Shown here in pieces: positions 1 through 64,000 of a stretch of DNA of 64,000 nt; position 1 is the first letter of the stretch, and each line of letters begins with the position of its first letter. The stretch covers positions 2,232,001 through 2,296,000 of the forward strand of contig NW_025964334.1 of assembly GCF_023055435.1 (NCBI RefSeq), in the 5' to 3' direction. The DNA is from Haliotis rufescens (Eukaryota). The notes under the pieces were generated by a model that had not been told where the DNA came from, ran no database searches, and saw nothing but the letters and a program-made list of their open reading frames with translations. Both the position numbers and the translations under genes were made by a program.

Positions 1-255
1 TTGGTTTGTTTGTTGTTTAAAGCCGCACTTAGCAATATTCCAGCTATATGACGGCGGTCTGTAAATAATCGAGTCTGGACCAGACAATCCAGTGATTGAC
101 ATCATGAGCATCGCTCCACGCAATTTGGATCGATGATATGCATCAACCAAGTCAGACGACCCGATCCCGTTAGTTGCCTCCTACGACAAGCATAGTCGCC
201 TTTTTAGGCAAGCATTGGTTGCTGAAGACCTATTCTACCCGGCTCTTCACAGGTC
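1..255 (-). mobile_element. SINE-like family 1 ((AAAC)n tail); other copies ~4478-4643, 5640-5768, 13745-13968, 25963-26224, 34018-34240, 45677-45810, 51905-52070, 56403-56659
   Basis: Recurrent cagcaatattccagctatatgacggcggtctgtaaataatcgagtctggaccagacaatccag core. Confidence 0.85.
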
Positions 256-957
256 CTGTTACTTATGGACTTCAAAAAGCATTTATAACGGATTTTAATC
301 TTGTGTGAATTCTTTAGTGTTTCCAGAGGTTGATGTCTGTGGGACCCCTTATCCCAATACTTGTTCATACTTTGTGTCGAAATGATAAGAAATAATAAAC
401 ATATTAAAGGTACACATATTGATATATTAAATATCTCTGGGCACAGTTTGCAGATAACACCATATGTATGTTAGATGGTACCGAACGCTGCCTATATGCA
501 GTTATGTATAGGTTAAGGTACGAAGATGAGGTGGTCTTGGTGCATGTTGATAGACCGCAGGGGTAGTCAGGTAGGTCTATCTACATGCGCCATGACCGAG
601 TCTGAGGACCTTCACCGGCTTATAAACTGAGGGAATATGGGATTTTAAGGAAAAATACTCCCACCCCTCTATGAAAATGAGCTGGACCGAATGATTTCAT
701 TAGATAGCTACACGATTTCAAATACTATTTTTAAGGATCGTTTTGAAAAAGAATCTTTAGTAATATCTTTATTAATCAAAAGTCCGAATATGTTTTCTTT
801 GTAAAAGTATATACAAATGTGTCATCTCAGGCGACGCAGCGTATCGGTGACATTTTGCACGTGCAGTTCATGACTGTCATGCATAAGAGCACATGTTATC
901 GCGTTGAGACAGCGGCGTGTGACACACTGCCAGTATCGTGAGACGATATCAAGTATC

Positions 958-1573
958 ATGAAGTTTGACGAGGATTTATTTCTGACTCAAAGTAAGTTTA
1001 TTGATGAAGAGAAAACAGAAGATACTGAAGGTGTTTCCGTTTGTAAACCTCTGCAGTTTGGCGACCCTGTAGATATAGAAAGAATCCAAGGTATGGTGAA
1101 CGAAGCAGCCCCGGCGAACACCATCTACAAGTATGAGTGGGCTGTTTCTCTATTTCGTAAATGGCAAAATCACCGTCTTCTTCTATCAATTTCTCAAATT
1201 TGGAACTGTCACGAGATTGCTTGACCACGAATATAACTGATATGCCCGACGTTTTATTAAACGAGGCCTTGCAACATTTTGTATTTGAGATCAGACGTGG
1301 AAACGGCCAAAACTACAAAAGTCAATCCCTGTATGGAGCATTTTGTGGAATTCAATCGTATCTCCGCCCGAAAGGAAAACTGATAAACTTGTTTGAGGAT
1401 GAAGCTTTTGAAGATTGTATAAAGGCACATATGCAGCCATCACCCCATTTCTGTCTACGGGGCATCGTAGTTCTCCAGTGAGACTGTACAAGAGGACAAA
1501 TTCTGCGATGCTCGAGCAAGGACGAGGAAACCAAGAAACGTCCAGTCACCGTTGTTGTCAACTTTAACATGTA
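958..1573 (+). mobile_element. Internally deleted Crypton-like (DUF3504-type tyrosine recombinase) relic
   Basis: NT..KYEWAVSLFRKW, L.HFVFEIRR.NG.NY...SLY...GIQ.YLR; the mirror copy keeps TGHRSSAVRLYKR; frameshifted. Confidence 0.65.
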
Positions 1574-1753
1574 AATTGATGATATTAAACTGATTAAAAA
1601 AACGTTGTTTATTGTATTTGAAAAGCAGTCATGCTCAGGTCAGCAGGTCAGTATAATTTTCAAAAGTAGATCAATTTAAAAATTTGCTTCATATATTATT
1701 TCTACTTGCTTTCACTACTGAACGCAAGACTGCTGACAGAAATCTAGTTGAGC

Positions 1754-1914
1754 AGACCTGGACGTCACCAGGGTAGGTCTATCTATGAATTAGGAGACCT
1801 CGTATAAGGTCTATCTGTGATTTAGAGACCTCATATGAGATCTTTAAATCACAGATAGACCTCGAACGAGGTCTCTAAGTTACACATAGACCTACCTTGG
1901 TGTCGTCCAGGTCT
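1754..1914. repeat. ~160 bp near-perfect palindrome (MITE-like); mirror at ~54610-54770
   Basis: agacctggacgtcaccagggtaggtctat...tcatatga...atagacctaccttggtgtcgtccaggtct. Confidence 0.85.
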
Positions 1915-2029
1915 TACCGCCAGGTTATAGCACGGTGCTAAACAAAGGGATGACGTCACCAGAGGTAAATAATGAAAATTCTAGAAAAATATGCACGGTT
2001 CGCTGAACGAAAGTTAACACAGACAAAAC

Positions 2030-2970
2030 TAGAATTCTATGGATAGGGTTAAAACAATGTTCGAGAATATAAGTTTATCCGCAATGGAAATTGAACAGGG
2101 GCCCTTTTCACAATTTAGTTTAGACCTTGATGAAATAACCGACGTTAACTATGGTGATAAACTTAAATCATGTGAAACTCTGACGAATATTTGGTCTGCC
2201 AAAATCTTGACGCCACTTGGAAAGAAATACCATATCAAAATCCAGTATTGTACCAAAACAAAACCGCCTGTTTTCTTCTATACTTAATCCACCAGACAAT
2301 GTCATTGATAGTTTTCAAAATAAATACTTTAATTTTGTTCGGAGAAATAAAAAAAATGGTGTGCGATGTTTTAAAACAAAATATAATGGAACTAAACCAT
2401 TATCGTTTGAAACCAAATATTCTCCCAAATATAACAATCATATTTTATTATGATCTGATTTTAGCTTGATTTGACTTCACTGAAGATATTCCTCCAGTAC
2501 ACAATGAAGACATTCTCGGTCAAATGGTTTGGCACAATAACCACATTACATTTGATAAGGAAAGCATATTTTATGAAAGATGGAACATGAAGGGAGTCTG
2601 GTTGATCAACGATTTAAAAGATAAAAATGGCAATTTTCTTACTTTTCCGAAATTCAAAGAGGTTTATGACACCAATTTTCTTGAATTCTTAGAAATAATA
2701 AGTTCTGGGTTTTGTCAACAATGGAACGTATGACTTTGGTAAATTAGAATTAGAAAATATACCACATGTGTTCTTGGAATGTAAAAAAATTCGCCAACTT
2801 GGGAAATACTTGGAAAGTTGGCTTTTTCAGAAAACAAAATTGAACAACGTTCTTAACAAGGAGAATATATTGTTTGGTTTCCCGGAAAGAAATAATGATC
2901 CTTTAAATATAATAGTAGTATTTGTTAAGAAACTCACATTCCAAAATATTCAACTTAAACTGTCATAATA
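2030..2970 (+). mobile_element. Decayed L1/Tx1-like ORF2 C-terminal fragments; mirror ~53565-54490(-)
   Basis: IWSAKILTPLGK, VWHNNHI..W..KGV..INDL, HVFLEC..LESWL..ENILFG motifs with frameshifts. Confidence 0.65.
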
Positions 2971-3159
2971 CTATAATGTAGCAAAATGTGCAGCTGTTTG
3001 ACCAGAATATTGATAAATTTGCAAGGTAAGATCAACATGCAAAAAAAATTTAAAAGGAAAAAAAGGTTCATACACTTGATGTGGTGACGCGAGTTAATAT
3101 ACTTTAGTTAAGTCTATGTTGCAATGGAGACATTTAGCGAGTGAGTGTGGTTTTAAGTC

Positions 3160-3379
3160 GTCGGTGCTGTGGTGGTTGGTGAAGAGATGGAGACGTCGGA
3201 CACAAATGTGACACATGAGGCTTCTTTGCTGCACTTAACATCTGTCCATTCATTGTGCCTGACACAGTGATCCTATAAGGCTGTAATGAGCTTATGGCTG
3301 CCGTTTCCAGGTTTTGCAGTTCAGCGGCGCTCAGTATCATACACATGATTGCTATAATACAATACCCGACGGGGGACAT
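3160..3379 (-). pseudogene. Orphan exon-1 relic of the same gene family, with its upstream region to ~3640
   Basis: MSPVGYCIIAIMCMILSAAE..QPYRITV, then a frameshift; donor lost and replaced by a SINE tail (aaaaccacactcactc); no downstream exons seen. Confidence 0.75.
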
Positions 3380-3839
3380 ATCGCCTTGCTTTCTGTATCT
3401 TACATCAACTGCAGCACTTCCTGACTCTTGCCCAGTCTTCGGTTAATGTCAATATCAATAATTAATCAAGTATCTCTAAAATGAATGGAATAAAATTCCA
3501 AATGGCACTTGATTAAAGATCAACAAATATGAGCTTATCTTAATCACAGAAAATTGAATAGATAAAGTCTAATGGTATCATATTAAAAATTATTGGATAT
3601 TCAAGATTGGCTAAGTTCTGCAAGTCGCCCTAATTTGTTATCATTGTTGTCTCACGTATACGTGTCACTGATGGCATACTAACTAAAGTTTGCTGAGGAT
3701 CAAGTTGTGATCAGCCAACAAATAATGAAAAATCCCGTCACACAATGATTGGACAGAGACATGGGTTTGCATGTATTGTGACAAAATCGTTGCAGATCAT
3801 TATCAGAGTGATCATTAACATTTGTTGCTGAGGATTGCA

Positions 3840-4475
3840 ACAAATGAATGCACTTATGCCCCCTCAGCCACAAAGGTGTCACGTTACAAACGTCTTCCAA
3901 GACGTAATCTCAGCGTAATCGTCTCCGGGAGGCTGGTCTCCGCTTACTGACCCTATATCACAAGCAGGCACTTTTGGATTGGGCTGAAGATCATGTCAGT
4001 TGGACAGACCAGGGCTGGGCTCCAGTTCTTTCAGGATTCCAACGTAGCCGAGCATGACCACTTTGCAGGGGGGTCAATCACGATATGGGGAGGGATCAGT
4101 AAAGCGTGAAGAACCGATCTCCATGTCTTACAACGGGGCGTGATGCCAGGTGTGCGTTACAGGGATGACATTCTTGATGTGTACTGGTGCAAGTCGGACC
4201 GGGCTTCATCATTGACGAAAACGCTCAACATCATCGTGCCAGTGTCTTTCATGCCTACTGCTAGCAGGAGACCATTGTCCATATGGAGTGACCATCCCGA
4301 CCACCAGACCTCATCCCTATCGGACCCTATGTGGAACGAGCTGCAGATCGATTTCTCAAGACTCCCTGTCCTTCAAACTCTGAAGCAACTGAGCAATTTT
4401 CTTACTGAAGAGCGGAACAATATTCCGATGGCAACCATCCAGACACTTATTGGGAGCATGAGTACAACGCTGCAC
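3840..4475 (+). mobile_element. Decayed Tc1/mariner transposase; mirror ~52075-52820(-)
   Basis: GGSITIWGGIS, GVRYRDDIL and decayed WP..SPDL..MWNEL motifs. Confidence 0.65.
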
Positions 4476-4879
4476 AAAGCAATATTCCAGCTATAAGACG
4501 GCGGTCTGTAAATAATTGAGTCTGGACCAGGCAATCCGGTGATTGACATCATGCATCAGCGAGTCAGCGAGACTAACGACTTGATCCCGTTATTCGCCTA
4601 TTACGACAAGACAAGAGCTATTCTAACCCGGATGTTCGCGGGTGACGTGCCATTGGTTGTAGGTTGACATTCAAGTTCTATCAAATAGGGAATTGGCTCT
4701 TTGATTGTAACGGGCCGTGAATTAGTGGACAAGAAATCTAGTGATGCCATTTTGCATTTACTAATTTTGTTGATACAAAATCGACATGTTAATTTGGAAT
4801 TTCACCTGCTGTGTCAAGATATAACTCATCAAAGTATAGTACAAGGATAATTTATAAATGATATTTCTCTACTTTATTC

Positions 4880-5480
4880 TTCCACATGTTTAGCATAAAA
4901 CCTTTTGAAAGCTTTACTGAGGCCTGGAATGTTGTAACCTTGATGAAACAACTTTTGACTTGAATCCTTTTGCACAGATCTATGATATTGTCTATAGCAG
5001 AGATCTATTACACATACGGGGTGGAAAATCATTGAAAGGGAATTGATTGTTAGATAATCGTTGTTCCGGAAACTTAAGTTAAACTTTTTGGCCAAATTAC
5101 CTTGTTTTGACTTTGCGAATCCGAACAGAAATTCCGATCCATATGCATGATGAAACAGATCCGCAAGGACGGAAGTACAATTAGTGCCCTTTCAGATGCC
5201 TAATTCTGCCAAATTGTCTTACCCCTAAATTGTACATGAGATGCTATCAAAGAAGAAGTCTAGCATTTCACAAACTGTTTTCTCTGTAGATGTCATTTGC
5301 CTTCTTTTTTTACAAATTATCTGAACATCAGAAGACAGATATGTAACTGTATCTTTGGTCACCACGTTTTGTAACGAAAGCCCAATGGATCAAGGAATGA
5401 AGTTGCTCCTTAATTTTGTCTTTTTGGATAGTGATGTAACAAATATTTTCACAGAATTGAACCTGGTTCTTTTCTGAGAT
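4880..5480 (-). mobile_element. Decayed Penelope-like RT fragment; mirror ~45975-46600(+)
   Basis: GTNC..ILADLF, FNLSFR..DD and KLF.QGY....L.K.F.RF motifs. Confidence 0.55.
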
Positions 5481-5899
5481 TGTAAACAGCAAACTGAAAG
5501 CAATCGTTAAAGTCGTTAAAGCGTAGCATATGTTCAAATAATTGACGGACAATGGTATTGTGCCGACGGGCCACCTAAATAGGGTAACTCTATTTGACTG
5601 TTTGTATGTTGTTTAGTGTCTGCAATATTGCAGGAAATTCACGCCGGTCCGATCGTTGCTTACAATATTGATCACTAGCTTGTCTGGTCCAGGCTCGAAT
5701 ATTTTCATACAATCGTCATATAGCTGTATTATTCCTGAATGCGGCGTTAAACAAGAAACAAACAAAACATATTATGGTCGTTTTCCATGTAGTAACAAAG
5801 TAAAATTTGTCACTCTGACTATTACAAGCAAGAGATTTAATTCAGTTTGATTTATCAGAAAATCGCACATGAGGAAAGTTAAATATATAATATATGATA

Positions 5900-7310
5900 A
5901 TTCCATGTATGGCAACAATATATCGGAGGAGGATTTGACAAATTCTGAGATAAGGTCATCTTCCCCTGGAGATTAACAGTTGTTTAGTTTATAGATTGCT
6001 TCTTGTATCTCTTCTTGGGTGATCGAAGAATCCAGCATTATAGTCAGTATCAGAATTGTCAGTCTGTTCTGGCAAATTAGCGTCACATTCTTCAAATAAG
6101 TTCTTGAAATACGAAAACCATTCTGATATATTTACATTTTCCTTTTTGAAGACTTGGTTGTATATTTCTTTAGCACAGTCCAAAACTCTTTCGAGTTATT
6201 TATATTAGCTAGTAACATGTCTCTGACAGATGCATCATATAGTCTCTTTTTGTTCCTTATTAAATCATTATATGTATTGCGTTGAGTAACGTATAAATGT
6301 AGTGATTCACTGTTCTTTGATCTTCTAAAACATTTCAGTAGCCTCAGCGTTTCTGATCGATTGAAATCACATTCTGAGTCAAACCATGCTTGACCTGATT
6401 TTATAGGATAAGCTTTCTTTATTTTCTTCATGAAATAGCCTGTAAGATAATGCTATCTATAATGGAGTTGTTCTTCGCCAATCTTCTCAAGAGCTTCTGT
6501 TCAAAATACCATTCTTTTACTTATGTTTGAACTAGAAAAATGCCGAATATGCCTGTAGTTATTTACATCATTTATTGGTCCTTTTTTTGTGCATAGGAGT
6601 GATTACACCAAGTCTCAATTCCTTTTGAAAATACAATGTTTCGAGAATTGAATTGAAAAGAGTTAACAAATATGGAAGTAAGATGTCAAGAGAAGATTAT
6701 AAGAAATCTGTTATCAATTCATCGTTTGCTGAAATTTTATTGTTTTCCTAATCATGAATAGCAGATGATATTGGTTGATCCAGCATATATTTGGCAAGAG
6801 TGCACTCATCTACTATTTGAGTCAAGTGAAAATCTTGGCTTGATTCAGCACCACTTAATACATCTTTAAAATGACTCACATTCCCAGTCAAACCGTTGCC
6901 TACTTTATTTACCTGGTTTAATGTCCCGCATCATCTTTTCCCCAGTCTATATATTTAAGTACATCAGTAACATTCTTATGCTATCATCAATGTCCATACG
7001 TACAAGATCGAAAGCCGTTTTAATCATTCACGAAGATGTATCGGATAAACGATTATTAAGAAAAACTCCTTCCAGTCAACAATTTTGATTTAAAATAAAT
7101 TTGTTTATGGTTGGTTTTGATCCTAAGTGAAGCGCTCATGTGGACATTTTGTGGTGACGATGCTGTGACTAATGTCGTGAAATTACATCAAATCTTTTAC
7201 AAAATTAAAAAATATCACTTGTGTTAATCACATAATCAATTACACTTGCTTCTGTACTACTTATAAAAGTATAAATCCCTTTACCTAAACAACTTCCACA
7301 AGACGTGCAC
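5900..7310 (-). mobile_element. Decayed RTE-X-like ORF2 fragment
   Basis: YTFISSTEASVIDY, WFDSEC..R, LIRNKKR..NSKEFW; similar to the intact element at 47920-51393. Confidence 0.7.
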
Positions 7311-7849
7311 ATATGTTGATCAAACATTTGTATATAACATGTTGCTGAAAATTATTCTTACCTCGGAATGCCCACAAGATATTCTTTATTTCGCGTTTCT
7401 TCAGTTTCATTATCATCACCAATTACCTATTTGTTATTGCTCCATATGATACGAATGTTGAAAAGCAATTGTGACATTTATAAGTATTAAAAGCACAACA
7501 TCATAATTCCAAGGTTTACTCAAGAGAATCATTCATGTATTTTAGCATTCACTGATAAACATCTTTCGCAGCCTATATCATGCATCCCTCTTAATATCAC
7601 GTCCAATTATCCAAAATAGAAACAAGACAATGATTTCAAACTCTCGCCCTTGCCCAGTAGAGTTTCAAGGCTTGGGTTCAGCATTAACCTGTTTTCTTCG
7701 CCTTTGCGTGTGTTTGTGATGGGTGCCACCGGTGGGGCAGGATGCGTCATCTTTTCGCGATCACCTGGTCATAAACACGTGAACATCATTTAGTCGGAAT
7801 TGTACAATCGACTCTAGATATTTCTATTGGATATGGATAGGGTTTTGTT

Positions 7850-8400
7850 GCTTTATTCCGATGTTCAATGGGGTTTATGTCCGGGGATTTGGAAGGCGGA
7901 GCACAAGTCACTGCTCTGCATAATAAAGAGTATGTGAAACTAGCTGTTTCTAGATTATCATGCTGGACCACGGGCTTCTTGTGACCATGTTGCCAGAGAA
8001 GCTAAATCAGAAATGGATGAAGAATTGCGTTGACATAAGGTTGGCCATGAGGTTTCCAGGTACAATGACAAGCTGGGATCGAAAACGAACGTTGAAGGCA
8101 CATACCACTCGATGACGTCGGGCTCTGACGTTGAACCAATATTCATCATGGCAATGACATTCGTCAAACCTCACTGCCCAAGAGGACAACCTGATTCAGA
8201 CCAATGATGTCTTGTGAGCCTGTGTCTCTGTGATTCAAGATCTGACCCTGGAAAGGACGGTCGACGTTCCCCTCGTCCAAATTGCGAGACTAGCAGTTGA
8301 GGCAGCTGTTTGGAGATTTTTCTAAAAATGTTTGAGTCAACGACATAGCATAATCAATCACGATTATCCGCCGAATCAGAGTCCATTGGGTCTAAAACGC
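7850..8400 (-). mobile_element. Decayed Tc1/mariner transposase; mirror ~38960-39455(+)
   Basis: QLVIVPGNLTRQRYVNAILHP (mirror copy) and SKSPDINPIEH motifs. Confidence 0.65.
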
Positions 8401-8949
8401 AAAATAGCAGAGAAAAAATATACTCTGCAAAAAAGAAACGCCAAAGTGATTTTAGATATATATTTTATTCTGTGAAATGTTGTCAAAACACAGAATAGCT
8501 GCATTGATCACACAAACATTGCAAAGACTACGAGGTGTCTCCTCAAGTTATCAACAGATCGAGGCAGTTGTATATACGCACACACCTTTTGTCGTTCCCG
8601 GTTATGTAACAAACATTTTAATTCTATAAAAATATTGAAATATATGTCTAATATGGCTTTCAGTTTTAATTTTCAATTAAAGTATTAGCTTGGCGTAGTT
8701 TACACCCCTCCAAATCAATGCAACAATATTCGCTATATCCACTACTGTGGTATCAGAAGTTCCTGGATGACTTTCCAAATGTATTCCAGAAATGTGAGAA
8801 GTGTAAAGATGCTTGGAAAATCTAATAAAATATAGTTTTGTCAGTGCCAAGTAAACTGTATGGTGTGCTACTACAGGTTGTTGAATTTCTTCAAATGACA
8901 CCACAACCAACACACTGATAGCACTCGGGAGATTCCTATATATATTACA

Positions 8950-10582
8950 CATTGTAGATCAACAAAATCATGTTCACTGGATCCTCTACCAACTTGGCTT
9001 TTGAAGAAATGTCTCAACGAAACCCTACCAATAATAACACAACTTGTGAACTCATCTCTATCTGATGCTGAAGTGCCAAGTGCCCTCAATTTTGCTCTGA
9101 TTTCGCCAATCTTGAAGAAGCCTCAATTAGATCATGAGATCTTGAAGAACTATCGACCTGTGTCGAACTTATCCTTCATTTCCAAAGTTTTGGAAAGGAT
9201 AGTAGTGAACCAGCTCGTTGATCATATCCAAAGTACTGGAAATATGGAGGATATGCAGTCTGCATATAGGCACTTTCATAGTGCTGAGACTGCACTTGTT
9301 AAAGTGCAGAACGATCTCCTACAAGCAGTGGGTTCAAAAGGAGCGGCTATATTAGTTCTCCTTGACTTATCAGCCGCCTTTGACACTATAGACCAATCCA
9401 TAATTCTATCATTATTAGAGGACAGGTTTGGAATTACAGGAAATGCTCTCGCGTGGATGCAGTCATATCTCTCCGGGCGATTCCAATCTGTTCAACTGAA
9501 AGGCACAACATCTAAAAAGTCGAGCTAAAAAACGGTGTTCCCCAAGGTTCAGTGTTTGGACCTTTGCTATTCCCAATCTACACCTCTTCCCTTGGTGAAG
9601 TGGTCCACTCACACGGCATTACATTCCATTTGTTTGCTGATGACACACAGAGATTCTTGTCATTCAAACTTACAAACGAGGTCTCGTGTGAACTTGCATT
9701 TGCAGCTGTCATGTCATGTGTAGCCGATATCAAACTATGGATGAGAAACAATTTTCTCAAATTAAACAGTGACAAAACTGAACTTGTCATCATCACCTCG
9801 AAGGCATCACAACACAGGTTGACAATACCAGAGTTCAACATCGGCGGAATTGTTATTGAGCCAAGCTACCAAGCAAGAAACCTTGGGGTTATCTTTGATT
9901 CAAACCTGACCTATGAGGCACACAACAACAAAGTCTGCAAAAAAGCATTTCTCAACATCAGGAACATCAGTCAAGTGCGACGCTATCTTAACACCAAGAC
10001 AGTCACTACTATTGTACAAGCGTGCGTGCTATCACACCTTGACTACTGCAATGCCCTTCTGGTAGGATTACCGAAACACCAGTTCCAAAAGCTTCAGCGG
10101 GTACAAAACTCTGCTGCCAGACTGATCACAAGAGCCAAACGCTGTGAGCACATCACACCGAATCTGAAAGGTCTACACTGGCTTAAAGTAGAACAGAGAA
10201 TATGGTTAAAGGTTCTCGTTCTTGTGTCCAAGGCACAGCATGGTCTTGCTCCAAGCTACCTGGAGGATCTCATCATACAATACCAGTCAACAAGAACCCT
10301 ACGATATTGTGATCAATCGTTGCTTGAAGTGCCACCATCAAGAACAATCTCCTACGGGGATCGCTGCTTTGCAAGGGCTGGTCCTCTTCTTTGGAACACC
10401 CTGCCCAAAGAACTCAGAATGCTCAGTGAACTTAACAGTTTCAAAAAACATCTGAAGACACACTTGTTCAGCAAAATATATACGGCCATACCAACTGTGC
10501 GAGCTTCAAGAGCGCATTTGAGCAGTCAGTCTGGAAACTAGCGCTATATAAATACCAAGTTAATAAAAGTTAATAATAATAA
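8950..10582 (+). mobile_element. 5'-truncated L2/CR1-group LINE RT with one frameshift
   Basis: [65 protein letters not shown]; (TAA)n tail. Confidence 0.92.
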
Positions 10583-13041
10583 TATACAACCGGATTCGAG
10601 GAAATCGTGCCGAAACCGGTGCACAACAGATCAAGTGTGGAGTTCATACATTGATCCATGTAATCACAGAATTTATGAAAAGATCTGTGCAGAGTTTGGA
10701 GTTTCGCCCCAAACCAATTGGGTTAGGCATCCCAATGTCAGGATATAAGACTGTCAAAGAAGTAAGCAATGATTCACTTAAAGGGACGTACTGCAACAGG
10801 GCTTGGTTCTATCTAGCAATCAGTGGAGAATGAATTTTAAAGGAGATGTAGTATTCGCAGTTCATTACACAACCGACAGAGACCGAAAATGTTTGGACAA
10901 CATACATTCTAGATAATTCAATTAGGTTTACTCAACCCGCTGTTGAAAACACAATGATTCAACCATACGTTACGTCTGGGCAATAGAAGGCTCCCAGTCT
11001 CAAATGTGATCACTCATCTAAGGTAAGTGCACGGCCTTCTTTGCAGGGTTTCCCAGAGCTTGACCTAATGACTTTTGTATCCAATCTGTTACATTATTAT
11101 TATTTCCCGGTGTAGAGGGTGCAGCAGAATCCCCCAATCCCACGAACAAAGTCTTTTCTGTTAGCAGATGTGGCTTCAAAATGAACTGGCTTTTCAACTT
11201 CTAAAATGTTTGTTATATTTGATGTTATTGTGGATGCACAACTCAACATAGTGATGGCGGATTTGTCCAAATAATCTATTAAGTTGATTGTAACATTTCG
11301 TCATTAAGGCTCCCTCCACATTCCATTGTAGGTTGGAGAAGATTATCATCTATAAAGCTCATCTCATCAGTATCGGCATCTGGAGTTTTAATATTTTATA
11401 AATCAATGTCAATATTTATATGAGAGATAAGAAAATGTGCCTAAATCAAAATCACTCATTGCCGGTTCGGTTTCCAAATCTTAGTAATGATGGAATAGTT
11501 CAAGGGATGGCTCGCCTTGCCTTTACAAGTTAGTTTGACTAATTAGTTTGTTGTCTAGAACGTAGGTTGTGCAATTCTAAAGAAAACACAATCATGATCA
11601 GTGGTAATGAGACGGCTCTCATGTGTGCCACGAATGTGAAAATCTATTTTGACACCAGCAATAACCAGAATGCGAAAAAACTGCATAAATACTAGGTTAA
11701 CAAACATAGCCTTAGCGGATGTATTTGGTTTCCATTTAAATATTCCCCTCGACTCTGAGATACTAAAGAGTCACATGCCATTCAATCAGGCAACCCTTGA
11801 TGACATGGCGTCAAAGTAAAACATCGATAACATCTCGTAGGAATTTGAAATGGGGACAGGGCCTGAGCTGCCAAGCCAAATCCGAAGTACTCTGAGCGCA
11901 AACAGTGAACAAAAGTGACAACCAATGGAGTATCAACATAAATGTGCCTGCCAGATCGATGTAGGGAATTGTTATGTTGTTGGAATACCCTTCAGCACCA
12001 TGGTCCAGAGAATCAGAGGTGTTCTACAACCCCCACATTACCAAATTAGAGGGGGCATTTTCTGGCCAGAACAATGGGGTAAGCCAGAACATTATTGGTT
12101 CTGGGTCGGTGTAGATGCCCGCAGAGAAGTAAAAACGTGAACGTGATAATTCAAAGAAGGATCGGAATCAGAGATGACATAAAACAATAACTCTTTGAAT
12201 GATCGAAGGGTGGGTACAGCTTTTGAGATCGCAAGATAGAAGTGCTGAAGATCGGAATAGAAATTGTGTTTGAAACCTACAAGCGCATGATGCTGCGATA
12301 CGTTTACAAACAATTTACCCAAACGCCTATACAACTTGTAAATATACTTGCATGTTTAATTTTAAACCAGAGGGTTGAGGGCATACACGTTGGTTTATTA
12401 TGAATCTACATACACTCAGGGATAAAGGGATGTATAACTTACAGTTGTTTTTACCATGTGTTTGATTTTTATATGAAAATATATTAAGTCCACGATATTA
12501 CGTCTCTAACATTAACTGTACTCGCGCTACTCATCACTAAAAAAATACTTCCAAATAGTTGTATTTTTTAAAATATAATTTGATTTAAACCTTTTGTTAT
12601 TTTTAGCATTAGATACAAACTGCTGATGAGTATCTTAGACATCTTACCTTTGAAAATCAATAAAATTGCTTACATTATTTCATATATAGTAGGAGTCATA
12701 TAGTTGCAATTTCATTTCTTACCACAGTTTTCATTGTACCAAGTTAGTTTTACACAAATTAACCCAGCCATAGATTACTTTTCTACAAGATTGTTGCAGG
12801 AATGAGTGATGGTGAAATAGACGTGATCAAAATTGAACAATTGAAGATAACGTCATCCATCGTTTCTATCATCATAGATGGTCTTATGTGGCGTCATTCT
12901 AACCGTAGACTGACTGAGCTGATGTGATCGACGAAAAAAACTTGAATTCCCTCTTTTAGTAGTACACAACGTGCACTTTATCGGCATATAAATGAAATAC
13001 TACTGAGGCCAGATCAAGTTTAATATAAGTATCTCCTCGTT

Positions 13042-13182
13042 TTAACAACTCTGACAATGTCGATCAAGGTATTTGATAGAGATGCAACTGACTCTGACGT
13101 TCTGTTTCATAAGGATGCCGTCGATACTCGGAACTCCTGTCTTGAACGAGTGCATAACCACAACCCTGGAATCCACTGTTAC
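13042..13182 (-). CDS. Copy A exon 5 (galectin C-terminal strands, stop)
   Basis: VTVDSRVVVMHSFKTGVPSIDGILMKQNVRVSCISIKYLDRHCQSC*. Confidence 0.82.
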   Translation of the reverse strand, partial: VTVDSRVVVMHSFKTGVPSIDGILMKQNVRVSCISIKYLDRHCQSC

Positions 13183-16100
13183 CTAAATGATACAAAAGGT
13201 GAGTGAGTGAGTTGAGTTTAACGTCATCTTGAATGCATATGTCAGTTAAATTAGCTGAATGTGGGAGGAAAGCCTAAAGTGATGCATGTCTTGGACGTTT
13301 TCAACTATTGAGACCCCATCAGCACGGGTATGGTGCAGGTAAACCAAGAAACACAATCACAGATATGAAGGGGTTAGTGTGTTACGATCAACAGGTTTTC
13401 TGTGTGAGTATTCCTGAGCTGAACATGACCCAGTGCTTGTCTAAAGTTTGACTGAAACTGTGTCAAACTGTGATTCGGTGGCTCTCATTTACCGTCGGCG
13501 CTGGTCGTTGCTTATCAACGCTGCACCTTATACTATTTGAACCTATTTTCATGTCAAACTATATCAGACCGCGGATATTGCTTTGTAACACGACAAATTT
13601 ATAAAAAAGTTTTATCTGAAAAAAATTTAAAGTCAGGAGTGTCCGCTACAAACCTTGTATGACTCGAGCCTGTAAGATTAGAGGTCTTCATAGCATCTTG
13701 AGCTGTTGTGCTCTTGTGTTGTTTTTTTTGGTTGTATTTTGGGGTTTTTATTGTTTAACGCCGCTCTCAGCAACATCCCATCTATATGACGGCGGTATGT
13801 ACATAATCGAGTCTGGGCCAGACAATCCAGTTATTGACATCAAGAGCATCAATCCACGCAATTGGAAATGCATCAACCAAGTCAACAAGCCTGACAGCAC
13901 GATCCCGTAAGTCGCCTCTTACGGCAAGAATCGGTTGCTGAAGACTTTCTCTGTACCGGATCTTCGTGTGCTCTTGTGAGTTGGAGGAACTTACGTTTCA
14001 AGTCAAGTGAAACGGGACATATCACCGAACCACAAGGCAACGGATATTACCTTCGACTATGTGTGATAGGATTTGCATGTTGTTAGGAACTTGAAGGTCA
14101 GTACGAATCAAATCCTTCACTTCATCAACCACAGATTTGCCTGACCCACATGAGAGTATTAACGACGTTACAGCTTGAAGCACTGAGGGTTTCGTCTCAA
14201 CTAAATATATATTCGTATTGGTGAAATTCAAGCGTAAAGGGTCCAGCACTCTTGCATAACACCTCGTTCGCCTGACCCACACTGAATTATGAATTATTTA
14301 CATACATTCAGGCTTGTTTTAGCTAGAATATAAATCTGCAGCGTAAAACAAAAGTCAATCACTCTCTCAATAAAAATATACATACCACAATTCTGGTCAA
14401 CTGAATAGTGAACACCATCTCAAATGGCTGGTCAACTTTGAAAGGGAAGAACCCATTCTGTTTCACATGCGACTGGCCCCATTTGCCTCTGACGTTATCA
14501 TTGGTCACCACGACCTGCGGAGGACTACTGACACCGATATAGGCATGGGAGACGTCTCGGCCTAGTTTTAGATAGACTCCGAACCTGTAACACGACATTT
14601 CACGACATTTCAAAATGTCCATGTCGATTTTCCCCACATGGGAATAATGTGTGTAGCCGATTTCTGGTGTCCCAAGCCGTGAGATTGCTTGAATGTTACC
14701 TAAAGCGGCGTGAAACAATACTCACTCACTCACTCACTCACCGGTTTAAGTTTAGTTTTGGGTCGGCTGTGAACCCAAAGCAACTTTTTGATGATCAGAT
14801 CAGTGTTGCTGAGTTTCTTAACGTTGTTCAGACAATAAGAACTTCCTTTGTTCTTTCATTTGTTTCATTTATAAATATTCATGAATAAACATGACACATA
14901 TCTTTATTGTTTAACCTGAAATTAGGTAGATATGTCGTCTAGTTTAATGTCTGGCCAAAATTTAGTGAAACTGGTCAAGTTTGAAATTGAACTAATTTAT
15001 ATTTTCAGCTTAAGATAGATAGATGGATGGTTACATCAAGTCAAAGTTTGTTATACAAGCCTGACATGCAAACATATTCAAATGAACATTCGTTGGCATG
15101 AATAATTGTACACTAAGCCTAAAAGAGTAAGAAAATGACACATACAAAAATCGGTAACTGAAGATAATAACTTAAAGAACGAAATCTTGTTACATTAAAT
15201 AAAACGGCCAAAGTCGGGTGCCAACTGACGGTTAATGATTCCTGCATCTACCCCCAAAAGAAGTTACAGATATTCACTTTCAGTGACATCTTGTGTCATT
15301 CCATCCAAACGTCATCTCGTGACATAAACTCTAAAGGGCCATCTCGTCACATTCAACCCTAAGGTCATGTCGTGACATTCTCTCCCAAGGTCAGCCAATG
15401 TCATTCAATACCAAGGTCATCTTGTCATTACAATGGCTGTAATATCTCACATTACCTACAAAAGACACATACGATTTGAAGGGGAAAATCATTGACAACT
15501 CCTTGAACAACAACAGGTGATGCTGACATTCAGGTAAGAGAACCAGAAATAAGGGCACAGAGAGAAAGAGAAACAACAGGTAAAAGAAATAGTAGGTAAC
15601 AGAAATAACCAGCAACATTAATAATGCTAAAGGAAATAACGTAACAGAACTACATATAAAAGTAACAGAAGTTCAAATATAAGTAATAAAAGGTAACAGA
15701 AATACAGGTAACACATGCACAGGTAACAGAGCAACATATAACAGGCTTACAGGTAACAGAAATAACAAGTAACAGAACTACGGGTAACGCAAATTAAGCG
15801 TGACAGAACTGCAGATAACAGGAATAACAAGTAACAGTAGCACAGATAACAGAAACAACAGGAAATATAATAACAGATGATAGAAATAACAGGTAACACA
15901 AATAACAGGCACTACCTGAACTCGCCACCCTGAACACTGCAACACACATACGGAAATAATAAATCATCCATTTAGAATAGTGAGTGAGTGCTTCTTTAAT
16001 ATGTATTACTGTCGAGTATGTATATTACCCTCGTGACTATATGTTAGTGTTGAGTCTATGTATTACTGTTCAGTCTGGTTGTTACTGTTGAGTCTATAAA

Positions 16101-19100
16101 TTACTGTTCAGTCTGTATGTTACTGTTGAGTCTATATGGCACTGTCAAGTTTGTATGTTACTGTTGAGTCTATATGGCACTGTCAAGTATGTGTTTCTGT
16201 CGTGACTTTATGTTATGGTTGAGTCTTTTTGTTACTTTCGAGATAATATTGTTATAAGGTTAAAATGCTTCTCAAAAACATTAGAAAATTGTGACAAAAT
16301 TATAACTAATTAAACTTTTTATAGCTGCAATGATGTAGTTGCATTGTACATGAAGTTTGTAACAGAGAACCTCTACTTAGAAAGGGATTAATAGAGAAAG
16401 GACATTTCACATTTACCATCGGATTGTTTCTGAACATTTCATATATATTATTGGATTGGTTCCACATTTTCGGCGATTAGTTAATGAATCAGCAGGTTGG
16501 AAGAATCTGGAGTGAGTCTAAAACCAAAAGAGAGATACTCAAATGTATGCGGAGGCTTTAGTATCTTTCCGAGTACGACACACATGAGTTCATGGTCAGA
16601 TCAAACTTTTAACGAATCAAATTGAGATACAATTACATAATGACAAAGAACGGTCAAACTCGGACACTTTAAACAGATACGTTCAGCACTAGCTGAGGAG
16701 AGCGGACTTTACCAGAGACTGAAGCCCATCGCTAATAGCCCGTTTTTCAGTCTTTCTGGACTGTCTTATTTCAAAGTTGTATTTGGAACTGGACTGGAGC
16801 GATTACACGTATGTGAGTATCACCTATGAGTTGTGTTGATCAATGAGAGCAAGGGCCGGTACATGAATGCTGATAGAGATAGTTTGGAGTCTGGGTTGAT
16901 AGACCATTTTACCCTGTGCCTTAACGGACCCTTGGGCGACCATGCAGGTGGTGGAGGCATGTCTCCCAATGTCCACAACAGGGCGGAACGACAATAAAGT
17001 AGGTCGCTGTAGTAGGGTTCAGTTAGCCCCAGAACGCCAATATGTTACTGTCCGGTTAATATTACTGTTGTGTCTGTTTGCTACTGTTGAAGATATATGT
17101 TACTATCGTAACTGTATGTTACTTTCGTATTGATATGTTATCGTGTCTATATGCTACTGTCGTGTCTATATGCTACTGTCGTGTCTATATGTTGTTACTT
17201 ACCTGTTTCTTTTCCGTGTCGGTACACCCTTAACGGTGACGTGTGTTCCTCGGTGGGCCTTGCAAGGGAACTTCTGAGTTACAGAGACAGATGACTGAAA
17301 AAACAACAACCTCGTGGTGGCTCAGTAAAACAATGCTAAAGTCATACCCGTCTTCAACACCTAGGTCATACCCGTCATCAACACCAAGGTCATACCCGTC
17401 TTCGACTTCCGCCCTTAACACTTCGTACATGCGTGTTCATCCCCATAACATTTTTACATGTGAAGTTTACATGATAAACAACTTTTCCACTTGACGAGAG
17501 AACAGTCACATGACGGCGAAATTGACTTTCATATTCAGTGTTTTAGTATACATTGAAAAACGTCAGAGAATTTGACTGCTTAACCATCCACCAATATCCT
17601 AGCTACTACCCGTCCCAGTGAACAAAGTGAAGACATGCACATCTAAACTATCGTTGTATCAACTCCACGACAATTTGTGCATTTACCTAAGTATCTATTT
17701 TACATATCTCTAATATTACCTTTCAGTGATCAGCCAATATATATAACCGCCACAGGTTCATTAACAACTTCGGAAATCTCATCCGTCATGTCTCATATTT
17801 GATGTTAATGTACTATAACGCGCTGTCATTGTGACTGACTTGCACACCCTTCTCATTCAATGATGATATTATTTGAATACATTTGTTGTGAACAAACTAA
17901 AACAGTTGTTCCTGAAGAGGAAGTTGAGCACACATACGCTCACGTCACCTCTCCTTTTAAGGAACTATTTTATTCCCCGATACAGTTGTTGTTTGGCTGT
18001 CATTGTGAGCATAAAATCCCACTTGATACTAAATAAAATTGTGTATAGATCAAGACCTACATCATTCGAGGTACAAAATAGCAATGTAAAAAGTAATACG
18101 GAGAGATTTTCACTTTGTGTGAGTTTATTGCAGTGTGAATCCTTATTGAGTGAGGGCCAAATATTGTATGAACGTTGTCACAAGCTTCGACGTTCATACT
18201 GCAATGAACTCACACATTCAATTCAATTCTTAAGTATCGATGCATGAAGCACTGAGGGTTTCGTGTAAACTAATTATAGTCGTATTGGTCAAACTGAAGC
18301 GTAAAGGACTCCTGCATTACTCCTCGTTTACTGCATTCCATTGTACAAAGGTGTGATGAGCCTCTACCTCTACCCACTTAACTTCTACAGAGCGTCTGGG
18401 GGGGGGGGGGGGGGGGGATTTAATCAGTGGTAATTTACTTGAGTATTACCAGTTTGTCCCAGTAAATCTGATGACACACAGCTGAAGGGTCGAGGGTACT
18501 CCAGTCGCCTGACTTGAGGCAGGTCCTGGTGTTGTCCACTTTGCGACAGAAGCCGTAGTTGATGTTGCAGGTGTAGGTAGCAATGTCTCCTTCTTGTCTA
18601 GATGGAGCTGACACTTTAGCGTTGGGGATGGAGCTTGGTGAACTACATCCTAGGGAGCATTAAAAGAGAATTGTAAACGTTTCTCGTGTTTAGTGCGCAC
18701 GGTTTCCACGGAACTACATTAATGGATAATTAAACCTATCGTTAAATACAAGTTTGTCTACCAACGTCTCTGTTAAATGCGAAAGTATTTTTATTGTTCG
18801 ATGAAAATTCACTACTGATGTATTCTCTTCCAACCATTTGTAAGATGATCTTTTCTTCAAACATGATATAAATTCACAACGATGTAAAAGCTGTAGTTAA
18901 TGTTGCAGGTGTAGCTAGCAATGTCTCCTTCTTGTCTAGATGGAGCTGACACTTTAGCGTTGGGGATGGAGCTTGGCGAGCTACACCCTGAGGGAACTAA
19001 GAAAAAAGGGGGTATTGCAAACATTTATGTAGGACCCATGGTTTCCATAGAACTACGTTTTTGTCTAATCAAGTCCTGGGGAGCATTAAAGGAGAATTGT

Positions 19101-20104
19101 AAACATTTCTTGTGTTTAGTGCGCACGGTTTCCAAGGAACTACATTAATGGATAATTAATTGACCAATTCATATAGGTTCATATAGTTCTGATTCTCATA
19201 GGGGATATAACTTCACTGATCAGACTCTTATATGGGTTTGAACGCCACAGAGTAGGTTCGTAAAGGGATATAACGCCAGTAACTGGTTCTTATAGGGGAT
19301 ATACCTCGATTGACTAGATTATGTAGGGACGATCACGACACTGACGAGGTTATGACAGGGCTTATGACGTCTCTTATCAGGTTCGTAAAGCGATTTAACG
19401 TCACTGACCACATTCTTATAGGGATTATCACGTCATTGAACAGGTTATATAGGGGATCGTACACTGACTGCGTGGGACGTTGCTCGCTTGTCTGGTAGAT
19501 ATCCGATTATTTACGCCTTGCTGTGACATGGCTGCAATATTGCTGTCCTCGACCAAAACAACATTCATTCACTCACCTAAAGCTCATTTATTATCTGATA
19601 TACTCAGGCCCTTGGATGTAATGTATCAGTGTTTATAACGTGATGTGAATGTTTACCAGTTGGTTCCCACTAAACAATTTCTTTGAATCTGGTTTCTAAG
19701 ATAAAATATGCAGTACAATGTATGTTCATGCACTCGAAGGGGTAAGAGGGAAATAGTTCAACGCAGTTTGTTTTTTTACAAAGCAGACATTTAGCGTGAA
19801 GTTGGGACAGCAGGAATGGACAATGCACTACTGTTTTAGCATCAAACCTGCTTCTGATGTAACAAATGCAATGTTGACAGAAGGTCCGAATGCTTGCAAA
19901 CCTACCTTGCACGTCGCCGTTGCTGTAGGGGTTGTCGATGGAGATGGAGACGTCGGACACAAATGTGACACATGAGGCTTCTTGGCTGCACTGGATGCCT
20001 GTCCAATGCGTTCCTAACACAGTGATCCTATAAGGCTGAGGTTGTTCAGCGGCGCCCAGTGTCATACATATGAACGCTGAGATACAGTAGCCGACCGGGG
20101 ACAT
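13042..20104 (-). CDS. Five-exon gene, copy A: secreted Sushi/CCP + galectin-fold protein (~276 aa); exons 20104-19906, 18649-18450, 17294-17203, 14584-14386, 13182-13042
   Basis: All introns GT..AG with phases 1,0,2,0 and no stops. Protein: MSPVGYCISAFICMTLGA (signal) ... CSSPSSIPNAK..YTCNINYGFC..RTCLKSGDWS..AVC (CCP) ... KFPCKAHRGTHVTVKG..RFGVYL..VVTND..GKWG..FPFKVDQPFEMVF..VTVD..VRVSCISI (galectin fold). Confidence 0.85.
14386..14584 (-). CDS. Copy A exon 4 (galectin core)
   Basis: RFGVYLKLGRDVSHAYIGVSSPPQVVVTNDNVRGKWGQSHVKQNGFFPFKVDQPFEMVFTIQLTRIV matches the galectin RF-x-V..N..G-x-WG..FPF..PF pattern. Confidence 0.85.
15285..16240. repeat. Three adjacent degenerate intronic minisatellites; mirror ~31705-32700
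   Basis: Units like gtcatctcgtgacatt.., aggtaacagaaataac and tgttactgttgagtctata. Confidence 0.85.
17040..17200. repeat. Minisatellite (tgttactgtcgtgtctata-like) abutting the exon 3 donor; mirror ~30800-30960
   Basis: Directly visible tandem units of ~20 bp. Confidence 0.8.
17203..17294 (-). CDS. Copy A exon 3 (N-terminal strands of galectin fold)
   Basis: SSVSVTQKFPCKAHRGTHVTVKGVPTRKRN(R); phase 0 to phase 2; donor AG/GTAAGT. Confidence 0.82.
17341..17406. repeat. 24-bp tandem repeat x~2.7; mirror ~30597-30662
   Basis: gtcatacccgtc(t/a)tcaacacc(t/a)ag. Confidence 0.85.
18450..18649 (-). CDS. Copy A exon 2 (Sushi/CCP domain)
   Basis: C-x-x-P-x-x-I-P-N..Y-x-C..T-C-x-x-x-G-x-W-S..C pattern; acceptor ctccctag; donor CTG/GTAATA. 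Confidence 0.88.
18888..18996 (-). pseudogene. Truncated duplicate of the Sushi exon within intron 1 of copy A
   Basis: Same acceptor as copy B exon 2; homology stops after CNINYSF and the frame reaches TGA about 9 codons later. Confidence 0.8.
19165..19470. repeat. ~33-bp minisatellite; mirror ~28870-29175, same family at ~57770-58095
   Basis: tataggggatataacgtcactgaccaggttct-like units. Confidence 0.8.
19906..20104 (-). CDS. Copy A exon 1 (signal peptide + CSQEASC segment)
   Basis: ATG at 20104; hydrophobic N-terminus; phase-1 donor CAAG/GTAGGT. Confidence 0.8.
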
Positions 20105-20759
20105 ATCGCCTGCTTTTTGTATGTTATATCGACTGAAGCAGTTCCTTGCCAACTCGTCGTTGGTCAATGTTAATATAAATAATTAATCAAGTATTTCTAA
20201 AATAAATGTAATAAAATTCAGAATGGCATTTGATAGAAGATCAATAAATGTCAGCTTATCTTAATCATAGGAGAATTTAAAGATAAAGTCTAATTGTATT
20301 ATATCAATACTTATTGGCCATTCTAAACTTACACAGTGCTCCAACTCACCCAGTGCCCGCAATTTGTTGTCATCCATGACTCCGTGATATGTGCAACTGA
20401 TTGTAGGTTCAAATTCTAGACTCACCCTGGCAAACCACACTGTTTGATAGTGATTCATGAACACATGCTTATGTCATAGTCGTCATCTGCTTTTAGCAGA
20501 GATATCTTATGGATATGGAAAGGGTTTGTCACTTTTATTTAAATATATAACTGATGATACTGTTTCAAACGATATTTGCCCTAATTAATATTTTATATTC
20601 TTTTTACATTCTGAACCGAAAGTTTAATCCTTATCTGCCACCATTAGAGGTGAAATATACTCATATTGAAAAATTGATAAACACAGAATGTTTACATGTG
20701 AAGTACAAAAAAGTCACATAACAAAATGGATCAAAATAACAACAAATATATTTATTCTA

Positions 20760-21760
20760 AAACAATCTAGTGTACATTAAAAGCCATTAAATTCAAGCAA
20801 ATATTGCAAAAATTATGTTGATTTCAAAATTGTTTCGAGCTTTTCCAGAAATTGATTTCCGTTCAATTTAGCCATGATGATAATGTATTAGAAATGGACT
20901 TCAATGAAGAAAAAGTTGACAGTGTATCAGCTGATTTTCTGGAATATCAAATCTCAAGAGAAGAAATTATTGACAGCATCTCTCACCTTAAAAATATTAA
21001 GTCATCTGGAACTGATAATATGATAGCAGAGTTTTTAAAACATTCCTCAGATATGTTAATACATTATTTGGAACATATTTTTAATATCCTTTCATAGAGG
21101 TCATTGGACAGTTGGTACTGTTGTTCCTCTTCAGTAACATGGCGCAACCAGCAATGTTAATAATTATAGAAGCACAACTCTTCTCAGTATATTCAGTAAA
21201 ATATGTACTTCCGTTATCAACCATCCACGTGGGCGGATGCTTATAATGAAATAACTGAGCCGCAAACATGTTTTACAAAGGGAGACTCCATGACTGACAA
21301 TGCCTTTATCCTTCCTTCTATAATACAGAGATCAGTAAACTAACTAACTAACTATCAGTAAAAGGAGCGACTTTATGTGTTTTTTTGTAGATTTTGCAAA
21401 GGCTCCGTGAAAAGGGTCCCTCTTTCAAAGACATGGGCTAAGTAGCAGAACTGGAATGTTATTGTGTTCTTTATATATAAATGTGAAGGTGTGTGTTCGG
21501 AATAATGGCGCTATATCGGACATCGGTGTCCTGCTAGGGTGTATATTAAATCCCTTTCCGTTTTCTTTTCATAAATGAATTAGCATATCAAATAATTGCA
21601 CTGATGGTATGCAACTGCATCCCAACCACTAAATGATTTTGGCTTCGTTTCTATGATGATATTAGATGTATTAGAGAGTTATTGTGATGATTCGAAACTA
21701 CATATGTAAAAAAGGATAAAACCAATGTTACAAATGTCATATTTGGGATACCAATTTCTT
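20760..21760 (+). mobile_element. Decayed RTE-X-like fragment; its 5' part has an inverted paralog at ~58095-58313
   Basis: ISREEIIDSISHLKNIKSSGTDNMIAEFLK and VFFVDFAKA. Confidence 0.65.
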
Positions 21761-21834
21761 AGTAAAGTACAGATTTTTCATTGGAGCCGTGCCAGTTTAC
21801 ACTTGTCAAAGGGTTACACAAAGAACGTCATCTT

Positions 21835-22079
21835 GACTACCAGATGGCTGTGTGGATTAGATCGCTGAATTTGTGTGCAGTCCCTCATGCTGGCAGTGTG
21901 GTTTCGAATCCCGGACGGGTCTCAACCCAAAATTGCATTTGCGTGTTCAAAAACAAAGTTGTAGTTTGGGGCGTAAAACATTTAGGCGATATTGAAAAGG
22001 TACATTTATATGCATGTAAACCCGTCATATAGCTGGAATATTGCTGAGTGCGGCGTTAAACAACAAACAAACAAACAAA
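21835..22079 (+). mobile_element. tRNA-derived SINE with (AAAC)n tail
   Basis: tggctgtgtgg A box, gtttcgaatcc B box, shared 3' cgtcatatagctggaatattgctgagtgcggcgttaaac. Confidence 0.7.
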
Positions 22080-22696
22080 GCACGTAACCAGTTCTTGGGT
22101 GAAACATCTGCCACACAGAAGGGTGTATGGTGAATGCGGAAGGTTTCCTATGTACATCTATAGTTATTTAAGGGTTATCAAATACTGGGTCAAGTTATTA
22201 AATATGCCATCTACAAGATAACCCAGAAAATATTAGAATATGATGCTTCTTTACGACAGCCATGGAAAAATTAATTTGCGCAGCAAAAGATAAAAACATG
22301 TTATACGAATGTTGATGTGGTTGTATTTGGTTACAGCAAAATATAGACATGTCACAGGTTTTTTCAGCCGTTTGGCCCAGACCATAAAAGATATTTACAT
22401 CCAAGAAATGGCATAGTTTATGTCCAGCTCCAGAGAAGCAAATTACAACATTACATTTAAGACTATTATAATACCAGAAACTTACGTAAGTTTAGAATAG
22501 CTCTTTCTCAATTTTGTTATATACTGAATAAGATTTAATGCAAAGTTATGTGTTTTACCAAATCTGAAACAATTTCGGTTTTCAACAGATAAAAGACTCC
22601 TGTAAGTGTTCAAATGGTTCAATTTGCCATCCTGACTTAAAAAAATGCGTGATTTCATAAAAAAAACATGAACATGCCAAAATGTCAATTTACAAA

Positions 22697-23697
22697 TCAA
22701 TAGCTTGTGTGTCCGACTCTGGTTGCGATGCAAGCAACACATCTTCGTCTCATGGAATGGACCAGGCGTCGCACAAAGTCCTGTGGGATATCTGTCCATA
22801 TCTGCTGGAGCATGTTTCGAAATTCCTGGAGTGTCTGTGGAACACGTGGTTGACGTCGAAGGCGCCGATCCATCTCATCCCACGTGTGCTCGATTGGTGA
22901 GAGATCAGGGGAGCGAGCCGGCCAGGGGATGACATTCACGTTGTTTTGTTGAAGAGAATCCTGAACAAGTCGAGCAATATTAGGCCGGGCGTTGTCATGT
23001 TGAAAGGTAATGCCTGGGCAATGACGACGCAAAAACGGTAGAACAACAGGGCCGATGATCTCGTAGCGCTGTCCATTGAGATTTCCCTCTACCACTATCA
23101 AACGGGTCCTCTGTCTTGCTGTAATCCCACCCCATACCATAACGCTGCCGCCCCCTGAACCGATCTTCTTCCATGACACAATGATTGACGTAACGTTCAC
23201 CTCGTCACTCGAATCCGTCCGTCGCTGTGGCTGAGGTGAAAACGAGACTCGTCAGTGAAGAGAACTTGTCCCCACTGCATGGCCGTCGAGCGTAGACGCT
23301 GTCTGCACCACTGTAGACGTGCTTGACGGTGGTTTCCTGTCAAAATGGGACGTCTGGCGGGTCTTCTGGCGACAATCCCTGCACATCTGAGGCGACGACG
23401 TACGGTTTGTGAAGATATTCGTCGAAGGCCAGGGATGCTTCTTGCAGTCACTGTTGCTGGCTAGAATCGATTTCGTAGGTGTGTTGTTCAAATCCAGTTG
23501 TCTTGTCGATTATTGGTTACGCGTGGCCTGCCACTCCGAGGATGGTCTCTGACTGCATTCGTCTGTTGCCAACGTTGCCATAAACACCAAATGGTGTTTC
23601 TGTGGACGTTAATTTGTCTTGCAACATCACGTTGACTCGATCCTGCTTCAAGCATACCCATGGCTCGCAGACGCTCATTTTCGGACAAGCGTGGTAT
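22697..23697 (-). mobile_element. Tc1-like DDE transposase pseudogene
   Basis: PRLSENERLRAMGML..RSGRP..VLFTDESRF..FQHDNARP..SPDLSPIEH; stops and frameshifts; start codon mutated to ATA; TIRs not identified. Confidence 0.9.
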
Positions 23698-23959
23698 TTC
23701 GTAATGTTGAATAATTGCGTAATTTTGTTGTTTTTCTGAGTGGTTGTTGTCAGCATGATGCGAAACAATGCATATGGAATCCCGTTAACGCCCATGTTTT
23801 TATACCCATTCTTGGGTAGTGAAATGCATGGGGCTTGCATAAAAGTAAACTTTTGCATGGAATGCATGCTTTTCTGTAGCAGTTGCGTTTTTGTGACTTG
23901 ATTCTATACATGTACTACAATATTGAAAAATACACTTAAATATTGGTGTCACAGGATCC

Positions 23960-25265
23960 TTTGTTGTTGAGTATAGTTTCATTGGATTTATCAAAAAGGA
24001 CAAGATCAGGTTTGTTGGCCTGGATTGGTCCGAGGCTGTATGCGGGCCAATTCCAAAGAATGTTTTATTTATCATTTTCCATGACGTCCGCTTCATATTC
24101 CGGGTCGTTTCATGGATGGACCTCTGTGTCAAAACCACAAGCATCGCGAACACGGTATTATAAGGATAGAGACACTCCATAATGTCGATTAAGATACTGC
24201 GTTCGTGCCAAAGCTGGGCATCCACTGACAATGTGTTGGACAGACTCATTAAATTTATTGCATAATCTATATATTATATTTACATTTTAATGCACAATCA
24301 CACACTGGCGGTATCGGAAGATGGAAGTGTCGGGTCCTGAGCGGCAAACACAAAGTCTTCTGTTTCACTTTTAAGGCAAGCGAAGGACTCTGCATGGCTG
24401 CACTATGCACATAAACTCGACGTCAGAAAGCCTCTCCTTGAAAAGGGGCCGATTTGATATGGCACTGAGTTTGGTGGACACTCATTTATGTGCCGTCCTG
24501 CAGTAAAGAACTATTAACAAAATCAACATTGGGATTGAGATCATGTCCCACATCTTTGGCTCGTTTAAGAAAACTATGGAATGCCTCGTATTCATCATGA
24601 GTCTTGACATGCTTCACACGAGTATTATCAGACAAATAAATGTGTACAAAAGTGGACAATACAATTCTAGCATGAAGAGCCTCCACGTTAATCAAAACAC
24701 GCCCTCCGCATTATAATTGGTGAAATAGGCGATTGATGGAAGAGCGAGGGTGGTGGGATATCTTGTCTGACATGATTCTTCGTGTGAGGGTGTCAATACC
24801 CGGAATTTCCTGTTTCGTCCAATCAACAACACTAAAAGAATATGAAAGGACGGGTGCAGCATAAGTATTTGTGACTGTGACTTCATTGCGAGCGTTCAGC
24901 TCTGAACTCCAGATTTTCTTAAGGCTACATTTGTACACTGCCCGAGTTTTTCCTTGATATGGGCCTTTTGCAGTTTGTCCCTAACCTGCATCCCTAAGTA
25001 CGTATAGGCCTGACCTTCCACGAGATGGTCAATAACTCCTCCCCAAGTAAACTGACTGATCCTCCCTCGTCTACCTTGCCACGTTTCAGATTAAGAATGT
25101 TGATTTTGTCGAGGACATGCCAATGTCACTAGAAATGGACTCGACAATGATAATCTGTTTTTTTAGAGTGGATTCTCCTTTGGCCAGAAGTTCAAGGTCA
25201 TCCATGTAAAGGAGGTCAGTAAGGGGTGCGGGGGATCTATGTTGAGTAGGGTCCAGGATGATAAA
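23960..25265 (-). mobile_element. Decayed RLE-type non-LTR retrotransposon (R4/Dong-like)
   Basis: LLYMDDL, YTYLG, IWSSELNARN..APVLSYSF..HHPRSSINRL, KSETEDFVFAAQD, and ANKPDLVL (PD nuclease motif). Confidence 0.7.
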
Positions 25266-25515
25266 CTTTCTCTTTGCTTAGCAAACAGCTTAGCAAAAGA
25301 CTAAAAAAAACTTAAATATTCCTCTTCCAGTAGAAGGGATTCTGAAGTCACCACCTGCCACTGATAATACATCTCAAGTTAAGCTGACTAGCAATTGATT
25401 AAATACAAGTATTCAATCGGGGATGTCAGTGACTTCAAAATCCATTCGTGAGGTGCAGAATCATATTTTAAACTAGCAACTGGTACTTACAACCCCAACA
25501 TCTCTTTCTGCTACA

Positions 25516-25680
25516 GGGGGGGTCGGGTAGCCTAGTGGTTAAAGCGTTCGCTCGCCACGCCGAAGACCCGGGTTCGATTCCCGACATGGGTACCATGTGT
25601 GAAGCCCATTTCTGGTGTCCCCAGCCGTGATATTGCTGGATTATTGCTAAAAGCGGCGTAAAACCATACTCACTCATTCA
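25516..25680 (+). mobile_element. tRNA-derived SINE with 12-bp TSD
   Basis: A box tagcctagtgg, B box ggttcgattcc, (CACT)n tail; ctttctgctaca on both sides. Confidence 0.92.
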
Positions 25681-28229
25681 CTTTCTGCTACATGGAAATA
25701 ATGCCATTGGAATCCCAGTTTGATGACACAAGATCTGTATACAGACCCTGTAAATATTTTGTATTGTGTATTCAGACAAGTAATAGGGCGGACCTTTCAC
25801 TGGAATCCAAGGTGTGTCTTTTCTCATCATTACCATTGGTTGCATTTAAATGACTGTGAAACTGTTTTTCATTAGATTTGAACAGTTTATTTTGTTTTGG
25901 GAAATTTTTCTTGTCCTCATGAACTCATGGAAATTGAGAGTAAGAAAACACACTCTCTTCATGGTTTGCTTGTTTGTTTGTTGTTTATTCAGCAATATTC
26001 CGGCTACATGACGGCGGTCTGTAAATAATCGAGCCTTGACCAGACAATCCAGTGATTGACATCAAGAGCATCGCTCTACGAAATGCGGATCGATGACATG
26101 CATCAACCAAGTCAGCGAGCCTGACCACCCGGTCCCATTAGTTGCCTCTTATGACAAGCATAGTCGCCTTATAGGGGAAGCATGGGTTGCCGAAGACCTA
26201 TTCTACCCCGGATCTTCACGGGTCGGTTCATTCGATGGAACCTGCACCTGTAAACTTCCTACCCTCATAGAGAGGGATGAAATACCTGATATTTAAGAAG
26301 ACATTGCACCCCCCTGCAGTAGCACTGAACTACATACACCTTGAAGATATATTACACGAAATACATCCATTGGATGAATCAGCAGAAATCATGCTTTTTA
26401 ATGGCAGTGACTTGATCGAAATTCATCATGCGCTTGAACAGCGTAAAGGACCACGCAGAACCCGTTGATGCACAGAATTTGTGACTTGGCTCGGTAATTA
26501 GGGGGAAAACATGTACCGGAGACCGTGAGAAAGACGTACCTTGAGCAAATTCGGCTTTATTTAGTTACAATAGAGAGACAGTGTTAGTTTATTCTATTAC
26601 AGCTCTTCTGAGTTCTGTAGACATACACTCTTCCAAAAAAGGAACGCACAGGTAGTAATTAGTTCATTGAACCTGACTGCACAAAATCCGGTATATATAA
26701 ATTTGATATATGTTTTATTGGAAAATGTTGGTGGCCTGATGACTTACTTAAGGTAATCGATATCTCCTACAATTATTACAACGTACATCGTTATATGAAC
26801 GTTACGGCAAGCTACATACCATACAATTTTCTCATGACATTTACCATACATAACAAATATTAAAGGAATAAAACCATGTGTTATATCATATAGACATATC
26901 CTGAAAGACATATATCATGTCGAGTTGTTCCTTGCAAGAAGAAACAGACAGAACAATAATTTCTTCTACTACAAAGTGGAAGGCAAGGGAGAAAATCATA
27001 AGCAGGCTGACTTACTTAAATAAAGCGACAAAATCCTTACCATATCCAATAAAAATAACTGCCAAAAGAAGAGTCGATTGTACGATTCTGACGATATCAT
27101 GAGCATGTGTTTATGAATCACTATCAAATAGTGATGCTACCAGGTGTTCTCGAAAAGATGAGCGTTTCCCTTTCCCACCAGTGGCACTCGTCACAAAACA
27201 CATACAAAGACAAATCAATTGTTCACCTGAAAAGACACGGGAACCTATGGTCAAAATAAGGAATTATAATCGATATCTCCTACAATTATCACAACGTTAT
27301 AGTTATATAACTTAGTTATATGTTCTTATTGACAAGTTACATGTCGTATATTTTTCACATGGTATTTACCATGTAATTTGATGACTTATATGATACGATG
27401 ACTGAGAAAACAATGCTATGTACAATTTGAACTGAATAAAAAATCATTAAAAAATCCAACGTTAACGTATGACTTCGGTAATGTCTCTTACAACTGACTC
27501 ACAGTTACATGTTGACTCAATAGATGATAAGGATAATTATGAAGATAGATTGATAAGATTTAAAATGAAATAAAGAGAATAAATATATTTGTTGTTATTT
27601 TGATCCATTTTGTTATGTGACTTTTTTGTACTTCACATGTAAACATTCTGTGTTTATCAATTTTTCAATATGAGTGTATTTCACCTCTAATGGTGGCAGA
27701 TAAGGATTAAACTTTCGGTTCAGAATGTAAAAAGAATATAAAATATTAATTAGGGCAAATATCGTTTGAAACAGTATCATCAGTTATATATTTAAATAAA
27801 AGTGACAAACCCTTTCCATATTCATAAGATATCTCTGCTAAAAGCAGATGACGACTATGACATAAGCATGTGTTCATGAATCACTATCAAACAGTGTGGT
27901 TTGCCAGGGTGAGTCTAGAATTTGAACCTACAATCAGTTGCACATATCACGGAGTCATGGATGACAACAAATTGCGGGCACTGGGTGAGTTGGAGCACTG
28001 TGTAAGTTTAGAATGGCCAATAAGTATTGATATAATACAATTAGACTTTATCTTTAAATTCTCCTATGATTAAGATAAGCTGACATTTATTGATCTTCTA
28101 TCAAATGCCATTCTGAATTTTATTACATTTATTTTAGAAATACTTGATTAATTATTTATATTGACATTGACCAACGACGAGTTGGCAAGGAACTGCCTCA
28201 GTTGATATAACATACAAAAAGCAGGCGAT

Positions 28230-28428
28230 ATGTCCCCGGTCGGCTACTGTATCTTAGCGTTCATATGTATGACACTGGGCGCCGCTGAACAACCCCAGCC
28301 TTATAGAATCACTGTGTTAGGAACGCATTGGACAGGCAACCAGTGCAGCCAAGAAGCCTCATGTGTCATATTTGTGTCCGACGTCTCCATCTCCATCGAC
28401 AACCCCTACAGCAACGGCGACGTGCAAG
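28230..28428 (+). CDS. Copy B exon 1 (signal peptide)
   Basis: MSPVGYCILAFICMTLGAAEQ...GDVQ; donor at 28429. Confidence 0.82.
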
Positions 28429-31400
28429 GTAGGTTTGCAAGCATTCGGACCTTCTGTCAACATTGCATTTGTTACATCAGAAGCAAGGTTTGATGCTAAA
28501 ACAGTAGTGCATTGTCCATTCCTGCTGTCCCAACTTCACGCTAAATGTCTGCTTTGTAAAAAAACAAACTGCGTTGAACCATTTCCCTCTTACCCCTTTC
28601 GAGTGCATGAACATACATTGTACTGCATATTTTATCTTAGAAACCAGATTCAAAGAAATTGTTTAGTGGGAACCAACTGGTAAACATTCACATCACGTTA
28701 AAAACACTCATACATTACATCCAAGGGCCTGAGTATATCCGATAATAAATGAGCTGTAGGTGAGTGAATGAATGTTGTTTTGGTCGAGGACAGCAATATT
28801 GCAGCCATGTCACAGCAAGGCGTAAATAATCGGATATCTACCAGACAAACGAGCAACGTCCCACGCAGCCAGTGTACGATCCCCTATATAACCTGTTCAA
28901 TGACGTGATAATCCCTATAAGAATGTGGTCAGTGACGCTATATCCCTTTACGAACCTGATAAGAGACGTCATAAGCCCTGTAATAACCTCGTCAGTGTCG
29001 TGATCGTCCCTACATAATCTAGTCAGTGAAGTTATATCCCCTATAAGAATCAGTTACTGGCGTTATATCCCTTTACGAACCTACTCTGTGACGTTCAAAC
29101 CCATATAAGAGCCTGATCAGTGAAGTTATATCCCCTATGAGAATCAGAACTATATGAACCTATATGAATTGGTCAATTAATTATCCATTAATGTAGTTCC
29201 GTGGAAACCGTGCGCACTAAACACAAGAAATGTTTACAATTCTCCTTTAATGCTCCCCAGGATTTGATTAGACAAAAACGTAGTTCTATGGAAACCATGG
29301 GTCCTACATAAATGTTGCAATACCCCCTTTTTTCTTAGTCCCCTCAGGGTGTAGCTCGCCAAGCTCCATCCCCAACGCTAAAGTGTCAGCTCCATCTAGA
29401 CAAGAAAGAGACAATGCTACCTACACCTGCAACATCAACTACGGCTTCTGTAGCAAAGTGGACAACACCAGGACCTGCCTCAAGTCAGGCGATTGGAGTA
29501 CCCTCGACCCTTCAGCTGTGTGTCATCAGATTTACTGGGACAAACTGGTAATACTCAAAGTAAATTACCACTGATTAAATGCCCCCCCCCCCCCCCCCCC
29601 CCCCCTTCCCTAGCCGCTTTGTAGAAGTTAAGTGGGTAGATGTAGAGGCTCATCACACCTTTGTACAATGGAATGCAGTAAACGAGGAGTAATGCAGGAG
29701 TCCTTTACGCTTCAGTTTGACCAATACGACTATAATTAGTTTACACGAAACCCTCAGTGCTTCATGCATCGATACTTAAGAAATGAATTGAATGTGTGAG
29801 TTCATTGCAGTATGAACGTCGAAGCTTGCGACAACGTTCATACAATGTTTGGCCCTCACTCAATAAGGATTCACACTGCAATAAACTCACACAAAGTGAA
29901 AATCTCTCCGTATTACTTTTTACATTGGTATTTTGTACCTCGAAGGATGTAGGTCTTGATCTATACACAATTTTATTTAGTATCAAGTGGGTTTTTATGC
30001 TCACAATGACAGTCAAACAACAACTGTATCGCGGAATAAAATAGTTCCTTAAAAAGAGAGGTGACGTGAGCGTATGTATGCTCAACTTCCTCTTCAGGAA
30101 CAACTGTTTGATCCCAACAAATGTATTCAAATAATATCATCATTGAATGAGAAAGGTGTGCAAGTCAGTCACAATGACAGCGCGTTATAGTACATTTACT
30201 TCAAATATGAGATGTGACGGAAGAGATTTCCGAAGTTGTTAATGAACCTGTGGCGGTTATATATGTTGGCTGATCACTGAAAGGTAATATTAAAGATATG
30301 TCAAAAAGATACTTTTGTAAATGCATAAATTGTCGTGGAGTCGATACAACGATAGTTTAGATGTGCATTTCTTCACTTTGTTCACTGGGATGGGTAGTAG
30401 CTAGGATACTTGTGGATGGTTACGCAGTCAAATTCTCTGACGTTTCTCAATGTATACTAAAACAATGAATATGAAAGTCAATTTCGCCGTTATGTGACTG
30501 TTCTCTCGTCCAGTGGAAAAGTTGTTTATCATGTAAACTTCACCTGCAAAAATGTTATGGGGATGAACACGCATGTACGAAGTGTTAAGGGCGGAAGTCG
30601 AGGACGGGTATGACCTTGGTGTTGATGACGGGTATGACCTAGGTGTTGAAGACGGGTATGACTTTACCATTGTTTTACTGAGCCACCATGAGCTTGTTTT
30701 TTTCAGTCATCTGTCCCTCTAGCTCAGAAGTTCCCTTGCACGGCACACCGCGGAACAAACATCACCGTGAAGGGTGTACCGACACGGAAAAGAAACAGGT
30801 AAGTAACAACATACAGACACGACAGTAACATGCAGACACGACAGTAGCATATAGACGCAATAACATATAAATACGACAGTAAGATACAGTCACGATAGTA
30901 ACATATATATTCAACAGTAGCAAACATTCACAACAGTAATATTGACTGGACAGTAACATAATGGCGTTCTGGGGTTAACTGAACCCTACTACAGCAACCT
31001 ACTTTATTGTCGTTCCGCCCTGTTGTGGACATTGGGAGACATGCCTCCACCACCTGCATGGTCAGCCAAGGGTCCGTTAAGGCACGGGGTAAAATCAACC
31101 CAGACTCCGAACTATCTCCATCAGCATTCATGTACCGGCCCTTGCTCTCAATTATCAACACAACTCATAGGTGATACTCACATACGTTTAATCGCTCCAG
31201 TCCAGTTCCAAATACAACTTTGAAATAAGACAGTCCAGAAAGACTGAAAAACGGGCTATTAGCGATCGGCTTCAGTCTCTGGTAAAGTCCGCTCTCCTCG
31301 GCTGGTGCTGAACGCATCTGTTTAAAGTGTCCGAGTTTAACCGTTCTTTGTCATTATGTAATTATATCTCAATTTGATTCGTTAAAAGTTTGATCTGACC

Positions 31401-34400
31401 ATGAACTCATGTGTGTCGAACTCGGAAAGAAACTAAAGCCTCCGCATACATTTGTGTATATCTCCAGTGGTTTTAGACTCACTCCAGATTCTTCCAATCT
31501 GCTGATTCATTAACTAATCGCCGAAAATGTGGAACCAATCCAATAATAAATATGAAATGTTCAGAAACAATCCGATGGTAAATGTGAAATGTCCTTTCTC
31601 TATTAATCCCTTTCTAAGTAGAGCTTCTCTGTTACAAACTTCATGTACAATGCAACTACATCATTGCAGCTATAAGCAGTTTAATTAGTTATAATTTTGT
31701 AACAAAAAGACTCAACCATAACATAAAGTCACGACAGAAACACATACTTGACAGTGCCATATAGACTCAACAGTAACATACAAACTTGACAGTGCCATAT
31801 AGACTCAACAGTAACATACAAACTGAACAGTAATTTATAGACTCAACAGTAACATACAGACTGTACAGTAATTTATAGACTCAACAGTAACAACCAGACT
31901 GAACAGTATTACATAGACTCAACACTAACATATACTCACGAGGGTAATATACATACTCGACAGTAATACATATTAAAGAAGCACTCACTCACTATTCTAA
32001 ATTGATGATTTATTTTTTCCGTATGTGTGTTGCAGTGTTCAGGGTGACGAGTTCAGGTAGTGCCTGTTATTTGTGTTACCTGTTATTTCTATCATCTGTT
32101 ATTATATTTCCTGTTGTTTCTGTTATTTGTGCTACTGATACTTGTTATTCCTGTTATCTGCAGTTCTGTTACGCTTAATTTGCGTTGCCCGTAGTTCTGT
32201 TACTTGTTATTTCTGTTACCTGTAAGCCTGTTATATGTTGCTCTGTTACCTATGCATGTGTTACCTGTATTTCTGTTACCTTTTATTACTTATATTTGAA
32301 CTTCTGTTACTTTTATGTGTAGTTCTGTTACGTTATTTCCTTTAGCATTATTTATGTTGCTGGTTATTTCTGTTACCTACTATTCCTTTTACCTGTTGTT
32401 TCTCTTTCTCTCTGTGCCCTTATTTCTGGTTCTCTTACCTGAATGTCAGCATCACCTGTTGTTGTTCAAGGAGTTGTCAATGATTTTCCCCTTCAAATCG
32501 TATGTGTCTTTTGTAGGTAATGTGAGATATTACAGCCATTGGATGAAATGACCTGGAAGATGACCTTGGTATTGAATGACATTGGCTGACCTTGGGAGAG
32601 GTTGTCACGACATGACCTTTGGGTTGAATGTGACGAGATGACCCTTTAGAGTTTATGTCACGAGATGACGTTTGGATGGAATGTCACAAGATGTCACTAA
32701 AAGTGAATATCTGTAACTTCTTTTGGGGGTAGATGCAGGAATCATTAACCGTCAGTTGGCACCCGACTTTGGCCGTTTTATTTAATGTAACAAGATTTCG
32801 TTCTTTAAGTTATTTTCTTCAATTACCGATTTTTGTATGTGTCATTTTCTTACTCTTTTAGGCTTACTGCACAATTATTCATGCCAACAAATGTTCATTT
32901 GAATATGTTTGCATGTCAGGCTTGTATAACAAACTTTGACTTGATGTAACCATCCATCTATCTATCTTAAGCTGAAAATATAAATTAGTTCAATGTCAAA
33001 CTTGACCAGTTTTACTAAATTTTGGCCAGACATTAAACTAGACGACATATCTACCTAATTTCAGGTTAAACAATAAATATATGTGTCATGTTTATTCATG
33101 AATATTACTAAATGAAACAAATGAAAGAACAAAGGAAGTTCTTATTGTCTGAACAACGTTAAGAAACTCAGCAACACTGATCTGATCATCAAAAAGTTGC
33201 TTTGGGTTCACAGCCGACCCAAAACTAAACTTACCCGGTGAGTGAGTGAGTGAGTGAGTGAGTGAGTATTGTTTCACGCCGCTTTAAGCAACATTCAAGC
33301 AATCTCACGGCGGGGGACACCAGAAATCGGCTCCACACATTATTCCCATGTGGGGAAAATCGACATGGACATTTTGAAATGTTGTGAAATGTCGTGTTAC
33401 AGGTTCGAAGTCTATCTAAGACAAGGCCGACACGTCTCCCATGCCTTCATCGGTGTCAGTAGTCCTCCGCAGATCGTGGTGACCAATGATAACGTCAGAG
33501 GCAAATGGGGCCCAGCGCATGTGAAACGGAAAGGATTCTTCCCTTTCAAAGTTGACCAGCCATTTGAGATGGTGTTCACTATTCAGTTGACCAGAATTGT
33601 GGTATGTATATTTTTATTGAGAGAGTGATTGACTTTTGTTTTACGGTGCAGATTTATATTCTAGCTAAAACAAGCCTGAATGTATGTAAAAAATTCATAA
33701 TTCAGTGTGGGTCAGGCGAACGAGGTGTTATGCAAGAGTGCTGGGCCCTTTACGCTTGAATTTCACCAATACGGATATATGTTTAGTTGAGACGAAACCC
33801 TCAGTGCTTCAAGCTGTAACGTCGTTAATATTCTCATGTGGGTCAGGGAAATCTGTGGTTGGTGAAGTGAAGGATTTGATTCGTACTGACCTTCAAGTTC
33901 CTAACAACATGCAAATCCTATCACACATAGTCGAAGGTAATATCCGCTGCCTTGTGGTTCGGTGATATGTCCCGTTTCACTTGACTTGAAACGTAAGTTC
34001 CTCCAACTCACAAGAGCACACGAAGATCCGGTACAGAGAAGGTCTTCAGCAACCGATGCTTGCCGTAAGAGGCGACTTACGGGATCGGGTTGTCAGGCTC
34101 GTTGACTTGGTTGATGCATTTCCAAATGCGTGGATTGATGCTCTTGATGTCAATAACTTGATTGTCTGGTCCAGACTCGATTATGTACAGACCGCCGTCA
34201 TATAGCTGGGATGTTGCTGAGAGCGGCGTTAAACAATAAAAAAACAAAATACAACAAAAAAACAACACAAGAGCACAACAGCTCAAGCTGCTATGAAGAC
34301 CTCTAATCTTACAGGCTCGAGTCATACAAGGTTTGTAGCGGACACTCCTGACTTTTTGTCCGATAAAACATTTGATTTTTTATAAATTTGTCGTGTTACA

Positions 34401-34939
34401 AAGCAATATCCCAGGCCTGATATAGTTTGACATGAAAATAGGTTCAAATAGTATAAGGTGCAGCGTTGATAAGCAACGACCAGCGCCGACGGTAAATGAG
34501 AGCCACCGAATCACAGTTTCAGTCAAACTTTAGACAAGCACTGGGTCATGTTCAGCTCAGGAATACTCACACAGAAAACCTGTTGATCGTAACACACTAA
34601 CCCCTTCATATCTGTGATTGTGTTTCTTGGTTTGCCAGCACCATACCCGTGCTGATGGGGTCTCAATAGGTGAAAACGTCCAAGACATGCATCACTTTAG
34701 GCTTTCCTCCCACATTCAGCTAATTTAACCGACATATGCATTCAACATGACGTTAAACTCACTCACTCACTCACTCACTCACCTTTTGTATCATTTAGGT
34801 AACAGTGGATTCCGGAGTTGTGGCTATGCACTCGTTCAAGACAGGAGTTCCGAGTATCGACGGCATCCGTATTAAACAGGACGTCAGAGTCAGTTGCATC
34901 TCTATCGAATACCTTGATCGACATTGTCAGAGTTGTTAA
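28230..34939 (+). CDS. Five-exon gene, copy B: secreted Sushi/CCP + galectin-fold protein (~279 aa); exons 28230-28428, 29339(or 29348)-29547, 30707-30798, 33403-33601, 34799-34939
   Basis: Exon lengths 199+209+92+199+141 = 840 nt, open frame ending TAA at 34937-34939. Donors GTAGGT, GTAATA, GTAAGT, GTATGT. Acceptors tttttcttag, tttttttcag, gttacag, catttag. ATTAAA lies ~20 nt after the stop. Confidence 0.88.
29339..29547 (+). CDS. Copy B exon 2 (Sushi/CCP)
   Basis: (VPS)GCSSPSSIPNAKVSAPSRQERDNATYTCNINYGFCSKVDNTRTCLKSGDWSTLDPSAVCHQIYWDKL; two in-frame acceptors 9 nt apart. Confidence 0.88.
30707..30798 (+). CDS. Copy B exon 3
   Basis: SSVPLAQKFPCTAHRGTNITVKGVPTRKRN(R); flanked by tttttttcag and gtaagt. 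Confidence 0.85.
33403..33601 (+). CDS. Copy B exon 4 (galectin core)
   Basis: RFEVYLRQGRHVSHAFIGVSSPPQIVVTNDNVRGKWGPAHVKRKGFFPFKVDQPFEMVFTIQLTRIV. Confidence 0.86.
34799..34939 (+). CDS. Copy B exon 5
   Basis: VTVDSGVVAMHSFKTGVPSIDGIRIKQDVRVSCISIEYLDRHCQSC*. Confidence 0.84.
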   Translation, partial: VTVDSGVVAMHSFKTGVPSIDGIRIKQDVRVSCISIEYLDRHCQSC

Positions 34940-37397
34940 AACGAGGAGATACTTATATTAAACTTGATCTGGCCTCAGTAGTATTTCATTTATATGCCGA
35001 TAAAGTGTACGTTGTGTACTACTAAAAGAGGCAATTCAAGTTTTTTTCGTCGATCACATCAGCTCAGTCAGTCTACGGTTAGAATGACGCCACATAAGAC
35101 AATTTATGATGATAGGAACGATGGATGACGTTATCTTCAATTGTTCAATTTTGATCATGTCTATTTCACCATCACTCATTCCTGCAACAACCTTGTAGAA
35201 AAGTAATCTATGGCTGGGTTAATTTGTGTAAAACTAACTTGTTACAATGAAAACTGTGGTAAGAAATGAATTTGCAACTATATGACTCCTACCATATATG
35301 AAATAATGTAAGCAATTTTATTGATTTTCCAAGGTAAGATGTCTAAGATACTCATCAGCAGTTTGTATCTAATGCTAAAAATAACAAAAGGTTTAAATCA
35401 AATTATATTTTAAAAAATACAACCATTTGGAAGTATTTTTTTAGTGCTGAGTAGCGCCAGTACGGTTAATGTTAGAGACATAATATCGTGGACTTAATAT
35501 ATTTTCATTTAAAAATCAAACACATGGTAAAAACAACTGTAAGTTATACATCCCTTTATCCCTGAGTGTATGTAGATTCATAATAAACCAACATGTATGC
35601 CCTCAACCCTCTGGTTTAAAATTTAACATGCAAGTATATTTACAAGTTGTATTGGCGTTTGGGTAAATTGTTTGTAAACGTATCGCAGCATCATGCGCTT
35701 GTAGGTTTCAAACACAATTTCCATTCTTCTTCAGCACTTCTATCTTGTGATCTCAAAAGCTGTACCCACGCTTCGATCATTCAAAGAGTTATTGTTTTAT
35801 GTCATCTCTGATTCCGATCCTTCTTTGAATTATCACGTTCACGTTTTTACTTCTCTGCGGGCATCTACACCGACCCAGAACCAATAATGTTCTGGCTTAC
35901 CCCATTGTTCTGGCCAGAAAATGCCCCCTCTACTTTGGTAATGTGGGGGTTGTAGAACACCTCTGATTCTCTGGACCATGGTGCTGAAGGGTATTCCAAC
36001 AACATAACAATTCCCTACATCGATCTGGCAGGCACATTTATGTTGATACTCCATTGGGTGTCACTTTTGTTCACTGTTTGCGCTCAGAGTACTTCGGATT
36101 TGGCTTGGCAGCTCAGGCCCTGTCTCCATTTCAAATTCCTACGAGATGTTATCGATGTTTTACTTTGACGCCATGTCATCAAGTGTTGCCTGATTGAATG
36201 GAATGTGACTCTTTAGTATCTCAGAGTCGAGGGGAATATTTAAATGGAAACCAAATACATCCGCTAAGGCTATGTTTGTTAACCTAGTATTTATGCAGTT
36301 TTTTCGCATTCTGGTTATTGCTGGTGTCAAAATAGATTTTCACATTCGTGGCACACATGAGAGCCGTCTCATTACCACTGATCATGATTGTGTTTTCTTT
36401 AGAATTGCACAACCTACGTTCTAGACAACAAACTAATTAGTCAAACTAACTTGTAAAGGCAAGGCGAGCCATCCCTTGAACTATTCCATCATTACTAAGA
36501 TTTGGAAACCGAACCGGCAATGAGTGATTTTGATTAAGGCACATTTTCTTATCTCTCATATAAATATTGACATTGATTTATAAAATATTAAAACTCCAGA
36601 TGCCGATACTGATGAGATGAGCTTTATAGATGATAATCTTCTCCAACCAACAATGGAATGTGGAGGGAGCCTTAATGACGAAATGTTACAATCAACTTAA
36701 TAGATTATTTGGACAAATCCGCCATCACTATGTTGAGTTGTGCATCCACAATAACATCAAATATAACATACATTTTAGAAGATGAAAAGCCAGTTCATTT
36801 GGAAGCCACATCTGATAACAGAGAAAGACTTTGTTCGCGGGGTTGGGGGATTCTGCTGCACCCTCTACACCGGGAAATAATAATAATGTAATAGATTGGA
36901 TACAAAAGTCATTAGGTCAAGCTCTGGGAAACCCTGCAAAGAAGGCCGTGCACTTACCTTAGATGAGTGATCACATTTGAGACTGGGAGCCTACTATTGC
37001 CCAGACGTAACGTATGGTTGAATCATTGTGTTTTCAACAGCGGGTTGAGTAAACCTTATTGAATTATCTAGAATGAATGTTGTCCAAACATTTTCGGTTT
37101 CTGTCGGTTGTGTAATGAACTGCGAATACAACATCTCCTTTGAAATTCATTCTCCACTGATTGCTAGATAGAACCAAGCCCTGTTGCAGTACGTCCCTTT
37201 TAAGTGAATCATTGCTTACTTCTATGACAGTCTTATATCCTGACACTGGGATGCCTAATCCAATTGGTTTGGGGCGAAACTCCAAACTCTGCTCACATCT
37301 TTTCATAAGTTCTGCGATTACATGGATCAATGTATGAACTCCACACTTGATCTGTTGTGCACCGGTTTCGGCACAATTTCCTCGGCTCCGGTTGTAT

Positions 37398-38500
37398 ATT
37401 ATTATTATTAATTTTATTAACTTGGTATTTATATAGCACTAGTTTCCAGACTGACTGCTCAAATGCGCTCTTGAAGCTCGCACAGTTGGTATGGCCGTAT
37501 ATATTTTGCTGAACAAGTGTGTCTTCAGATGTTTTTTGAAACTGTTAAGTTCACTGAGCATTCTGAGTTCTTTGTGCAGGGTGTTCCAAAGAAGAGGACC
37601 AGCCCTTGCAAAGCAGCGATCCCCGTAGGAGATTGTTCTTGATGGTGGCACTTCAAGCAACGATTGATCACAAGATCGTAGGGTTCTTGTTGACTGGTAT
37701 TGTATGATGAGATCCTCCAGGTAGCTTGGAGCAAGACCATGCTGTGCCTTGAACACAAGAACGAGAACCTTGAACCGTATTCTCTGTTCTACTTTAAGCC
37801 AGTGTAGACCTTTGAGAATCGGTGTGATGTGCTCACAGCGTTTGGCTCTTGTGATCAGTCTGGCAGCAGAGTTTTGTACCCGCTGAAGCTTTTGGAACTG
37901 GTGTTTCGGTAATCCTACCAGAAGGGCATTGCAGTAGTCAAGGTGCGATAGCACGCACGCTTGTACAATAGTAGTGACTGTCTTGGTGTTAAGATAGCGT
38001 CGCACTTGACTGATGTTCCTGATGTTGAGAAATGCTTTTTTGCAGACTTTGTTGATGTGTGCCTCGTAGGTCAGGTTTGAATCAAAGATAACCCCAAGGT
38101 TTCTTGTTTGGTAGCTTGGCTCAATAACAATTCCGTCGATGTTGAACTCTGGTATTGTCAATCTGTGTTTCGATGCCTTCGAGGTGATGATGACAAGTTC
38201 AGTTTTGTCACTGTTTAATTTGAGAAAATTGTTTCTCATCCATATTTTGATATCGGCTACACATGACATGACAGCTGCAAATGCAAGTACACACGAGACC
38301 TCGTTTGTTAGTTTGAATGACAAGTATATCTGTGTGTCATCAGCAAACAAATGGAATGTAATGCCGTGTGAGTGGACCACTTCACCCAGGGAAGAGGTGT
38401 AGATTGTGAATAGCAAAGGTCCAAACACTGAACCTTTGGGAACACCGTATTTTAGCTCGACCTTTTTAGATGTTGTGCCTTTCAGTTGAACAGATTGGTA
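37398..38500 (-). mobile_element. Mirror L2-like LINE, 5' part deleted
   Basis: ORF 37439..38509 is near-identical to 9552..10541. Confidence 0.92.
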
Positions 38501-39959
38501 TTGATTCAATCATCCAGGAACTTCTGATACCACAGTAGTGGATATAGCGAATATTGTTGCATTGATATCGAGGGGTGAAAACTACGCCAAGCTTATACTT
38601 TGATTGAAAATTAAAACTGAAAGCCATATTAGACATATATTTTAATATTTTTATAGAATTAAAATGTTTGTTACATAACCGGGAACGACAAAAAGTGTGT
38701 GCGTAAATACAACTGCCTCGATCTGTTGATAACTTGAGGAGACACCTCGTAGTCTTTGCAATGTTTGTGTGATCAATGCAGCTATTCTGTGTTTTGACAA
38801 CATTTCACAGAATAAAATATATATCTAAAATCACTTTGGCGTTTCTTTTTTGCAGTGTATATTTTTTCTCCGCTATTTTGCGTTTTAGACCCAATGGAAT
38901 CTGATTCGGCGGATAATCGTGATTGATTATGCTATGTCGTTGACGTTTTCATTTTTCTGACTTTGACGTTGTCGTTGACTCAACCATTTTTAGAAAAATC
39001 TCCAAACAGTTGCCTCAACTGCTAGTGTCACAATTTGGACGAGGGGAACGTCGACCGTCTTTTCCAGGGTCAGATCTTGAATCACAGAGACACAGGCTCA
39101 CAAGACATCATTGGTCTGAATCAGGTTGTCCTCTTGGGCAGTGAGGTTTGACGAATGTCATTGCCATGATGAATATTGGTTCAACGTCAGAGCCCGACGT
39201 CATCGAGTGGTATGTGCCTTCAACGTTCGTTTTCGATCCCAGCTTGTCATTGTACCTGGAAACCTCACTCGCCAACGTTACGTCAACGCAATTCTTCATC
39301 CATTTCTCATTTAGCTTCTCTGGCAACATGGTCACAACAAACTCTAGGTCCAGCATGATAATCTAGAAACAGCTAGTTTCACACACACTTTATTATGCAG
39401 AGCAGTGACTTGTGCTCCGCCTTCCAAATCCCCGGACATAAACCCCATGGAACATAGGAATAAAGCGAACTAACCCTTTCAATATCCAACAGAATATCTC
39501 TACATCAAGCAGAGTCGATTTTACAATTCCGACTATATTATGTTCATGTCTTTATGACCAGGTGATCGCGAAAAGGTGAGTGTATCCTGCCCCACCGGTA
39601 GCACCAATCACAAACACACGCAAAGGCGAAGAAAACAGGCTAATGCTGAACCCAAGCCTTGAAACTCTACTTGGCAAGGGCGAGAGTTTGAAATCATGGT
39701 CGTGTTTCTATTTTGCATGATATAGGCTGCGGAAGATGTTTAGCAGTGAATGCTAAAATACATGAATGATTCTCTTGAGTAAACCTTGGAATTCTGATGT
39801 TGCGCTTTTAATACTTATAAATGTCACAATTGCTTTTCAACATTCGTATCATATGGAGCAATAACAAATAAGTAATTGGTGATAATAACGAAACAGAAGA
39901 AACGCGAAATAGAGAATATTTTGTGGACATTCCGAGGAAAGAATAATTTCAAGCAACAT

Positions 39960-42105
39960 GTTATATACAAATGTTTGATCAACATATGTGCATGTTTAAT
40001 GCTCATATAACCAATACGCGATGTGGAAGTTGTTTAGGTAAAGGGGTTTATACTTTTATAAGTAGTACAGGAGCAAGTGTAATTGATTATGTTGGTTGGT
40101 TGGTTTGTTGTTTTACGCCGCACCCAGCAATATTCAAGCTATATGACGGCGGTCTGTAAATAATCGAGTCTGGACCAGACAATCCAGTGATTAATATCAT
40201 GAGCATCGATCCACGCGAGCCTGACCACCCGATCCCGTTAGTCGCCTTTTACGACAAGCATACATGCAGTCACATTTTACGGCAAGAAAGGGTTGCTGAA
40301 GACCTATTCTACCCAGGAATCGTCACGGGTCAATTGATTATGTGATTAGCACAAGTGATATTTTTTAACTTTGTAAAAGATTTGATGTAATTTCACGACA
40401 TTAGTCACAGCATCGTCACCACAAAATGTCCACAAGAGCGCTTCACTCAGGATCAAAACCAACCATAAACAAATTTATTTTAAATCAAAATTGTTGACTG
40501 GAAGGAATTTTTCTTAATAATCGTTTATCCGATACCTCTTCGTGAATGATTGAAACAGCTTTCGATCTTGTACATACGGACATTGATGATAGCATAAGAA
40601 TGTTCCTGATGCACTTAAATAGACTGGGGAAAAGATGAAGCGGGAAATTAAACCAGGTAAATAAGGTAGGCGATGGTTTGACTGGGAATGTTAGTCATTT
40701 TAAAGACGTATTTAGTGGTGCTGAATCAAGGCAAGATTTTCACTTGACTCAAATAGAAGATGAGTGCACTCTATCCAAATATATGCTGGATCAACCAATA
40801 TCATCTGCTATTCATGATTAGAAAAACAATAAAAGTTCAGCAAACGATGAATTGATAACAGATTTCTCATAATCTTCTTGTGTAATCACTTCTATACACC
40901 AAAAAAGGACCACTAAATGATGTAAATAACTACAGGCATACCACTCTCTAGCACATTCGTCATTTTTCTAGTTCAAGCATAAGTAAAAAATGGTATTTTG
41001 AACAGAAGCTCTTGAGAAGATTGGCGAAGAACAACTCCATTATAGATAACATTATCTTACAGGCTATTTCATGAAGAAAATAAAGAAAGCTTATCCTATA
41101 AAATCAGATCAACCATGGTTTGACTCAGAATGTGATTTCAATCGATCAGAAACGCTGAGGCTACTGAAACGTTTTAGAAGATCAAAGAACAGTGAATCAC
41201 TACATTTATTTGTTACTCAACGCAATAAATATAATGATCTAATAAGGAACAAAAAGAGACTATATGATGCATCTGTCAGAGACATGTTACTAGCTAATAT
41301 AAATAACTCAAAAAAGTTTTGGACTGTGCTAAAGAAATATACAACCAAGTCTTCAAAAAGGACAATGTAAATATATCAGAATGGTTTTCGTATGTCAAGA
41401 ACTTATTTGAAGAATGTGACGATAATTTGCCAGAACAGACTGATAAATCTGAAACTGACTATAATGCTGATGATACGGCCGCCTGTTTACTGGATTCTCC
41501 GATCAACCAAGAAGAGATACAAGAAGCAATATATAAACTAAGAAACTCCAAATCTCCAGGAAAAGATAACCTTATCTCAGAATTTGTCAAATCCTCCTCT
41601 GATATATTGTTGCCATACATGGAATTGTTGTTTAATGTCATTTTTGAATCATCTTATTATCCTAATACTTATAAAAGTATTTCCCTTTTAAGCACTTTAA
41701 GTAAACTTTTTTACATCAGTTCCTAATGCAAGATTAGTATTTTTGGGCAAATTCGTACCGCAAAGTTAGTGAGTCACAAGCGGGATTTCGAAAAGGTTAT
41801 AGCACTAATGGTAATATTTTCATTTTACAAACTATTATTCAACACAATCTTTCAAAAAAGCGTGGTAAGTTTTATGCGCTATTTGTGGACTTCAAGAAAG
41901 CTTTCGACTTTGTTAACAGATCTAAAGTATGGTTTATATTAAAATACAGGGGAGTTTCACCCAAGATGTTAAATGCACTTGAATCTATCAATAGTTGTGT
42001 GAAATCAAATAAAATATTATCTGAAACTTTTAATTATCCTTCAGGCCTTCGGCAAGGCTGCGTGTTGAGTCCCTTCATATTTTCTATTTTTATCTTATTT
42101 TTACG
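39960..42105 (+). mobile_element. Decayed RTE-X-like ORF2 (longer mirror copy)
   Basis: KSPGKDNLISEF, SQAGFRKGYST, FVDFKKAFD, GLRQGCVLSP. Confidence 0.8.
40093..40331 (-). mobile_element. SINE family 1 insertion unique to the right arm, 12-bp TSD
   Basis: aattgattatgt at 40081-40092 and 40332-40343; empty site at ~7230-7241 in the left arm. Confidence 0.93.
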
Positions 42106-43544
42106 TCCATTGGTTTCTACATGATGTTTTGGTGTATATATTTGGTGAGAATACACGATCCGTGGAAATGTTATTGTCATTGAAAGGTTTGTGTGATTTG
42201 ACATTAAAGGTCTTCCAGTGAGAATATGTATGAAGTTCATGATGGTTTGGATCTCTTTGTCTCAGCTCCATAACCGTGATGCTACGAAAGAGCAGCATTA
42301 AATTAATGAGAGTAGGTTATATCACAGAGGATACATTTTCAACGTACCTTAAAGTTTAAAAACATGTTTTTTAAATATTTGTTAAATGTGGGGAGTTTAC
42401 AAGCAATAATTGTAATTTATGGTGTCATTTAAATATAAAAAAGTAAGATGGTAAATAATAAGATTGAATTTTTTTAAAGGCATTTATCAGAAAGTGACGG
42501 ATGACAAAGTAGACACAATGTATGGATAATGACGTCTTTATTTTACTGATAAAGCGACTTTTCGGTATAGATCCTTATTCCGTTGCTTGACAGTAAAAAA
42601 GAAGTTGTTATCTATAAATTGTGTCTACTTTGTCAATAATATTGAAATCGCATTTAAATAACAAGATACATACGTAATCCTAAAGCTTATGTTCCACATG
42701 CCCATATGAGCCAGGAGAAAAACTGATTAAATATAGAAGAAGAAGCTTACGTGCATGTAGAGACATCATCTGAATATCACATTATATGTAAATGTTACGA
42801 CACTCTACCTATCTACAGGAACTATTCAAAAATTGGCCAAGGGTCGTGGAGACCAAGGAAATAGATGTCTTCCTTTAGGAACACTTTATGTGGTTATTAT
42901 TGCCTCATTTTATTGAAAAGGATCCCCCTAAAAATCACTAATCGTTGAGTAACTTACATTAATCCAGCAGAGAAGGAGATGTGCAAATAAATATATATCC
43001 ACAAATACGCTTGAACCCATTGACATAGTCACTTTAACGTATGTAATTCTAACAATTTGTGATATCAAAAACTACTTTTGATATTTAAAATAACACTAAT
43101 TCCATTTGTAATATCAAAAAATACATTAGTTGATATAAAAATGCATTTTTTTATATGCACAAAATTTACGATATTAGTAAATATTTCATGATATAACAAA
43201 ATTAAATTTGTGATATAAATTCATTCTTTGGTATCAATAAATGAATCATTGATGTCATAATATAAGGAATAACTAGTAAAACGGCGCGTACAGAAGAAGT
43301 ACATAAGAGGCGTTTAAGATTCGAAATGTTTGGGCAGTTAGGTCTTTACTATCGATGTTATTCTTTGTTTTCTAAAAGCCTCACAACGAAATAAATTGTG
43401 AAATTCGTGTGCAATGCCTGGTGAGTTACATAATTTATGTGAGTGATCTTCTCCAGGGGGTACTTTTCAAAACTAGGTATATGTTTAAAATATTTGTAGT
43501 AAAGTCGTCCTCTCAACAACAATAGTAGGTAGCAGTACTACAGA

Positions 43545-43670
43545 ACCAGAAGTGGTTCTGCGCATGCGCGAAGAGGGCATTGTGGGTAATGCGTGCGCAT
43601 CCACGATGACGTCACTTTCGGTTCCGGGATGGCCTGCGCATCCAAGAGGATGTCACATCCGGTGCCGGGG
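43545..43670. promoter_or_regulatory. CpG-rich cluster of housekeeping-type motifs (NRF1-like, ZNF143-like, CRE, ETS-like)
   Basis: tgcgcatgcgc, ggcattgtgggtaatg, tgacgtca and ttccgg within ~120 bp; function not shown. Confidence 0.4.
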
Positions 43671-43680
43671 AGGACAAAAA

Positions 43681-44859
43681 AAGCTCTCGTAAATGAAAAA
43701 AAAAAGAAAAAGAAAAATGGAACAGAAGTGCTCGTAAAATCCTCCACTTTCATTTTTAAAAAAGCGAAGAAAGTGGCGGCGGCGGCGGAGGGTGGGAGGA
43801 AGGAGACGGCGGCGGCGGCGCCGGGGGAGGAGGGAGGGAGATAGGAGGCTGCTGCGGCGGCGGCAGGAAGGAGGGAGGAGGGAGGAGGGAGGAGGAGGTT
43901 TTTGTTGTTGTTGTGGTGGTGGAGAGTGTAGTCAAAGCAAGGATGAAGGCTTTCTTTTGGGGGAGATGGGTGGTCCTGAAAAGGGCCGTTTGATCGTGAG
44001 AGACTAACTCCTCAACCACATAGGTCCTTACTGCAAAGGCACCGTCACCGTCACCCCATCATCTACAGTTTGCAAGAAGGCTAGCCTCGTTTTAGGTGTG
44101 GCCGACGCAAATGAACCAGATCGCTGAAGAGAAGGCCCCATGCGGGCTTCGTGTACACGCAGAGTGCCGATGGTATGTAATGTTTCCAAGGCGTGCAGCT
44201 GAGAAGATGGGCGTCCACAACGATCTTTGGGTGGAACACCACAAGTGGTCCCCTTACTGCGACTTCCTCAAGCTGACAGGGCTAGTGAGACACAAGAAGA
44301 AGCTACAGCTACACTATCTCTGCGAGGAGAATGTGAATCAGAGCAACACGAATGAGGAAGCTTTCGCTGCTTTCCTTGGATGAAGTTTCCGTTCCCGTTT
44401 CCGTTTCCGTTCTCGTGACGGTCCTTATTTTCACACTCAACATTTCATAGTCACTAATGTACAAGGCATTACATGTCATCATCAGATCATGCAGTTCTAA
44501 TGGATCATCAATGACTTCGTACACTTCACCCCTCACTTTCCTCAGTGTCTTGACATCAATAAGATTGGACATTATGTTGTTGCTTGGACAGCAGCAAAAA
44601 AGTTTTCTTCTTCTTGTTGAAACGGTCCTTTTCAGGGCCACCCATCTCTTCCGAAAGAATGCTTTCATCCTTGCTTTGACTACCCTCTCCATCACCACAA
44701 AAAAACACCATCTCCTCCTCCCTCCTCCTCCTCCTCCGCCGCCGCCTCCTCCCTCCCTCCCGCCGCTTCTTTCGCTTTTTTAAAAATGAAAGTGGAGGAT
44801 TTTACGTGCGCTTCTGTGCCTTTTTTCAGTCTTTTTTGTTTACATTTACGAGCGCTTCT
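43681..44859. repeat. Imperfect inverted repeats (43681-43993 / 44618-44859) enclosing two convergent ORF remnants
   Basis: Shared cgtaaaatcctccactttcatttttaaaaaagcgaa, GGA/GGC-rich tract and gtagtcaaagcaaggatgaa..gagatgggtgg.cctgaaaagg. Confidence 0.85.
44078..44270 (+). pseudogene. Decayed intronless BIR (IAP) domain
   Basis: Across frameshifts and stops: RLASF*VWP..AGFVYTQSADGM*CFQ.GVQLRRW..NDLWVEHHKWSPYCDF. Confidence 0.8.
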
Positions 44860-45423
44860 TATATCTGTATGAGGGTGAATCAATGCATGTACCTGTATGT
44901 AGGTGTATGTATGTATGTATATGTATGTGGGTGGACGTATGTATGTATCTGTATGAGGGTGGATGTATGTGTCTGTGTGTGGGTGGATGTATGCATGTAT
45001 CTGTATGAGGGTGGATGTATGCATGTATCTGTATGTGGGTGTATGTATGTATGTATCTGTATGTGGGTGTATGTATGTATATGTATATGTATGTATGTAT
45101 GTATCTGTATGTGGGTGTATGTATGTATATGTATCTGTATGTGGGTGTAAGTATGTATGTATCTGTATGTGGGTGTATGTATGTATGTATCTGTATGTGG
45201 GTGNNNNNNNNNNNNNNNNNNNNNNNNNNNNNNNNNNNNNNNNNNNNNNNNNNNNNNNNNNNNNNNNNNNNNNNNNNNNNNNNNNNNNNNNNNNNNNNNN
45301 NNNNNNNNNNNNNNNNNNNNNNNNNNNNNNNNNNNNNNNNNNNNNNNNNNNNNNNNNNNNNNNNNNNNNNNNNNNNCATGTATCTTTCTGTGGGTGGATG
45401 TATGCATGTATCTGTATGTGGGT
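44860..45423. repeat. (TGTA)n/TATCTGTATGTGGG compound satellite containing an assembly gap (Ns ~45204-45376)
   Basis: Directly visible. Confidence 0.95.
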
Positions 45424-46839
45424 TGACACCAGCCCTGGAAACATCAAACATTAACCTTCGGATGTAACGAAAGCGGATTCAGCAAATAGACGGATTATCG
45501 TATTATCGAATTATCATATATTATATATTTAACTTTCCTCATGTGCGATTTTCTGATAAATCAAACTGAATTAAATCTCTTGCTTCTTATAGTCAGAGTG
45601 ACATATTTTACTTTGTTACTGCATGGAAAACGATGATTATGAAAACATTATTCAAACAGCATATAACATCATAATATGTTTTGTTTGTTTCTTGTTTAAC
45701 GCCGCACTTAGGAATAGTCCAGCTATATGACGATTGTATGAAAATATTCGAGCCTGGACCAGACAATCTAGTGATCAATATTGTAAGCAAAGATCGGACC
45801 GGCGTGAATTTGCTGGAATATTGCAGACACTAAACAACCCAAAAACAGTCAAATAGAGTTACCCTATTTAGGTGGCCCGTCGGCACAATACCATTGTCCG
45901 TCAATTATTTGAACATATACTACGCTTTAAAGACGTTAACGATTGTTTTTAATTTGCTTGCCGGTTTACAATCTCAGAAAAGAACCAGGTTCAATTCTGT
46001 GAAAATATTTGTTACATCACTATCCAAAAAGACAAACTTAAGGAGCAACTTCATTCCTTGATCCATTGGGCTTTTGTTACAAAACGTGGTGACCAGTTAC
46101 ATATCTGTCTTCAGAGGTCCAGATAATTTGTAAAAAAAGAACGCAAATGACATCTAAAGAGAAAACAGTTTGTGAAATGCTAGACTTCTTCTTTGTTAGC
46201 ATCTCATGTACAATCTAGGGGTAAGCCAATTTGGCAAGAATTAGGCATCTGAAAGTGCACTAACTGTGCTTCCATCCTTGCGGATCTGTTTCATCATGCA
46301 TATGGATAGGAATTTCTGTTCGGATTCGTAAAGTCAAAACAAGGTAATTTGGGCAAGAAGTTTAACTTGAGTTTCCGGAACAACGATGATCTAACAATCA
46401 ATTCCCTTTCACTGATTTTCCACCTCGTCTGTGTAATAGATCTATGCTATAGACAATATCACAGATCTGTGCAAAAGGATTCAAGTTTAAAGTTGTTTTA
46501 TCAAGGTTACAACATTCAAGGCCTCAGTAAAGCTTACAAAAGGTTTAACGCTAAACATATGGAGACATTTTCAAATTTGACACATCAGTGACAAAAATGA
46601 TATCCGATGCAAATCCCCTTTTGACTTGTTCCACATGTTCCTGTGTTCTTTCAAGAAAAACAATTTACTTGCTTTTGCATGTGTTTGTGATGAGTGACAA
46701 CAGAGTTGCGTCCCTTGGCCAGTGCATGCCATGCACGGGTAGCTCCGCTAGAAACCAACAGCAAGTAACAAAAAAGAGGCGCCTAGCTGTTATAGTTGTT
46801 ACATTTCGTTTTCAACTATCTAGAGAACGTTCTGAGATC

Positions 46840-47919
46840 ATGGGCGTGTCGGTGGAGGTATGGCGAGCACGTATTGGCACTTTCACCCACCCGCGTGGGT
46901 ACCGACAAGTCGGCCATATTGAGACGCGGTATACACCAGGGACGAGATGGACGCCCGGTAATGTGTTGGGCTATCGGCTCTTAGCTACATTATTGGTCAC
47001 CTACACAGTCTTTATTCTTGGAAACTCAGCAAACCAAGTGCAAACATTGTTACTGCTGTCAGGAGATATTGAAGAAAACCCCGGACCTGCTAAGGTAGAT
47101 ATTATTGCGGTTAAGGATGAGATTTTACATGAACTTCGTTTAGTGCGAGGCGAGTTAGCGAGAGACATTAGAGACGTGAAGTCAGACACAAGGAGGCTTA
47201 ATGAGACTGTTCTTTCAATTAAGCATGACATAGAGGATGTTAAAGCTAGGCAAGATATATTTCGTTTGGATTTGGATGCTGTAGCTGAGAGACTTTCCAA
47301 TGTGGAGGGGGACGACACGAGATCAATATCAGGTCAAGCATTATCAGCCGAAGTAAGTGATAGAATTGAAAAGCTGGAGAATTCCTTGGATAAATTGGAG
47401 CAATATAGCCGAAAACAGAATGTGCTAATCTATGGAATCTCCCAAAAACCCGGAGAAACTTTACACCAACTGAAAGAAGAGGTGTGTGAGGTATTTAATG
47501 ACCATGCCCGTGACAGTGACAGTGACTGTAAGTTCACACCAAGCGATATTGTGAATACTCACCGTCTTAGATCAAGTACAGTAAATCGCCTCAGTCCGGT
47601 TATTGTTCGTTTCACGTCGTTAGACTTGAAAATCAGGGCGATTGCCCCCCGTCCAAAGCTTAAAGAGAATGGTTACGGAATCGCAAATGACTTGACTATA
47701 GCTCAACGGAAGACGCTACAGGAGCTACGACGTAACAATAAGCGCGGATATTACAAGAAAGGGGTTCTTGTGGTTGAACATATGCAGACTACAGATAGAC
47801 GTCATGAGTCTCCACCAGGCCACCCAGACACAGACCAGGCGACTTCAAAGACTCCGCCCAGGGCGGGTGTGCCAGCTAGTGTCCGAAACCCACAGAATGA
47901 AGATGATTTTCGCAGATAG
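46840..47919 (+). CDS. LINE ORF1: hydrophobic leader + 2A-like peptide + coiled coil + L1-ORF1p-like RRM region
   Basis: MGVSVEVWRARIG.., LLATLLVTYTVFILG, LLLLSGDIEENPGP, heptad region, LEQYSRKQNVLIYGI..HRL..PVIVRF. Confidence 0.85.
   Translation: MGVSVEVWRARIGTFTHPRGYRQVGHIETRYTPGTRWTPGNVLGYRLLATLLVTYTVFILGNSANQVQTLLLLSGDIEENPGPAKVDIIAVKDEILHELRLVRGELARDIRDVKSDTRRLNETVLSIKHDIEDVKARQDIFRLDLDAVAERLSNVEGDDTRSISGQALSAEVSDRIEKLENSLDKLEQYSRKQNVLIYGISQKPGETLHQLKEEVCEVFNDHARDSDSDCKFTPSDIVNTHRLRSSTVNRLSPVIVRFTSLDLKIRAIAPRPKLKENGYGIANDLTIAQRKTLQELRRNNKRGYYKKGVLVVEHMQTTDRRHESPPGHPDTDQATSKTPPRAGVPASVRNPQNEDDFRR
47041..47088 (+). other. 2A-like StopGo motif QTLLLLSGDIEENPG/P
   Basis: Exact match to the D(V/I)ExNPGP consensus preceded by a Leu-rich stretch. 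Confidence 0.85.
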
Positions 47920-50900
47920 GGGTGTGGCCAAGGCCGTAACTGTAACTCTAATACCAGACTAACCACTTCTTTTGTATTCTGGAACATTGCTGGACTACAA
48001 TCGAAGCTCCACGATACTGACTTTATCTCATTCATACACCAATTTGATGTCATCAGTTTATGTGAAACATGGTCATCCCATAGTGATAGTCAACTATGTT
48101 TCCCCGGATATATTACTCACTCCATCCCAGCTGAGCAAATATCATTTTTTGGGCGACTGTCAGGTGGTCTGGTTGTTTTGATAAAACAACACCTAGTCCA
48201 ATATGTGAAAGGTTGTGTGACCGGTCCCAACGGAATTTTCATCGTACTGGACAAGCGTTTATTTTGTTTGGGAAAGGACACCATTGTAGCTTGTGTATAT
48301 GTCCATCCTGAGGGCTCAACCTGGTATAAATCGGCTACAACGAAGTGTGGTATAAGTTTATTCTTTGAATCACTACTTGACGTGTTACAAAGATTTGGAG
48401 GCTGTAGTATTTTGATTGGTGGCGACCTTAACTCTAGAACTGGCACAGATCCCGACGGAATTGAATGTGACATTGCCGAAAGGCTTGGGATTGATGATTT
48501 TTCGGACATTTATGATAATATTGATATTAAGAGACATTCGTGTGATTCAAAAGTTAATAATTTTGGTAAAGTGCTATTGAATGTTTGTAGTGCTTTAAAT
48601 TTATATATTTGTAATGGCCGATGTGGTTCGGACGCTGGGAAAGGAGACTTTACATTTATAAGTCAGATTGGACAGAGTGTTGTTGATTATATCATAACAG
48701 GCCCTGACTTGTTTACATCATGTGACCGCTTCGATGTCCTATCTAGGCCAGATTCAGATCATCTGCCTGTTGCGTGTTCATTTGTGTCACGTGATATGGC
48801 TTCTGTGGGTGCTAGCTTATGTAATGCACGAGATGTGCGTGACAACTCCCGTTATGTGTGGAATGAAGATAAAGTGTCAACATTTAGAGATGTATTACTT
48901 TCTGACAAGTCAGCTTCAGTGTTTGATCAGTGTAATGAACATATTTTATCTGGAAAATTTGATGATGCTGTAACTTTATTCTCAGATTTATTAGGTAATG
49001 CAGCAGAATGTATGCGTAAGTTTTGCCCATCTGCTTGGTTAGTCGATAAGCAACCTTGGTTTGATAAAGAGTGTGAATTTCTTAGATTTGAAAAGCAAAG
49101 ACTGCTTAAAGTTTATAGACTACTTGGGGATCATTTGGCACTTTCAAACTATCTACATGCAAGAAATAAATATACAAATATACTCCATAACAAAAGAAAA
49201 GCCTACCAAGATAAAATTCTTAGTAATATGGTGACAGGCATACACAACAGCAAAATATTTTGGTCACAATTGAAGCTACTCTCTGGTGAGGGAAGGAGAC
49301 GCTCTCCTAATATAGAACTAGGAGATTGGTATCAGCACTTTAAGAACTTATTTGGTGAATACTCTTCTTCAGAGGTTGAGGAGAATTTAGTTTTTGACGA
49401 TGTTAATTTTGACGAAACAACTCAGAGTATTCTTGATTCCCCTATTTCACAGGATGAAGTGCTTGATGCGATTACAGGATTGAAAAATAATAAAGCTGCT
49501 GGAGATGATGGACTGATAGCAGAAATGTTTAAGTCTTCTCCTGATGTTCTGGTTCCTTTTTTGACATTCTTCTTTAATGCTATATTTGATTCTGCATATT
49601 TTCCCTCATCTTGGGCTGTTTGCCACATTGTTCCTATATATAAGAAAGGCGATGCCAATTCTCCCACTAATTATAGGGGTATCACTATCTTAAGTGTATT
49701 CAGTAAACTTTATATTTCTATTTTAAACAGAAGACTTCAGTTTTGGTCGGAATCCTATGATAGACTAGTAGAGTCTCAGGCTGGTTTTAGGAGTGGATAT
49801 TCCACAACTGATAATATTTTTGTTTTATATTCAGTAATAGAGAAATATTTGGCTAAGAAACGAGGTGTGATTTATGCCTTGTTTGTTGATTTTGCCAAAG
49901 CCTTTGATTCCATAGATAGATCCAAATTGCGTATGGTACTATACAAAAATGGTATTTCTCCGAAAATGTTCTGTTGTATACAGTCAATTTATAAACAAGT
50001 TTTGGCATTGGTCAAATACAATAACTCATTTTCTGATATGTTTAGCTGCAGTAACGGAGTTCGTCAAGGATGTGTCCTTAGTCCCATTTTGTTTGCCTTG
50101 TTCATAAATGATCTTGCCATAGATATTGAATCCAGTTGCGCACATGGTATCCAATTTCATCCAGATGTAGTTCAATTGTTTTTATTACTTTTCGCAGATG
50201 ATGTCATTCTCATAGCAGATACTGTTTATGGTCTCCAGAAAAGAATCAATGTGTTAGAATGTTATTGTAAAGATTATTCATTAACAGTCAATATTGATAA
50301 AACTAAAGTAGTAGTTTTTAAAAATGGGAGTGTTCTTTCAAAATATGAAAAATGGGTTTACGATGGAAAATTGTTGGAATGTGTAACTACATATAAATAC
50401 CTTGGTGTATTATTTTTTCGAAATCTATCTTGGAGTGCACATATATCTAATGTTGTTAATCAAGCTAAAAAGGTTTTGTTTAAGCTTTTGAAGTCCCTAC
50501 AGCTAATTAAACCTACTCCTATGAATATTTTCTTTAAAATTTTTGATGCTAAAGTTGTGCCAGTACTTCTTTACGGTGCAGAAGTTTGGGGTTTATCTTT
50601 ATCGTTTTGCGAGGAGATTGAAGTTGTTCATACACTTGCTTGTAAACGTATTTTAGGAGTTAAGTCAGCAACTTCCAATCATGTTGTGCGTGGAGAGTGT
50701 GGGAGATACCCTTTGTATATCTATGCTTTCAAAAGATGCTTGAATTATTGGTGTAAGATTTTAAAGATGCCCGATTCGCGTTATCCACGAAAAAGTTACA
50801 ATATGCTTGTGCAGCAGGCCATAGCAGGTAAGACTAATTGGGCCTCTAGAGTTAAATTACTTTTGTACGCCTATGGCTTTGGCTACGTATGGGAAAATCA

Positions 50901-51393
50901 GCATCTTGTTATTTCTATTTCATTTATTGATGAGTTCATACAAAGATTAAAATGCTCTTATGAACAAGATTGGCATTTTGCTTTGACCAATAGCCCCAAG
51001 TATTCATCATATCTTTGTTATAAATTTAGGTTTAGCAGGGAATTTTATTTATCGGCTATTACAATCAATAAGTTTCGCGTTGCACTGGCACGTTTTAGAG
51101 CTAGCTCCCACTCGCTCCACATAGAAACCGGGAGATATTTTGGTATCCCAAGACAGCGAAGGTTATGTATGGTTTGTAAAACAGGCTATGTTGAGTCTGA
51201 ATACCATTTTGTATTGGTTTGTGAAAAATATTATGCTCTCCGAGTGACATATATTCCTCAAAAATATTATGTAAATCCATCAATAGAACAATTTTACATA
51301 CTTATGTCGTCTCTGCATCAGTCAACAATTAGAAGTCTGGCTTGTTATATTTACCACGCTTTTAAGTTAAGGAATTCATTTTTGCAGAAGTAA
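47920..51393 (+). CDS. LINE ORF2: AP endonuclease + reverse transcriptase + C-terminal CCHC zinc-finger region
   Basis: Open from 47920: FWNIAGL, LCETW, GDLNSR, VVDY, SDHLP (APE); NYRGI, QAGFR, FVDFAKAFDS, GVRQGCVLSP, LFADD, YKYLG (RT). Confidence 0.95.
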   Translation, partial: GCGQGRNCNSNTRLTTSFVFWNIAGLQSKLHDTDFISFIHQFDVISLCETWSSHSDSQLCFPGYITHSIPAEQISFFGRLSGGLVVLIKQHLVQYVKGCVTGPNGIFIVLDKRLFCLGKDTIVACVYVHPEGSTWYKSATTKCGISLFFESLLDVLQRFGGCSILIGGDLNSRTGTDPDGIECDIAERLGIDDFSDIYDNIDIKRHSCDSKVNNFGKVLLNVCSALNLYICNGRCGSDAGKGDFTFISQIGQSVVDYIITGPDLFTSCDRFDVLSRPDSDHLPVACSFVSRDMASVGASLCNARDVRDNSRYVWNEDKVSTFRDVLLSDKSASVFDQCNEHILSGKFDDAVTLFSDLLGNAAECMRKFCPSAWLVDKQPWFDKECEFLRFEKQRLLKVYRLLGDHLALSNYLHARNKYTNILHNKRKAYQDKILSNMVTGIHNSKIFWSQLKLLSGEGRRRSPNIELGDWYQHFKNLFGEYSSSEVEENLVFDDVNFDETTQSILDSPISQDEVLDAITGLKNNKAAGDDGLIAEMFKSSPDVLVPFLTFFFNAIFDSAYFPSSWAVCHIVPIYKKGDANSPTNYRGITILSVFSKLYISILNRRLQFWSESYDRLVESQAGFRSGYSTTDNIFVLYSVIEKYLAKKRGVIYALFVDFAKAFDSIDRSKLRMVLYKNGISPKMFCCIQSIYKQVLALVKYNNSFSDMFSCSNGVRQGCVLSPILFALFINDLAIDIESSCAHGIQFHPDVVQLFLLLFADDVILIADTVYGLQKRINVLECYCKDYSLTVNIDKTKVVVFKNGSVLSKYEKWVYDGKLLECVTTYKYLGVLFFRNLSWSAHISNVVNQAKKVLFKLLKSLQLIKPTPMNIFFKIFDAKVVPVLLYGAEVWGLSLSFCEEIEVVHTLACKRILGVKSATSNHVVRGECGRYPLYIYAFKRCLNYWCKILKMPDSRYPRKSYNMLVQQAIAGKTNWASRVKLLLYAYGFGYVWENQHLVISISFIDEFIQRLKCSYEQDWHFALTNSPKYSSYLCYKFRFSREFYLSAITINKFRVALARFRASSHSLHIETGRYFGIPRQRRLCMVCKTGYVESEYHFVLVCEKYYALRVTYIPQKYYVNPSIEQFYILMSSLHQSTIRSLACYIYHAFKLRNSFLQK

Positions 51394-53277
51394 TATTCTT
51401 TATCTATGAATGCCTTGCTGTTGTGTATTTAGGTGTACACAGTTGTATTTTTATACATGTCTGGTGAACCGAATTGTACTATGGGCCGCTGGCCCACTCA
51501 TGTACTGAATAAACAGATTAGAGTGTAAGTAACTGCTATGCAAAACAATATATTTTATTTGTTGTATCCCTAATATCTGTTAACTTATATAAAAATTCCA
51601 ATCGACATTCCACCTTATTTAATTTTCTTCCAGTTATAGTTATAAAAACAATGGACAAAGTGAATAAAGTAGAAAAGTAGTAGAAATATCAGTTATAAAT
51701 AATCCTTGTACTTTACTTTGATGAGTTATATCTTGACACAGCAAGCGTAATTCCAAATTAACATGTCGATTTTGTTTCATCAAAATTAGTAAATGCAAAA
51801 TGGCGTCACTAGATTTCTTGTCCACTAATTCACGGCCCGTTACAATCAAAGAGCCAATTCCCTATTTCATAGGACTTGAATGTCAACCTACAACCAATGG
51901 CACGTCACCCGCGAACATCCGGGTTAGAATAGCTCTTGTCTTGTCGTAATAGGCGAATAACGGGATCGAGTCGTAAGTCTCGCTGACTTGGTTGATGCAT
52001 GATGTCACTCACTGGATTGCCTGGTCCAGACGCAGTTATTTACAGACCGCCGTGATATAGCTGGAATATTGCTTTGTGCAGCGTTGTACTCATGCTCCCA
52101 ATAAGTGTCCGGATAGTTGCCATGGGAAGATTGTTCCGCTCTTCAGTAAGAAAATTGCTCGGTGGCTTCAGAGTTGGAAGCACAGGGAGTCTTGAGAGAG
52201 CGATCTGCAGCTCGTTCCACATAGGGTCCGATGTGGATGAGGTCTGGTGGTTGGGATGGTCACTCCATATGGACAATGGTCTCCTGCTAGCAGTGGGCAT
52301 GAAAGACACTGGCACGATGAGGTTGAGCGTTTTCGTCAATGATGAAGCCCGGCCCGACTTGCACCAGTACACATCAAGAATGTCATCCCTGTAACGCACA
52401 CCTTCTATCACGCCCCGTTGTAGGACATGGAGATCGGTTCTTCACGCTTTACTGATCCCTCCCCATATCGTGATTGAGCCCCCTGCAAAGTGGTCATGCT
52501 CGGCTACGTTGGAATCCTGAAAGAACTGGAGCCCAGACCTGGTCTGTCCAACTGACATGATCTTCAGCCCAATCCAAAAGTGCCTGCTTGTGATATAGGG
52601 TCAGTAAGCGGAGACCAGCCTCCCGGAGACGATTACGCTGAGATGACGTCTTGCTGCATTCAGGAGAAACCTGTCTTCCATCCGTGGGGCAGGACACTGT
52701 CGACCACCAGCATGTCGCTGGGTAGCTGATTCAAACGTCTTGTATCGACTCATACTTTGGAAGACGTTTGTAACGTGACACCTTTGTGGCTGAGGGGGCA
52801 TAAGTGCATTCATTTGTTGCAATCTTCAGCAACAAATGTTAATGTTCTCTCTGATAATGATCTGCAACGATTTTGTCACAATACATGCAAACCCATGTCT
52901 CTGTCCAATAATTGTGTGCCGGGATTTTTCAATATTTGTTGGCTGATCACAACTTGATCCTCAGCAAACTTTAGTTAGTATGCCATCAGTGACACGTATA
53001 CGTGAGACAACAATGGCAACAAATTAGGGCGACTTGCAGAACTTAGCCAAACTTGAATATCCAATAATTTTTAATATGATACCATTAGACTTTATCTATA
53101 CAATTTTCTGTGATTAAGATAAGCTCATATTTGTTGATCTTTAATAAAGTGCCATTTGGAATTTTATTCCATTCATTTTAGAGATACTTGATTAATTATT
53201 GATATTGACATTAACCGAAGACTGGGCAAGAGTCAGGAAGTGCTGCAGTTGATGTAAGATACAGAAAGCAAGGCGAT

Positions 53278-53380
53278 ATGTCCCCCGTCGGGATATTGTA
53301 TTATAGCAAAGAAGCCTCATGTGTCACATTTGTGTCCGACGTCTCCATCTCTTCACCAACCACCACAGCACCGACGACTT
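53278..53380 (+). pseudogene. Mirror exon-1 relic with further internal deletion
   Basis: atgtcccccgtcgggatattgtattatagca joined directly to aagaagcctcatgtgtcac. Confidence 0.7.
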
Positions 53381-54949
53381 AAAACCACACTCCCTCGCTA
53401 AATGTCTCCATTGCAACATAGACTTAACTAAAGTATATTAACTCGCGTCACCACATCAAGTGTATGAACCTTTTCTTCCCTTTACATTTTTTTGGCATGT
53501 TGATCTGAACTTGCAAATTTATCAATATTCTGGTCAAAGCAGCTGCACATTTTGCTACATTATAGTATTATGACAGTTTAAGTTGAATATTTTGGAATGT
53601 GAGTTTCTTAACAAATACTACTATTATATTTAAAGAATCATTATTTCTTTCCGGGAAACCAAACAATATATTCTCCTTGTTAAGAACGTTGTTCAATTTT
53701 GTTTTCTGAAAAAGCCAACTTTCCAAGTATTTCCGAAGTTGGCGAAATTTTTTTACATTCCAAGAACACATGTGGTATATTTTCTAATTCTAATTGACAA
53801 AAGTCATACGTTCCATTGTTGACAAAACCCAGAACTTATTATTTCTAAGAATTCAAGAAAATTGGTGTCATAGATTTCTTTTAATTTCGGAAAAGTAAGA
53901 AAATTGCCATTTTTATCTTTTAAATCGTTGATCAACCAGACTCCCTTCATGTTCCATCTTTCATAAAATATGCTTTCCTTATCAAATGTAATGTGGTTAT
54001 TGTGCCAAACCATTTGACCGAGAATGTCTTCATTCTGTACTGGAGGAATATCTTCAGTGAAGTCAAATCAAGCTAAAATCAGATCATAATAAAATATGAT
54101 TGTTATATTTGGTTTCAAACGATAATGGTTTAGTTCCATTATATTTTGTTTTAAAACATCGCACACCATTTTTTTATTTCTCCGAACAAAATTAAAGTAT
54201 TTATTTTGAAAACTATCAATGACATTGTCTGGTGGATTAAGTATAGAAGAAAACAGGCGGTTTTGTTTTGGTACAATACTGGATTTTGATATGGTATTTC
54301 TTTCCAAGTGGCGTCAAGATTTTGGCAGACCAAATATTCGTCAGAGTTTCACATGATTTAAGTTTATCACCATAGTTAACGTCGGTTATTTCATCAAGGT
54401 CTAAACTAAATTGTGAAAAGGGCCCCTGTTCAATTTCCATTGCGGATAAACTTATATTCTCGAACATTGTTTTAACCCTATCCATAGAATTCTAGTTTTG
54501 TCTGTGTTAACTTTCGTTCAGCGAACCGTGCATATTTTTCTAGAATTTTCATTATTAACCTCTGGGGACGTCATCCCTTTGTTTAGCACCGTTCTATAAC
54601 CTGGCGGTAAGACCTGGACGACACCAAGGTAGGTATATGTGTAACATAGAGACCTCGTTCGAGGTCTATCTGTGATTTAAAGATCTCATATGAGGTCTCT
54701 AAATCACAGATAGACCTTATACAAGGTCTCCTAATTCATTGATAGACCTACCTTGGTGACGTCCAGGTCTGCTCAACTAGATTTCTGTCAGCAGTCTTGC
54801 TTTCAGTAGTGAAAGCATGTAGAAATAATATATGAAGCAAATTTTTAAAATGATCTACTTTTGAAAATTATACTGACCTACTGACCTGAGCATGACTGCT
54901 TTTCAAATACAATAAACAACGTTTTTTTAATCAGTTTAATATCATCAAT

Positions 54950-55704
54950 TTACATGTTAAAGTTGACAACAACGGTGACTGGACGTTTCTTGGTTTCCTC
55001 GTCCTTGCTCGAGCTTGGCACAGCGACAGTGGGTGTAGTTCCTGTGCTGGGTTTCTCTTCTACCGCTACCGATTCCACGAACTTTGAGGACGCCTCTGTC
55101 GCACTTTTACTCCTCTTCGAATTCCCGTACAAGATGTCTGAAACCTCCGCTTGCATCGCAGAATTTGTCCTCTTGTACAGTCTTACTGCAGAACTACGAT
55201 GCCCTGTAGACAGAATGGGGGTGATGGCTGCATATGTGCCTTTATACAATCTTCAAAAGCTTCATCCTCAAACAAGTTTATCAGTTTTCCTTTCGGGCGG
55301 AGATACGATTGAATTCCACAAAATGCTCCATACAGGGATTGACTTTTGTAGTTTTGGCCGTTTTCACGTCTGATCTCAAATACAAAATGTTGCAAGGCCT
55401 CGTTTAAGAAAACGTCGGGCATATCAGTTATATTCGTGGTCAAGCAATCTCGTGACAGTTCCAAATTTCAGAAATTGATAGAAGAAGACGGTGATTTTGC
55501 CATTTAAGAAATAGAGAAACAGCCCACTCATACTTGTAGATGGTGTTCGCCGGGGCTGCTTCGTTCACCATACCTTGGATTCTTTCTATATCTACAGGGT
55601 CGCCAAACTGCAGAGGTTTACAAACGGAAACACCTTCAGTATCTTCTGTTTTCTATTCATCAATAAACTTACTTTGAGTCAGAAATAAATCCTCGTCAAT
55701 TTCA
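54950..55704 (-). mobile_element. Mirror Crypton-like relic (less deleted)
   Basis: ORFs 55183..55464 and 54950..55249 contain FVFEIRRENGQNY and TGHRSSAVRLYKRTN..EVSDIL. Confidence 0.68.
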
Positions 55705-56699
55705 TGATACTTAATATCGTCTCACGATACTGGCAGTGTGTCACACGCCACTGTCTCAACGCGATAACATGTGCTCTTATGCATGACAGTCATGAACTGC
55801 ACGTGCAAAATGTCACCGATACGCTGCGTCGCCTGAGATGACACATTTGTATAAACTTTTACAAAGAAAACATTTTCGGACTTTTGATTACTATAGATAT
55901 TACTAAAGATTCTTTTTCAAAACGATCCTTAAAAATAGTATTTGAAATCGTGTAGCTATCTAATGAAATCATTCGGTCCAGCTCATTTTCATAGAGGGGT
56001 GTGAGTATTTTTCCTTAAAATCCCATATTCCCTCAGTTTATAAGCCGTTTAAGGTCCTCAGACTCGGGCATGGCGCATGTAGATAGACCTACCTGACTAC
56101 CCCTGCGGTCTATCAACATGCACCAAGACCTCATCTTCGTACCTTAACCTATACATAACTGCATATAGGCAGCGTTCGGTACCATCTAACATACATATGG
56201 TGTTATCTGCAAACTGTGCCCAGAGATATTTAATATATCAATATGTGTACCTTTAATATGTTTATTATTTCTTATCATTTCGACACAAAGTATGAACAAG
56301 TATTGGGATAAGGGGTCCCACAGACATCAACCTCTGGAAACACTAAAGAATTCACACAAGATTAAAATCCGTAATAAATGCTTTTTGAAGTCCATAAGTA
56401 ACAGGACCTGTGAAGAGCCGGGTAGAATAGGTCTTCAGCAACCAATGCTTTCCTAAAAAGGCGACTATGCTTGTCGTAGGAGGCAACTAACGGGATCGGG
56501 TCGTCTGACTTGGTTGATGCATATCATCGATCCAAATTGCGTGGAGCGATGCTCATGATGTCAATCACTGGATTGTCTGGTCCAGACTCGATTATTTACA
56601 GACCGCCGTCATATAGCTGGAATATTGCTAAGTGCGGCTTTAAACAACAAACAAACCAACCGACCATAAGTAATAGCAATCTTGGTATCTGGTAGCTCT

Positions 56700-57720
56700 T
56701 CATATATTCCATCATGTCATAGACAAGTCTCGTTATTTCTCCGACATGTCAGCCTGGCATAAAATATTTTTGGTCTTCATTTATACTCATAATGATGTCA
56801 AATACTGATTTCATCCTTTTTTTTTGAATTATCAGAACGTTTCGGGATATCAAGTTTATCTAATAGATGTTTAGATAGACATTTGAAACGTCTTGTTCTT
56901 TGTAGCATGATCTCACTTCATTCTGAACCTCGTGTTCCTTCGTTATTATATTTCCACTAACAGTTTCAACTCGTATGTATGCTTTGTTTGTGAAATTCCT
57001 CCCATTTTCTCCCATTTCCACCCATAAAGCTTTTGATCTTCTTAACAATCAATTTGTTTTAACCCGACTTATTTCTTATAGTTCTCCGGGGGCACGGGTG
57101 GCCCAGTCGTCTAAGGCGCCGCGATTTGCTGTGCGGAGTTGCGTTCCTCGGGCACGCCAGAAACCTATGTTTGTGGGTTCGAATCCCAGTTCGCCCCGAT
57201 TATGTTTCTAAGTTTGTCAGCACAATACCCATACCATAAACGTCTGAGCCCTGCATCCCTTCGGGCTTTCCTCCCACATTAAGCTGACACGCCGTGATAT
57301 AACTTGAATACTGTTAAAAACGACGTTAAACTCACTCACTCTTATCGTTCTCCATAATCAGTTCAATTTCATTTACTAAGTCCATTTTTACATTTTTATT
57401 GGTTTCAATATAAAGTGATTAAGTTCACTGTTGTAACGTTTCAGTCAAGTCTATTTTTTTTCACGTTCATCTTTTTGGCAGACGAGTACGAAATTGTCCT
57501 ACCGCGAATCATAAGTATTAATATTTCCAAAACACATATGATCGCTAGTTATGAATTCATCTTCACCAGTATCTGCCTTATTGAACTGTTCTTTTGTTTC
57601 CATTATGAAAAAATCAAATCGACCTTGTTTCAGTGGCGTAGTTTGTCGCCAAGTAAATAGTTTTCTGATGGATTAAAATCTCTCCAGGGATCTATATTAG
57701 TCTGAATAAGCTTTGTCTGG
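56700..57720 (-). mobile_element. Decayed L1/Tx1-like ORF2 fragments
   Basis: LLRRSKALWVEMGE..F, I.....EVQNEVRS.Y, and a decayed GFMPG..VGE.TRLVYD.ME motif. Confidence 0.55.
57087..57341 (+). mobile_element. tRNA-derived SINE; related copy at 62629-62869
   Basis: tggcccagtcgtctaaggcg, gggttcgaatcc, ggctttcctcccaca..aaactcactcact. Confidence 0.8.
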
Positions 57721-58403
57721 CTTCAGGATTGTTAATATGTTTGTGGTAATATGAATCTTATAAATAGTCAGTGGCGCAATATCCCCAATAAGAACCTGAT
57801 CATTGATGTTATACCCCCTATAAGAACTTGGTCAATGTCGTTATATTCCCTGGAATAAACCGGTCAGTGTTGTTATATCCCTTATATAACATGGTTAGTG
57901 TCGTTATAGTCAGTTAAGTTATATACCCTATATAATCTAGTAAGTATGTTTGTATCCCCGATATAATCTTGTATATATAGTTATATCCCCTACATTATCT
58001 AGTAAATAAACTTTTGTCTCCTATAAGAACCTGGTTAGTGGCGTGATATCCCCTATAAGAACGTGGCCAGTGACACTATATTCCCTATAAGAACTTCTAA
58101 TTTCTTCTCTTGATATTGGATATTCTAGAAAATCAGCTGATACACTGTCATTTTTTTCTTCAATGAAGTCCAATTCTAATACATTATCATCATGGCTAAA
58201 TGGAACTGAAATCAATTTCTGGAAAAGCTCAAAAGAATTTTGAAAATAATATAATTTTTGCAATATTTGCTTGAATTTAATGGCTTTTAATGGACACCAC
58301 ATTGTTTTAGAATTATCTGTGCAGCTTCTGTTTTTGTTCAACATATTTTTATTTAAAAAAAAAAATTCTTACAAATATCACTGTACTGATGCTTACTCTA
58401 GTA

Positions 58404-59926
58404 TACTAGCCACATAAAGAAACTGTGCACGGAGAAAATATAGATATAAGGGCACACCGTTCATATATGAAATATAGGTTTGAACACAGCAATTATTGGA
58501 GACATTAAAACGCTCATGCACGTGCCATGCGATATGACGTCATTGATGGGGGCCTATGGACGTGCAATGTGTTACTGCACGTGCATCCTGTGCAGCTGTA
58601 CACAGCATGTGCAACTCAAAATTCGCTGTCACTTTGGAAAGCATGATCTGTGGTCATTCAAAAATTCAAAACTTCTCAGGCACAGACACAAGCATATCAC
58701 AAGCAAATCATGCCAAGATTGACAGCTGCACGGCGTCATGAAGCCATTGGAATGATCCGAGCGGGAATGAGGCAACAATAGGTGGCAACACATTTCCAAT
58801 GCCATCGTAACACGATATCGGCATTGGTGAGGCGTTATCAGAACACAAATGACGTTGCCGACCACACACGTTCAGGACGTCCCCGAGTAACGACGCCAAG
58901 ACAGGACAGATGGATTCGAGTTACACATCTCCGACACAGGTTCCAAACGGCAGTAACGACGTCCCAGACAATTCCTGGACTGCGCCGTATCCATCCCAAT
59001 ACTGTCAGGAATCGTTGACGTCAGTACGGGATTCGACCACGACGCCCTGCCATACGTCCCATCCTGACACACCGGCATCGAGTCAACCGTCTAAGATTGT
59101 GTCGAAATCATGTTCGCCAACCTCGATTATGGTGGAGAAATGTTGTCTTTACAGATGAATCGAGGTTCAACATTTCCCACAGTGACGGGCGCCAACGTGT
59201 CTACCGGCGTTTGGGAGAACGTTATGCACGCAACTGTATTGTGGAGAGGAATCGTTTTGGAGGTGGCTCTGTGATGATTTGGGGTGGGATAACAGCACGG
59301 CACCGAACCCCTTTGGTGGTTGTTCAGGGCAATCTCACCGGTGTTGACTACAGATATCAGATTCTGAGGCTTGTGGTCATTCCTTTCCTGCAACGTCATG
59401 GCCCGGGATTGACATTTCAACAGGACAACGCTCGTCCTCACACGGCAAGGGTCGCAATGGATTACCTTCACCATAACAATGTCATGTTACTGCCATGGCC
59501 TGCAAATTCTCCAGATCTCTCCCCAATAGAGCATGTGTGGGATGAAATGGAGCGCCGTCTGCGTCGTCTTCCACATCCTCCAGATAACGTCCGTGACTTG
59601 GCACAGGATTTGAGGAGGATATGGCAGGCCATTCCCCAGGCCTTCCATGCCCATTTGGTGGACTCCATGCGTCGCCGATGCACTGCTGTGATTCACGCAC
59701 AGGTTGGTCATACCCGTTATTGACTTTGTGACTTTGCCGTTTGACCCCCTACTCCATTTTGATCTTCTGACGTCATCGTAACAGATGTTGTTGAGGTCCC
59801 GTTGACATTTTCTAATGGTCCGATCATTCAGCTGCTACAGCGTCTGCATCATTTTGTTCTTGCTGTGTTGTATTTCAATCCAGAATATATTTTTTCTCCG
59901 TGCACAGTTTCTTTATGTGGCTAGTA
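58404..59926 (+). mobile_element. Full-length Tc1 (DD34E) transposon with TIRs and TA target duplication
   Basis: TIR tactagccacataaagaaactgtgcacggagaaaa at 58404 and its perfect reverse complement ending 59926, flanked by TA. Confidence 0.95.
58710..59723 (+). pseudogene. Tc1 transposase with two in-frame stops
   Basis: MPRLTAARRHEAIGMI..QQ*VA..RSGRP..RNR*RQ..FTDESRF..QQDNARPH..(34 aa)..SPIEHVW. Confidence 0.92.
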
Positions 59927-60209
59927 TATAACCTGTTAATGATCTACTGTCCTTCTTTCTAAATGTATTTAAATTTTTACATCGTTCCTTTTTAAGTAAC
60001 TGGCATTCTCTATCAAACCATTGTCACATTTATAGTCCGTATTATTTTCTTCAAATTAGCTGCTGCGATACTAACAACTTCAATAACATATCAAATACAT
60101 GTTAACAAATGCTACATCTTCAACCTTCTCATACACACACACACACACACACACATGCGTGTGTCGCTATAATCTTGGACGCGACGTTAAACCCCATGTC
60201 ACCTAACCT

Positions 60210-61290
60210 ATAAAATGTCTGGTTTAAAAGGGAATGTTGATAAAACTACAGCCGTATGGCTAGGATCAATGGCATAGAGTTCACTCTAATTATGTTCTGA
60301 TTTAACACTGGACTAGCATAACGTAGATTTCGATGTACTTTCCGATATGAAAAATCCTTGGGTCATCAACACTAGAAAACGATAGGAAACAATTAAAAGT
60401 ATTTTCTCAAACTGCAGGAAATGCAATGACAGTAATAGAAAACTAAGCTTTGTCAAGTATAGTTCACATATTAACTATTTTACCAAATTTTCAGAAGAAT
60501 ATATAAAATAATTAAACAACTTATTTTCAACTTTTTATGGAATGTAAAGAAGAACAAAACAAAAAGAATGCACCTTCTTAAAAAATGAAGAAGGTGGCAT
60601 CAACATGGTTGATATTACATTTATATTGACACTGTGAAGCTCTCGTATAGAAAAGGATATATGTCCAAACCAAACAGCTGTTCTAGTGCAACATTTATAG
60701 CAATAAATTAATTTTCCGGATAATATTATTAGAAATTGGTATACACTGGTTTTTTAACCATGTGAAAGATTTAAGTAACTGGAACGGCTTTATTCCATTT
60801 CCTGAGTTAAAAATAATGCATGGTATAAAAGGTTCTTCATTAGACAATCACCGTTTGCACGTAAACAGCCCTAAGCCATGGAAAGATCTTGTGCGTGATG
60901 CCCCAAGTCTACACACAATACAATTGAAAATTTTCCTCCATGGCATGATTTACTAAAGACAAGCACGGGTTCAAGGACGTTTTATGAACAGTTATTTCAT
61001 CATCAAATTTTCCAGTAATGTATGAGAAACTGGAACAAGAAGTTAAAAATCAAATTAATTGGAAACATGTATTTTTACAAAATACAAAATCTACAAAAGA
61101 TAGAAAACTATTAGAATATCGATTCAAATTCTTACACATTATATACACTATAAAAAAATTCTTAAATGTGAACTTGGTTGACGGCAACCTGCACTTCAGA
61201 CTATCAGACATTGAAAACACTGCTCACGTTTATTTAGAATTTTCTTATGTGAATAAAAGCGACGAAACCCTTTCTGTATTCATAAGAAAT
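60210..61290 (+). mobile_element. Decayed L1/Tx1-like ORF2 C-terminal fragments
   Basis: NVDKTTAVWLGS, EEGGINMVD, INWKHVF..TKDRKLLEYRFKFLH, ENTAHVYLE. Confidence 0.6.
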
Positions 61291-61540
61291 CATTGAAAAA
61301 AGCAGAATCGATTGTACGATTCCGACTAAACCGTGAGAATGCGGTTATGAATCACTATCAAATAGTAATGATACCAGGCGAGGCTCACGAAAAGGGGAGC
61401 GCATCCTGCGTATCCTGCCCCAGCAATGAATTCTTGGATAAATTTAATACTTCTATAATGCTATATTCGGACATATTATTACAAAACAAGATGTCTAATT
61501 TGGAGGTACAAATAATGTCCTAGGGAATCATTTATTAATA

Positions 61541-61704
61541 AGCCGGTCTGGTAGCCTAGTGGTTAGAGTTTCGCTCGTCACGCCGAAGACCCGGGTTCGA
61601 ATCCCAACATTAGTACAATGTGTGAAGCCCATTTCTGGTGTCCTCCACCGTGATATTGCTGAAATATTGCTAAAGGTGACGTAAACCCATACTCACTCAC
61701 CCAC
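61541..61704 (+). mobile_element. tRNA-derived SINE (same family as 25516)
   Basis: A/B boxes, CACT tail, ttattaata TSD. Confidence 0.88.
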
Positions 61705-62628
61705 TTATTAATATTAGCAAAAAGACATGTACAAAAGACATTTTAAAGGAATAAAACCATATCATATTGAAATATGCTGAAAGACATTTATCATGTCAAG
61801 TTGTTTCTTGGAAGGAGAAGCAGAACAATAATTTCTTTTACTTAAAACGTGGAATGTAAAAGAGAACACCATAAGCAGGCTGACTTACTTAAGGTAATCG
61901 ATATCTTCTAAAATTATTACAACGTACATCGTTATATGAACGTACTGGCAAGTTACATACCATACAGTTTTCTCATGACATTTACCATACATAACAAATA
62001 TTAAAGGAATAAAACCATGTGTTATATCATATAGACATATGCTGAAAGACATATATCATGCCGAGTTGTTCCTTGCAAGAAGAAACAGAACAATATTTTT
62101 TTCTACTACAAAGTGGAAGGCAATGGAGAAAATCATTAGCAGGCTGACTTACTTAAATATAGCGACAAAATCCTTACCATATCCAATAGAAATAACTGCC
62201 AAAAGCAGAGTAGATTGTACGATTCTGACGATATCATGATCATGTGTTTATGAACCACTATCAAACAGTGATGATAACAGGTGTTCTCGAAAAGGTGAGC
62301 GTATCCTGTCCCACCAGTGGCACTCGTCACAAAACACACACACAGACAAATCAATTGTTCACCTGAAAAAACACGTGAACATATGGTCAAAATAAGGAAT
62401 TAATATCGATATCTCCTACAATTATTACAACCTTATAGTTACATGTACTTATTGGCAAGTTACATGTCGTACATTTATCTCATGGTATTTACCATGTAAT
62501 TTAATGACTTATATGATACGATGACTAAGAAAACAATGTTATGTACAATTTGAACTGAATAAAAAATCATTAAAGAATCCAACGTTAACGTGTGACGTAT
62601 AACTAATGTCTCTTACAACTGACTCACA

Positions 62629-62869
62629 GGTTGCCCAGTCGTCTAAGGGAGTTGCGTCCCTTGGACACGCCAGAAACCTATGATTATGGGTTCGAATCCC
62701 GGTTCGCCCCGATTATGTTTCTAGGTTTGTCAGCACCATACCCGTGCTCGGGGGTTTCACCGAGGTGGCAAACGTCTGAGACCTGCATCACTTCGGGCTT
62801 TCCTCCCACATTAAGCTGACACGCCGCGATATAACTGTTAAAAGCGGCGTAAAACCCAACTCACTCACT
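62629..62869 (+). mobile_element. tRNA-derived SINE flanked by ~118-bp direct repeats
   Basis: Flanks ~62511-62628 and ~62870-62988 are similar; only one copy exists at paralogous 27389-27505. Confidence 0.8.
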
Positions 62870-63726
62870 ATATGATACGATAACTAAGAACACAATGCTA
62901 TGTACAATTTGAAGTGAATTATAAAATCATTTAAAAAACCCGACATCAACGTGTGACTTGGGTAATGTCTCTTACAACTGACTCACAGTTACATGTTGAC
63001 TCAATAGATGATAAGGATAACTATGAAGATAGATTGATAAGATTTAAATTAAAATAAAGAGAATAAATATATTTGTTGTTATTTTGATCCATATTGTTAC
63101 GTGACATTTTTGTACTTCACATGTAAACATTCTTTGTTTATCAATTTTTCAATATGAGTGTATTTCACCTCTAATGGTGGCAGATAAGGATTAAACTTTT
63201 GGTTCAGAATGTTAAAAGAATATATAATATTAATTAGGGCTAATATCGTTTGAAACAGTATCATCAGTTATATATTTAAATAAAAGTGACAAGCCCTTTC
63301 CATATTCAAAAAATATCTCTGCTAAAAGCAGATGACGACGATGTCATAAGCATGTGTTCATGAATCACTATCAAACAGTGTGGTTTACCAGGGTGAGTCT
63401 AGAATTTTAACCTACAATCAGTGGCACAAATCACGGAGTCATGGATGACAACAAATTGCGGGCCCTGGCCGAGTTGGAGCACTGTGCCAGTTTAGAATGG
63501 CCAATAAGTATTGATATGATCCAATTAGATTTTATCTTTAAATTCCTCTTTGATTAAGATAAGCTCATGTATATTGATCTCCTATCAAGTGCCATTCTGA
63601 ATTTTATTACATTTATTTTAGAAATACTTACTTAATTATTTATATTGACATTTACCAAAGACGAGTTTGCAAGAGACAGGAATTGCTTCAGTCGATGTAA
63701 CATCCATGTAACAAAAGGAAGGCGAT

Positions 63727-63931
63727 ATGTCCACCGTCGGCTGCTGTATGTTAGCATTCATATGTAAGATACTGAACGCCGCTGAACAACAAAACCAGCC
63801 TTATAGAATCACTGTGCTAGGAACGCAATGGACAGGCGTTCAGTGCAACCAAGAAGCCTCATGTGTCACATTTGTGTCCGACGTCTCCATCTCCATCGAC
63901 AGCCACTACAGCAACGGCGACGTTGTGCTAG
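63727..63931 (+). CDS. Exon 1 of a third, more diverged paralog (copy C); remainder presumably beyond the window
   Basis: MSTVGCCMLAFICKILNAAEQQNQPYRITVLGTQWTGVQCNQEASCVTFVSDVSISIDSHYSNGDVVL(G). Open frame, both indels versus A/B are 3 nt, and the phase-1 donor GTAGGT is kept. Confidence 0.75.
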
Positions 63932-64000
63932 GTAGGTTTGCAAGCATTCGGACCTTCGAATTCTGTCAACATTGCATCTGTTACATCAGAAGCGGATTTG

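What the first reader, a model, noticed from the sequence alone, without database searches (positions are those of the whole stretch)
1..56659. Palindrome of at least 56 kb placing two intact paralogs head-to-head
Seen: arms of 20.8 and 29.1 kb flank a 6.8 kb spacer, and the two ATGs (20104, 28230) point away from each other ~8.1 kb apart. Identity is patchy by eye. I found one mismatch in the innermost ~240 bp, whereas 3000-3100 and 6400-7800 differ visibly more from their mirrors. Inference: a real inverted segmental duplication with arm-to-arm gene conversion, possibly with recurrent inversion of the spacer. Caveat: two haplotypes of a heterozygous animal could have been mis-joined.
Basis: partly seen in the sequence, partly recalled or inferred. 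Interest (0 to 1): 0.7.

Follow-up and report, generated by a model that had tools for sequence, protein, structure and literature searches.

The report
Inversion inside a tandem lectin-gene array
The mirror-image repeat is in the sequence, but it is one member of a five-copy row of genes predicted to encode a secreted sushi-plus-galectin-like protein, and it most likely arose when an ordinary 32-kb inversion flipped the first copy and cut a small transposon in two.

Summary
The inverted repeat is real and runs past the window: arms of 26.0 and 34.3 kb around a 6.8-kb spacer, 67 kb in all. The arms differ at 2.9% of aligned sites and by multi-kb indels. It is not a lone pair: the left arm (L) is the only reversed member of five tandem copies (L, R1-R4). 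The block -5209..26740 is bounded by two matching junctions. Both fall at the same two bases of the repeat unit, and each carries one half of the same transposon, whose halves are adjacent in 13 of 13 other copies examined. So a balanced 32-kb inversion of the first unit most likely made the 'palindrome', not an inverted duplication or a haplotype mis-join. Copies have exchanged sequence in blocks, but R1 sides with its tandem neighbour R2 nearly as often as with L, so arm-to-arm conversion is not shown, and nothing shows spacer flipping. Each arm holds an open five-exon model (276 aa; predicted signal peptide, sushi domain, galectin-like domain with 2 of 7 sugar-binding residues). Expression is not shown. 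An ordinary rearrangement around a modestly interesting, fast-diverging gene family.

The parts
1..20758 (-). Left arm = reversed unit L; continues 5,210 bp left of the window to G000:C556:2226791 (window -5209)
20759..27575 (.). Spacer: decayed repeats plus the first 836 bp of unit R1; part of the inverted block up to 26740
27576..61882 (+). Right arm = tandem unit R1
26624..26740 (-). Right 117 bp, with terminal inverted repeat, of a transposon cut by the inversion; its left 1.05 kb lies at window -6264..-5211 (+). Right breakpoint at 26740-26741
61881..61882 (+). Unbroken R1/R2 passage; the same two bases stand at both inversion junctions
13042..20104 (-). Gene copy L: exons 20104-19906, 18649-18450, 17294-17203, 14584-14386, 13182-13042; 276 aa, open
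   Evidence: exon layout repeated in distant paralogs; no RNA support
18888..18987 (-). Partial duplicate of exon 2 in L intron 1, with its own AG acceptor; reads into a stop
28230..34939 (+). Gene copy R1: exons 28230-28428, 29348-29547 (Sushi PF00084), 30707-30798, 33403-33601, 34799-34939 (galectin-like PF00337); 276 aa, open
63727..63928 (+). Exon 1 of the third copy, R2; the rest lies right of the window (end approximate)
36500..52500 (+). Block of R1 that groups with R2 rather than with L (limits approximate)
46697..51527 (+). LINE-type insertion (440-aa ORF and 865-aa RVT_1 ORF) present in R1, absent from L and R2
3157..3379 (-). Frameshifted exon-1 relic of an older paralog, carried in the unit; truncated mirror near 53305
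20754..21016 (+). Repeat fragment (LINE-like by eye) 92% identical to the unit tails, about 75% to dispersed copies; likely the original upstream flank of L

Best explanation
The inverted repeat is one reversed unit of a five-copy tandem gene array, most likely made by a single balanced 31,950-bp inversion (window -5209..26740) whose one break fell between two head-to-tail units and whose other fell inside a small DNA transposon. Shown: five copies, one reversed; two matching junctions; the split transposon; block-wise mosaic ancestry; open reading frames in both arms. Inferred order: (1) a 20-35 kb unit carrying the gene was duplicated in tandem; (2) copies exchanged blocks by unequal crossing-over and/or gene conversion; (3) two breaks were rejoined crosswise over 0-2 bp of shared sequence, losing about a dozen bases of the transposon, which turned the first unit round and brought its upstream flank between the two 5' ends as the 'spacer'. 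The head-to-head layout would then be a by-product with no function of its own. The gene is predicted to encode a secreted sushi-galectin-like protein that likely does not bind galactosides the canonical way; its lectin-like exons diverge faster than its introns.
For: All 33 minus-strand matches of 600 bp or more in 264 kb have one side inside -5209..20758. L's outer end and R1's start meet the same two bases of the unbroken R1/R2 and R2/R3 passages. Sequence left of L is a high-copy element whose match stops at the junction. Its missing right end, with the terminal inverted repeat, lies reversed at 26624-26740; in 13 of 13 other copies the two parts follow each other 3-15 bp apart (12 copies were picked from hits having both body and end matches, 1 came). 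Among 21,955 three-way sites 504 group R1 with L, 396 with R2, 228 group L with R2; the first two classes form 263 runs against 445 +/- 15 in 10,000 shuffles, and outgroup-polarised sites give the same blocks. In four runs from four studies, 18 spacer contigs sit at one depth level per run and 12 of 14 listed arm contigs at about 2-6 times it (table 8). Exon layout and open frames recur in paralogs at C556:1.56-1.58 Mb and C594:37.1 Mb.
Against: The element's target duplication is only TA, so flanks cannot prove that the two halves are one insertion. A later flip between the arms would leave the same two junctions, so the present orientation of the spacer is not proven original. Two of 14 arm contigs sit at single depth, and the tool warns that depth is no copy number. 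R1's pattern (L-like, R2-like, L-like) needs at least two exchanges, one of which could be true arm-to-arm conversion.
Confidence: 0.85

Rival explanations
1. A palindrome born by inverted duplication and kept alike by arm-to-arm gene conversion, with recurrent spacer inversion.
For: L and R1 share derived sites in 27.6-29.4 and 34.5-36.5 kb and are each other's closest copy (about 0.4-2% mismatch) in the outer 53-62 kb; 1 mismatch in the inner 246 bp.
Against: An inverted duplication does not explain one transposon split across both ends of the block. Arms differ at 704 of 24,594 aligned sites and by multi-kb indels, including a 4.8-kb LINE. In 36.5-52.5 kb R1 groups with R2.
Confidence: 0.1
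2. Assembly artefact: two haplotypes joined head to head, or a 32-kb block flipped by the assembler.
For: Outer-arm divergence of 1-2% is in the range of alleles in many marine invertebrates (recalled, no call). Junctions were not bridged in the other runs' listed contigs. At 20658 the listed contigs of X5 and X7 show only the R-type base.
Against: No N at either junction or in the spacer. The junctions are base-exact, match each other and join unrelated sequences, with no flanking inverted repeat to flip on. The arms have different unique flanks. Exon 4 occurs five times on C556 and once, distantly, on C594, with no close copy on another contig. Arm contigs are mostly multi-depth in four studies.
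Confidence: 0.05

Closest known systems
Mammalian sex-chromosome palindromes (bioRxiv 10.1101/800185, PMC3723533; search listing and abstract starts seen)
   Same: Arms over 10 kb, a unique spacer, paralogous genes in mirror orientation, signs of exchange between copies.
   Different: Those are over 99% (Y: over 99.9%) identical; here about 97% with multi-kb indels, one of five copies, and traceable to one inversion. Sex linkage was not tested.
Tandem gene arrays with non-allelic exchange, interrupted by an end-joined inversion (general knowledge, recalled)
   Same: Head-to-tail units, mosaic copies, one copy with a stop, junctions with 0-2 bp shared.
   Different: No difference in kind; only the unusually clear record left by the split transposon.
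Galectins and galectin-related proteins (PF00337; PMC3396283, PMC10343441, passages seen)
   Same: Exon 4 alone reaches the Pfam cut-off (22.2 vs 22.1 bits) and matches galectin-9 in the PDB (E 0.0008). Loss of binding residues is like GRP/GRIFIN.
   Different: Only 2 of 7 binding residues in L and R1; an N-terminal hydrophobic stretch and a sushi domain precede the domain, whereas deuterostome and bivalve galectins typically lack a signal peptide.
Abalone shell-matrix proteins with signal peptide, sushi and galectin domains (PMC6003135, two table passages seen)
   Same: Secretion signal, sushi and galectin domains in one invertebrate protein.
   Different: Those are large and carry 4-6 chitin-binding and other domains; this model has one sushi and one galectin-like domain. 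Homology to them was not tested.
Gastropod GREPs, IgSF + galectin (PMC9334734, passages seen)
   Same: A small extracellular module fused ahead of a galectin domain in an invertebrate.
   Different: The module here is sushi, not an immunoglobulin domain.

Membership tests
Conversion-maintained chromosomal palindrome | Inverted arms over 10 kb around a spacer | tested here: met
   25,968 and 34,307 bp arms, 6,817 bp spacer
Conversion-maintained chromosomal palindrome | Arm identity over 99% | tested here: not met
   704 mismatches in 24,594 aligned sites, plus multi-kb indels
Conversion-maintained chromosomal palindrome | Arm-to-arm conversion after the arms became inverted | tested here: inconclusive
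   Mosaic shown, but R1 shares blocks with both L and R2 and the timing is open
Conversion-maintained chromosomal palindrome | Spacer found in both orientations among individuals | not testable with these tools
   Only short contigs of other individuals were at hand
Balanced inversion in a tandem array | Two matching junctions that restore continuous sequence when the block is turned back | tested here: met
   Unit passage restored; transposon halves adjacent in 13 of 13 other copies
Balanced inversion in a tandem array | Junctions seen in reads, or the unflipped state seen in another haplotype | tested here: inconclusive
   No bridging contig listed
False duplication of haplotypes | Copies share flanks, total depth equals one locus, a gap at the join | tested here: not met
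   Different unique flanks, no N at the joins, 12 of 14 arm contigs above spacer depth
Galectin | Homology to the galectin domain | tested here: met
   PF00337 E 1e-4 for exon 4 and E 0.19 for exon 5; galectin-9 best PDB match
Galectin | Seven binding residues H44 N46 R48 N61 W68 E71 R73 (PMC3396283) | tested here: not met
   Alignment A1 read by eye: L and R1 keep N61 and W68; R2-R4 also R48; the C594 paralog keeps 5 of 7
Galectin | No classical signal peptide | tested here: not met
   N-terminal hydropathy peak 2.8 (R1) and 2.3 (L), kept in a distant paralog; no signal-peptide predictor was run
Galectin | Binds beta-galactosides | not testable with these tools
   Needs a binding assay
GREP (IgSF + galectin) | N-terminal immunoglobulin domain | tested here: not met
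   Exon 2 is Sushi PF00084, E 1.6e-8; exon 1 has no Pfam match at E 1

The most novel reading that the evidence does not exclude
An undescribed, lineage-restricted family of secreted sushi-galectin-like recognition proteins that has left galactoside binding and is diversifying its ligand face under selection, shuffled among copies by conversion, with the inversion shielding copy L from loss by unequal crossing-over and still segregating as a structural polymorphism.
Probability: 0.2. Interest if true: 0.5.

Novelty: new member of a known kind. Interest (0 to 1): 0.27.

Why it matters
As a structure it is ordinary, but it is a clean case of a large 'palindrome' made by a plain inversion in a tandem array, with the event readable to the base from a split transposon; mirror-image paralogs alone do not imply inverted duplication or conversion upkeep. 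The gene is the more promising lead: no close relative turned up in the protein searches, and its galectin-like exons differ more than its introns, as expected of a recognition protein under relaxed or diversifying selection.

Tried and rejected
RNA: no RNA holder was listed; the two guessed-RNA runs laid on 18400-21050 (X20, X15) covered no exon, only intron-1 pieces at depth 2-3 and repeats; this is no evidence on expression. Polymorphic inversion: contigs of all four DNA runs stop at 26740-26741, which looked like a fork between two alleles, but the last 30 bases occur a second time in the genome, which is enough to explain it; rejected as evidence. My first junction reading took 61881 as the tandem-duplication junction; it is better read as the place of the inversion break (entry 2). 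A search for a copy of the unit's first 836 bp beyond R4 found none among 40 scored of 6,976 candidates. A 21-nt AG/GT-flanked microexon (32036-32056; 15936-15916) keeps the frame, but spacing to galectins and the distant paralogs do not need it; left out, untested. Homologue searches with exons 4 and 2 found nothing at E 0.001 (longer proteins only). The profile search gave 17 weak hits; of 13 scanned, 8 were galectins and 5 unrelated repeat proteins. The Atlas gave no result. No fold was predicted, as the domain spans three exons. Positive selection is not shown: galectin-part dN 0.06-0.12 against dS 0.05-0.14, dN above dS in 7 of 10 non-independent pairs, few sites. Two look-ups of earlier findings returned nothing.

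Full report
Observation. Self-BLAST of the window gives a collinear chain of reverse-strand matches from 1/56659 to 20758/27576. With 100 kb of flank on each side the arms run from window-equivalent -5209 to 20758 and from 27576 to 61882: 25,968 and 34,307 bp around a 6,817-bp spacer, 67,092 bp in all. Overall the arms differ at 704 of 24,594 aligned sites and by large indels, among them a LINE at 46697-51527 found only in the right arm. The genome is an animal one of 1.33 Gb; the organism was not established.

Five copies, not two. Every exon of the arm gene occurs five times in the 264 kb: once reversed (L) and four times in direct orientation (R1-R4), with units starting at 26740, 61881 and 93319. 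All 33 reverse-strand matches of 600 bp or more have one side in L. More distant paralogs lie at C556:1.56-1.58 Mb and C594:37.1 Mb.

How the mirror arose. L's outer end equals the left half of the R1/R2 and R2/R3 passage, and R1's start equals its right half; the two overlap in two bases. Left of L lies a high-copy element whose match stops at the junction. I fetched 12 other copies (chosen among hits with both body and end matches) and had one more in L028. In 13 of 13, the sequence left of L is followed after 3-15 bp by the reverse complement of 26624-26740. The element is mostly about 1.5 kb (1.2-1.8 kb in nine copies printed), with terminal inverted repeats; its left repeat is at -6264 and its right repeat at 26624. 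TA ends suggest a Tc1/mariner-type miniature element (label recalled). Turning the block -5209..26740 (31,950 bp) back therefore restores both a whole transposon and a regular head-to-tail array. This is inference from one assembly, but it accounts for both arm ends and the spacer with one event. The spacer's left end (20754-21016) is 92% identical to the unit tails and about 75% to dispersed relatives, which fits L's original upstream flank with a deletion.

Artefact? There is no N at the junctions or in the spacer, and the junctions join unrelated sequences at base level, which an assembler flipping on repeats would not be expected to produce (inference). In four DNA runs from four studies, the 18 listed spacer contigs sit at one depth level per run (X1 10-15, X5 42-50, X6 29-42, X7 11-18), and 12 of 14 listed arm contigs at about 2-6 times that; two are at single level. 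One run may be the assembly's source, and depth is only a rough guide. No listed contig bridges 20758 or 26740, so whether other animals carry the inversion is open. At 20658 and 20684 X5 shows only the R2-type base, a weak hint of haplotype or copy-number differences, since filters leave holes.

Exchange between copies. Of 21,955 sites compared in L, R1 and R2, 504 group R1 with L, 396 with R2, and 228 group L with R2. The first two classes are strongly clustered (263 runs; 445 +/- 15 in 10,000 shuffles, none as low), and sites polarised with R3/R4 show the same switch near 36.5 kb. R1 is L-like at 27.6-29.4, 34.5-36.5 and 52.5-61.9 kb, mixed at 29.5-34.5 kb and R2-like at 36.5-52.5 kb. Exchange has happened, with the direct neighbour as much as with the mirror arm, and it cannot be dated against the inversion. 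Palindromes kept by arm-to-arm conversion are described as over 99% identical (10.1101/800185, PMC3723533; listing and abstract starts); these arms are not.

The gene. Both arms give a five-exon GT-AG model of 276 aa without stops. Exon 2 is a sushi domain (PF00084, E 1.6e-8); exon 4 matches PF00337 (E 1e-4) and galectin-9 chains (E 0.0008). The N-terminus is hydrophobic, and the same exon layout with open frames recurs in the distant paralogs (exon 1 of the C594 paralog was not located). Of the seven binding residues listed in PMC3396283 (passages), L and R1 keep two, R2-R4 three, the C594 paralog five (read by eye), so canonical galactoside binding is unlikely, as for galectin-related proteins (PMC10343441, passages). 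L carries a partial extra exon 2 whose acceptor leads to a stop; R3 has a stop near its end and R4 a GC donor after exon 3. L and R1 differ at 28 non-synonymous and 10 synonymous codons. The galectin exons differ more than introns 2-4 for R1 against L (29/429 vs 127/3835, p 0.001), R2 (p 0.011) and R3 (p 0.0005), but not R4 (p 0.18); these tests are not independent. dN/dS is near 1, which fits relaxed or diversifying selection. Expression is not shown. Protein searches found no close relative. Five literature searches turned up no description of a one-sushi, one-galectin protein; the nearest are large abalone shell-matrix proteins with signal peptide, sushi and galectin domains (PMC6003135, passages) and gastropod GREPs (PMC9334734, passages). 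I read only passages of four papers and no supplements, and subscription journals are missing, so this is weak evidence of novelty.

Verdict. The feature is real and well explained by known processes: tandem duplication, exchange between copies, one end-joined inversion. The head-to-head layout most likely has no function of its own. Interest is modest and lies mainly in the gene family.

Noticed in passing
window 46697-51527 (+): LINE-type insertion with a 440-aa ORF and an open 865-aa reverse-transcriptase ORF, only in R1; likely young.
   Followed up: partly
window 9711-10541 (+) and 37439-38269 (-): 276-aa open 3' remnant of a LINE-like ORF (label by eye; no Pfam match), open in both arms.
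   Followed up: no
window 22697-23140 (-) and 59274-59723 (+): Two DDE_3 transposase fragments, 68% alike; one in the spacer, one in the arms.
   Followed up: partly
window 1161-1481 (+): ORF matching Pfam QRICH1 domain PF25561 (E 5e-14); probably a transposon-derived fragment, with a frameshifted mirror near 54954-55373.
   Followed up: no
window 32036-32056 (+), 15936-15916 (-): Frame-preserving 21-nt candidate microexon between exons 3 and 4, present in all five copies; untested.
   Followed up: partly
L021-L022, L029 (G000:C594:37.10-37.11 Mb): Distant sushi-galectin paralog keeping 5 of 7 binding residues; may be the more ancestral, binding-competent member.
   Followed up: partly
L024-L028 (G000:C556:1.56-1.60 Mb): Another open five-exon paralog with a much-changed galectin part and exon-1 relics, 0.7 Mb away, same strand as L.
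   Followed up: partly
window 1754-1914 and 54610-54770: About 160-bp imperfect hairpin with 31-bp sub-repeats, in both arms; likely a miniature inverted-repeat element.
   Followed up: no
L004-L006 and L018-L020: Long minisatellite arrays (periods of about 25-40 bp on the left) flank the cluster on both sides.
   Followed up: no

What the first reader, a model, noticed from the sequence alone, without database searches (positions are those of the whole stretch)
28230..34939. Hidden multi-copy gene for a secreted Sushi/CCP + atypical galectin chimera
Seen: five short exons buried in repeats splice with consistent phases (1,0,2,0) into an open ~279-aa protein of signal peptide, Cys-pair segment, one CCP module and one complete galectin-fold domain. 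The same model holds independently in the mirror copy. Established: canonical galectins have no signal peptide and use H-x-N-x-R, N, W, E-x-R to bind beta-galactosides. Here only N (VVTN) and W (GKWG) are recognisable, while the HxNxR and ExR positions are replaced. Gastropod GREPs join galectin to IgSF domains, not to CCP. Inference: an expanded family of secreted recognition proteins coupling a complement-type module to a repurposed galectin fold. It could act in immunity, mucus or gamete interaction. I cannot tell from the sequence whether it has been described.
Basis: partly seen in the sequence, partly recalled or inferred. Interest (0 to 1): 0.85.

Follow-up and report, generated by a model that had tools for sequence, protein, structure and literature searches.

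The report
Abalone Sushi-plus-galectin-like secreted gene family
The red abalone genome carries at least seven copies of a compact five-exon gene that should encode a secreted protein with one complement-type Sushi module and one fast-changing galectin-like sugar-binding domain, an unusual but not unprecedented lectin design whose expression and function are still untested.

Summary
The five-exon model is real. Exons 28230-28428, 29348-29547, 30707-30798, 33403-33601 and 34799-34939 have AG/GT borders and phases 1,0,2,0.

Domain support is uneven:
- Exon 2 is a Sushi module (Pfam 35 bits).
- Exon 4 is the galectin core. It reaches the Pfam cut-off in 6 of 7 copies, and its profile hits galectins, plus two weaker non-galectin chains, in the PDB.
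- Exons 3 and 5 fit only by length and order.

The mirror copy is not independent, because it lies in a ≥20-kb inverted duplication that is 95-98% identical, introns included. Better evidence comes from three further cluster copies, a divergent copy 660 kb away and one on another scaffold. All keep the exon order, phases and open frames.

Among the five cluster copies, exons change as fast as introns but carry no frameshifting indel (10.6 expected). The Sushi exon is conserved. The galectin exons vary 2.7-fold more in amino acids.

Of the canonical sugar-binding residues, His, Asn and Trp remain and Asn, Arg, Glu and Arg are replaced.

No RNA evidence was obtained. The spliced protein was never searched or folded.

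Verdict: a likely real, possibly unannotated lectin family and a new variant of a known kind.

The parts
28150..28162 (+). TATA-like motif about 70-80 nt upstream of the start codon of copy A
   Evidence: A 13-nt AT-rich block is invariant in six copies, including the divergent copy H, whose flanks otherwise differ.
28230..28428 (+). Exon 1 of copy A: ATG, about 19-20-aa hydrophobic leader, then about 47 aa holding two conserved Cys. Ends in phase 1.
   Evidence: ORF and GT donor. Conserved with only in-frame indels in copies B-E and H. No Pfam hit.
29348..29547 (+). Exon 2 of copy A: one Sushi/CCP module. Intron phase 1 before, 0 after.
   Evidence: PF00084 at 35 bits. Five Cys and the Trp are invariant in seven copies. 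The acceptor at 29347/29348 is shared by all copies.
30707..30798 (+). Exon 3 of copy A: 30 codons plus 2 nt, inferred N-terminal strands of the galectin-like domain. Ends in phase 2.
   Evidence: Plausible candidate among 66 open AG..GT candidates of the right phases, picked by eye and the one conserved in paralogs. Present with the same length and splice sites in B-E and H, and extended in F. No database match of its own.
33403..33601 (+). Exon 4 of copy A: galectin core (strands carrying the ligand site, then the FPFKV block). Ends in phase 0.
   Evidence: PF00337 at 22.2 bits on positions 54-92. Six of seven copies match. The PDB profile search returns mostly galectins, down to E 2e-5. hhalign to a tandem-repeat galectin gives E 4.5e-6.
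34799..34939 (+). Exon 5 of copy A: C-terminal strands, a CxxC tail and the TAA stop.
   Evidence: PF00337 positions 97-132, weak (11.6 bits). Conserved in B-E and H, and found in F with a family HMM.
34957..34962 (+). ATTAAA polyadenylation-type signal 18 nt after the stop
   Evidence: Lies at +18 or +19 in all six copies examined.
13042..20104 (-). Copy B, the mirror gene, with five intact exons (20104-19906, 18649-18450, 17294-17203, 14584-14386, 13182-13042)
   Evidence: Its exons are 90-97.5% identical to copy A and its introns 94-97%.
63727..63931 (+). Exon 1 of copy C. The rest of the gene lies beyond the window end (locus L007).
27576..56659 (.). Right arm of an inverted segmental duplication. 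The left arm is 1-20758 and the spacer is 20759-27575.
   Evidence: megablast of the window against itself, 90-98% identity.
3183..3379 (-). Lone, frameshifted relic of exon 1. Its mirror partner is at 53305-53378 (+).
   Evidence: tblastn gives two hits in different frames and no other family exon nearby.

Best explanation
This is a lineage-expanded family of compact five-exon genes in red abalone (Haliotis rufescens), with at least seven loci. Each copy should encode a secreted protein of about 276 aa.

The predicted product has four parts:
- a cleavable leader;
- a short segment with two Cys;
- one conserved Sushi/CCP module;
- one C-terminal galectin-derived domain.

Shown here:
- the gene anatomy;
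- the Sushi identity of exon 2 and the galectin identity of exon 4;
- conservation of the reading frame, splice sites, a TATA-like motif and a poly(A) signal across paralogs;
- selection against frameshifts;
- a conserved Sushi exon beside fast amino-acid turnover in the galectin exons. That turnover is concentrated in the part of exon 4 that carries the ligand-binding strands of ordinary galectins.

Inferred: the protein is exported through the ER. The Sushi module is a constant handle, for a partner or for oligomerisation. The galectin-like concave face is a variable recognition surface whose specificity has moved away from plain beta-galactosides. Cluster copies keep His, Asn and Trp but have lost Asn, Arg, Glu and Arg. 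The old paralog F keeps Trp-Gly-x-Glu-x-Arg. Copy H has lost nearly all of these residues.

The most likely role is extracellular recognition of foreign or self glycoconjugates or proteins. I rank immune recognition first, then mucus or shell matrix, then gamete interaction.
For: Anatomy and domains:
- Exon anatomy and phases.
- Pfam Sushi at 35 and 37 bits. Gal-bind_lectin at 22.2 bits in copy A and 26.9 bits in copy F, matched in 6 of 7 copies.
- PDB hits are mostly galectins for the exon-4 profile.
- phmmer over 1.84 billion proteins returns canonical animal galectins at E 4e-6 to 8e-4.
- hhalign maps His, Asn and Trp onto a galectin.

Family:
- All five exons lie in order in copies A-E and H, and exons 2-5 in copy F.

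Constraint:
- 0 frameshifting indels in 831 exon columns, against 59 in 4604 intron columns. The expectation is 10.6 and P is about 2e-5.
- Between copy A and copy H the exons are gap-free conserved islands (exon 2 is 92.5% identical in nucleotides). The introns are mostly unalignable.
- dN/dS against copy F is 0.4-0.5.
- The TATA-like block and ATTAAA are conserved.
- An unconstrained exon-1 relic is frameshifted.

Domain contrast:
- 9 of 66 Sushi codons are amino-acid variable, against 52 of 142 galectin codons, at equal synonymous variation (p 6e-4).
- In exon 4, residues 1-43 have 19 variable codons and residues 44-66 have 3 (p 0.014).

Other species: genomic contigs of two related abalone species carry the exons at about 94% identity, without gaps in exons 2 and 4.
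Against: - There is no transcript or junction evidence. The runs that held the stretch were genomic.
- Within the cluster, exons are no better conserved than introns (14.0% against 14.4% variable columns).
- dN/dS of the galectin exons is about 1 (0.75-2.15), and about 0.7-1.0 between A and H. On substitutions alone neutral decay cannot be excluded.
- The deficit of stop codons is not significant (1 seen, 3.5 expected, P 0.14).
- Copy D has a premature TAA nine codons early, and copy E has a GC donor after exon 3.
- Exons 3 and 5 have no significant galectin match.
- Exon 4 of copy A clears the Pfam cut-off by only 0.1 bit.
- The leader has no basic n-region and was judged by eye only.
- No family member turned up in the protein library.
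Confidence: 0.7

Rival explanations
1. The copies are silent or dying duplicates. An ancestral Sushi-galectin gene was amplified by recent segmental duplication and gene conversion, and most or all cluster copies now drift neutrally. The open frames would then reflect youth and conversion rather than function.
For: - Exon and intron substitution levels are equal.
- dN/dS is about 1.
- Copy D has a premature stop and copy E a GC donor.
- Identity along the gene is mosaic (A against C: exon 4 and intron 4 at 96%, exon 5 at 89%), which suggests conversion.
- Exon relics lie nearby.
- No RNA evidence and no protein in the library.
Against: - No frameshifting indel in any of five copies where 10.6 are expected.
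- Copy H keeps every exon, phase and splice site although its introns no longer align.
- The two domains evolve at significantly different amino-acid rates with equal synonymous variation. Drift does not predict this.
- Promoter and poly(A) motifs are conserved.
Confidence: 0.17
2. The exons are real but belong to a larger or different transcript, for example one of the big secreted mosaic proteins (chitin-binding, Sushi, galectin and other domains) seen in abalone shell matrix. They would then not form a compact 276-aa protein.
For: Abalone shell proteomes list mosaics that hold both Sushi and galectin domains (PMC6003135). The 5' exon of copy F was not found within 6.8 kb.
Against: - Six copies each start with a conserved ATG and leader behind a conserved TATA-like block.
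- Each ends with a conserved stop followed 18-19 nt later by ATTAAA.
- Copies A and B lie head to head, so no shared upstream exons are possible.
- The phases close without extra exons.
Confidence: 0.06
3. Function-level rival: the domain is still an ordinary beta-galactoside-binding galectin that is merely routed through the ER. The replaced residues would be compensated, for example by Arg or Lys two positions downstream in a longer loop.
For: - His, Asn and Trp are kept.
- hhalign can place a downstream Arg opposite the canonical Arg by opening a 2-residue gap.
- Copy F keeps Trp-Gly-x-Glu-x-Arg.
- Some true galectins lack one canonical residue. Galectin-8N has Ile at the Arg position in the alignment.
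Against: Four of seven canonical positions are replaced in all five cluster copies, and they vary between copies. Copy H has lost Trp and Asn as well.
Confidence: 0.15

Closest known systems
Canonical animal galectins, including the tandem-repeat (2- or 4-CRD) galectins typical of molluscs
   Same: - The exon-4 core matches PF00337 and PDB galectins.
- The Asn, Trp-Gly and Phe-Pro-Phe landmarks and the His are present.
- The domain length is about 133 residues.
- The CRD is split over three exons, with the ligand-site strands in the middle one. That vertebrate galectin genes are arranged this way is from my own knowledge, not tested here.
   Different: - A predicted ER signal peptide is present. 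Galectins, lophotrochozoan ones included, lack one (PMC8878817).
- There is a single CRD fused behind a Sushi module.
- Four of seven ligand residues are replaced.
- The family is Cys-rich and carries a CxxC tail.
GREPs (galectin-related proteins of the VIgL group) of heterobranch snails
   Same: Secreted chimeras that place a galectin-type domain at the C-terminus behind another extracellular module. They form a multi-gene family thought to act in recognition.
   Different: GREPs carry IgSF domains and are reported only from Heterobranchia (PMC9334734, PMC8878817). Here the partner module is a CCP and the animal is a vetigastropod. No IgSF match was found.
Abalone shell-matrix mosaic proteins with Sushi and galectin domains (Haliotis laevigata proteome, PMC6003135)
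   Same: Same genus. Both have a signal peptide and combine Sushi and galectin domains in one secreted protein.
   Different: Those are large mosaics with multiple chitin-binding, FA58C, fucolectin or further Sushi domains. This family has only one Sushi and one galectin-like domain. The sequence relationship was not tested.
Selectins and lecticans (C-type lectin domain next to CCP modules)
   Same: The design logic is shared: an extracellular lectin head coupled to complement-control-protein modules.
   Different: Their lectin head is a C-type lectin fold, not a galectin fold, and they are vertebrate families. This comparison is from my own knowledge.
Nematogalectin of Hydra, and sugar-binding-deficient galectin relatives (GRIFIN, galectin-related protein)
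   Same: Nematogalectin is a galectin domain fused to a non-lectin module and exported (cited in PMC12549020). GRIFIN and GRP show that galectin folds survive loss of canonical residues (own knowledge).
   Different: Nematogalectin's partner is a GlyXY collagen-like region. GRIFIN and GRP are leaderless single-copy cytosolic proteins.

Membership tests
Galectin domain (Pfam PF00337 Gal-bind_lectin) | Sequence match to the family HMM at or above the gathering score | tested here: met
   Exon 4 alone scores 22.2 bits in copy A (cut-off 22.1) and 26.9 bits in copy F. Six of seven copies match and copy H does not. This is supported by a PDB profile search that returns mostly galectins.
Galectin domain (Pfam PF00337 Gal-bind_lectin) | Complete beta-sandwich of about 130 residues | tested here: inconclusive
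   Exons 3-5 are colinear with the HMM in length and order, with exon 5 on positions 97-132 at E 0.19. Exons 3 and 5 give nothing significant on their own. The spliced domain was not folded.
Galectins in the strict sense (beta-galactoside-binding lectins) | Canonical ligand residues His-x-Asn-x-Arg, Asn, Trp-x-x-Glu-x-Arg | tested here: not met
   Cluster copies keep His, the second Asn and Trp. The first Asn, the Arg, the Glu and the last Arg are replaced and vary among copies. Copy F keeps His, Asn, Trp, Glu and Arg. Copy H keeps almost none.
Galectins in the strict sense (beta-galactoside-binding lectins) | Leaderless, synthesised in the cytosol | tested here: not met
   Exon 1 opens with Met and a hydrophobic stretch of about 14 residues. 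It ends in small residues (Gly-Ala-Ala) before a polar segment, and this is conserved in six copies. It was judged by eye, with no predictor.
Galectins in the strict sense (beta-galactoside-binding lectins) | Binds beta-galactosides | not testable with these tools
   Needs recombinant protein and a glycan array.
Sushi/CCP/SCR module (Pfam PF00084) | HMM match above the gathering score | tested here: met
   35 bits in copy A and 37.4 bits in copy F (cut-off 20.7), covering positions 1-55 of 56.
Sushi/CCP/SCR module (Pfam PF00084) | Four framework Cys and the conserved Trp | tested here: met
   Cys 1, 27, 43 and 58 and Trp 49 are invariant in seven copies. There is also a fifth invariant Cys at 34.
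GREP / VIgL | N-terminal IgSF domain(s) ahead of the lectin domain | tested here: not met
   No Ig-type Pfam hit in any exon. The module ahead of the lectin domain is Sushi. IgSF domains of VIgLs are hard to detect (PMC9334734), but here the space is filled by the CCP.
Selectin / lectican type (CTLD + CCP) | C-type lectin domain | tested here: not met
   No Lectin_C hit. The lectin-like part matches the galectin family.

The most novel reading that the evidence does not exclude
A previously unannotated vetigastropod family of 'constant handle, variable head' recognition proteins. A conserved CCP module would carry a galectin-derived domain whose former sugar-binding face is under diversifying selection among tandem paralogs. 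That would be an abalone counterpart of the heterobranch FREP/GREP idea, built from different parts, and would add a secreted CCP-fused class to the galectin superfamily.
Probability: 0.25. Interest if true: 0.65.

Novelty: new variant of a known kind. Interest (0 to 1): 0.45.

Why it matters
Galectins are defined as leaderless beta-galactoside binders, and mollusc galectins are described as tandem-repeat proteins. A signal-peptide-bearing, single-domain, CCP-fused and rapidly diversifying galectin derivative would widen what the fold is used for.

It would also give abalone, a farmed and endangered group hit by infectious disease, a new candidate family of extracellular recognition proteins.

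The contrast between the conserved Sushi exon and the variable galectin exons points to where a ligand surface should lie, and this can be tested. If the genes prove silent, the locus is still a clean example of a palindromic segmental duplication with gene conversion.

Tried and rejected
1. RNA support. The look-up of sequencing runs listed no run on record as RNA that holds the stretch. The four best small-share runs (X1, X3, X4, X6) proved to be low-depth genomic contigs of related abalones that cross exon-intron borders. They show no splice joints and say nothing about expression.

2. Finding the family in protein databases. phmmer of exon 4 against 1.84 billion representatives gave only distant galectins and some bacterial repeat proteins. 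The search for homologous proteins was not used, because its length window (0.55-1.75 times a 66-aa exon) cannot reach a 276-aa protein.

3. The spliced (joined) protein was never built for any search or fold. All database work was done exon by exon, by reference.

4. Complex prediction with exons 3, 4 and 5 as three separate chains returned 'no answer' (score 0.17, mark 0.34). This is no evidence either way.

5. hhalign and PDB profile searches of exons 3 and 5 alone found nothing meaningful.

6. ESM Atlas on the mature part of exon 1 gave only chance-level hits.

7. Exon 1 of copy F was not found by HMM or by a leader-plus-donor scan.

8. Stop-codon deficit is not significant. Pairwise dN/dS does not separate neutrality from mixed selection.

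9. One script held typed peptide strings and ran. From then on only coordinates were used.
Full report
**Where we are**

The window is G000:C556:2232001-2296000. G000 has 1,334,454,214 bases in 615 pieces. That equals the published red abalone primary assembly xgHalRufe1.0.p (1,334,471,355 bp, 616 scaffolds) minus its 17,141-bp mitochondrial genome (PMC9709998). The genome is therefore Haliotis rufescens, which agrees with an earlier scan note (s1-811071).

**The observation**

Reading the sequence and testing borders by script gives a five-exon model on the + strand:

| Exon | Coordinates | Notes |
|---|---|---|
| e1 | 28230-28428 | ATG; ends in phase 1 |
| e2 | 29348-29547 | ends in phase 0 |
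| e3 | 30707-30798 | ends in phase 2 |
| e4 | 33403-33601 | ends in phase 0 |
| e5 | 34799-34939 | ends with TAA |

- Every acceptor is AG and every donor is GT.
- e3 was picked by eye as the plausible candidate among 66 open AG..GT candidates of the required phases in the 3.9-kb gap. It is the candidate conserved in all paralogs.
- The exons sum to 831 nt, which is 276 codons plus the stop.
Copy A has both acceptors, but only 29347/29348 is shared by the other copies.

**Domains, searched exon by exon**

Each exon was submitted by reference.

- e2 is a Sushi/CCP module (PF00084, 35 bits, cut-off 20.7, positions 1-55 of 56).
- e4 matches Gal-bind_lectin (PF00337) at 22.2 bits (cut-off 22.1) on HMM positions 54-92.
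- e5 continues on positions 97-132 at a weak 11.6 bits.
- e1 and e3 match nothing.
- A profile of e4 from seven copies hits mostly galectins in the PDB: galectin-8, -4, -3, -9 and -7, plus an adenovirus fibre head (E 1.9e-4) and one unrelated chain (Hax3, E 0.008). E-values go down to 2e-5.
- phmmer of e4 against 1.84 billion representatives returns canonical multi-CRD animal galectins at E 4e-6 to 8e-4.
- hhalign to one of these galectins gives E 4.5e-6.
- e3 and e5 alone give nothing significant by hhalign or PDB profile search.

'Complete galectin fold' therefore rests on the e4 core plus colinearity. The count of 30+1+66+36 residues compares with a 132-position HMM.

**Ligand residues**

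In the alignments:

| Copy | Kept | Lost or replaced |
|---|---|---|
| Cluster copies A-E | His, strand-5 Asn, Trp-Gly | first Asn, its Arg, the Glu and the last Arg; these positions also vary between copies |
| F | His, Asn and Trp-Gly-x-Glu-x-Arg | first Asn and its Arg |
| H | almost none | Trp and Asn lost as well |

**The mirror copy is not independent**

Window 1-20758 is an inverted copy of 27576-56659, with a 6.8-kb spacer between them. Copy B (exons 20104-19906, 18649-18450, 17294-17203, 14584-14386, 13182-13042) is intact. Its introns are 94-97% identical to those of copy A and its exons 90-97.5%.

**Independent copies**

Searching the whole genome with e4, e2 and e5 and fetching the loci showed the following.

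- Three more cluster copies lie downstream: C (its e1 is at window 63727-63931), D and E.
- Copy H lies 660 kb away on the same scaffold.
- Copy F lies on scaffold C594.
- All five exons lie in order in A-E and H, and e2-e5 in F, with the same phases and splice sites.
- Copy D has a TAA nine codons before the normal stop. Copy E has a GC donor after e3. The other copies are intact.
- A TATA-like 13-mer about 70-80 nt upstream of the ATG is invariant in six copies, including H. So is an ATTAAA 18-19 nt after the stop.

**Is it under selection?**

Within the cluster, substitutions do not separate exons from introns. Variable columns are 14.0% in exons and 14.4% in introns. Pairwise dN/dS of the galectin exons is 0.75-2.15.

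Indels do separate them. There are 59 small frameshifting gap events in 4604 ungapped intron columns and none in 831 exon columns, where 10.6 are expected (P about 2e-5). The only two exon indels, both in e1, are in frame.

The deficit of stop codons is not significant (1 seen, 3.5 expected).

Over a longer span:
- Between copy A and copy H the exons are gap-free islands (e2 is 92.5% identical in nucleotides). The introns are mostly unalignable.
- Against copy F, dN/dS is 0.4-0.5.
- A lone e1 relic at 3183-3379 is frameshifted, which shows what unconstrained copies look like.

**Two domains, two regimes**

Among the five cluster copies:

| Region | Amino-acid-variable codons | Codons with synonymous variation |
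|---|---|---|
| Sushi exon (e2) | 9 of 66 | 5 of 66 |
| Galectin exons (e3-e5) | 52 of 142 | 12 of 142 |

- The difference in amino-acid variation is significant (Fisher p 6e-4).
- Inside e4, variation sits in residues 1-43, the strands that carry the ligand site in galectins (19 of 43). The Phe-Pro-Phe-Lys-Val core half has 3 of 23 (p 0.014).
- Between A and H, e2 is 83% identical in amino acids and e4 only 31-34%.

For the A/B pair alone the excess is marginal, and the 22:7 ratio of replacement to silent changes equals the neutral expectation.

**Expression**

This was not resolved. No listed holder is recorded as RNA. The four runs I laid are low-depth genomic contigs of two related species that cross exon-intron borders. 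They do show that the exons exist there at about 94% identity, without gaps in e2 and e4.

**Known relatives of the design**

- Lophotrochozoan galectins are described as leaderless tandem-repeat proteins (PMC8878817).
- GREPs (IgSF plus galectin) are reported only from Heterobranchia (PMC8878817, PMC9334734).
- Secreted proteins that hold both Sushi and galectin domains are already listed in the Haliotis laevigata shell-matrix proteome, as large mosaics with chitin-binding and other domains (PMC6003135).
- Full-text searches found no paper that describes a compact CCP-galectin protein.

**Verdict**

This is very probably a real, lineage-expanded gene family. It should encode a secreted protein with one Sushi module and one galectin-derived domain that has an altered, fast-evolving ligand face. 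It is a new variant within the galectin superfamily rather than a new kind of system.

Function, expression, the full fold and annotation status remain open. I place immune recognition first among the possible roles, but that ranking is inference only.

Noticed in passing
window 1-20758 and 27576-56659: A palindromic inverted segmental duplication with arms of at least 20 kb, 90-98% identical, around a 6.8-kb spacer (20759-27575). The right arm carries extra insertions.
   Followed up: partly
window 3183-3379 (-) and 53305-53378 (+): Mirror-paired lone relics of exon 1. The left one is frameshifted, and no other family exon lies within 10 kb.
   Followed up: partly
window 18887-18985 (-): The first half of the Sushi exon (33 codons) is duplicated inside intron 1 of copy B. 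This accounts for most of the 337-nt size difference from copy A's intron 1.
   Followed up: no
window 33100-33400 and 33900-34099; 33239-33267; 34757-34783: Very high-copy repeats (summed contig depth 1e4-1e5 in four abalone runs) lie directly upstream of exon 4 and inside intron 4. Tetranucleotide runs, (GAGT)n and (CACT)n, lie about 135 nt upstream of exon 4 and just upstream of exon 5.
   Followed up: no
proteins P0001, P0003, P0004 (hits): The best phmmer hits of exon 4 by score are giant bacterial proteins (two carry the CHU_C type-IX-secretion sorting domain, the third a CHU_C-associated Ig-like domain), with 7-9 repeated matches to residues 25-61. They may be galectin-like beta-sandwich repeats or a composition artefact.
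   Followed up: no
loci L007-L009 against the window (copies A, C, D, E): Identity between paralogs is mosaic along the gene. For A against C, exon 4 and intron 4 are 96% identical but exon 1 and exon 5 are 89%. This suggests gene conversion or unequal exchange within the cluster.
   Followed up: partly
window 46588-51393 (+), 37439-38509 (-), 9552-10541 (+): Long ORFs typical of retroelements. The last two are mirror partners in the inverted duplication. Earlier notes on this window mention a LINE ORF1 and an IAP/BIR element.
   Followed up: no
window 29585-29606: A run of about 23 C in intron 2 of copy A. Contigs of related species replace 29557-29652 with different letters.
   Followed up: no

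Follow-up and report, generated by a model that had tools for sequence, protein, structure and literature searches.

How is the ORF2 protein (ORF2p) of a LINE produced when its reading frame has no start codon of its own? The question is raised by a LINE within a 64,000-nucleotide stretch of the Haliotis rufescens genome (hereafter, the window), in which ORF2 lies in the frame of ORF1 behind a single TAG codon. The production of ORF2p from bicistronic LINE RNAs is poorly understood, and the models in the literature covered comprise reinitiation (L1 and SART1), 2A peptides, and a suggestion of readthrough in Paramecium. The initial annotation of this locus had proposed that ORF2p arises either as an ORF1–ORF2 fusion by readthrough or by non-AUG reinitiation; readthrough is the better reading of the present data, and reinitiation is retained as an unlikely rival. 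Programmed readthrough of the ORF1 stop codon, giving an ORF1–ORF2 fusion, is highly probable from comparative sequence analysis, and the additional involvement of a distant 3′-terminal RNA element is weighed below. The features of the element are collected in Table 1.

Table 1. Coordinates of the LINE and of its predicted junction and tail elements in the window.
Feature	Position	Strand	Basis
RTE-X-like LINE, full-length, intact, young	46703..51521 (ends approximate)	+	Alignment of copies L002, L006 and L007 begins at about 46702-46718 (99% identity); AATAAA at 51508
ORF1, 359 aa, ATG at 46840, ends in TAG	46840..47919	+	ORF calls, weak structural match
ORF1 from N- to C-terminus: segment with hydrophobic stretch; 2A-like motif; coiled coil; RRM and C-terminal domain of the L1 type; variable tail of low complexity	46840..47919	+	
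2A-like (StopGo) motif ending GDIEENPG/P, activity putative	47023..47088	+	Motif reading in ORF1
ORF1 stop TAG, predicted readthrough codon	47917..47919	+	Copy and family alignments
Spacer GGGTGT, 6 nt, giving UAG-GGG (Beier-Grimm type III); constant in length but not in sequence between families	47920..47925	+	33-family alignment; PMC13517186
GGCC-AA-GGCC box (+10 to +19), conserved as nucleotides, predicted 5′ partner of long-range duplex	47926..47935	+	Family alignment, pairing scan
ORF2, 1157 codons, no start of its own: 19-codon linker, then APE endonuclease, RT, and a Cys/His motif at the C-terminus	47920..51393	+	ORF calls, Pfam
3′-terminal stem-loop, core GGGCC-GCT-GGCCC at 51483-51495, directly before AATAAA; predicted 3′ partner with competing local hairpin	51475..51505	+	3′-end comparison, pairing scan

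The coding parts of the element are those of a bicistronic LINE. ORF1p is weakly matched to LINE-1 ORF1p (2ykp/2yko, E 0.02), its coiled-coil Pfam matches lie below cut-off, and it carries a GD(V/I)ExNPGP sequence preceded by a hydrophobic tract, which assigns the motif to the 2A/StopGo group; the motif is present in 16 of 25 families. Pfam identifies Exo_endo_phos (PF03372) at aa 21-281 and RVT_1 (PF00078) at aa 575-830 of ORF2. No clear target-site duplication flanking the LINE was seen by eye. In relatives, AATAAA is followed by repeats of the GATT/TGAT type, of which the window copy has only a stub; a short tandem-repeat 3′ tail is a defining trait of the RTE group. The initial annotation had described the junction accurately: the frame stays open from the ORF1 stop to the end of ORF2, the endonuclease motif FWNIAGL begins 19 codons after the stop (at 47977), the first in-frame ATG lies 3′ of the endonuclease, at 48796, and the TTG at 48178 is in frame and within the endonuclease. 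Furthermore, all six ATGs between 47850 and 48100 are out of the ORF2 frame.

This arrangement is not peculiar to one copy. A DNA search of the same genome with the LINE returned 10 matches, namely seven near-identical copies spanning the junction, one 5′-truncated copy, and two distant elements; in the alignment of copies that the initial annotation had suggested, TAG and frame are kept in all seven that span the site. Querying at the protein level with the endonuclease yielded 150 scored places, from which 126 loci possessing the N-terminal part were taken; they form 25 families at 80% DNA identity. The junction was aligned in 113 of the 126 loci, the 13 others being six unaligned loci and seven from four families without a clean representative. 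It reads TAG in 106, TGG in two, and AAG, TCG, CAG, GAG, and TTG in one each; the seven non-TAG junctions are scattered single changes, and 93 of the 106 TAG junctions are still in frame. The junction motif is visible in 25 of the 25 families of this first protein-based sample, in F15, F19, F23, and F24 only as degenerate copies judged by eye. Searches with divergent queries extended the sample to a working set of 33 families with a median endonuclease identity of 32%, a conditioned set in which 21 families came through an in-frame-TAG filter and 12 were hand-picked for stop plus box. The ORF1 stop in these 33 families is TAG in 29, TAA in three, and TGA in one, and the ORF2 stop in seven intact copies is TAA in four, TAG in two, and TGA in one.

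The missing start codon is shared as well. No in-frame ATG precedes the first W-N motif of the endonuclease in 29 of the 33 families, and two of the remaining four have their Met no more than two residues from W-N. The linkers between stop and W-N are approximately 17-43 codons long (larger figures stem from broken copies), two distant families having only six codons between TAG and W-N; distant families devoid of the GGCC box retain an in-frame TAG-G. The window linker contains no in-frame ATG, CTG, GTG, TTG, or ACG, and the same holds for approximately half of the 33 families. The initial annotation had named a sense codon in other copies, or an ATG upstream of the endonuclease, as evidence to the contrary; neither occurs in the window's own family, and some relatives do differ, with TGA-ATG-ATG at the junction of L321 and one long continuous frame in L316, L323, and L325. 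In the database proteins P0001-P0013, which nest in the clade, a Met has been annotated before or right at the start of the endonuclease, as judged from the protein records alone. The RT tree was built by a quick method without named references, 27 of 80 long loci being omitted because their RT matches were short. Stop and frame are conserved beyond chance, as a clade-wide feature.

The conserved signal at the junction extends beyond the stop codon. Among the 33 families, it consists of the stop, 6 nt, and GGCC-NN-GGCC, and conservation falls after +19. The 6-nt spacer is mostly GGGTGT and variable, with G at +4 in 25 of 33 families and the first post-stop Gly codon being GGG in 18 and GGA in four; G at +10 is found in 33 of 33, the box of F13 lying one codon further. 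GGC accounts for 24 of 31 glycines in codon +3 and for 21 of 22 in codon +5, versus 10 of 117 at conserved glycines of the endonuclease. The box is constrained at the RNA or nucleotide level. A metagenome scan led by the 19-nt motif gave 78 matches, six being LINE junctions whose frame leads into an endonuclease start and 72 not being LINEs by tblastn; the scan indicates spread rather than conservation because it was motif-led and some matches may share a source.

Neither UAG-G by itself nor a local fold accounts for the conserved signal. The initial annotation had pointed to the gammaretroviral gag-pol context, UAG-G followed by downstream structure, and had recommended folding the sequence after the stop. 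The type III context, which covers UAG-GGV, UAG-GUA, and UAG-GAU (PMC13517186), is indeed present as UAG-GGG; the structural part of the comparison failed. Segments of 60-120 nt downstream of the stop fold no better than shuffles (z +0.89, +1.29, and -0.40); neither a local H-type pseudoknot from +12 nor any stable local fold was found in 47917-48040 by shuffle z-scores, and no large local stem-loop (PRTE-like) was found 3′ of the stop by shuffle comparison. Moreover, UAG-G varies, some families having TAA or TGA, or C or A after the stop. The gammaretroviral model is poor in detail because a local pseudoknot or stem-loop is lacking and UAG-G is not invariant.

A distant partner is suggested by the 3′ ends of the families, which share a stem-loop core RGGCC-NNN-GGCCY before AATAAA. 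The complementarity of box and tail was first spotted on comparing 3′ ends and was then tested in 29 families by scoring junction positions +4 to +30 against up to 101 tiles of the element, with upstream and downstream slices as controls. The tail tile is the best partner in 15 of 29 families and among the top three in 24, whereas each control slice has it first in none and among the top three in 3 of 29. Cognate partners outperform shuffled ones at p=0.024 in the 29 families when relatedness is ignored, the corresponding values being p=0.11 for the first 19 families and, with the junction restricted to +13 to +27, p=0.18. In the window, the predicted duplex spans 3.56 kb, has an energy of -26.9 kcal/mol, and ranks 2 of 101 tiles; its gain over the local hairpins is -7.2 kcal/mol for +4 to +30 and only -1.0 kcal/mol for +13 to +30, the part likely to lie outside the ribosome.

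Compensation is better evidence for pairing than the cognate statistics. In L322/L331, both sides have changed, GACC in the box being matched by GGTC in the tail, and the tail ranks 1 of 101. The sister families L324/L338 and L341 have wholly different boxes and tails of the ACCAC type, flanked in each case by a helix of their own, and pairing still begins from approximately +10 (ranks 1 of 90, 88, and 91). Other families depart from this pattern. Pairing is weak in F17 (rank 12) and F21 (rank 8). The tail is unpaired in F1 (22 loci, intact copies included) and F10 (ranks 37 and 40 of 101), whose boxes carry G-to-A changes and for which no convincing shared alternative site was found within the element, and no tail pairing was found in L346, L350/L351, and L319 (ranks 49/97, 25/87, 36/89, and 61/87); all of these retain the in-frame TAG. 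In that comparison of distant families, no reliable tail was identified for L343, L349, L353, L355, L357, and L358. At the cores, similarity and complementarity coincide because both are GGCC palindromes, so that pairing and mimicry are inseparable there. By prediction and compensation, the post-stop and 3′-terminal sequences constitute a candidate long-range pairing of the tombusvirus type, and the duplex itself probably forms.

Taken as a whole, the preferred explanation, that an ORF2p without an AUG is made as an ORF1–ORF2 fusion by programmed readthrough stimulated by junction-tail pairing, appears quite probable from the sequence. The majority of ribosomes would terminate at the TAG and release free ORF1p, and a minority would insert an amino acid there, giving a fusion of approximately 1517 aa, or, with skipping at the 2A motif, approximately 1435 aa. 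Readthrough of type III UAG-GG requires downstream structure, which begins at +12 in MoMLV (PMC13517186), and the readthrough structure of CIRV spans more than 3.5 kb (PMC13517186, PMC3234231). A duplex starting at +10 would be placed at the mRNA entry channel, comparably to the MoMLV pseudoknot, and it fits the role of stimulator because UAG-GG is weak alone and needs structure downstream; that the duplex drives readthrough has an even or slightly better chance of being right. The tail hairpin probably doubles as a recognition element for RT, so that readthrough would favor full-length RNA and alternate with priming, and only full-length RNA would make RT efficiently. The broadest version of the model has an even chance: a large animal LINE clade would obtain its RT solely by readthrough switched on by pairing of the junction with a 3′ RT-recognition hairpin 3.5 kb away, a full-length check like that of tombusviruses combined with a switch from translation to priming, with 2A skipping on the same RNA and ORF2p born fused to ORF1p.

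One rival accepts readthrough and assigns it to the local codon context only, box-tail pairing, or mimicry of the tail hairpin by the box, serving RNA circularization, RNP assembly, or RT loading instead. It draws on the families that keep an in-frame TAG without pairing (F1, F10, L319, L346, and L350), on those with TAA-CAA-TCA or TAG-CAG, which resemble the TMV context, a type I context that needs no structure (PMC13517186), and on a 3-bp local hairpin within the box that is intact in 19 of 30 families. That hairpin, however, has lost its central pair (+12:+17) in 9 of 30 families, a type III context lacking structure is weak (PMC13517186), and the box keeps its fixed 6-nt distance from the stop even in sister families with different sequences; we regard this rival as unlikely. 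Somewhat less likely again is a separate ORF2p made by AUG-independent termination-reinitiation of the L1/SART1 type, in which the duplex would keep the ribosome close to a fixed non-AUG start right after the stop. The AUG of L1 ORF2, in work by Alisch in 2006, was reportedly dispensable. A start fixed beside the stop would likewise conserve the frame, L321 exhibits a TGA-ATG coupling in a relative, and precedents exist in SART1, where structure downstream of the stop-start is needed, and in the unconventional reinitiation of L1 (PMC5972666). Against it stand the absence of the five candidate start codons from the window linker and about half of the families, the lack of a UAAUG overlap or of any AUG in the frame of ORF2 close to the stop, and the strong bias to TAG with G at +4, which are features of readthrough and have no role in reinitiation.

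Two further proposals concern the TAG itself. Editing of A to I could turn the UAG into a Trp codon within the predicted duplex, as the amber/W site of hepatitis delta is an edited UAG that becomes a Trp codon, UAG is a preferred ADAR triplet, and the predicted long-range duplex lies close by. Edited RNA would nevertheless retrotranspose as TGG, which is seen in just the two junctions noted above alongside five other sense codons; the core duplex leaves the stop uncovered, and TAA families exist, so that editing is very improbable. That a single-ORF element has here acquired its TAG by a private nonsense mutation, or that the codon is spliced out, is scarcely credible, even with a sense codon and continuous frame in a few copies (L057, L068, and L082) and the single-frame relative L316. 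The sense copies have each changed differently, and a private mutation is excluded because TAG is kept across copies and families (7 of 7 in the same family and 106 of 113 alignable junctions). Contigs from four runs across the stop, whose kind is uncertain and which are silent on expression, editing, and splicing, exhibit no other letter and no joint.

Should readthrough with a tail partner hold, a covarying, clade-wide signal linked to the 3′ end would bring into LINEs a mechanism that has to date been demonstrated in plant RNA viruses. It would account for the setting of the ORF1p:ORF2p ratio and for the saving of RT on truncated RNAs, and ORF2p, as an ORF1 fusion, would be joined to ORF1p multimers. 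In addition, gene callers mis-start such ORF2s within the endonuclease.

Among known LINEs, the element is likely a member of the RTE-X clade because its RT resembles that of RTEX-23_SK. By eye, in an alignment of RT sequences published by Martelossi et al. (2023; PMC10294476), the two, which are alike in having an APE-RT ORF2, share 37 of 69 residues in the first RT block, and identities to the RTE, Proto2, and Tad1 rows, likewise judged by eye, are visibly fewer. The length of approximately 4.8 kb compares with a mean of 4937 bp in that study (PMC10294476). The visible start of the bivalve RTE-X consensus LINE_S.grandis_24_cons comprises, by eye, an ORF1 tail, an in-frame TAG-G, and W-N after 11 codons; the main text of the paper makes no mention of readthrough (PMC10294476). 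For LINEs, readthrough was suggested in one line for the Paramecium non-LTR Group 3 (PMC5405496), a ciliate clade, and the passages concerned describe no cis-signal, covariation, or long-range pairing. We found no description of readthrough in RTE-X or of a long-range readthrough signal in a LINE in the literature covered; Repbase reports, subscription journals, and supplements beyond that scope may bear on this.

SART1 and L1 likewise have bicistronic RNAs, and in SART1 structure downstream of the stop matters; however, both carry an ORF2 AUG, whereas the window element has none and conserves frame and stop type (PMC5972666, PMC3708506). The 2A-like peptides reported in LINEs of a limpet and of ticks have GD(V/I)ExNPGP ahead of an L1-type ORF1p coiled coil (PMC3708506; PMC13405545), as does the present element, and the motif alone is insufficient for skipping (PMC3708506). 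Unlike those LINEs, the present element would combine a 2A-like motif, whose skipping is putative, with an in-frame readthrough junction on one RNA. MoMLV gag-pol shares the type III UAG-GG, the fusion of a structural protein to RT, and the distance of the stimulator, predicted at +10 here versus +12 (PMC13517186); by contrast, the LINE lacks a local H-type pseudoknot, its stop and spacer vary among families, and its ORF2 contains no protease. The PRTE-DRTE system of the tombusvirus CIRV (PMC3234231; PMC13517186) has in common with the LINE the UAG-GG, a partner approximately 3.5 kb away at the 3′ end, within a replication structure with an alternative fold, and a polymerase made as a readthrough fusion. 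Unlike CIRV, the LINE has no large local stem-loop at the stop, and its pairing, predicted from sequence, starts at +10 and opens the tail hairpin. As far as these sequence comparisons indicate, the junction is a clade-wide variant of a known recoding mechanism.

The GGCC-NN-GGCC box downstream of the ORF1 stop codon, the predicted pairing partner of the 3′-terminal stem-loop, is altered in two LINE families, F1 (e.g., L042) and F10 (e.g., L055), in which GGC CA at the junction is replaced by GAC GA and complementarity of the junction to its own tail is lost. The two families fall into separate subclades in a quick RT tree, and intact copies exist in F1 despite this loss; the F1 and F10 junctions are natural controls. 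In family F11 (L145 and L058), the 3′ UTR is apparently approximately 800 nt long, and the distance from the stop to the conserved stem-loop in L145 is 4.3 kb.

In the distant LINE families represented by L315 and L318/L326, just 6 codons separate TAG-G from the endonuclease W-N motif, and a local hairpin lies immediately 3′ of the stop in L315. The relatives L316, L323, L325, and L341 carry very long linkers of 200–560 codons, acidic or repetitive, 5′ of the endonuclease, and L341 retains the TAG and the pairing box 217 codons upstream of it. In the related LINE L321, TGA-ATG-ATG lies directly at the start of ORF2, a stop-start arrangement.

Within ORF1, the N-terminal part contains a conserved WRxRIGxF motif and a hydrophobic stretch, followed by a 2A-like motif that is present in 16 of 25 families and through which the LINE RNA may be recoded at a second point.

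The 2A-like motif, and transposable elements besides the RTE-X-like LINE, in the window
Feature	Position	Strand	Remark
2A-like motif	47023-47088	+	within ORF1
LINE copy, 5′-truncated	8899-10541	+	CR1/L2-like RT, class by eye
LINE copy, 5′-truncated	37439-38509	-	CR1/L2-like RT, class by eye
Tc1/mariner-like transposase remnant	22697-23251	-	by eye
Tc1/mariner-like transposase remnant	52040-52441	-	by eye; no match in Pfam search
Tc1/mariner-like transposase remnant	59019-59723	-	by eye

The two truncated copies are nearly identical and belong to the same LINE, distinct from the RTE-X-like element.

Finally, the stop context itself differs in the L300/L309, L292, and L280 families, in which TAA-CAA-TCA, TAA-CAA-GTA, or TAG-CAG-ACT precedes the same box; judged by sequence, these readthrough contexts are type I-like (TMV-like) in place of type III (UAG-GG).
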